From positions 1 through 28,023 of IMG/VR virus record IMGVR_UViG_3300020042_004274: a stretch of 28,023 bases of DNA, one strand, 5' to 3'. Position numbers and translations under genes: made by a program. The stretch is from a virus. Taxonomy: Duplodnaviria; Caudoviricetes. This document shows positions 1 to 28,023 of this stretch, piece after piece; within the stretch, counting starts at the first letter, position 1, and the number at the start of each line of letters is the position of its first letter. The notes under the pieces were generated by a model. The model saw nothing but the letters and a program-made list of their open reading frames with translations, searched no databases and was not told the origin of the DNA.

Positions 1-707
1 CTACGGCTGGTGAAACAATCAACGGTTCGCTTAGACTTCTAGGTGTTCTGGCAGAAGGCGAAACTCCATCGGCTGAAACGTCGCAGGACGCACTGCGCGC
101 CATGAACCAGATGATTGATAGTTGGAACACTGAGCGCCTTGCTGTGTACGCTACGCAAGACCAAGTTTTCACATGGCCTTCCGGTGTAATTAACCGCACG
201 CTTGGGCCAACCGGCAACTTTGTTGGCAACCGTCCTATCTTGTTGGATGACGCTACGTATTTTGTTGAAACCGGCACTGGGGTTAGCTACGGCGTTCAGA
301 TAATTAACCAAGCGCAATATGACGGCATCGCGGTTAAAAGTTCAACATCTACGTTTCCTGAAGTTATTTATGTCAACATGACATATCCTGACATTGATAT
401 GTTTATTTACCCGCGCCCAACAATGAATCTAGAATGGCATTTCATTTCGGTTGAAGAACTGACACAGCCAGCAACGCTTGACACAGTCCTTTCATTCCCG
501 CCCGGCTATCTGCGTGCGTTCCGCTATAACCTAGCGTGCGAACTAGCACCTGAGTTTGGCGAAGAGCCGTCGCCACAAGTTCAGCGCATTGCTATGTATT
601 CCAAGCGCAACCTGAAGCGCATCAACAATCCTGATGACATCATGTCGATGCCGTACAGCCTTATTGCATCGCGCCAGCGGTATAACATTTTTGCAGGAAA
701 CTACTAA
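1..707 (+). CDS. Head-to-tail adaptor, P22 gp4-like packaged-DNA stabilization protein (5' truncated)
   Basis: The frame is open from position 3 (TAGETINGSLRLLGVLAEGETPSAETSQDALRAMNQMIDSW), so the start lies upstream of the window and not at 102. The N-terminal 'LRLLGVLA.GE.P...D.L..LN.M.DSW' and C-terminal 'PPGY..A..YNLA.ELAPEFG' are typical of gp4-like adaptors. It lies directly before a gp10-like gene. Confidence 0.8.
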   Translation, partial: TAGETINGSLRLLGVLAEGETPSAETSQDALRAMNQMIDSWNTERLAVYATQDQVFTWPSGVINRTLGPTGNFVGNRPILLDDATYFVETGTGVSYGVQIINQAQYDGIAVKSSTSTFPEVIYVNMTYPDIDMFIYPRPTMNLEWHFISVEELTQPATLDTVLSFPPGYLRAFRYNLACELAPEFGEEPSPQVQRIAMYSKRNLKRINNPDDIMSMPYSLIASRQRYNIFAGNY

Positions 708-2239
708 TGAAGACGCCCATACTGGGCAGCGCGTATGTGGCCCGTTCAGTAAACGCTGCCAACGCACGCATGGTAAACTTGTTTCCCGAAGTGGTGCCAG
801 AAGGCGGCATAGAGCCGGCGTTTATCCAACGTTGCCCCGGCTTGCAGCTTCAGCAGGTTGTTGGCGAAGGCCCGATCCGCGGGTTGTGGGCGCACCAGAC
901 GCAAGGCACTGATTTCTACGTTGTATCAGGGTTTGAAGTCTACAAACTGTCCAGCCTTACTGGAACACCTGTCAAGCTGGGCGACGTAACTGGCACTGGC
1001 CCTGTATCTATTGCTGACAACGGTTTGCAGATTTTCTTTGCCTGCAATCCTGACGCATACATTTACACTGAGTCAACCAACACGTTTTCGCAGATTACCG
1101 ACCCTGACTTTCCCGGTGCGGCTACTGTCGCATACTTGGATGGTTATTTTGTGTTTAACGAACCAGACAGTCAGCGGATTTGGGTAACGCAAATTTACGA
1201 CGGTTTTGAGGTTGACCCGCTAGAGTTTGCCAGCGCCGAAGGTAGCCCTGACGGCGTCGTTGGCCTGTTGGTAGATCACCGCGAATGTTGGGTGTTTGGC
1301 ACCGACTCGACCGAAGTGTGGTACAACTCTGGCGGTATAGATTTCCCGCTGTCACCAATTCAAGGCGCGTTCAACGAAATCGGTTGCGCTGCGCCATACT
1401 CCATCGCCAAGATGGACAACACTGTGTTCTGGCTGGGCGCTGACGCGCGCGGCCAAGGCGTCATTTACAGGGCTGCGGGCTATAGCGCGCAGCGTATTTC
1501 TACGCACGCAATTGAATGGCAAATCCAAAACTATCTAGATATGAGCGACGCTGTAGGTTACACCTACCAGCAGGACGGCCATGCGTTCTACGTCCTGTCG
1601 TTCCCGTCCGCGGATGAAACTTGGGTGTACGACGCTGCCACCGGCGCATGGCATCAGCGGTCATCTTACTCTGCCATTGCACCGGGCGAAGGCGCGTTTG
1701 AAGCCGAATCATTTTATTCAAGTGCGTTCTACGTTGTACAACCACTTACGCCTTCTGGCGTCAGCGGTGCGTTCTCACGCCATCGCAGCAACTGCCAGTG
1801 CAACTTCCAAGGTAACATCATTGTCGGTGACTACGCCAACGGCAACATCTACACGTTTGAGTTAAATGTTTTTGAAGACAATGGAATAGCGCAGCGTTGG
1901 CTGCGGTCATGGCGCGCGCTGCCGACAGGCCAGAACAATCTCACGCGTACAGCAAACCATAGCTTGCAGCTTCAGTGCGAAACAGGCGTTGGCATAAACG
2001 ACGGCCAAGGCGACGATCCGCAAGCTATGCTCCGCTGGTCCGACGATGGCGGCCATACATGGTCCAACGAACACTGGGCAGCTATGGGCAAGATAGGCGC
2101 AACTGGCACCCGTGTTATTTGGCGCCGGCTTGGCATGACGCTGAAGCTGCGCGACCGCGTCTACGAAGTGTCTGGCAGTGACCCTGTCCGCATCTACTTG
2201 ACCGGCGCTGAATTGCAATTGAGCGGCACAAATGCCTAA
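707..2239 (+). CDS. Tail nozzle, P22 gp10-like DNA stabilization protein
   Basis: 510 aa with gp10-like motifs (NLFPE, YLDGYFVF, FASAEGSPD, STEVW, RISTHAIE, YQQDGHAFYVL, LRWSDDGGHTW, WRRLG). TAATG coupling to the adaptor. Confidence 0.9.
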   Translation: MKTPILGSAYVARSVNAANARMVNLFPEVVPEGGIEPAFIQRCPGLQLQQVVGEGPIRGLWAHQTQGTDFYVVSGFEVYKLSSLTGTPVKLGDVTGTGPVSIADNGLQIFFACNPDAYIYTESTNTFSQITDPDFPGAATVAYLDGYFVFNEPDSQRIWVTQIYDGFEVDPLEFASAEGSPDGVVGLLVDHRECWVFGTDSTEVWYNSGGIDFPLSPIQGAFNEIGCAAPYSIAKMDNTVFWLGADARGQGVIYRAAGYSAQRISTHAIEWQIQNYLDMSDAVGYTYQQDGHAFYVLSFPSADETWVYDAATGAWHQRSSYSAIAPGEGAFEAESFYSSAFYVVQPLTPSGVSGAFSRHRSNCQCNFQGNIIVGDYANGNIYTFELNVFEDNGIAQRWLRSWRALPTGQNNLTRTANHSLQLQCETGVGINDGQGDDPQAMLRWSDDGGHTWSNEHWAAMGKIGATGTRVIWRRLGMTLKLRDRVYEVSGSDPVRIYLTGAELQLSGTNA

Positions 2240-2879
2240 CACTCAACTCACTCGTATCCCCGCGTCGCGTGTGCCGGTTATTAACGCAGCAACCGGCATA
2301 ATGACGCGTGAGTGGTACAGGTATTTATTCAACCTCTTTACACTAGCGGGTGGCGGACAAGCTAACTCGGCGGCAAGTTCGTCTATGGGGCAAGACTTGG
2401 CCCCGCTGTACACGCCGCAACTTGAAGATAACCGCCACGGCGTGTTCTTTGACACAACCACACAAACAGCCGCTGCCATCAATACAGCGTATCCAATAAC
2501 GCTTAACACCACAAGCATAACTGATGGCGTCTACATCGGCGCAACTACATCGCAAGTGTTTGTGGACCGCATACGCACTTACAACTTTCAGTTTTCCGCG
2601 CAACTTATCAAAGCCAGCGTTGGCACAGGAAATGTTTTTATTTGGTACAGAGTAAATGGTGTTGACGCGGCAAACTCTGCAAGAAAAGTAACTTTAGCCG
2701 GAAGTAGCGCGGTAGTTGTCGCCGCAGGCAATTATGTGGTAAAGCTAAACGCCGGTGATTATTTTCAATTGGTTTTTTCTACTGATGATACAGGTTGCCA
2801 AATTGTTGCAGTGGCTGCTGCCGCCCCTGCCCCCGCAATTCCGTCCGTTATCCTGACGGCCACTAGTAACTTTAATTGA
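2232..2879 (+). CDS. Virion tail protein (needle/short-fibre position) with C-terminal C1q/TNF-like beta-sandwich
   Basis: Follows the nozzle. N-terminal 'P.SRVP.....G.MTREWYR.L'. The C-terminal pattern 'GVFFDTTTQTAAAINTAYPIT...YNFQFSAQL...LNAGDYFQL' resembles C1q-like trimeric heads. Confidence 0.55.
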   Translation: MPNTQLTRIPASRVPVINAATGIMTREWYRYLFNLFTLAGGGQANSAASSSMGQDLAPLYTPQLEDNRHGVFFDTTTQTAAAINTAYPITLNTTSITDGVYIGATTSQVFVDRIRTYNFQFSAQLIKASVGTGNVFIWYRVNGVDAANSARKVTLAGSSAVVVAAGNYVVKLNAGDYFQLVFSTDDTGCQIVAVAAAAPAPAIPSVILTATSNFN

Positions 2880-2888
2880 GGCCTAGCT

Positions 2889-3677
2889 ATGACTGTTCTT
2901 GCTCAACAACCTAAAGCACAATTCTTCGATGCTAACGGTAGCCCGTTGGTCGGCGGCAAGGTCTATACCTATGCAGCCGGTACGACAACGCCGTTGGACA
3001 CGTACACTGATGCGTCGGGGATTACACCCAACACCAACCCAGTTATTCTGGACTCCCGCGGCGAATGTAACCTGTGGTTCTCTACAGCTACTAGCTACAA
3101 GGTAATCTTGGAAAGCGCGACTAACGTGCTGCAATGGTCCGTTGATAACATTGCGACCTACGGCTCCATTACCAGCCAGAACTCCAACAACGTGGCTATT
3201 ACCGGTGGCACAATCACCGGCGTTACGTTTACAGGTAACATCACCGGCAACGCATCCGGCAACGCGGGCACTGTGACAAACGGCGTCTATCTGACAGCCA
3301 CGCAGACGCTGACAAACAAGACCATCACAGGTCTGGCTTCGGCGTCAACGGTTAATGACAGCCTTGGTACGGAATACACCATCGGCTACCGCAGCGTCCC
3401 GCAAAGCCTGAACACAACCGCTGCGGCGTCAGACATCGGAAAGCATCTGTTTGTTTCCGTGACTACCACAGTTCCGTCAGGCGTGTTTGTATCGGGTAAC
3501 GAGTTTCTTGTGGTCAACAGCAGCGCCGTTGCTGTAACACTCACACAGGGCACTGGAACGACGCTACGGCTCGGCGGCACTGCAACCACAGGCAACCGTA
3601 CCATTGCCGCCTACGGCGTTGCTAACGTGCTGTGTACCGGCGCTGAAACTTTCTACGTCACTGGCAACGTAACCTAA
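2889..3677 (+). CDS. Short tail fibre/spike with N-terminal virion-anchoring domain
   Basis: The N-terminus 'QFFDANGSPLVGGKVYTYAAGTTTP..TYTD....NTNPVILDSRGE' is a common podovirus fibre attachment domain. Fibre motifs 'NNVAITGGTITG' and 'TQTLTNKTI' are present. Confidence 0.75.
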   Translation: MTVLAQQPKAQFFDANGSPLVGGKVYTYAAGTTTPLDTYTDASGITPNTNPVILDSRGECNLWFSTATSYKVILESATNVLQWSVDNIATYGSITSQNSNNVAITGGTITGVTFTGNITGNASGNAGTVTNGVYLTATQTLTNKTITGLASASTVNDSLGTEYTIGYRSVPQSLNTTAAASDIGKHLFVSVTTTVPSGVFVSGNEFLVVNSSAVAVTLTQGTGTTLRLGGTATTGNRTIAAYGVANVLCTGAETFYVTGNVT

Positions 3678-3689
3678 TAGGATCGGCTC

Positions 3690-4028
3690 ATGGCAATTAT
3701 CGCAACAAATATCATCCCTGCTAAGAACATGGAAAACACGCAGACTACGCAGTATGTGTCGCCAAGCAGCACCACAACTATCATTGACAAGTTCACAGCT
3801 ACCAACTTTAGTAGTGGCATGGTCAACGTAAGCGTCAACTTGACAGCGGCTGGCGCCGCGGCTGGCAACAGCAACTTGATCGTCAAGACGCGGACACTGC
3901 AAGCCGGCGAGACTTACACCTTTCCTGAAATCGTAGGTCACATCCTGCCGTCCGGCGGGTTTGTCTCTACGCTTGCGTCAGCGGCAGCGGCAGTCAACTT
4001 GCGTGCGTCTGGACGCGAGATTAGTTAA
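3690..4028 (+). CDS. Small beta-rich virion protein (fibre-associated)
   Basis: 112 aa with upstream AGGA. Beta-strand pattern is similar to that of 15248-15562. Lies after a fibre gene. Confidence 0.5.
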   Translation: MAIIATNIIPAKNMENTQTTQYVSPSSTTTIIDKFTATNFSSGMVNVSVNLTAAGAAAGNSNLIVKTRTLQAGETYTFPEIVGHILPSGGFVSTLASAAAAVNLRASGREIS

Positions 4029-4570
4029 TGCAAAATTTCCTACGCATTGCTGACGGGCTAAATACATCTTCTGTCTTACGGGAGTTAGTCACGCAGCCAG
4101 AGTTATGGAACCAGAATACACTTCGCACCAGCCATCCTGACACCGCTCATGCAGACGTTAGCGACATTTGGCTGTGGTTTAACGCAATCCCTGACACGCC
4201 TGACGGTGTTATTAACGACATCCAGACGGTCGAGTATCCTGCGTGGGCGCGCCTGCCGTCGCTGCGCCGCATGGTGTTGGACCTGATCCACCGCGTCAAC
4301 GGCGTCCAGCTTGGCCGCTGCATCATTACCAAACTGCCGTCCGGCGGTGAGATTACGCCGCACGTTGACGGCGGCGCTCCAGCAGAGTTTTACATCCGCT
4401 ACCAGATTGCACTTCAGTCCCTGCCCGGCGCGCTATTTCACAGCGGCGACGAAACGGTTAACTTCCGCGGCGGCGAAATATGGTGGATCAATAATCGCGT
4501 AACACATTCTGTTGTAAATAACAGCGCAGATGATAGGATAGTCTGCATTGTAGACATCAGGAGCGCATAA
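4028..4570 (+). CDS. Aspartyl/asparaginyl beta-hydroxylase-family 2OG-Fe(II) dioxygenase
   Basis: HxD motif (ITPHVD), distal His (WWINNRVTHSVVN) and 2OG-binding Arg (DDRIVCIVD). TAATG coupling at both ends. Confidence 0.85.
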   Translation: MQNFLRIADGLNTSSVLRELVTQPELWNQNTLRTSHPDTAHADVSDIWLWFNAIPDTPDGVINDIQTVEYPAWARLPSLRRMVLDLIHRVNGVQLGRCIITKLPSGGEITPHVDGGAPAEFYIRYQIALQSLPGALFHSGDETVNFRGGEIWWINNRVTHSVVNNSADDRIVCIVDIRSA

Positions 4571-5025
4571 TGATAACGGCACAAGTTGAAGATTGGGCAC
4601 CTTTTATTGAAGAAGCGCAACCGTTGCTACCTTTGCATTGGGAAGAATTGGCGCTCAACAAAGATAAAGTTCCGCTTGATCCGCAGTACGACCTTTACGC
4701 TGTCCGCGATAACGCCGGGCAAGTGCTAGTGGTGACGCTGCGCGAAACTGGCCGTTTAGTGGGATATTTTATTGGTTTTATTGCGCCGGGGCTACACTAC
4801 CAAACGTGCCTGACGCTGACAATGGACATCTTTTGGACGCACCCAGATGTGCGCGGTGGATTTAGTGGTGTAAAACTCTTTCGTTTAGTTGAAAAAGAGG
4901 CTAAAAGGAGAGGCGTGCATCGTATGTTTTACGGTTCTAAATTTCACAAAGACGCTTCACGTCTATTTGAGTTTTTAAAGATGGAACCTGTAGAGACATA
5001 TTACAGCAAATGGATCGGGGAATAA
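4570..5025 (+). CDS. GNAT-family acetyltransferase-like protein
   Basis: GNAT motif A-like 'DIFWTHPDVRGGFSGVKLFRLVEKEAKRRGV' and 'RLFEFLKM'. Lies just before the ejection genes. Confidence 0.75.
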   Translation: MITAQVEDWAPFIEEAQPLLPLHWEELALNKDKVPLDPQYDLYAVRDNAGQVLVVTLRETGRLVGYFIGFIAPGLHYQTCLTLTMDIFWTHPDVRGGFSGVKLFRLVEKEAKRRGVHRMFYGSKFHKDASRLFEFLKMEPVETYYSKWIGE

Positions 5026-5026
5026 C

Positions 5027-6517
5027 ATGGTCGCAGTAGTAGCCGGAGCGGCAGCATTAAGCGCAGGGGTATCCATTGGCGCATCTAAAAAAGCGGCTGC
5101 CGCACAAGTAGCCGCGTCCAATACGGCAGCAGCAGCGCAAGAGCGTGCAGCGGCGCTGGCGTTAGAGGCACAGCGCACCGCGTCGGCTGAAGCCATTGCG
5201 GCGGCAAAAGAAGCAGCGGCAATAGCGCAGCAAGCGCAGAATGAAGCAAACAGCCAAGCGCAAAACTTGGAACGCGTGCGTCTTAATGAAGCGCGCGCTG
5301 CGGACGAGATAGCGTTTAAAGCCGCGCAAGCAGCCTCGGACAAGGGATACGACGCCGCTCAAGAGGCGTATAGGACTTCATACGCCGCCGCAATGGCGGC
5401 TAGTGATGCGGGTTATGACACCGCACTAGCTGACGCCAATAAAGGTTTTGACACCGCCCTAACCGACGCCAACAGGGGTTATGACGAGGCTCAAACCGCC
5501 GCGGAATTGGGATATACTACTGCTCAAGGTGATTACGAAACAGCGTACCGGCGGCAGGGCGAATTTCAAGACCCGTATATAAAAAGCGGCCTTACTGCCC
5601 AAGAGCAGATTATGCAGCTTATGGGTATTGGCGGCGACAAGACCGCTGCCAATTACGGCCAATACGCTAAGGCTTTTGGCGTAGATAATTTTGAAAAAGA
5701 CCCCGGATATGCTTTCCGTCAAGAGGAAGGTTTAAGAGGGTTAGATCGGTCAGCGTCTGCACGCGGGGGCATACTGTCTGGCGGCGCGTTAAAAAACATC
5801 CAGCGGTTCGGTCAAGACTTAGCCAGCCAAGAATACAACAACGCGTTCAACCGCTACCAGACTGAGCGCGCTGCCCGCCTTAACACGCTTGGCGGCATAT
5901 CAGCTTCGGGGCAGGCAGCGTCAAATGTTATGACGAACGCTGCGGGGCAGCTTGGCTCAAACAACGCGGCAAACGCTTTGGCGCGGGCGCAGGCGACATC
6001 TGCAAACTCTATAGGGCGCGGGATTACAACAGGCAATATTGCTGTAAATCGCGGGTTAACAACTGGCAATATAGCTACGCAACGCGGCGCAACAAAGTCA
6101 TCAAATCTATTAAACCTTGGCGAAGCAACCGCCGGAATTGGTTTGGCGCGCGGTAATACAGCATCCACAAATGCTTTAAACTTTGGCGCGTCAACCAAAG
6201 CAAACGATGCAAGATATTACGGCACAGTAAGCGGTCTTACGCTAGACCGAGGCACGAACACCGCAAATAATGCGTTCTACGTTTCAGACGCAGCGCAACG
6301 CGGCGCGCAGAACATAGGCAACGCTGCGTCAGCAAGCGCGTACAATACCGGTAACGCGTTAGCCAACAATGCTATAAGCACAGGTAACGCGCGCGCGTCT
6401 GGTTACGCAGGGACAGCTAACGCGTTTAACAACGCCATTGGCCAGATAACGGGCTATGCTATGCAGGCGCCTTTGAATAACGCTGTACTGGCGTACTACA
6501 GAAACAGAACTGTTTAA
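5027..6517 (+). CDS. DNA ejection/pilot protein (P22 gp7-like)
   Basis: Ala/Gly/Asn/Gln-rich, hydrophobic N-terminus, core 'DPGYAFRQEEG.....RSASARGG.LSG.ALK...FGQDLASQEY' and C-terminal 'GNARASGY'. Confidence 0.75.
   Translation: MVAVVAGAAALSAGVSIGASKKAAAAQVAASNTAAAAQERAAALALEAQRTASAEAIAAAKEAAAIAQQAQNEANSQAQNLERVRLNEARAADEIAFKAAQAASDKGYDAAQEAYRTSYAAAMAASDAGYDTALADANKGFDTALTDANRGYDEAQTAAELGYTTAQGDYETAYRRQGEFQDPYIKSGLTAQEQIMQLMGIGGDKTAANYGQYAKAFGVDNFEKDPGYAFRQEEGLRGLDRSASARGGILSGGALKNIQRFGQDLASQEYNNAFNRYQTERAARLNTLGGISASGQAASNVMTNAAGQLGSNNAANALARAQATSANSIGRGITTGNIAVNRGLTTGNIATQRGATKSSNLLNLGEATAGIGLARGNTASTNALNFGASTKANDARYYGTVSGLTLDRGTNTANNAFYVSDAAQRGAQNIGNAASASAYNTGNALANNAISTGNARASGYAGTANAFNNAIGQITGYAMQAPLNNAVLAYYRNRTV
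5330..5550 (+). repeat. 11-aa (33-nt) periodic coding repeat, D.GYD.A-type
   Basis: ASDAGYDTALA / DANKGFDTALT / DANRGYDEAQT / AAELGYTTAQG. A 33-nt DNA period is visible around 5411-5485. Confidence 0.75.
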
Positions 6518-6537
6518 TCGCCAAAAGGTTTATTGAT

Positions 6538-8286
6538 ATGCCAAACCAAATAATGCCTAAGATAAACTTGCTCCAGATGCCTGACCCAGCAGCGCGGACA
6601 ACAAAATACGCCAACATGATGAACATGGCGTCACAACAGCGCGCGGCACAGCTTCAGAGTCAGCGCACGGAGCAGGGAATCAAATTCGACGCAAACGCCG
6701 AAACGCGCGAGGCGAATAAGTTTGACGCGGAACAACCTGTAAGAGTAGCGGGCGCATTAGGCGGCGGCTTGATAAATATATTACGCACACCCACCGATGC
6801 AAGCATAATGCAGGCCGGCCAAACTTTTGCCGCAGTTGGCATGGAGCCTGATAAATACGAACCCATACTAAAACAAATAATGAGTATACCTGATCCAAAC
6901 GAACGTAAACTGTTTGTAACGCAGTTCGTAGCGCAATCAGAAGCTGCCCGCGCCGCGCTTAGCTTTGTCATGCCTAAAACAAAAGAAATAAAGGTTGGTG
7001 ATGATACGGTAGTTGTAGATGACAACGCTAACTCAGAAACTTTTGGGCAAGAACTGTTCAGAATTAACGTAACGCCAGAGCCGGTTAGCTTGAACCAACA
7101 AGTCGTTGGGGAAAAGCTATTTAACGTAAACCCCAGAACTGGCGTCGCCGCCGAAGCACTTGTCGGTGATCCTAATCAAGGTCTTACTCCCCGCGCACGC
7201 CCAGCTAATCTTATAAGTTCTGGCGCTACGTCGCGATACGCAGTCGGCGGCGGCGCCGGGCAGCCCCGAATGGAGCAACCTGTTACACCTACTCCGCCAG
7301 CAGCCGTTGGTGGCCCATCTCGTAACCTTGGCACGCCCGGTACGGGCGGCGATACATTTAGCAGAATGATACGTCAGGAATCTCGCGGTAATCAGTTTAA
7401 CCGCAGCGGAAAGCCGCTTACATCGTCAGCGGGCGCTATTGGTATTGCTCAGGTTATGCCAAAGACGGCGCCGGAAGCTGCTAAGTTGGCTGGCCTACCA
7501 TTCGATGACAACCGTTACCGCAACGACCGTGAATACAATCTTGCGCTTGGCAAAGCCTACTACGAAAAGCAGTTGGCCGACTTTGGTGACGAGCGTCTGG
7601 CTGCTGCTGCGTACAACGCTGGCCCCGGCGCCGTGCGTAGCGCACTGAAAAAAGGCGGCCCTAATGGCTGGGTTAATCATGTCCCGAAAGAAACGCGTGA
7701 CTATCTTAAAAATGTGTTTGGTGGTGCAGGTACGCCTACAGGTGGTGCAGGCACGCCTACAGGTGCAGGTACGCCGACAGGTACAGGTACAGGCACGCCA
7801 TTAACTGTCAGTGAATCGGTTAAACTGCCGGGCAAAAAGCGCGTTTCAAACATCGTGGCTGATATGATTAAGGAATATGATATACTTAACGACGCTAAAG
7901 CTATCCCGTCTTCTCAGCGCGGCGCGATGGAAAATATTTTTGATTATGTTAGCGTCAGCGGTTTCGGTCAAGAAATACAAAAAGCGTTTGGTACTAAAGC
8001 CAACGACTCACTATCAAACATTACAAATGCACGTAAGTTGTTGACATCCGCAATAGCTGCCGCGACAGGTATGACATCAAAACAAATGGACTCTAACAGA
8101 GAACTTCAACTTACACTGGATTCTTTGTCAGACCCCACCCAAGGGTATAAATCCGTTATAGATACGTTAATGCGTTTAGACCGCGAATATGGTTTGGGTA
8201 ACGCACGCCCACGGACGCCCACCCCCGCGGCTGGCGGATCAAAAGGTAAAGGTAAACCGCCTCTCAAATCTTTCCGTAGGAAGTAA
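6538..8286 (+). CDS. Ejection protein with soluble lytic transglycosylase (SLT) domain
   Basis: SLT motifs at about 7366-7720: catalytic 'QES', 'GAIGIAQVMP', 'AAYNAGPG' and 'ETRDY'. Flanked by Pro/Gly/Thr linkers. Confidence 0.85.
   Translation: MPNQIMPKINLLQMPDPAARTTKYANMMNMASQQRAAQLQSQRTEQGIKFDANAETREANKFDAEQPVRVAGALGGGLINILRTPTDASIMQAGQTFAAVGMEPDKYEPILKQIMSIPDPNERKLFVTQFVAQSEAARAALSFVMPKTKEIKVGDDTVVVDDNANSETFGQELFRINVTPEPVSLNQQVVGEKLFNVNPRTGVAAEALVGDPNQGLTPRARPANLISSGATSRYAVGGGAGQPRMEQPVTPTPPAAVGGPSRNLGTPGTGGDTFSRMIRQESRGNQFNRSGKPLTSSAGAIGIAQVMPKTAPEAAKLAGLPFDDNRYRNDREYNLALGKAYYEKQLADFGDERLAAAAYNAGPGAVRSALKKGGPNGWVNHVPKETRDYLKNVFGGAGTPTGGAGTPTGAGTPTGTGTGTPLTVSESVKLPGKKRVSNIVADMIKEYDILNDAKAIPSSQRGAMENIFDYVSVSGFGQEIQKAFGTKANDSLSNITNARKLLTSAIAAATGMTSKQMDSNRELQLTLDSLSDPTQGYKSVIDTLMRLDREYGLGNARPRTPTPAAGGSKGKGKPPLKSFRRK
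7720..7800 (+). repeat. Degenerate tandem repeat encoding a (G)GAGTPT linker
   Basis: ggtggtgcaggtacgcctaca ggtggtgcaggcacgcctaca ggtgcaggtacgccgaca ggtacaggtacaggcacgcca. Confidence 0.9.
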
Positions 8287-8288
8287 GC

Positions 8289-10223
8289 ATGGCTAAGTTT
8301 GATGTCGAAGGTGCGCGGCGTGCTGGTTACACCGACGCAGAGATTGCTGACTTCTTAGCGGGTGAAGAAGCGTTCGACGCTGCCGCCGCGCGCGAAGCGG
8401 GGTATACTGACGCAGAAATTATCGGTTATATTTCCGGCCCTTCGACGCCGGTCAAACTTGAACCTGAACCCGACCGCTCGGCTGCACAGTATGCAGGCGT
8501 TATCTCCAGCGCGCTGCTACCCTACGCTACGGCGGCGGGTGCGGGTGCGTTGGCGACCAGCGTTCCTACCGGCGGCCTTGGCGCACCTTTTGGCGCGGCG
8601 GCTGGTGTAACGGCGTTAGGTGTTGCCGACCTTGGCACATTACTATACAATTTGGGCGCAACGCTATTTGATGCCGACAACGTCAAGCTACCTTCGCAAA
8701 CTATCCGCGAAGGTTATTTAAACGCTGGTATCGGGCGCCGCCCGCAAACGCCGGATCAAGAAGTTTTGTTCCGTACTGTTGAAGGCGCCGGCGGCGGTCT
8801 AAGCGGTGCGTCGGCGTTTAAAGAACTTTCGCGGACTGCGACCCCCGGTGTAACCCGTAACGTCATGCAGGAACTTGGCCGCGGCCCCGGCGTGCAAACT
8901 GCGGCTGGCGCTGGCGCTGCTGCTGCTCCTACGATTGGCCGTGAATACGCAGGCATTGAGAACCCTCTTGCACAGTTTGGCTTGTCGATGGTTGGCGGTA
9001 TGACCGGCGGTCGGATGGCAACGCCGCGTGCTACACCCGTCACACGCGAACAATTAGTTTCAAAGGCGACCAACGACTACCGCCGTGCCGAACAAGCCGG
9101 CGTTCAATTTGATGTGGCGGCTATTTCTAACTTGTCGCAAAGCATACGGCAGTCGCTTTCGCAGCCAAGCCTACAGTTTCACCCGCGCCTTCATCCGCGG
9201 ATCAATGTTGTTTTGGATGATATAGATACCGCTGTAGCAAACGCGCAAAAGAATGGTACGCCCATATCGTTTTCACAATTGGAACTTTTGCGCCGTGTTG
9301 CGCGTACCGCTGGTAAAAGCATAGATAAAGATGAACGCCGATTGGCATCAGGTATCATTCGTCAGCTAGACGATTTTGTGCAAGCGCCCCCAGCTAACGC
9401 TGTCATAGCGGGCGACGCCAGCGATGCTGCGACTGCGATAAAAAATGCACGGACATCGTGGCGGCGTATGAGCCAAATGGACGCTATTGACGGCATTGTG
9501 GAAAAAGCCACTAATTCTGCCGAAGGATTATCAGCTAACTCATTGCGGTCAGCCGCGCGGACGGTAGCCAACAACCCCAACAAAATGCGGTCTTTTGATC
9601 CAGACATTCAGAAACAAATAAAAAGTTTGGTCCGCGGTTCTGGCGGTTTGTCAACGCTTCAAACGGTCGGGATGCTTGGGCCTAAGATACCTAAGACAGC
9701 ACCTGAAATGATACGCGCTATCCCCGGTGCGAGTTTGCTGACAGGGTCTGGTACAGCCGCCTACAGCGGTTCGCCGGGGCTAGCTGCCGCGGGTCTTACA
9801 GTGGCTGGTACTGGGTTGGCGTCTAACGCCGCCGCTAACAAGCTGGCACTTAGCAGGGTTAATAAGATGGCTAACCAAGCAGGCGGCGCGCCTGCCCGCG
9901 AAATGTTTAAGCCGCAGATAGCTTCACAAGTTGCACAACAGTTTGATGCACCTGAAACTGCCCCCGCAGTAGATGCGAAAACTGTAGCTATTCCGCCAGA
10001 AATGCAAGCGGAAATGAATGATTGGTTTAATCAAAATCCGCGGGGCGCTGTTGACCTAAAAAAATATTCCGACTTCCGTCGCGGGTTAGACGAAAAATAT
10101 GGGTTTGCGTTAAACACCCCTTATGAAAACAACCCCGGCATTAAGTATTTTGTAGACCAATACAACAACCCCAAAGCTGCTGTAAGTCTTACAATACCTA
10201 AAGTTAACAAGATGAGGCGCTAA
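8289..10223 (+). CDS. Third DNA ejection (transfer) protein of module A
   Basis: 644 aa. Duplicated N-terminal 'AR.AGYTDAEI' motif, Gly/Ala-rich hydrophobic segments and a helical middle. Last gene before the lysis cassette. Confidence 0.65.
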   Translation: MAKFDVEGARRAGYTDAEIADFLAGEEAFDAAAAREAGYTDAEIIGYISGPSTPVKLEPEPDRSAAQYAGVISSALLPYATAAGAGALATSVPTGGLGAPFGAAAGVTALGVADLGTLLYNLGATLFDADNVKLPSQTIREGYLNAGIGRRPQTPDQEVLFRTVEGAGGGLSGASAFKELSRTATPGVTRNVMQELGRGPGVQTAAGAGAAAAPTIGREYAGIENPLAQFGLSMVGGMTGGRMATPRATPVTREQLVSKATNDYRRAEQAGVQFDVAAISNLSQSIRQSLSQPSLQFHPRLHPRINVVLDDIDTAVANAQKNGTPISFSQLELLRRVARTAGKSIDKDERRLASGIIRQLDDFVQAPPANAVIAGDASDAATAIKNARTSWRRMSQMDAIDGIVEKATNSAEGLSANSLRSAARTVANNPNKMRSFDPDIQKQIKSLVRGSGGLSTLQTVGMLGPKIPKTAPEMIRAIPGASLLTGSGTAAYSGSPGLAAAGLTVAGTGLASNAAANKLALSRVNKMANQAGGAPAREMFKPQIASQVAQQFDAPETAPAVDAKTVAIPPEMQAEMNDWFNQNPRGAVDLKKYSDFRRGLDEKYGFALNTPYENNPGIKYFVDQYNNPKAAVSLTIPKVNKMRR

Positions 10224-10225
10224 CA

Positions 10226-10408
10226 ATGGCTACTATCGACGAAACACAAGCGCAGCTTAACACGCACGAACAGGTCTGCGCCTTTCGGTACGAAAGTATC
10301 TGTGCGCGGATGAAGCGTCTGGAAAGCGTCGGTATGACTGCAACAGGTACGATCATTATGCTGCTGATCGGCATATTGTTTAACCTAATTCAAAAAGGCG
10401 CTGTATGA
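10226..10408 (+). CDS. Small membrane protein, holin/antiholin-like
   Basis: 60 aa, 'HEQVCAFRY' plus a short coiled coil and one C-terminal TM helix. ATGA overlap with the endolysin. Confidence 0.55.
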   Translation: MATIDETQAQLNTHEQVCAFRYESICARMKRLESVGMTATGTIIMLLIGILFNLIQKGAV

Positions 10409-10797
10409 CCATAGTCTTAGGCCAACGCAGTTTGTCACGGCTTGAAGGTGTGCATCCTGATCTGGTGCGTGTGGTCAAGAAGGCGGCTGCACTGTCCGAC
10501 CTTGACTTTACTGTGTTAGAAGGCATACGCAGCGTCGAACGGCAGAAGCAACTAGTCAGCCAAGGCGCATCGAAGACTATGAACTCACGTCACATCACCG
10601 GACACGCTGTCGATCTGGCGCCTATGATTGCCGGCGAAGTGCGTTGGGATTGGCCGCTGTATCACAAGCTGGCTAAAGTAGTTAAGGCCGCTGCGGCGGA
10701 TGAGAAAGTCCCGCTCCAGTGGGGCGGTGATTGGCGCACGTTCAAGGACGGCCCGCACTGGGAACTGCCTTGGGCGTTTTATCCGAAGGAGAAATAA
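10405..10797 (+). CDS. Endolysin, peptidase M15 (L-Ala-D-Glu peptidase type)
   Basis: 'SLSRLEGVHPDL', 'EGIRSVERQ', Zn ligands 'SRHITGHAVD', and 'WGGDW..FKDGPHWEL'. Confidence 0.92.
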   Translation: MTIVLGQRSLSRLEGVHPDLVRVVKKAAALSDLDFTVLEGIRSVERQKQLVSQGASKTMNSRHITGHAVDLAPMIAGEVRWDWPLYHKLAKVVKAAAADEKVPLQWGGDWRTFKDGPHWELPWAFYPKEK

Positions 10798-10798
10798 C

Positions 10799-10975
10799 AT
10801 GAAGATCGTATCTTGGTTAGTAAACCGTTTGAAAGAGCCTAGCACCTATGCAGGCTTCGCTGGTATTGCTTTGGCGTTCGGCTTGTCCGACGCAGAGTGG
10901 GCCACAGTATCCACGGCAGTTGCCGGTCTGGCTGGCGTAGTCGCCATGTTCCTGTCTGAAGCACCCGCCGAATAA
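10799..10975 (+). CDS. Putative holin (58 aa, two hydrophobic segments)
   Basis: ATG at 10799 with AAGGAGA RBS at about 10786-10792. MKIVSWLVNRLKEPSTYAGFAGIALAFG...AVAGLAGVVAMFL. Lies between endolysin and spanins. Confidence 0.6.
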   Translation: MKIVSWLVNRLKEPSTYAGFAGIALAFGLSDAEWATVSTAVAGLAGVVAMFLSEAPAE

Positions 10976-11187
10976 TGAAGTTCCTGATGACCCTGCTGGG
11001 TGTTCTGAACAAAGTGTTGGGACTTTGGAATGAACATCGTTGGAAGCGGCAGGGGCGTCAGGAAACCATTAAGGAAATGAACGATGCCATCAATGAGCAG
11101 ATTGAACTTGGCGCGGCTGCTATCAGCGTCCCTGATCCTGAGCGTGACGAACGGTTGCGCGACCGTTTCGACCGCTCCCGTAAATAG
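10975..11187 (+). CDS. Putative inner-membrane spanin (Rz-like)
   Basis: N-terminal hydrophobic anchor followed by a charged helical region. Overlapped out of frame by a lipoprotein gene. Confidence 0.65.
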   Translation: MKFLMTLLGVLNKVLGLWNEHRWKRQGRQETIKEMNDAINEQIELGAAAISVPDPERDERLRDRFDRSRK

Positions 11188-11317
11188 CTATTGTGCTATT
11201 GCGAAACCCATTAGTTACGATGTAACAAAAGATACATCAGAAACTGTCACAGAAATAGAGGCGCATAACAGCGCCTTTATTTGTATCTGTGAGGCTGATT
11301 GCCCGAAAGGCAAATAA
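11084..11317 (+). CDS. Putative outer-membrane lipoprotein spanin (Rz1-like)
   Basis: Signal peptide with lipobox-like 'LILSVTNG-C', additional Cys residues, and AAGGAA upstream. Overlaps the 3' half of the Rz-like gene. Confidence 0.7.
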   Translation: MPSMSRLNLARLLSASLILSVTNGCATVSTAPVNSYCAIAKPISYDVTKDTSETVTEIEAHNSAFICICEADCPKGK

Positions 11318-12499
11318 ATGCCGCCTACTATAACGATAGACCCAAACCTGTACAACTATTGTACGCCAAGACAGCGTGAGGTGCTTGAGGCTATTGAATT
11401 ACACGGCGGCGCTAAGGCTGCATCAATTGCATTAGGTATCAACCAAGGCGCAGCAAGCGATGCCTACATTGCGGTCAAGAAGAAGGCAGCGTTGCGAGGC
11501 TATGCTCCTGAGAACGATTTCACCCGGCCAGTGCCGCAGGGCTATGTCAGCAAGGGCGTGTCAACCTACTACAACTCCGAAGGCAAGCCGTCAGGCCAGT
11601 GGGTCAAAGCATCGCTGACGCATGAGGCGCTCATAGAAGCCATGCGTGAGACAGTCGCTGGCTTCAAGGATCAGATACAGCCGGCGGACATTATCGTTGC
11701 TCCAGCGGCTTGCGAAGAGCATCTGTGCAATCTGTATACTTTTACCGACTACCATCTCGGTATGCTGGCATGGCATCAGGAAGGCGGGGTGGATTGGTCT
11801 GTGTCCATTGCAGAGAAAACTATCCTTGCGGCGCTGGCGCAGATGATTAACCAAAGCCCGTTAGCGCATACGGCAATTGTCAATATTCAAGGTGACTTCA
11901 TGCACACCGACGGCAAGACACCCGTAACACCGACAGGTAAACACGTCCTAGATGCGGACAGCCGCTTCCCTAAGATACGCCGCGCAGCCATACGGATCAT
12001 CCGCTCACTGGTCGCGCTGTCGTTGCAGCGCCATCAAGAAGTGTATCTGATTATAGCCGAAGGCAATCACGACGTAGAAAGCAGCGGCTGGTTAGCTGAT
12101 CTGTTTGCGGTGCATTACGAAGAAGAGCCCCGCGTCACTGTCAACGATAGCGTCCTGCCGTTCTACGTATTTGAGTGGGGCAATACCATGCTGGGCGTGC
12201 ATCATGGCCACAAAGTCAAGAACGAAAACCTACCTCTGCTGTTTGCCGCGCAGTTCCCGCAAGAGTGGGGTCGCACTACCCGGCGTGAGATACACTGCGG
12301 TCACCGCCATCATCGTGATGAGAAGGAATACAATGGTGTGACAGTTGTGCAACACCCGACACTGGCTGCGCGTGATGCGTATGCCGCTCGTGGAGGATGG
12401 ATTGCAGACCGGGCAGCTTGGGCGATAACGTATCATAAAAAGTATGGCGCTGTAGGGCGCGTAATGGTAACGACTGAGATGCTGGATGCTGTATGTTGA
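11318..12499 (+). CDS. N-terminal HTH plus calcineurin-like metallophosphoesterase
   Basis: Phosphoesterase motifs DYHLG, GDFMH, GNHD, HHGH and GHRHH. HTH-like N-terminus 'TPRQREVLEAIELHGGAKAASIALGIN'. Confidence 0.85.
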   Translation: MPPTITIDPNLYNYCTPRQREVLEAIELHGGAKAASIALGINQGAASDAYIAVKKKAALRGYAPENDFTRPVPQGYVSKGVSTYYNSEGKPSGQWVKASLTHEALIEAMRETVAGFKDQIQPADIIVAPAACEEHLCNLYTFTDYHLGMLAWHQEGGVDWSVSIAEKTILAALAQMINQSPLAHTAIVNIQGDFMHTDGKTPVTPTGKHVLDADSRFPKIRRAAIRIIRSLVALSLQRHQEVYLIIAEGNHDVESSGWLADLFAVHYEEEPRVTVNDSVLPFYVFEWGNTMLGVHHGHKVKNENLPLLFAAQFPQEWGRTTRREIHCGHRHHRDEKEYNGVTVVQHPTLAARDAYAARGGWIADRAAWAITYHKKYGAVGRVMVTTEMLDAVC

Positions 12500-12502
12500 A
12501 TA

Positions 12503-12544
12503 CAGGTTTTTGGTGTGCAAGACGTAAAAAACTGATATAGGGGC
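12503..12544 (+). promoter_or_regulatory. Candidate promoter/imperfect inverted repeat before module B
   Basis: Longest intergenic gap in the window (50 nt), AT-rich. Extended -10-like TGaTATAGG at 12533-12541. Imperfect inverted repeat caggttttt / aaaaaactg. AGGGG SD-like sequence. Confidence 0.3.
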
Positions 12545-12549
12545 ACGTT

Positions 12550-13203
12550 ATGGCCACTGCGATGACATATACCAGTCTTCTCAACGACCTCCGGAATTAT
12601 CTGGAGCGTGGGGCTACGCTGGCTACTGATCCATCAGTTTTTGTGCAGCTACCAAGTCTTATTGGCCTTGCTGAACGTCGTCTGGCGAGAGAGCTTAAAG
12701 TACAAGGGACTGTCAATGTTGTTAATTCTGCAATGACTCAGGGGCAGGCGACATATCCAAAGCCTGATCGCTGGCGTGAAACCGTCAGTATGCGTGTCGG
12801 AACTGGGACTGGTTATAATACTACGCAGGAGATCTTCCCGCGTGCTTACGAATATCTGCGGCAGTATTGGCCAAACCAGACTCTCACTGGGACGCCTAGA
12901 TTTTATGCTGACTATGACTATCAGAATTGGTTCTTTGCGCCAACGCCCTCTGATGATTTTCCTTATGAGATAATTTATTATGAGCTGCCGCCACTTCTTG
13001 GTGATGACGTTCAGACAAACTGGTTCACCGAATACGCGCCTAACGCGCTGCTCTACGCCACACTTATGGAAGCCGCTCCGTTCCTGAAGAACGAAGAGAT
13101 TATTCCAATTTGGCAGGCATTTTATGACCGTGCCGTCGCGGCGCTTAATGGCGAGGATATTCGCCAGATTGCTGATCGCGGCATTATCCGCAGGGAGGAC
13201 TAA
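12550..13203 (+). CDS. Second head-to-tail adaptor (different family from <1-707)
   Basis: 'MTYTSL...L.NYLER...P..I.LAERRLAREL', 'GTPRFYA', 'APTP', 'TNW....PNALLYATL.EA.PFLKN' pattern of podovirus adaptors. Confidence 0.8.
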   Translation: MATAMTYTSLLNDLRNYLERGATLATDPSVFVQLPSLIGLAERRLARELKVQGTVNVVNSAMTQGQATYPKPDRWRETVSMRVGTGTGYNTTQEIFPRAYEYLRQYWPNQTLTGTPRFYADYDYQNWFFAPTPSDDFPYEIIYYELPPLLGDDVQTNWFTEYAPNALLYATLMEAAPFLKNEEIIPIWQAFYDRAVAALNGEDIRQIADRGIIRRED

Positions 13204-13205
13204 TA

Positions 13206-15233
13206 GTGCCGTCGTTCACAAATACTTTTGGTGGCACAGTCGTCTATCCGGCTGATGTAAGCTATCGCGCAGTAGCTCTTTCAGCGAACGTCACACTGAC
13301 GTGGCCTACTGAGCTTGCGACAGACAGCAATGTGGTTGCATCCATCATGGATGTTACGCCTTCTGCTGGCAGTCTCACGATCCGTATGCCTGATGCAACA
13401 CAGGCAAGCGTCGGCCAAACCGCTCTGTTCTTCAACGTCGGCGCGTCTTCATTCACAGTAGCTGATAACAGCGGCAACACGATCCAGACGATTGCCTCCG
13501 GTCAGGCGTGGCAGATCTACCTTACGGGTAATGCGACCGTTAACGGTACATGGCGTCCGATTCAGTATGGTGTCGGCACATCCTCCTCATCTGCAAGCGC
13601 GTTAGCTGGTGCCGGACTCAAGGCAATCACGACGACGCTGAATCAGGCGGCTTCCACGACATTACTATCGGCTAACTATACGCTTACATCCGTTGACCGC
13701 GCTCGTGTAATCGTCTGGAATGGCGGCGCTGGCACGTTCACGATGCCATCTGCTTCTGCGGCGGCGAATGACTGGTTCTTCGACGCACGTAACTCAGGCA
13801 CAGGCGGTCTTACGATCCAGCCTTCTGGGGGTGAACTGATTAACGGACAGGCCAATTTAGTATTTAATCCCGGTGACAGCGCACGCATCATCACTGACGG
13901 GACTAGCTTCTACACGCTTGGCTATGGTCAGAGTTCGACGTTTGCCTTTGACTATGTGTCGATCAGCCTTACGGGTCAGCCGAGTCCTTACACGCTAACT
14001 GGTACAGACCTGAACCGTATTGCTTACCAGTTCAGCGGCGTCCTGACCGCAAACATGCAGATCGTTGTTCCCAACACAATCCAGCAATACTGGATCCGGA
14101 ACAATACAACTGGCAGCTACACACTCACGGTTAAGACAGCGGCTGGCACGGGTGTGATTGTCGTCCAGAGCGGCGCCTCCATCCTGTACTGTGATGGCAC
14201 GAACGTGGTTCAGGCAGAGACTGCGAGCCTCAGCGTCCCTGTGGCCATTGCTCAGGGTGGTACAGGTGCGACGACGGCTGGGGGTGCTCTGGTCAACCTT
14301 GGCGGCACATCGCTCGGTATTGGTATCTTCACGGCAGTCAACGCAGCCACAGCGCGTGCATCGATTGGCGCAGCCGCTTCTGGTGCCAACAGCGACATTA
14401 CCTCACTCTCGGCCCTAACAACACCTTTGAGCGTGCCTCAGGGTGGTACTGGACTTTCGACTGTCCCTGCAAATGGTCGGCTGCTTATTGGTAACGGTAC
14501 TAACTATACACTCACCAACCTGACAGCAGGTACTGGGGTTAGCATCACCAATGGCTCTGGCACGATCACGATTAACAGCACAGGCGTCACTGTATATCCG
14601 GGCGCGGGTATTCCGCTCAGCACGGGAACGTCGTGGGGCACGTCATATGGAACGACGGGTACCGGCGCAAGCGTTGCCCTCGTTGACGGTCCGGGCTTTA
14701 CCGGCATTCCAACGGCACCGACAGCAGCACCCGGCACGAACTCAGTTCAGATCGCGACAACGGCTTTTGTCATCGGTACAGCATTTTCTGCAGCACTTCC
14801 GGGGCAAGCGGGCAACGCTGGTAAATTCATCACCACAGATGGGACGACAGCCTCATGGGCATATGTTCCGGTCACTGGAATAAATGCAACTGGTACACTG
14901 ACAGCGAACACATTCCTGAGTGGTGCTGGAACGTGGTCAGCTATTCCTATTGCTGGGATTAACGCTACTGGCACGCCCAGCGCGAACACATTTTTAAGCG
15001 GCGCGGGCACTTGGTCGGGAATACCGATGTCAGGGCTCTCAGCAACTGGCACGCCAAGCGCCAGCAATTATCTGCGTGGGGATGGGTTTTGGGATGTCAT
15101 CAGTGCGGCAACCATTCTTCCTTCTCAGGCTGGTAATGCAGGTAAATATCTGCGAACTGACGGTACAAACTTGAGTTGGCAGCAAACAGCTGGTATGTCG
15201 ACACCGAAGGCGTATTATTTTTCTAGCTTCTAA
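13206..15233 (+). CDS. Tail fibre protein
   Basis: GTG start, 675 aa. Fibre motifs 'YCDGTNVV', 'V.QGGTG'-type x2, 'GANSDITSL', 'PTAPTAAPGTNSVQIATTAFV' and 'LP.QAGNAGK...TDGT..SW' x2. Confidence 0.85.
   Translation: MPSFTNTFGGTVVYPADVSYRAVALSANVTLTWPTELATDSNVVASIMDVTPSAGSLTIRMPDATQASVGQTALFFNVGASSFTVADNSGNTIQTIASGQAWQIYLTGNATVNGTWRPIQYGVGTSSSSASALAGAGLKAITTTLNQAASTTLLSANYTLTSVDRARVIVWNGGAGTFTMPSASAAANDWFFDARNSGTGGLTIQPSGGELINGQANLVFNPGDSARIITDGTSFYTLGYGQSSTFAFDYVSISLTGQPSPYTLTGTDLNRIAYQFSGVLTANMQIVVPNTIQQYWIRNNTTGSYTLTVKTAAGTGVIVVQSGASILYCDGTNVVQAETASLSVPVAIAQGGTGATTAGGALVNLGGTSLGIGIFTAVNAATARASIGAAASGANSDITSLSALTTPLSVPQGGTGLSTVPANGRLLIGNGTNYTLTNLTAGTGVSITNGSGTITINSTGVTVYPGAGIPLSTGTSWGTSYGTTGTGASVALVDGPGFTGIPTAPTAAPGTNSVQIATTAFVIGTAFSAALPGQAGNAGKFITTDGTTASWAYVPVTGINATGTLTANTFLSGAGTWSAIPIAGINATGTPSANTFLSGAGTWSGIPMSGLSATGTPSASNYLRGDGFWDVISAATILPSQAGNAGKYLRTDGTNLSWQQTAGMSTPKAYYFSSF
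14865..15098 (+). repeat. 3 x 78-nt (26-aa) fibre shaft repeat
   Basis: VPVTGINATGTLTANTFLSGAGTWSA / IPIAGINATGTPSANTFLSGAGTWSG / IPMSGLSATGTPSASNYLRGDGFWDV at 14865, 14943 and 15021. Confidence 0.9.
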
Positions 15234-15247
15234 TAGGGATTGAGTCG

Positions 15248-15562
15248 ATGGCGACTGGCATTTTAGGACAGGCTGCACCGGCAGCAACAACCAATACGGT
15301 GGTTTATACCGTTCCTGCGGCTACGGTTACGGTTGCTACGATCAGTATCGTAAACACGACACTTATTCCCATCGCTGTTCGCTTGGCCATCGCGTCTTCG
15401 GGAACTCCGGCGGCTTCGGAATATATTGAATATGATACCATTATTTCTGCAAGCGGTGTGCTAGAGCGGTCAGGTATTGTAATGAACGCAACTGAAGCTG
15501 TAGTTGTTTTCGCCACTTCTGTTGGGCTGTCTGTCAGCGTATATGGTTACGAGGAGGTTTAA
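15248..15562 (+). CDS. Small beta-rich fibre-associated virion protein
   Basis: 104 aa, 'TVVYTVPA...ISIVN...VRLAI...EYIEYD...GVLERSGIV...SVYGYEE'. Positional counterpart of 3690-4028. Confidence 0.6.
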   Translation: MATGILGQAAPAATTNTVVYTVPAATVTVATISIVNTTLIPIAVRLAIASSGTPAASEYIEYDTIISASGVLERSGIVMNATEAVVVFATSVGLSVSVYGYEEV

Positions 15563-15564
15563 GA

Positions 15565-18411
15565 ATGGGCCGCACACTTTCTGGCGATTCCGCTAATGTT
15601 ATCGCACTTCCCGCGTCTCCAACTGGCTTTACCGCTGGCGACTATGTGTACCAGACCACAGCGGGTTATGGCGCAGTTCCGTCTGGCGCCTTGGCTACAG
15701 GCCTGTTTAATGTTAATAACGTCCCAGTGCCAGCGCGTTCCGCCACGGCGACGACGTCTAACGAATTTACATATGTTGAGCAGCTTGGCGGATCGATGGG
15801 AAGCCAAGTCGCAGCTCAGCTAACCAACGGAAATATTGTATATGTTTACGTAAGTGGCTCAGCAACGGTTGGCTCAGCAGGGGCTGTAAACTTTCGGATT
15901 GAAACCGCCGCTGGAACCGTAGTTGTCGCAGATACTAGCACGACTATGACGGCGTATACTCCATATCAAGCGAGTGTTGTTGCCATAGCAAATGGTACTT
16001 TTGCGATAGTATGCACGCCTTTAACAAGCAGCTTTAGTCTGAGCGCCCGCTTTTATAACAACGATGGCACGGCTGCTACTGCAGTGTTGGCTGCAGGCCT
16101 TAACTTAATCTTGGCCCAAGCGGTTGGTCGTCTTAAACTACAGGTGCTTTCAGATAACTCGGTCATTATCGGGTACACGACTAACGCTGTGTTTGAATTG
16201 CGCCGCGTGACAACGGCTGGTTTTGATGCCACTTTTGGTGCTAGTGGTGTGAGAATCGTTTTTGATATAGGTTCAGCTACCAGTCAATTCTGGGACTACA
16301 TTGTTGATGGCAGTAATAATATCCAAACGATACATCTTGTGAACAGCGGCAGTCTCGTCATGAGACGTTACAACTCCATCGGCGTTCAGCAGGCGACTTC
16401 TACTGTAAGCGGCCTCACTGGCTTGAAAGCTGTTGCTATTGCCATTGCTTCGGATGGAACAATGCGTGGTTTTGCTCAGCAGACGAGCGGTATCAATGTC
16501 GTTACGTGGAATGGAACCACTGCCGCACTGGGTACGCAAATTGTCACGGGAAGCTCATCCATTAACGCAGCTTTAGGCGCATTCGCGCAGGGAGCTTCTG
16601 GTGGTTATGTATTGTTCTACACATCCGTGAGCGCGACGAACACCATACCCCTTAACGTACAGGCGTTCAGCTCCTCTAACGTCGCATTGGCATCCGCCGC
16701 GACAATTACTGAGGCGCAGGCAATAGGTTACCGAACGCAGTTTACTCCGATTGTTGTGTCGGGAGATACCCGCGTTTATTTCGGTCTGTTTCAGGCAAGT
16801 ATTAATTTGATTACCACTGGATCTACCAGATCCCCTATGGGTATTATGTATTTTGCCTATAGCAACACGACATACGAGATCCTTAACTCGCCAACTATTA
16901 ACTATAATTTCACTGGATTGGGTCCAATTGCGCTGGGTAACTACAATAGAAACGGATCAACTCCCGGAATTGCGAAGTTTACAGTCGTATCAACAGGAAC
17001 TTACTCATCTACATTTGCCGCCGGGGCTGAAATCATATCAAAGACATTTGTCGATGGTACAAACACCGCGACACAGCTTGTTCTTGCGCCACTTCCAAAT
17101 GGAGAGTTTGTTGCTGCGTGGCAAAGAACCAACGGGGCAGCCTTCCCGACGTTTATTTCTAAATATAGTTCATCCGGCGTGTTACTGGCCGGCCCTGTAA
17201 CGGTGCAAGCAACCGGAATTTTACTTGGTGCTCTTTCAGTCGGTGTAGCAAGATTTGCCAATGGGAATATTCTTGTAACATATTCCGATACCATCACAGC
17301 GATTCGTTTTCGTATTTACACGTCATCTCTTACCTTAGTCACATCAGGAGATGTAGATACTGCCGCAACGGTTAGTAGCAATAATGGTAGTATTGCTGTT
17401 TCCACCTTTGGCGCAGAAACTCATGCTGCCATTGTTTACTCAGATACTACTGGGTACATAACGACAAGAACGATAAGTGACGCAGGAGTTGTTTCTGGTA
17501 TTATTTTTCAAGAGACTAGCGCCACCCGATGGTACAACTTGTCTGTTGTCGGCTTTAAGTCAAGTGCATTCTTTGCGGGTGGTACATCGACAACTGGAGT
17601 TAGACGCGGCTGTGTTATCCGGCAGACAGCGGCTTCCACATTTTCGGCTGGCAGCGCTTTTGATTTTAATGGTGTTGACACCTATTCCTCCTCTGGGCGT
17701 CTATCTTCTCCTATGCCAGCGGTCGGTACTTCGGCATACATGATAGGTAACTCGAGCGGAAATCTTACGTTTACAAACATTAATCCGGGAGCTAATTCTA
17801 CAAGCCAGCTCCAATATAATACTCTTCCCACGCCATTCAGCGGTAGTTTCACCGCCAACGGAACGTACTCTGCTACTACTACGTATACTGGCACAGGTAC
17901 GCCGGTAGTTGTATCACAGCGCAACAATACAACAACAGCTCTGACGCTTGCGCCAATTGCCAACAGTACGCTTGAAAATAATACCAGTGTGACGGTGTCT
18001 TCTGTAACTACTACGTTGCTGACAAATCAGACCGGCCAAAATATTTGTATATCCGCAATCCCACACATCGGGGAGGCTGTTCTTGTCGGCTATACTGACA
18101 ACAACCAATATCCAGCGTTCGTCTCTTTGGCAGCCTCCGCTTTCACTATTAGCTTTACACTGACCGCAGGCACGGATATTTCAACGAGTACGCTTGTGCT
18201 TACGCCAGAGGGTGGCTATTCTCTGCAGGGTATTTCAATAACTGCTGCGGCCTCCGGCAATAGTGGCTTTGTGCAAACAACGGGCACTGCAACTTTAAAC
18301 TCGAACTATTCTGCGGCGACACCTGCAACCTTATTTGACTCCCGCAATCCAATTACCTCTGGGACTAATGGTACGGTCGTTGGTCGCACTGTGACTATGG
18401 GGAACAACTGA
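15565..18411 (+). CDS. Large putative receptor-binding/appendage protein with beta-propeller-like repeats
   Basis: 948 aa, Ser/Thr/Gly-rich. Repeated blade-like motifs (LTNGNIVYVY, IANGTFAIV, LSDNSVIIGY, LPNGEFVAAW, FANGNILVTY). GAGGAGG upstream. Confidence 0.55.
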   Translation: MGRTLSGDSANVIALPASPTGFTAGDYVYQTTAGYGAVPSGALATGLFNVNNVPVPARSATATTSNEFTYVEQLGGSMGSQVAAQLTNGNIVYVYVSGSATVGSAGAVNFRIETAAGTVVVADTSTTMTAYTPYQASVVAIANGTFAIVCTPLTSSFSLSARFYNNDGTAATAVLAAGLNLILAQAVGRLKLQVLSDNSVIIGYTTNAVFELRRVTTAGFDATFGASGVRIVFDIGSATSQFWDYIVDGSNNIQTIHLVNSGSLVMRRYNSIGVQQATSTVSGLTGLKAVAIAIASDGTMRGFAQQTSGINVVTWNGTTAALGTQIVTGSSSINAALGAFAQGASGGYVLFYTSVSATNTIPLNVQAFSSSNVALASAATITEAQAIGYRTQFTPIVVSGDTRVYFGLFQASINLITTGSTRSPMGIMYFAYSNTTYEILNSPTINYNFTGLGPIALGNYNRNGSTPGIAKFTVVSTGTYSSTFAAGAEIISKTFVDGTNTATQLVLAPLPNGEFVAAWQRTNGAAFPTFISKYSSSGVLLAGPVTVQATGILLGALSVGVARFANGNILVTYSDTITAIRFRIYTSSLTLVTSGDVDTAATVSSNNGSIAVSTFGAETHAAIVYSDTTGYITTRTISDAGVVSGIIFQETSATRWYNLSVVGFKSSAFFAGGTSTTGVRRGCVIRQTAASTFSAGSAFDFNGVDTYSSSGRLSSPMPAVGTSAYMIGNSSGNLTFTNINPGANSTSQLQYNTLPTPFSGSFTANGTYSATTTYTGTGTPVVVSQRNNTTTALTLAPIANSTLENNTSVTVSSVTTTLLTNQTGQNICISAIPHIGEAVLVGYTDNNQYPAFVSLAASAFTISFTLTAGTDISTSTLVLTPEGGYSLQGISITAAASGNSGFVQTTGTATLNSNYSAATPATLFDSRNPITSGTNGTVVGRTVTMGNN

Positions 18412-19196
18412 TGACTATTCCTACTCCTACTGTATCACTTGCAGCTAATCTCGGCACGGGCGTTTTTGGCAATGGGCTGGTCCAAGTGTTTGGCGCATCT
18501 GGCACATTCACCGTTCCATTTGGTATTAGCCGTGTTCGTGTGCGCGTCTGGGGCGCAGGGGGTATTTCTGCGCAAGCCACCAGTACGTCTGGATCGGGTG
18601 GCGGTGGCTTTGCTATGAAGGTTGTTGACGTCAGTTCAGGACCGACTGTGGCCGTCACCGTTGGGACGGCATCCGTTGGCGCTAATGGCGGAACGTCTTC
18701 ATTTGGATCTTTTGTTTCAGCCACGGGCGGCGTGGGGGCAGCGGCTGCTGCAACCACTGTCAGCGCGGGAGGCACAGGGGTTGGTGGAGACATTAACTTT
18801 ACCGGCGGTAGCGGCAACATTCCCGATTCCACCACTAATGGCGGCTCAGGCGGGGTTGCTGGCGTATTTGGAAATGGCGGAACTGGAAACACGGGGACTA
18901 CTACTATTATTACTACCCGTAACGGTAATTCTGGAGGCGGAGGCGTGTCGGCCACCGCTGTTTCCGTAGGATTGGGACTTTTTGGCTTACCAACGTCATT
19001 GGTGCCTAGCACATCTCTTGACTCTATCGGAACAGGTGCTGGAAGTGTAACTCTAAACACTTCAGCCACCAATGGTGGTGGTGGGCCGGGCGGGGTAACC
19101 CCTACCGGAGGCGGCGGGTTTCCCGGTGGCGGATCATCTTCCACGGTCGCCAACTTGGCCCTTAACAGCTACGGCCTCGTAATAGTGGAGTATTAA
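18411..19196 (+). CDS. Glycine-rich domain tail protein
   Basis: 'VFGASGTFTVP.G...VRVRVWGAGG', 'GGTSSFG', 'ATGG.G' and C-terminal 'GLVIVEY', the signature of phage glycine-rich fibre-tip domains. Confidence 0.8.
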   Translation: MTIPTPTVSLAANLGTGVFGNGLVQVFGASGTFTVPFGISRVRVRVWGAGGISAQATSTSGSGGGGFAMKVVDVSSGPTVAVTVGTASVGANGGTSSFGSFVSATGGVGAAAAATTVSAGGTGVGGDINFTGGSGNIPDSTTNGGSGGVAGVFGNGGTGNTGTTTIITTRNGNSGGGGVSATAVSVGLGLFGLPTSLVPSTSLDSIGTGAGSVTLNTSATNGGGGPGGVTPTGGGGFPGGGSSSTVANLALNSYGLVIVEY

Positions 19197-19198
19197 TC

Positions 19199-19426
19199 AT
19201 GAAAATGGCTCGTATTACCGGTGGGATTGTTGGTGACGTTATCGTCCCTGTTGATGGCTTCAGGATTGAAGAATGCTTTCACCCTGATGTTCTGGCGCAG
19301 TATGTCGCTGTCGATGGCGACGTTCAGCCCGGCTGGATTGTGACTGAGGACGGCATTGTCGCGCCTGAACCAGAGGCCCCCGCTGAGGAGGCGCCGGCTG
19401 AAGAGGCTCCTGCAGCGGTCATCTAA
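19199..19426 (+). CDS. Small partner of the Gly-rich protein (fibre assembly-like)
   Basis: 75 aa, 'MARI.GG.V.DVI...V.PGW....G...P' with an acidic EAPAE-repeat tail. GGAG RBS. Confidence 0.55.
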   Translation: MKMARITGGIVGDVIVPVDGFRIEECFHPDVLAQYVAVDGDVQPGWIVTEDGIVAPEPEAPAEEAPAEEAPAAVI

Positions 19427-21033
19427 TGACCCTAGTACCCGTCAACATCAATTCACAGCCCGGTATCAAGCGGGATGGTACGAGGTTCGAGGGGAACTTT
19501 TACGTTGACGGACAGTGGGTTCGGTTTCAGCGCGGGCTTCCACGCAAGATCGGCGGGTATCGGCAGATCACGAACTTCGTCGAAGGCACTGTCAATCAGT
19601 TTCACCTGCAGTCACTGAACAACTTTACCTATACCCATATGGGCTATGGTGAGGGCCTACAGCGCATGACGATTGATGAAACGGGCAGCACCAGCTCTCT
19701 GGTTTCACGCGCACCTACGACGTACACAGGCGGCCCAGAATTCATGTGGCAGTTCGATGCGCTATTCGACGGCGCTGGCAGCTCAACTGTGTTGATCGCG
19801 CACGCTACAGATGCTGCAACCGATATTTCAACCGGCACAGACTTTCCCGCCTATATCGGCGACATCTATACTACGACGCCCCTAACGCAAATTCCAACGG
19901 CTGGTGTGAGCGGTGGCATTGTGGTGCTTCACCCGTACCTGTTTATGTTTTCCCAGAACGGTTTCGTGAAGTGGTCGGATGCAAACGATCCCACGAACTT
20001 TACTACCGGCGATGCTGGCGATGCGTTTATTTCATCCTCAAAGATCGTCAAGGGTTTACCGCTGCGTGGTGGTGGTCAGAACCCTGCTGGCCTCCTGTGG
20101 ACGCTCGATAGCCTGATCCGCACATACTACACAGGTGGTACGGATGTTTTCGCGTTCGACACAATTAGTTCGTCCTCGTCGATCATCGCGGTCAATGGCG
20201 TTATTGAGTATGATGGGATCTATTTCTGGGTCGGTGATGGCCGGTTCATGATGTACAATGGTGTGGTTCGCGAAGTACCGAACAACATGAACATTAATTA
20301 CTTCTTTGATGGGCTGAACCAGACATACGCGAATAAGATCTTCGCCTATAAGGTTCCGCGCTTTGGCGAGATCTGGTGGTGCTATCCGCGTGGCGATGCG
20401 ACTGAATGCACGCACGCTGTGATCTATAACTTCCGCGAGCAGACATGGTACGACACGGAGCTGCCGAATATTGGGCGCTCTGCTGGTATCTATGCTGGTT
20501 CGCTTAACCGCCCGATTCTTGCTGACATCAACCCAATTAGTCCCGGCGTTCCTGACATCCGCATTACAGAAGGCGGTGATACGCGGGTTACTGAAAGCGA
20601 AGCTATCCGCGTGGTTAACAATGGTCCGGATCTATACCGCATCTGGCAGCATGAATTTGGCGTTGATGAGATCGATGGCTCTGCGCTCAACGCAATCGAA
20701 AGCTATTTCGAGACGGGCGATATATCGTTGCTCACTGATAATAACCCGCGCAGTCGCTCAATCCACGTTGAGATGATTGAGCCTGACTTCGTGCAGCAGG
20801 GCGACATGACGGCCCAGATCACAGGCAGAATCAATGCTCGTGCGCCTGAAGTCTATGGCCCACTGCGCACCTTCCCGGCTGTGGCAAACGAGAAGTATGA
20901 GCAGCAGGTGTTCTTTAAGGAGCAACGGCGTGAGCTTCGCTTCAGGTTCAGCTCGAACACGGTAGGCGGCGACTATCAGATGGGCCAGATCATTGTCCAC
21001 ATCGAAGCGGCTGATGGTAGGTATCAGAGCTAA
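19426..21033 (+). CDS. Second tail nozzle/DNA stabilization protein (beta-propeller, distant gp10/gp12-type)
   Basis: 535 aa, 'PGIKRDGT', 'WVRFQRGLPRKIGGY', 'VKWSD', 'EIWWCYP', 'VIYN...TWY' and 'IEPDFVQ'. Lies just before the ejection genes. Confidence 0.75.
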   Translation: MTLVPVNINSQPGIKRDGTRFEGNFYVDGQWVRFQRGLPRKIGGYRQITNFVEGTVNQFHLQSLNNFTYTHMGYGEGLQRMTIDETGSTSSLVSRAPTTYTGGPEFMWQFDALFDGAGSSTVLIAHATDAATDISTGTDFPAYIGDIYTTTPLTQIPTAGVSGGIVVLHPYLFMFSQNGFVKWSDANDPTNFTTGDAGDAFISSSKIVKGLPLRGGGQNPAGLLWTLDSLIRTYYTGGTDVFAFDTISSSSSIIAVNGVIEYDGIYFWVGDGRFMMYNGVVREVPNNMNINYFFDGLNQTYANKIFAYKVPRFGEIWWCYPRGDATECTHAVIYNFREQTWYDTELPNIGRSAGIYAGSLNRPILADINPISPGVPDIRITEGGDTRVTESEAIRVVNNGPDLYRIWQHEFGVDEIDGSALNAIESYFETGDISLLTDNNPRSRSIHVEMIEPDFVQQGDMTAQITGRINARAPEVYGPLRTFPAVANEKYEQQVFFKEQRRELRFRFSSNTVGGDYQMGQIIVHIEAADGRYQS

Positions 21034-21290
21034 TGGCGAACGTCTTTACCACCACGATTGACCCGCGCATTGTAGACAATGTTGTGGACTGGGCGGACTA
21101 TATGTTCCCGTCTATTGAAGATTTTGGCGTTCCTTCTCGTCTTATGGATGAAAGCGATTGGAAAAACTGGGCATCTGGGTTATCATCGATTGCGTCACTC
21201 GCATCTCTTGGCATTCCAGACGCATATCAGTTTGACGATTGGCACGAATGGGCAATGCGTTTTAATGAAGTGATTAGTCAGGGATCTTAG
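21033..21290 (+). CDS. Small Trp/Asp-rich conserved phage protein
   Basis: 85 aa, 'DWKNWA...PDAYQFDDWHEWA'. TAATG coupling to the nozzle. Confidence 0.6.
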   Translation: MANVFTTTIDPRIVDNVVDWADYMFPSIEDFGVPSRLMDESDWKNWASGLSSIASLASLGIPDAYQFDDWHEWAMRFNEVISQGS

Positions 21291-21292
21291 GC

Positions 21293-23533
21293 ATGTTTGA
21301 AGATTATTACTTTGATGATCCCGCCTTACAGGATGCTCTGGCTGCTGCTGGGTATTATGCCGAACCAGCACGCAGCGCGGCTGTAATGCCTTCGACCGTA
21401 CAGGCGGCTGAGCCCATTATGGGTATTGGATCTCCTGCTCTTGCAGCGCCCTACGATATAAGCAGCTTGGTTGGCTTGAACCTAAGTGGTCTAGGCGGTT
21501 TTGGCGGCGGTCGGATGGGTGGCGTAATTCAAGACCCAAATATACAGTACATCGGCGCGCCGGTATCTAACAAAGGTAACCCCACGGGAAAGATGGGCGG
21601 CAATGTTTTTGCAATGACGCCTGATCAACCGGTGCGCCTTGTTGATCTTAACACTAAAACAGTTGTGTTTGAGGGCACGGGCTACGACGCCGCACGCGAG
21701 GCGACCCGACTGGGCCAGAGCATAACCGATGCAAAGGGCCGCAAGGCATCATACGATATTCAAACCGCAGACCCGTCGGGTAAGTACACGACCGTTGCTA
21801 ACGAGAAGAGGAACAAGAGTACACTCGGTACGATTGCCGAGATCGCAGGAACCGTAGCTCCGATTGCTGCTTCGTTTATCATTCCCGGTTTAGGTCTTAC
21901 GACTCTTGGTTCCATTGGAGCAAGCGCTGGCGTTGGTGGCCTAAGCGCTGCACTCAAGGGCGATAATATCCTTAAAGGCGCGGCTCTGGGTGGCTTGTCT
22001 GCTGCTGGCGGCGAATATCTTGGCGGTCCTTTAAGTAAGATTGGGGCCTCGAACATTGGCCTTAGAGCGGGTACTGCAATAGGCACTGGCCTCGGCTCTA
22101 CGGCAGGCGGTTTGGTTACAGGGCAGAGCTTAAAGAACTCGCTCCTTGGTGGTGTTGCTTCAGGTGCAATGAGCTACCTGTCCCCAGACATAGCTAGAGA
22201 ATTGGGAGTTGGCGGTGGATCAAGTAGCAGCAGTGGTGGTGGGCCAAACGCAGAAATTGTAGTCAACGCTAGGCCCTTCACGACTCAAAACGTAAAACTT
22301 GGCGGCTTTAAGACACCTGCAGAAAAGTATTTGACCGAAGCTGCCGCAGGAAACACAGTCGATCCCGCAACAGGCCTCCCCTATGCGGGCGATTATTCTG
22401 GCGATCTCATCAACGTAACAGGCCAGCGCCTCAGCCCCGGCGCGGTTACTGGCGGCTTAAACTTGGGTGACGTATCGCCTGAAATACTTGCTGGGATAGC
22501 TGAATTTGCAAAGAATCCTATTGTCGCTGAAGCTAACAGGCTTGAGCAATCTACTGGTAACGTAAACGTATCGCCTGAAATACTTGCTGGGATAGCTGAA
22601 TTTGCAAAGAATCCTATTGTCGCTGAAGCCAGTAAGCTCGAGCAGCCTACTCAGGGCTTTAATCTATCACCTGAAGTACTTGCTGGAATAGCGGAGTTCG
22701 CAAAGAACCCCATCATAGCTGAAGGTTCTAAGATCGAGCGGCCTACTGCTGCAGTTCCGGTTACGGGTGCTCTCGATACCGATATTGTAGTTAATGCACT
22801 TGGTAAAGAAGCAGGTTTGCCTGAGGGTTCCGTTGTCGCCGGTCTGCCTATAATGGGTCTACCAAAGATGGATCCAAACCTTACAGAAAAAACCACGCTA
22901 GAAAAAATTAAAGACGCGGCTAATCTAGCTAACGCTGTATCCGTCCTTGTCCCACTCGCCGGAGGTGTTCTTGGCGGTGGTGGTGGTGGCGGAGGCATAG
23001 GTTCCAGAGACACTACTGGCTTAAAATTTAGGGAAGGCTCTCTAAGATCCACAATTGGCGAGGGTTATCCCTATACGCCACAAACATATGGCCGGCGCGG
23101 TGGAGATCAAGAGACAGAGTATATGTTCTTCACCCGCGATCCTGTGACCGGAGCGCCTGTGGCAGAACCATCTGCAGCCATCAATCCGGCGGACATCCCC
23201 GTCAAAAAAGAAGGCGGCGAAATCGACGATGATATGGTAAAGCATCTCGTTGATTATCATAAGAACGGCGGTCATCGCGGCCCCGGACAGGTAAAAGGCA
23301 TCGGCAGCGGGCAGGAAGATAAGATCCCTGCATACCTATCTGATGGTGAATATGTCTGGAGCGCGCAGGATGTTTCCGATCTTGGCGATGGATCGAATCG
23401 TGAAGGCGTGCGCCGTCTTGATGAAATGCGGAAAATGGTACGCCGACAGGCTGGCCGTAAAGATGTAAAAAAGATTGCAAAACCCCAGAAGGGTATAGAT
23501 AGAATGCTTAAAGCTGTTGGAGGTATGGCGTAA
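21293..23533 (+). CDS. Putative ejection/internal virion protein with glycine-zipper region, TonB-box-like repeats and C-terminal 'G.G.GQED.IPA.LSDGEYV' domain
   Basis: 746 aa. GxxxG-rich hydrophobic segment, internal repeats, and C-terminal 'VKGIGSGQEDKIPAYLSDGEYVW.A.DVS.LGDGS...G...L..MR'. Confidence 0.65.
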   Translation: MFEDYYFDDPALQDALAAAGYYAEPARSAAVMPSTVQAAEPIMGIGSPALAAPYDISSLVGLNLSGLGGFGGGRMGGVIQDPNIQYIGAPVSNKGNPTGKMGGNVFAMTPDQPVRLVDLNTKTVVFEGTGYDAAREATRLGQSITDAKGRKASYDIQTADPSGKYTTVANEKRNKSTLGTIAEIAGTVAPIAASFIIPGLGLTTLGSIGASAGVGGLSAALKGDNILKGAALGGLSAAGGEYLGGPLSKIGASNIGLRAGTAIGTGLGSTAGGLVTGQSLKNSLLGGVASGAMSYLSPDIARELGVGGGSSSSSGGGPNAEIVVNARPFTTQNVKLGGFKTPAEKYLTEAAAGNTVDPATGLPYAGDYSGDLINVTGQRLSPGAVTGGLNLGDVSPEILAGIAEFAKNPIVAEANRLEQSTGNVNVSPEILAGIAEFAKNPIVAEASKLEQPTQGFNLSPEVLAGIAEFAKNPIIAEGSKIERPTAAVPVTGALDTDIVVNALGKEAGLPEGSVVAGLPIMGLPKMDPNLTEKTTLEKIKDAANLANAVSVLVPLAGGVLGGGGGGGGIGSRDTTGLKFREGSLRSTIGEGYPYTPQTYGRRGGDQETEYMFFTRDPVTGAPVAEPSAAINPADIPVKKEGGEIDDDMVKHLVDYHKNGGHRGPGQVKGIGSGQEDKIPAYLSDGEYVWSAQDVSDLGDGSNREGVRRLDEMRKMVRRQAGRKDVKKIAKPQKGIDRMLKAVGGMA
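22470..22745 (+). repeat. 3 x 96-nt (32-aa) tandem repeat
   Basis: The 64 nt at 22470-22533 are identical to 22566-22629. A diverged third copy starts at 22662. Encodes SPEILAGIAEFAKNPIVAEA..LEQ. Confidence 0.95.
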
Positions 23534-24474
23534 TGGCTATCACAGAAACCGTCACACAAACCAAGCTACCCCAGTGGCTGGTTGATGCCTACACCAAGAG
23601 CATCGAAAGAGGCTATGAGGCTACGACTACGCCTTATCAGCCCTATACTGGTGGCCCCCGCCTCGCTGCTGTTTCTCCGCAGGAGCAGCAAGCCTATCAG
23701 ATGACATCTGAGAATGTTGGGAACTATCAGCCATACACGCAGGCTGCTGGTGACTACATTGCAGGCGGCACCCAATCATTCACTGATCCGGGCGTCGCAT
23801 CTAGTTATATGAACCCATACACCCAGAACGTCGTCTCTGGTATTGGTGAAGCAGCTGGTCGGAACCTGTACGAGAATCTATTGCCTGCTGTTAATCGCAC
23901 ATTCACTGGTGGTGGTACGTTTGGTGGTAGCCGGAGCGCTGAGTTTACAGCCCGCGCTGTTCGCGATGCAAATTCTGCAGCTCTTTCGGCACAGAATGAG
24001 GCTCTCCAAAAGGGTTATGAGAGCGGCATGGGTCAGTTCAACACTGAGGCTGGTCGTTACCTCACGGCAGCTGAGCGGGCACAGAGCCTTGGTCGTGACG
24101 TTCAGAACTTAGCCGGTGTGGATACTGCCGCGCTTGAGGCTGCTGGCTCAGCACAGCGTGGGTTCGAGCAGGAATCGCTTAATTTAGCGAAATCTGATTT
24201 TGATGCCCAGCGTGATTATGATTACAATCAAGCTCTACGCTTTCAGAATTTTGTTGGCACACCAAGCGCACAGGGTGCCGGTACTCGTTACGAGCAGGCT
24301 CCCGGCGTAAGTAATACGGCGTCAACAATCGGCGCTGTTGCAAGCGGCATTGGCGCGCTGTCGAACTTGTTCGGTGGGCCCAAGAAGATCAAGGGTGGCG
24401 GTCCTGTTGGCGCCGATGGCAAGCGTAACATCAAGCACCCGATGCACGGACTTGGATGGTTGAAGGGCAAATAA
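23533..24474 (+). CDS. Putative ejection/pilot protein
   Basis: 313 aa, Ala/Gln/Gly-rich, with 'PYQPYTG', 'YMNPYTQNVV' and 'GTFGGSR' motifs typical of podovirus internal proteins. Confidence 0.7.
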   Translation: MAITETVTQTKLPQWLVDAYTKSIERGYEATTTPYQPYTGGPRLAAVSPQEQQAYQMTSENVGNYQPYTQAAGDYIAGGTQSFTDPGVASSYMNPYTQNVVSGIGEAAGRNLYENLLPAVNRTFTGGGTFGGSRSAEFTARAVRDANSAALSAQNEALQKGYESGMGQFNTEAGRYLTAAERAQSLGRDVQNLAGVDTAALEAAGSAQRGFEQESLNLAKSDFDAQRDYDYNQALRFQNFVGTPSAQGAGTRYEQAPGVSNTASTIGAVASGIGALSNLFGGPKKIKGGGPVGADGKRNIKHPMHGLGWLKGK

Positions 24475-24475
24475 G

Positions 24476-26281
24476 ATGGCGATGACAATCCAGCAAGCGC
24501 AATTAGCTGCGATGCAGCTGCGGGCTAAACGGCCTGAGCTGCAGAACATGGCTGTTGGTGATCTGGTCGCTCAAATTATGGCGTCTGAAGGGGAGGGGCA
24601 GCCGGGTGCTGGTGGTGGCGGCCTTGCTAATCTGTTCGCAACTCCGCTGAGCCCAGCTTCTCCAGCGCCTATGGAGGCTGCACGGCTTGTGGCACCGAAG
24701 CCGACGGCTCAGATGTTTCCGGCTGCGAATGCAAGCAAAGCTCCTAATCCACTTTCTTGGATGGGTGCGAATCCGTCTTCTGGATATGGTGCCAAGCGCC
24801 CAACAGGATCTCATCAAGGGATAGATTATCCCGTTCCTAAAGGTACGCCTATTGGCACCCCTGCTCCGGGTGTGGTGGAAGTTGCAAAGAGCGATCCCAT
24901 TAACGGCAACTATGTAGTTGTACGCCACCCCAATGGTCAATCAACGTCTTACAGTCATCTCGATGGGATTGGTGTTGAGCCGGGGCAGTCTGTTAATGCG
25001 GGTGATGTTCTAGGTACTTCGGGTAATACCGGGCGAGTGCGTGGTAAGAACGGTGGCTACCATCTCCATCTTGGCGCTCGTGATGAAAAGAATAACCGGA
25101 TTGATCCTAGACGAATCCTCAAGGATCCATCTGTACTTGGCGTTGCTAGGGAGGGCACGGATCCTGTGCGTACAGCTGCGGTCGCTGCAGCTGCTCCTCA
25201 GGCAGTAGCCGTAGCTGCTCCTACGGGTGAGACAATGGCTGCGCCAAAGGGCGAACCATCTCGCTTTAGGCCCATGTTTGAGCAGAAGCAGGCTGAACTT
25301 CAGCAGCTGAAGGCGTCTATACCAGCTGGCAAAGAGCCTTCTGCCGAACAGGCATCTCAGTTAAGAACACTATCTGGAGTAGTTTCTCAACTGAAGGGAT
25401 TGGTCGCAGCTGAAGAGGGCGCGGTTGTCAATGCTGAGCGTGCGGCTCTATTGGAGCGGCAGAAATCCCGCCTTGGCCGCGAAGAAGAGTTGATCGAACG
25501 GACGCGCAAACTTGCTCCCGGTAATGCTCTTATTGCGTTTGGCAATGCGCTTGCAGGCGCTAAGCCCGGTGAGAAATTTGCTTCTGCCTTAGCTCGTGGC
25601 TTACAGGCTGGTTCTGAAAGCTACACAGGCGCTCGTGATGCGCGTGAAGCATCTCTCCGTGGCATTGAAGAGAAGCGTGATGCGTTTACCCTGCAGAAAA
25701 TTGACGCGCTCCAGAAAGCTCGCGATGAAGCAATTCGCTTAGCTGATTCTGGAGTTCAGATGACTAGAGATCAGCTTACTCTAGCGGGCCTAGAGGATGC
25801 AGATATTGTTAATTTAGCCACTCAAGAAGATAGAATCAGCGAAGTTGCATCAAGGGCCTCTGAAGCCAAGACTAAGGCTGATAGGGCTGGTGAATCAATT
25901 GACGCAGATATTGATGAGACGAAGGCTAGGGCCGCATATTACAGAATGGGCGGTCGTAGCGCTGACGATGGCGATAAGCCTATGACGCAGAATCAGGTCC
26001 AGACAAAAATTGGTGATCTTAGTAAAGAACGGCGCGCGTTAATGATTAAACTTAACACTGCTACAACGGTGGGCAAGGAAAGGGCTGCCGTTAATTTAGC
26101 GATAAAATATATAGATATTGAGATTGAAAAGTTGATGGGAGGTCGGCCTGCTGCTCCGGCTAAGGCTGCTCCGTCTGGAGGTAATCCTCCGGTTCCAAAC
26201 GCAAAATGGTCGCCTACTCAAAAAGGATGGTTTATTCCAGATCCCAAAAGACAGGGTAAGTATCTGCAAGTTTTTAACTAA
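24476..26281 (+). CDS. Ejection protein with peptidase M23 domain and coiled-coil C-terminus
   Basis: M23 motifs HQGID (HxxxD), GNYVVVRH, YSHL, GNTG, HLH and IDP at about 24770-25110. Confidence 0.88.
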   Translation: MAMTIQQAQLAAMQLRAKRPELQNMAVGDLVAQIMASEGEGQPGAGGGGLANLFATPLSPASPAPMEAARLVAPKPTAQMFPAANASKAPNPLSWMGANPSSGYGAKRPTGSHQGIDYPVPKGTPIGTPAPGVVEVAKSDPINGNYVVVRHPNGQSTSYSHLDGIGVEPGQSVNAGDVLGTSGNTGRVRGKNGGYHLHLGARDEKNNRIDPRRILKDPSVLGVAREGTDPVRTAAVAAAAPQAVAVAAPTGETMAAPKGEPSRFRPMFEQKQAELQQLKASIPAGKEPSAEQASQLRTLSGVVSQLKGLVAAEEGAVVNAERAALLERQKSRLGREEELIERTRKLAPGNALIAFGNALAGAKPGEKFASALARGLQAGSESYTGARDAREASLRGIEEKRDAFTLQKIDALQKARDEAIRLADSGVQMTRDQLTLAGLEDADIVNLATQEDRISEVASRASEAKTKADRAGESIDADIDETKARAAYYRMGGRSADDGDKPMTQNQVQTKIGDLSKERRALMIKLNTATTVGKERAAVNLAIKYIDIEIEKLMGGRPAAPAKAAPSGGNPPVPNAKWSPTQKGWFIPDPKRQGKYLQVFN

Positions 26282-26291
26282 AGGGTGAGCA

Positions 26292-28023
26292 ATGCCCACT
26301 TATAAGCCAGTTGACTTTGATCCGTTCGCTCCGGCAGCGCCTTCTGGCGGGGTCAAGCTGAAGCCTGTTGACTTTGATCCGTTTGCAAAGCGCGACCCTG
26401 CGGCTGATAGGGACATCGAGGAAACAAAGAAGCGCATAGCCCGTGCAAAGGCCCTGATTGCTGATTATGATAAACGGCTTTCTGATCCCAGTAAAGTTGC
26501 GGGCGGGGAGATGGTTATTGGTCTTGCGTCTGCGCGGAAGTCTGCAGCAGATAGCATTGTCACCTATGAAAAGCGGCTTAGAGAAATAGAGCGTACTGGT
26601 AAGCCTGCGCCTAATGAAAGCATAATTCAGTCTATTTCTAATCTTCCCACTGATGCTTTGCGCGGTCTTACACAATTTGCAGGCACAGCAGCTGAAGGAG
26701 CTCTTGGCTTCTTAGGCTCTGGCATGCAATATCTTGGCGCACCATTTGGCAAAGACTTGGGGCTAGAGGGTGCTGGTAAAGAAGTTTCGCAACGCGGCAA
26801 AAACACAAAAGATTATTCTAATAAAATTGTTAGAGAAAATTTTGAACGTAGCGCAGCCGCTAACTTTAGCCCCGTTACGGGCCTTATTGCTAGTACTGGT
26901 GAAGGCATTGGTAGTACAGCACCCTTTCTTCTCACAGGTGGTCTTGGTGGGGTTGCTACTAGATTATCTGCTGCAGGCCGCGCCGCTAATTTAGCGGGTG
27001 AGCTATCCAATGCCCAGAAGATTGCTAGTGCTGCAAACTACGGAATAGCTTTTGGCGGAGGATCGGGGCAAGCTGGAGAGCGGGCGCAAGAGTTCCGCGA
27101 TAAAGGTGGAACCGTATCACAGGGGCAAGAGTTTTTTGTTCGTACTGGTGGCGGAGTTCTTGGTCTTACTCAAGTCGGTGTAATAGACCGTATGCTTGAA
27201 GGGCTGCCGCCTTCTGCGCGAACTGCAGCTATCGATAGCGCAGCTAAATTTGTTGAACGCGCAACCCTTGGTCGCGTTGCTCCTCAGGCAATGTTTGAGG
27301 GCGTAAAGAAAACTATTGCAGATGTTGAAAAACTTGCCCTTGGACGAGTCCTTCTGAGCGGTATAGATGAATCTGCGCAAGAGGGTGGTGAACAGTTTGG
27401 TCAGAATGTCTTAGCCAAGACTGTATATAATCCCGACCAAGCTCTCTCTGAAGGCGTGGCAGAGAACGCATTGCTTGGTGGTATTGTTGGCGGTGTTCTT
27501 AAAGGTGGCGTCGAAGGCACGCGCAAAGTCTTTGGCTCTACAGATAATGCCACAACTCCTCCATCATCCTCACGCCCCTCACGACCGTCTGCTCCACCGC
27601 CTGCACCGCCTGCAGATATGGAAGCTCTTGCGCGGTCACTTGGCCCAGTCGGTGGTAAGATCACTCTGCAAGAACCAACCGGGCCACGGGAATACACGTT
27701 CGAGGGTATCGACGAAGACGGCGGTGTTGTCCTTGCAGATGCTGATGGCGTAATCTACTCTGAAGATCCCAGTCAGGTTCAAGCTGCAATCAAGGCCGGC
27801 GTTGTTGAGCCAGAAAGCGGCTTGGGCGGTATGGTGTTTGGCGATGATATTACTGAGGGTCTACCTGATGTGGTTGCGCCACCGCCGCCTCCGCCGCCTC
27901 CTGCTGCAGACTACGTGCCATCACCTCCGAAGCCGAAGTTTACCATCGAGGACGTACCCACCGAAGTCTTACCTATCGACGAAGATGTCGCCTCCTACAT
28001 GCAGGAATATGCGGCCACTCGCA
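26292..28023 (+). CDS. Large ejection/internal virion protein (3' truncated; absent from the supplied ORF track)
   Basis: ATG at 26292 starts MPTYKPVDFDPFAPAAPSGGVKLKPVDFDPFAKRD. The same frame reads IDESAQEGGEQFGQNVLAKTVYNPDQALSEGVAENALLGGIVGG at about 27363 and appears open to the window end. Pro-rich linkers. Confidence 0.8.
   Translation, partial: MPTYKPVDFDPFAPAAPSGGVKLKPVDFDPFAKRDPAADRDIEETKKRIARAKALIADYDKRLSDPSKVAGGEMVIGLASARKSAADSIVTYEKRLREIERTGKPAPNESIIQSISNLPTDALRGLTQFAGTAAEGALGFLGSGMQYLGAPFGKDLGLEGAGKEVSQRGKNTKDYSNKIVRENFERSAAANFSPVTGLIASTGEGIGSTAPFLLTGGLGGVATRLSAAGRAANLAGELSNAQKIASAANYGIAFGGGSGQAGERAQEFRDKGGTVSQGQEFFVRTGGGVLGLTQVGVIDRMLEGLPPSARTAAIDSAAKFVERATLGRVAPQAMFEGVKKTIADVEKLALGRVLLSGIDESAQEGGEQFGQNVLAKTVYNPDQALSEGVAENALLGGIVGGVLKGGVEGTRKVFGSTDNATTPPSSSRPSRPSAPPPAPPADMEALARSLGPVGGKITLQEPTGPREYTFEGIDEDGGVVLADADGVIYSEDPSQVQAAIKAGVVEPESGLGGMVFGDDITEGLPDVVAPPPPPPPPAADYVPSPPKPKFTIEDVPTEVLPIDEDVASYMQEYAATR

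Follow-up and report, generated by a model that had tools for sequence, protein, structure and literature searches.

The closest described counterparts of the left half of the DNA analysed here are phage DSL-LC05 (OR003940) and Rhodoferax phage P26218, podophages of 36–38 kb with P22-type Ad3/Hc3 tails and late genes in the order adaptor, nozzle, small tail genes, three DNA-transfer genes and lysis genes. In DSL-LC05, which has one annotated nozzle, the lysis genes are followed by a convergent replication arm. The right half resembles the cluster of Caulobacter phage RW, described in PMC11053796 as the proposed Riverwalkvirus (62 kb). RW encodes a terminase and portal-like genes of its own and, upstream, the adaptor-like gp76. 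According to bioRxiv 10.64898/2026.04.10.717836, podovirus adaptor rings number one to three, and in phi24B and GP4, whose tails have two rings, two adaptor genes build one tail. Titles and opening lines of abstracts yielded no podophage with two tail and ejection machines in one genome, and titles yielded nothing specific on misassembly. The 'two tail modules' of PMC10612066 belong to two subgroups of P2-like phages, not to one genome.

The window, the 28,023-base stretch analysed here, is the entire record IMGVR_UViG_3300020042_004274, which stops short of any head gene. Its 28 ORFs are all intact, tightly packed and on a single strand. A P22-type adaptor, a nozzle and three ejection genes (1–10223) lead into lysis genes and a metallophosphoesterase gene (PE), after which an SU10-type adaptor, a second nozzle and further ejection genes fill positions 12550–28023 (Table 1). 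ORF calls and searches of PHROG, Pfam and PDB agree with the ORFs, gene order, strand and identities given in the initial annotation, including an adaptor at 12550 and a nozzle at 19426. Its observation that capsid, portal and terminase genes are absent also stands: the window ORFs had no PHROG or Pfam match to any of the three, and tblastn with DSL-LC05 and Caulobacter phage RW head proteins gave no match in the window. We interpret the window as an assembly artefact in which tail genes from two unrelated freshwater phages have been fused (probability about 0.85).

Table 1. Features of the 28,023-base window, with the matches on which each assignment is based.
Feature	Position	Strand	Evidence or remark
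Family A head-tail adaptor, P22 gp4/Ad3-like, 5' truncated	1..707	+	phrog_12985 E 2e-44; phrog_637 Ad3 E 1e-9
Family A nozzle / head closure, Hc3, P22 gp10-like	707..2239	+	phrog_578 E 1e-126; PDB 9vyg E 1e-34, 7eeq E 5e-32
Three putative fibre/small tail genes (215, 262, 112 aa)	2232..4028	+	weak PHROG matches; role from position
Asp/Asn hydroxylase-like gene and GNAT acetyltransferase	4028..5025	+	PF05118 E 3e-13; PF00583 E 4e-5
Three family A ejection genes (496 aa; 582 aa with SLT domain; 644 aa)	5027..10223	+	
Lysis cassette: small membrane gene, M15 endolysin, holin-like gene, overlapping spanins	10226..11317	+	phrog_465, phrog_1275
Metallophosphoesterase (PE), common to both families, contains junction	11318..12499	+	phrog_704 E 6e-110
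Best-fitting switch from A-like to B-like	11686..11693	.	informative sites vs L328 (A), L001 (B)
119-base block identical in window, L001 (B), L081/L328/L330 (A) and L331	11888..12006	.	
Family B SU10-type adaptor, downstream of the family's two adaptor genes	12550..13203	+	PF24175 SU10_adaptor E 1e-26; PDB 7z47 E 5e-8
Family B fibre genes (675, 104, 948, 261, 75 aa), strain-variable	13206..19426	+	tail fibre PHROGs for 3/5
Family B nozzle	19426..21033	+	phrog_3287 E 7e-35; PDB nozzle 8zkk/8zkm E 7e-11
85-aa gene and four family B ejection-type genes (746; 313; 601 with M23 peptidase; 577 aa truncated)	21033..28023	+	

Judged by its sequence, the left half (module A) has the composition of a P22-type (Ad3/Hc3) short tail, with predicted adaptor, nozzle and, after the tail genes, three ejection genes, in the same order as in DSL-LC05 and P26218. 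The adaptor ORF, which runs from 3 to 707 and lacks approximately three codons at its 5' end, is 74 per cent identical to the DSL-LC05 tail adaptor and matches P22 gp4 in PDB weakly (E 0.02); the nozzle is 66 per cent identical to that of DSL-LC05 and 45 per cent to that of P26218. The order of the 215-, 262- and 112-aa genes is kept in close relatives. Matches of the first two in loci of the second family (28–43 per cent) were rejected as signs of module A and reflect shared fibre domains. No tail needle (gp26-like) was matched in PHROG or Pfam among the small genes. The first ejection gene matches phrog_598 (DNA ejection; E 2e-22) and the second carries the SLT domain PF01464 (E 8e-15); the third has no PHROG or Pfam match and is assigned by position, its closest relative being 88 per cent identical. 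In type, the lysis cassette matches that of the nearest family A relatives (87–98 per cent amino-acid identity to L081, L082 and L101).

The right half (module B) follows the gene order of RW, with adaptor (57 per cent to gp70), fibre (48 per cent to gp69), nozzle (48 per cent to gp68) and ejection genes (gp66, gp65), and its adaptor and nozzle are predicted from sequence profiles to be of the SU10/phi24B-like kind. Its ejection genes include matches to phrog_4287 (DNA ejection; E 7e-11) and PF01551 (E 1e-23); the others are assigned by position and weak matches. The five-fibre set recurs in L010, the single relative of the 948-aa gene, where the upstream genes are B-type spanins. Neither module is complete, contrary to the first description, as both window ends are truncated: 577 aa remain of the ORF at 26292, whose homologue in G048 spans 1,883 aa from stop to stop. 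Module B also lacks the upstream adaptor, the 116-aa gene and the fibre gene that precede the lysis genes in its family. That family, similarly to phi24B and GP4, has two SU10_adaptor-family genes and one nozzle, and the window holds one of these two adaptor genes. The upstream adaptor is present in 29/40 adaptor-B loci with >3.5 kb of upstream sequence and in both complete genomes examined. It is identified by Pfam and PHROG, a PDB search having returned nothing useful, and is 29 per cent identical to RW gp76, which, like the terminase and portal-like genes of RW, has no counterpart in the window.

The two modules belong to common, separate families of freshwater podophages, family A with complete records of 36.9–40.0 kb and family B with complete records of 55.0–56.8 kb. 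Each has its own terminase, portal and capsid genes and one nozzle, corroborating the earlier view that the modules derive from different lineages. Module B is not the captured cassette proposed there; in the autonomous 55-kb family it forms the right part of the late operon. Among the records searched, from which those very near the window may be missing, no independent genome with both nozzle types emerged from 329 related loci, some of which repeat a contig (129 hold the A core, 151 the B core, none both), or from whole records: nozzle A was absent from family B records (0/50 and 0/30, the control matching in 31/50) and nozzle B from family A records (0/45; control matched). Among 50 PE-bearing records, adaptor B had no match and nozzle B one weak match of 75 residues. 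This match, in G076 (family A; E 1.8e-4), was rejected as a second nozzle: it lies outside G076's own nozzle, and the only other query matching at that locus is a fibre gene. The flanks of the cores agree with this separation. B genes are absent beyond the PE in all 25 A-core loci in which a PE is followed by 800 bases or more, and a convergent minus-strand ORF follows the PE in 5/5 A-core loci inspected; the window instead runs, unlike DSL-LC05, from lysis genes into genes of a second family. Upstream of adaptor B, 39/40 loci with >3.5 kb of sequence carry B fibre and Dps-like genes, and 0/40 an A core gene. Two contigs of metagenome-assembled genomes (Burkholderiaceae, Actinomycetota) from a genome scan were discarded as host clues and are probably binned phage DNA.

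The join lies inside the PE, which adjoins the lysis genes in both families, after the ejection genes in family A and immediately 5' of the adaptor in some family B phages. With L328 and L001 as references, informative sites are 35 A and 4 B to the left of the best-fitting switch and 10 A and 90 B to its right. Two other A references left this point, near 11,690, unchanged, and the true join may be located to the right of it, in any block common to the actual parents. Exact A/B blocks of 119–170 bases exist in the PE among relatives. The exact A parent was not found, and 0 records matched a 34-base pattern taken from the switch, so that a shared block of join length is demonstrated among relatives, not between the actual parents. 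Reading frame and gene spacing are clean across the join, promoter and terminator counts between 8000 and 16000 are at chance level, and GC shows no step at the junction; composition was therefore not used as evidence.

Public sequencing runs provide a view of both halves outside this record. Four runs, found with a junction-spanning query, were drawn from 24 listed, runs with a small word share being left out. Both halves are present in 4/4 of these runs, which the junction-spanning query had itself selected. The strain-specific A:B depth ratio is 0.58, 1.31, 1.41 and 4.24, a 7-fold spread in depths of assembled contigs, to which the depths of relatives add. The halves thus vary independently between runs, at odds with the equal coverage expected of one genome carrying both modules; a coverage difference was among the refuting outcomes named in the initial annotation. 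In two of the four runs (X1 and X3) the alternative parental path is seen: a contig enters the PE from native B lysis genes, and its loose end before 11303 equals L001 3738–3767, the native B spanin end.

We hypothesize that the record follows the late operon of a 37–40 kb family A podophage and, from inside the PE, that of a 55 kb family B phage. Phages of the two families would have hosts that are identical or overlap, and would exchange the lysis/PE cassette by recombination; where a sample contained both phages, the resulting identical block would collapse in its assembly graph, and the path of the contig would enter on A and leave on B, a short-read assembler being the likely maker of the join. 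Joined records occur elsewhere in family A: G072 and G066, like the window, hold two tail modules each, and are tandem joins whose record ends recur exactly inside the record (126–127 bases). They join two strains of one family, head genes included, whereas the window joins two families via an accessory gene.

Recombination between the families within the PE does occur, and the same junction can therefore arise in vivo. In the PE tree, alleles from B contexts are intermixed with A alleles (5 label changes; 200/500 shuffles as low), L001 (B) shares exact blocks of 170 and 155 bases with L081/L330 (A), and the join is homologous and in frame. All three observations also suit a real, dead-end recombinant, in which a single PE crossover between co-infecting A and B genomes gave a cointegrate or hybrid molecule, a non-propagating intermediate of cassette exchange. 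We consider such a molecule an unlikely source of the record: the join was seen in 0/329 loci, two runs show the native B entry into the PE, and rare intermediates would be expected to dominate an assembly path only seldom.

The initial annotation had left a choice between a fusion and a phage with two virion types built on the same head. Its fusion fallback is favoured; alternative tails on one head find no support in a second record, in the location of the join in a shared PE or in the unequal depth. A viable natural hybrid, with P22-type and SU10-type tails each served by its own ejection machine, would account for the intact, one-strand, tightly packed ORFs and for the co-occurrence of the halves in four runs, and adaptor A, which matches the same PHROG (phrog_12985) as the missing upstream B adaptor, would replace that adaptor's ring. 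However, the pairwise similarity of the two adaptors is not significant (best E 0.79), no second record carries both modules, and the 7-fold variation in A:B depth is unexpected for one molecule. The A-type capsid gene is present in 29/29 nozzle-A loci having upstream sequence, and a hybrid that uses an A head would have >43 kb to accommodate even without replication genes, compared with 36.9–40.0 kb in family A. We regard this reading as very improbable. Also raised earlier, a satellite-helper composite, in which one module would be that of a parasite carried by the other or integrated into it, fits the lack of head genes in both halves of the window but deserves next to no credence: the genomes to which the two halves map are autonomous and encode terminase, portal and capsid themselves (the idea is largely refuted by the complete relatives G036, G015 and G056), no integrase was matched in PHROG or Pfam among the 28 ORFs, and the join sits inside a homologous gene.

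Were the viable hybrid real, a single genome would make two tail and ejection machines. The assembly artefact that we favour is instead a warning that, when unrelated phages swap accessory genes, in this case a PE next to the lysis genes, these can behave as repeats and fuse genomes in metagenome assemblies, giving striking, false architectures. The underlying real biology is modest: two unrelated freshwater podophage families appear to exchange a lysis/PE cassette, recently enough to leave exact shared blocks, which suggests a shared host.

The window makes up the entire virus record of 28,023 bases, and all 28 of its open reading frames lie closely packed on the plus strand. Matches to PHROG, Pfam and PDB profiles upheld the gene calls of the initial annotation, and the predicted adaptors and nozzles of both modules take their identities from such profiles. 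Downstream of the module A nozzle lie small tail genes, a hydroxylase and a GNAT gene, and then three ejection genes. The annotation had seen no capsid, portal or terminase gene between the modules; searches with PHROG and Pfam profiles and with relatives' head proteins found no head gene anywhere in the window. The hydroxylase is carried by some close relatives and missing in others, and in those without it the GNAT gene matches at only some 30%. The 948-aa protein had no match in Pfam or PHROG and is a candidate receptor-binding protein.

Features of the window and of family B relatives
Feature	Position	Strand	Evidence or remark
Ad3-type adaptor (module A)	3-707	+	PHROG profile
Hc3 nozzle (module A)	707-2239	+	PHROG profile; PDB 9vyg, 7eeq
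Asp/Asn hydroxylase-like gene and GNAT acetyltransferase	4028-5025	+	between tail and ejection genes
Lysis genes	10226-11317	+	
Metallophosphoesterase (PE)	11318-12499	+	
SU10-type adaptor (module B)	starts 12550	+	PF24175; PDB 7z47
948-aa protein among B fibre genes	15565-18411	+	strain-variable
Nozzle (module B)	starts 19426	+	PDB 8zkk; ejection-type genes after
Upstream family B adaptor	L001 332-1015; L312 4371-5057 (G036); L311 9265-9951 (G015)		

The two halves belong to separate podophage families. Family A has DSL-LC05 and Rhodoferax phage P26218 as its nearest named relatives and includes records with terminal repeats that measure 38,755, 37,903, 37,105, 40,034 and 36,938 bases. Its gene order (G056, G087) is terminase, portal, capsid, adaptor A, nozzle A, ejection, lysis, PE and replication. 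PE ends the late operon: none of the 25 A-core loci that extend 800 bases or more past PE has B genes there, and a convergent ORF follows it in the five A-core loci inspected. Because all 29 nozzle-A loci that have upstream sequence hold an A capsid gene, and A loci L163 and L164 contain exact copies of the window's first 99 bases, the DNA upstream of the window most likely carries A head genes. Family B, with the Caulobacter RW phages as nearest named relatives, has records with terminal repeats of 54,968 and 56,756 bases; in G036 the order is terminase, portal, GroES, scaffold, capsid, upstream adaptor, fibre, Dps-like gene, lysis, adaptor B, fibres, nozzle B and ejection.

The parents switch within PE. 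Specifically, when compared in 100-base intervals, the window's lysis genes are mostly 88-100% identical to those of A loci L081, L082 and L101, and identity drops to 74-81% at the 3' end of PE, whereas the values against B locus L001 are 53-71% before 11,300 and 93-100% from 11,700 on. With L328 and L001 as references, informative sites divide 35 A/4 B left of 11686/11693 and 10 A/90 B to its right, a switch point that is the best among all cut points, with a P value uncorrected for that choice, and that was recovered with L081 and L329 too. A near PE homologue stands directly 5' of adaptor B in six B contigs (L001, L014, L111, L121, L131 and L147), and two blocks of L001, 170 and 155 bases long, recur without a mismatch in A loci L081 and L330. 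In the PE tree, B alleles are dispersed among A alleles (5 changes, as low in 200 of 500 shuffles), and the window groups with L001 within an A clade. By these comparisons, PE is transferred between the families, and such transfer leaves repeats able to fuse A and B in an assembly graph. Across 11888-12006 the window is identical to L001 and to several A loci; a 40-base pattern from this stretch matches four viral and six metagenome records representing both families, with no hybrid among them.

The phosphoesterase accompanies lysis genes in both families, although some family B genomes have an unrelated one (phrog_7339; L312 1697-2743) within the lysis cassette instead; this arrangement hints at a function linked to the position. 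The same spanin-phosphoesterase cassette (84%) occurs at L352 10001-11158, on a contig of 56 kb binned with a Burkholderiaceae MAG; the contig is probably phage DNA caught in the bin. Another gene common to both families, Dps-like phrog_858 (L001 2060-2422), is located amid the structural genes of 39 of 40 family B loci; for family A loci the figure is 18 of 29.

Independent genomes with both nozzle types, a check proposed with the initial annotation, did not appear: among 329 fetched loci (certain contigs counted more than once), 129 have at least one core gene of A and 151 at least one of B, with no locus in both groups. Whole-record searches point the same way. Nozzle A was absent from B records (0/50 and 0/30; 31/50 in the control set), nozzle B from A records (0/45; control positive) and adaptor B from PE-bearing records (0/50), and nozzle B gave a single weak match of 75 residues in 50 PE-bearing records. 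These searches covered 50 of the 84 first-listed B-set loci and 50 of 79 PE-set loci, mostly the longer ones; many are fragments, completeness reaches 90% or more in 5 B-set and 29 A- or PE-set records, and those closest to the window may lie outside the searched set.

Pieces nearly identical to each half are present in public sequencing runs, and no listed contig piece covers the whole stretch in the four runs (24 listed) whose assembled contigs were compared over 4001-24000. Nor do the modules have equal coverage: A:B mean depth in strain-variable parts (6669-10003 vs 14673-19341) was 0.58, 1.31, 1.41 and 4.24, summed over all aligned contigs, with two runs shallow. Since one molecule should give a steady ratio, this variation speaks against a single molecule, as supporting rather than decisive evidence. 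In runs X1 and X3, a contig reaches the window at 11303 from another flanking sequence upstream, and the 16 and 30 letters given for that flank agree with L001 as far as 3767, where the native B spanin gene ends; both runs therefore contain a B genome that has upstream genes of its own.

Together, two autonomous families, the switch inside their common PE, the lack of a second hybrid, uneven depth and the native B path favour the fusion that the initial annotation held as a fallback. Judged from contigs, the A-B join was probably made in assembly (probability roughly 0.85). Comparable joins exist: in each of G072 (58 kb; L319-L321) and G066 (69 kb; L322-L325), both rated 100% complete, a family A or A-related tail module occurs twice, in diverged versions, and the first 126-127 bases are repeated exactly within the record; each joins two related genomes in tandem and is probably an assembly artefact. 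The independent record L163 shares the window's start base and 121 identical bases before diverging, which resembles an assembly-graph branch. Exact matches of these lengths correspond to the top k-mer settings of widely used short-read assemblers.

A real molecule with a single crossover in PE would, at the level of contigs, give the same picture as an assembly join; we consider it unlikely. The headline reading of the annotation, a viable phage with one head and two alternative tails, is very improbable given the absence of a second record and the unsteady depth. Moreover, 11.2 kb from terminase to adaptor (G087), the window's 28.0 kb and the ~3.9 kb expected to complete its truncated last gene (homologue of 1,883 aa) give a hybrid of >43 kb that still lacks replication genes, whereas family A genomes measure 36.9-40.0 kb, and a title-level literature search found no such phage. 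A satellite composite is less credible still, as both halves belong to autonomous families.

The window's module B is incomplete, for it is without the upstream adaptor gene of family B, present in 29 of 40 loci with >3.5 kb upstream. In L001, G036 and G015 this second SU10_adaptor gene (PF24175 above cut-off, also precomputed for 120 listed homologues) precedes lysis, so that the family's two such genes stand on either side of the lysis cassette. It matches one common PHROG with adaptor A, with no significant pairwise similarity between the two; its homologue RW gp76 (328 aa) has an additional galactose-binding-like domain (weak Pfam match). One study describes one to three adaptor rings per tail, with two, gp64 and gp62, in phi24B (bioRxiv 10.64898/2026.04.10.717836). 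The family B tail is likely built with two adaptor rings as well, of which the one absent from the window would, from gene order, be the portal-side ring.

Follow-up and report, generated by a model that had tools for sequence, protein, structure and literature searches.

A family of putative podovirus ejection proteins carries TonB-box-like motifs that may engage the host Ton motor

A linear 28-kb virus record of freshwater origin bears on what moves podovirus ejection proteins across the bacterial envelope, and with which energy: in it, a putative ejection protein has a series of short words that resemble the TonB boxes of bacterial transporters. The window, that is the whole stretch of DNA analysed (28,023 nucleotides), holds in order an SU10-type adaptor, fibres, a tubeB-like gene, ORF 21293-23533, a phrog_4287 protein, an M23 peptidase and a large ORF. 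The features that define this neighbourhood are as follows.

12550..13203, plus strand: SU10-type tail adaptor (Pfam PF24175, E 1.2e-26)
19426..21033, plus strand: tail stabilisation or tubeB-like protein, a marker upstream of the ejection gene block (phrog_3287, E 7e-35)
21293..23533, plus strand: motif-bearing product of 746 aa, a putative ejection protein inside the virion, orthologous to gp66c of Caulobacter phage RW by homology and gene order
23533..24474, plus strand: adjoining DNA ejection protein, without box-like motif (phrog_4287, E 7.4e-11; 0 motif matches in 27 homologs)
24476..26281, plus strand: putative ejected M23 peptidase, for peptidoglycan cutting (Pfam PF01551, E 1.4e-23)
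26292..28022, plus strand: large putative ejection protein, incomplete at the window end (weak phrog_2206 and phrog_10089 matches)

A tubeB gene followed by ejectosome candidates is described as a mark of such podoviruses (PMC10386132), and ORF 21293-23533 indeed stands after the tubeB-like gene and beside ejection genes. By sequence comparison, the closest cultured phages are the Caulobacter phages RW, GB2A, RLK and KcrB; the tubeB-like protein (19426..21033) matches RW at 47.6% and LUZ24/phiEco32-type phages at about 25%. The product of ORF 21293-23533 matches RW gp66 at 41% in its C-terminal part, the N-terminal domains align in HHalign at 97.6%, and the gene order is the same; gp66c of RW is labelled 'hypothetical' in GenBank, and the GB2A copy carries a tape measure label. 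RW gp66c thus shares its position, both terminal domains and the gene order. From synteny, we infer that the product is likely an ejected virion protein. An initial sequence-only reading had called it a putative ejection protein; its place in the gene block fits that name, but the assignment draws on synteny, with no clear match to a characterised ejection protein.

An AlphaFold2 model of the 746-aa product, built on a 50-sequence alignment, gave the following layout.

21533..21817, plus strand: N-terminal alpha/beta domain (aa 81-175), family-specific (pLDDT 93-98; modelled alone, mean pLDDT 89.7)
21821..22201, plus strand: glycine-zipper-like hydrophobic helices (aa 177-303), a candidate membrane-inserting segment (modelled helices, pLDDT about 50-70)
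23210..23533, plus strand: C-terminal GPG..IPAxLSDGEYV domain, conserved and common to box-free distant homologs (phrog_6090, invariant columns)

Hydropathy in the zipper segment peaks at 1.78 at aa 184, and many glycines there are invariant. The motif region that follows (aa 307-510) is almost strand-free in the model with pLDDT mostly below 50, where low confidence may also reflect a poor alignment; the motifs lie where they had been placed, behind a glycine-rich helical segment. Against the PDB, Foldseek found nothing for the N-terminal domain at E<=0.001, and its BFVD matches at the same threshold were three uncultured Caudovirales proteins and one 580-aa protein. Fold searches gave no clear solved-structure counterpart of the full model or of this domain, all structural look-alikes in the Atlas fell below threshold, a PDB sequence search with the whole protein found no match, and the N-terminal domain showed no similarity to TonB_C (HHalign 0.2%). 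The sole PHROG match of the protein was phrog_6090 (E 2.7e-5, aa 664-699, 36 aa); Pfam returned no domain for it, nor any common to 50 homologs. A Pfam search also found no Plug domain (PF07715) in the phage genome, which sets the protein apart from TonB-dependent transporters. Nor does it have the make-up of a group B bacteriocin, as its boxes are internal and multiple and Pfam and PHROG found no receptor-binding or cytotoxic domain.

How good are the boxes? Reference boxes were taken from transporter N-termini upstream of Plug domains. The main profile holds 70 boxes, drawn from 217 Plug matches on five Sphingomonadales plasmids, with the consensus [GAD][DE]IVVT[AG]; real boxes scored against it by leave-one-out have a median of 19.4 bits and a 5th percentile of 11.3. 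By alignment, this IVVT-type box of sphingomonads is a true TonB box, because EEIVVTGSR in one transporter lines up with DTLVVTANR in BtuB and ETMVVTA in Cir (PDB sequences), and because Sphingobium DdvT requires its IIVT box, with V42A+T43A abolishing uptake and T43A on its own lowering it (PMC6874591). On this scale the window holds the following.

22250..22273, plus strand: motif 1, AEIVVNAR (aa 320-327), the best match (15.3 bits)
22403..22426, plus strand: motif 2, DLINVTGQ (aa 371-378), a moderate match (7.8 bits on the sphingomonad profile, 14.6 on the profile of genome G060)
22470..22757, plus strand: three tandem repeats of 96 nt (32 aa) each, copies 2 and 3 being 85% and 70% identical to copy 1 in nucleotides
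22748..22771, plus strand: AAVPVTGA (aa 486-493), a weak additional match (7.4 bits) absent from the sequence-only list
22778..22801, plus strand: motif 6, TDIVVNAL (aa 496-503), a good match (12.3 bits)

The sequence-only reading had counted six TonB-box-like motifs. All six peptides are present in the ORF at the positions given, and their spacings of 51, 37, 32, 32 and 24 aa are exact, but two are good, one is moderate and three are degenerate; the P-I-V/I-A-E copies, already called weaker matches in that reading, score -4.1, 1.7 and 1.0 bits on the sphingomonad profile. 'Six boxes' is therefore an overcount for the window, where motifs 1, 6 and 2 probably make up the functional set. Motifs 1 and 6 fit the box consensus, a fit that depends on the host set chosen, and fall in the low tail of real boxes, 10/70 and 5/70 of which score lower, respectively. 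Both have N at the T position, which in real boxes is T in 65/70 and N in 1/70. Residues 305-510 contain four sites of at least 6 bits (shuffle mean 0.13; 0/10,000 shuffles reach four) and two of at least 10 bits (P 0.0006), figures to be read knowing that both the region and the sphingomonad host set were picked after the motifs were known. The remaining 23 ORFs of the window (8300 aa) have five sites of at least 6 bits, one of them, at 12.0 bits, in a beta-rich tail protein.

The choice of host matters. A first profile of 125 boxes from five other alphaproteobacterial genomes, made with low pseudocounts and with the consensus [ILV]-E-[ET]-[VI]-V-V-T-[AG], found no window site above 6 bits (the best 5.8 and 3.9, the others below zero), and this counts against the TonB-box reading. 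The fit of the window thus depends on an assumed sphingomonad host and on a reference set chosen afterwards. MAG contigs were also searched for the host and discarded, their matches lying in bins of many phyla and looking like stray phage contigs. The G060 boxes have a Caulobacter-like look but an uncertain lineage, and a Caulobacter FWC26 plasmid (6 boxes) was taken as the Caulobacter reference instead.

The three weak copies belong to the tandem repeat. Each repeat consists of a short helix (SPEILAGIAEFAKNP) and then the PIV/IAE motif, at 22517, 22613 and 22709, and because all three lie within one 3 x 96-nt triplication, PIVAEANR, PIVAEASK and PIIAEGSK are not independent and count as one. 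They have A-E in place of the V-T pair, at which real boxes have V or I in 70/70 (67 V and 3 I) and T in 65/70, so that the residues equivalent to DdvT V42 and T43 are missing. Relatives have QIVVTGN, EIVATAP, EIVATGN, PIVVEGS or PIISEGS at this place, ahead of K[IL]E[RQ]P. As box-type words stand there in relatives, the comparison shows that the PIV/IAE copies descend from a box slot and have drifted; they may bind TonB weakly or not at all. The repeat unit with its short helix is nevertheless probably still selected for something, since the first 20 residues of the repeat are almost constant although nine codons differ synonymously when copy 3 is compared.

Whether the motif belongs to the protein family as a whole could be asked of its homologs, and absence of enrichment there had been set beforehand as the refutation test. 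Of 8000 candidates scored in a homolog search, 571 proteins were returned, 120 of them listed. An exhaustive search then gave a list of 150 representatives at 50% identity, and the 116 with at least 500 aa were used. The linkers of these homologs can scarcely be aligned, yet words such as DEIVVTG, GDIVVTA and EQIVVTG recur in them. Gibbs sampling of the central 30-75% of the 116 homologs, with no host input, recovered DEIVVTG in 4/8 runs and the shifted IVVTG in 2/8. With the 70-box profile, there were 251 sites of at least 10 bits in the 116 listed homologs compared to 6.5 in shuffled central regions, and 246/251 lay at 30-80% of protein length. At least one site was present in 96 homologs, at least two in 69 and none in 20. 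Six-residue words identical to real boxes numbered 74, in 52/116 homologs, against 0.31 expected from composition-matched shuffles. The enrichment test was thus survived, by the site count and by the de novo DEIVVTG alike. Kinship of the homologs inflates significance levels, although the proteins are less than 50% identical and the linkers otherwise not conserved. A regex count (302 vs 38.75 in the 120 listed homologs) used a pattern made after the homologs had been seen, and the host-trained tests are preferred.

Among its neighbours, the signal is also all but confined to this protein family. Across 128 related loci (ORFs of at least 150 aa), site density per 1000 aa is 2.01 in the ORF 21293-23533 family. 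It is 0 in the stabilisation protein, the adjoining ejection protein, the M23 protein and the large protein; the adaptor has 0.07, the fibre 0.22, a 948-aa tail protein 0.47 and other ORFs 0.06. In position, the slot of motif 1 just past the zipper has a site of at least 10 bits nearby in 18/29 close homologs. Spacing between sites has a median of 48 aa (quartiles 33-70, 10th-90th percentile 28-113, n=159), and homologs have anything from 0 to 7 boxes, a variation produced by tandem expansion. The motif is absent from distant homologs (L043-L047, L049) that have the zipper and the LSDGEYV domain but a different N terminus. Since these have none, and 20/116 homologs are without a 10-bit site, the boxes are not required family-wide. 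A C-domain tree (71 rows, 91 columns) had poor resolution, and origins were not counted from it. Taken together, these comparisons of sequences indicate that the box-like motif is a real feature across the protein family, enriched far above chance.

The motifs were also compared with host boxes in flavour. Among family sites, 16/226 have V, I or L three residues upstream of the core, as do 10/70 sphingomonad boxes; the feature is present in 6/6 boxes of Caulobacter sp. FWC26 and in most boxes of four of the five other genomes. RW gp66, from a phage with a Caulobacter host, has V at that place in 3/3 regex sites (VDEIVVTP, VDPVVVNP, VSPVTVSP); in six other late proteins of RW the count is 0. 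All three RW sites also have Pro at the A/G place, where no sampled transporter box has it, a point against the TonB-box reading. Box flavour thus appears to match the host in one cultured relative, RW, a single host-anchored case. RW gp66c resembles the window protein in its N-terminal domain, zipper, C-terminal domain, gene order and three box-like sites in the linker; it differs in its length of 580 aa and in its motifs, which take the form V-D/S-E/P-core and carry Pro in the A/G position. The available text of the account of RW (proposed Riverwalkvirus) names no receptor (PMC11053796).

How might such motifs serve the phage? Binding to TonB of some kind seems quite probable from the motif comparisons. 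The mechanism we lean towards, while giving it a little less than an even chance, is that serial boxes of the ejected protein bind host periplasmic TonB, so that TonB-ExbBD pulls the protein stepwise across the envelope. After tail docking, the protein would be ejected from the virion, and its hydrophobic helices would engage a membrane. The linker would then be exposed in the periplasm, between the hydrophobic segments aa 184-202 and 542-560, where its boxes would add as a beta-strand to the TonB C-terminal domain, the mode of binding described for TonB boxes (PMC11658791, section 4.2). Pulling on successive boxes by TonB-ExbBD would thread or extend the protein, and the DNA would follow via a conduit made of ejected proteins. 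Within this scheme we infer virion packaging, ejection, linker exposure, beta-strand addition, force transfer and the sphingomonad host. The further suggestion that TonB pulls the DNA itself finds no support, since DNA has no box. A TonB pull before release is put at about 20 nm, or 50 residues (PMC5413942), with which the median spacing of 48 aa is compatible, although linker length and copy number could by themselves give such a spacing. Bacteriocins get by with one box in the N-terminal region (PMC12927319); because one such box suffices for them, an internal array is unnecessary for import and must reach the periplasm unaided. A broader proposal, which we put forward more tentatively still, is that in this widespread freshwater podovirus lineage host-matched boxes about one motor stroke apart form a ratchet that hauls the genome-delivery conduit, and that their flavour helps to set, and to predict, host range.

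The same sequence evidence would be expected if the boxes bound TonB multivalently with no ratchet, TonB then being an inner-membrane receptor that positions the ejectosome, brings the membranes closer to each other or triggers the next ejection step. Filamentous-phage g3p with TolA offers a parallel. Avidity would suit a copy number of 0-7 and uneven spacing (28-113 aa, 10th-90th percentile), as well as the fixing of motif 1 directly past the hydrophobic zipper. However, TonB is an energised motor that reads boxes, so that a bound protein would be pulled regardless, and the median spacing fits the pull length; we regard a purely static tether as unlikely.

It is likewise improbable, in our judgement, that the motifs are unrelated to TonB and serve instead as short beta-strands docking on a partner within the phage, such as the N-terminal domain, the portal, the nozzle or an adjoining ejection protein, in packaging or in assembly of the conduit. 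Their resemblance to TonB boxes would then come from both being acidic-flanked strands for beta-addition; IVV-type strands are generic, and box activity is described as set by local structure more than by side chains (PMC11658791, section 4.2). The window copies depart at key positions, the non-sphingomonad profile fits poorly, and the repeat helix with PIxAE is conserved at the amino-acid level, all of which suits such docking. Against it stand the exact identity to real boxes in 52/116 homologs, the flavour that tracks the host in RW, the missing motif in distant homologs with the same zipper and C-terminal domain, and an N-terminal domain with no likeness to TonB_C (HHalign 0.2%).

A decoy, in which the protein, injected or made later, sequesters TonB and so blocks nutrient transporters, TonB-dependent competing phages or bacteriocins, is less likely still. 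Free Ton-box pentapeptide does inhibit TonB action in vivo (PMC5413942), and additional copies would bind additional TonB. However, only a small number of copies is delivered per virion, and the gene belongs to the late structural block rather than to the early genes. Moreover, superinfection exclusion proceeds mostly via small membrane proteins, which also counts against a decoy. Finally, chance words in a low-complexity linker followed by tandem duplication account for the count of six in the window, three copies being one non-matching triplication, but at family level this origin is largely refuted, and very improbable, given that 251 sites were found where shuffles give 6.5, and 74 exact words where they give 0.31, in proteins less than 50% identical whose linkers are otherwise unalignable.

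Stepwise pulling by TonB-ExbBD, if true, would supply both an energy source and a host factor for ejection. Boxes carried by the phage protein itself would also bear on a standing puzzle, namely how a motor whose stroke covers about 50 residues can take in chains far longer than that (PMC12927319). The idea is directly testable because a cultured relative, RW, which grows on Caulobacter vibrioides CB15, has the motif, and hosts of abundant uncultured freshwater phages may be predictable from box flavour. The sequence-only reading knew of no such description for a podovirus ejectosome, and no phage precedent was found in the literature covered, which took in few subscription papers. Nor did these papers yield a report of TonB boxes in the virion protein of any phage, and the available text of a review of ejection proteins (PMC8954989) has 0 mentions of TonB or proton motive. 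Already known are the motif type, Ton-driven protein import, and the use of TonB by T1 and phi80 through a receptor.

To conclude, the protein combines features of several known systems. As in podovirus ejection proteins (T7 gp14-16, P22 gp7/16/20 and the SU10/phiEco32/LUZ24 type), its gene lies in a block past tubeB with an ejection-PHROG neighbour and a peptidoglycan hydrolase, and it has hydrophobic Gly-rich helices, although no solved ejection protein clearly matches it in sequence or fold. Its family motif DEIVVTG resembles the TonB box of transporters ([GAD][DE]IVVT[AG] before Plug PF07715; BtuB DTLVVTA, DdvT IIVT), with shared exact 6-mers and an acidic upstream context that is predicted to be disordered, whereas the bearer here is a phage protein with no Plug or barrel, the copies are multiple and internal, and in the window they either carry N at the T position or are degenerate. 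As is proposed here, group B colicins, pyocin S2, klebicin C and pesticin are foreign proteins with their own box in a disordered translocation region, and group B bacteriocins are pulled into the periplasm by TonB-ExbBD (PMC12927319, PMC3390615). Theirs, however, is one box near the N terminus, with entry via a host transporter or TolC, whereas here an internal array sits in a protein with no toxin domain that would exit a phage tail. Phages T1 and phi80 use TonB and PMF for infection (PMC11658791), but TonB acts there on the box of the receptor FhuA, while here the boxes lie in the phage protein itself, which, if they work as proposed, would extend Ton-motor hijacking from bacteriocins to the virions of tailed phages.

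The window holds two virion modules:

1-10230, the left module (left of ~10.2 kb): P22-like, with head closure (phrog_578), ejection (phrog_598) and SLT
10212-28023, the right module (right of ~10.2 kb): SU10/RW-like, RW being a Caulobacter phage

Colinearity with relatives of the right module starts only at ~10433, contig depth jumps more than 10-fold at ~10.2 kb in four public runs, and loose ends lie at 10212 in the same runs. The two modules were therefore probably joined at a shared lysis cassette during assembly, as a chimera, or else in a rare recombinant. Amid the left module's tail and ejection genes, two genes at 4028-5025 encode a GNAT acetyltransferase and a product resembling Asp/Asn beta-hydroxylases.

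Three parts of the 746-aa putative ejection protein (21293-23533, plus strand) are considered here:

21533-21817, N-terminal domain
22470-22757, three tandem repeats
23210-23533, C-terminal domain

The C-terminal domain and its homologs fall into two subtypes, IPA[WY]LSDGEYVWSAQDV versus IPAVLSDGEYVIDAETV, separated by a long branch in a poorly resolved tree (71 rows, 91 columns). As near-identical N-terminal halves bear either subtype, the sequences suggest that this domain has been swapped. A short, related motif is also present in Actinobacterial genomes.

Within the repeats, the amphipathic helix SPEILAGIAEFAKNP is conserved at the protein level across copies, and it recurs in relatives in one to three copies. 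TonB-box-like words may occur in other ejected proteins too, since a different large ejection-block protein (1011-aa ORF at 12487 of the related locus L011) contains one perfect example, EEIVVTAT, scoring 21 bits against the profile of Sphingomonadales transporter boxes.

The N-terminal domain is specific to the family and has a confidently predicted fold. Fold searches found no solved structure clearly matching it; it resembles type IX secretion C-terminal domains and Ig-like domains weakly, below the threshold.
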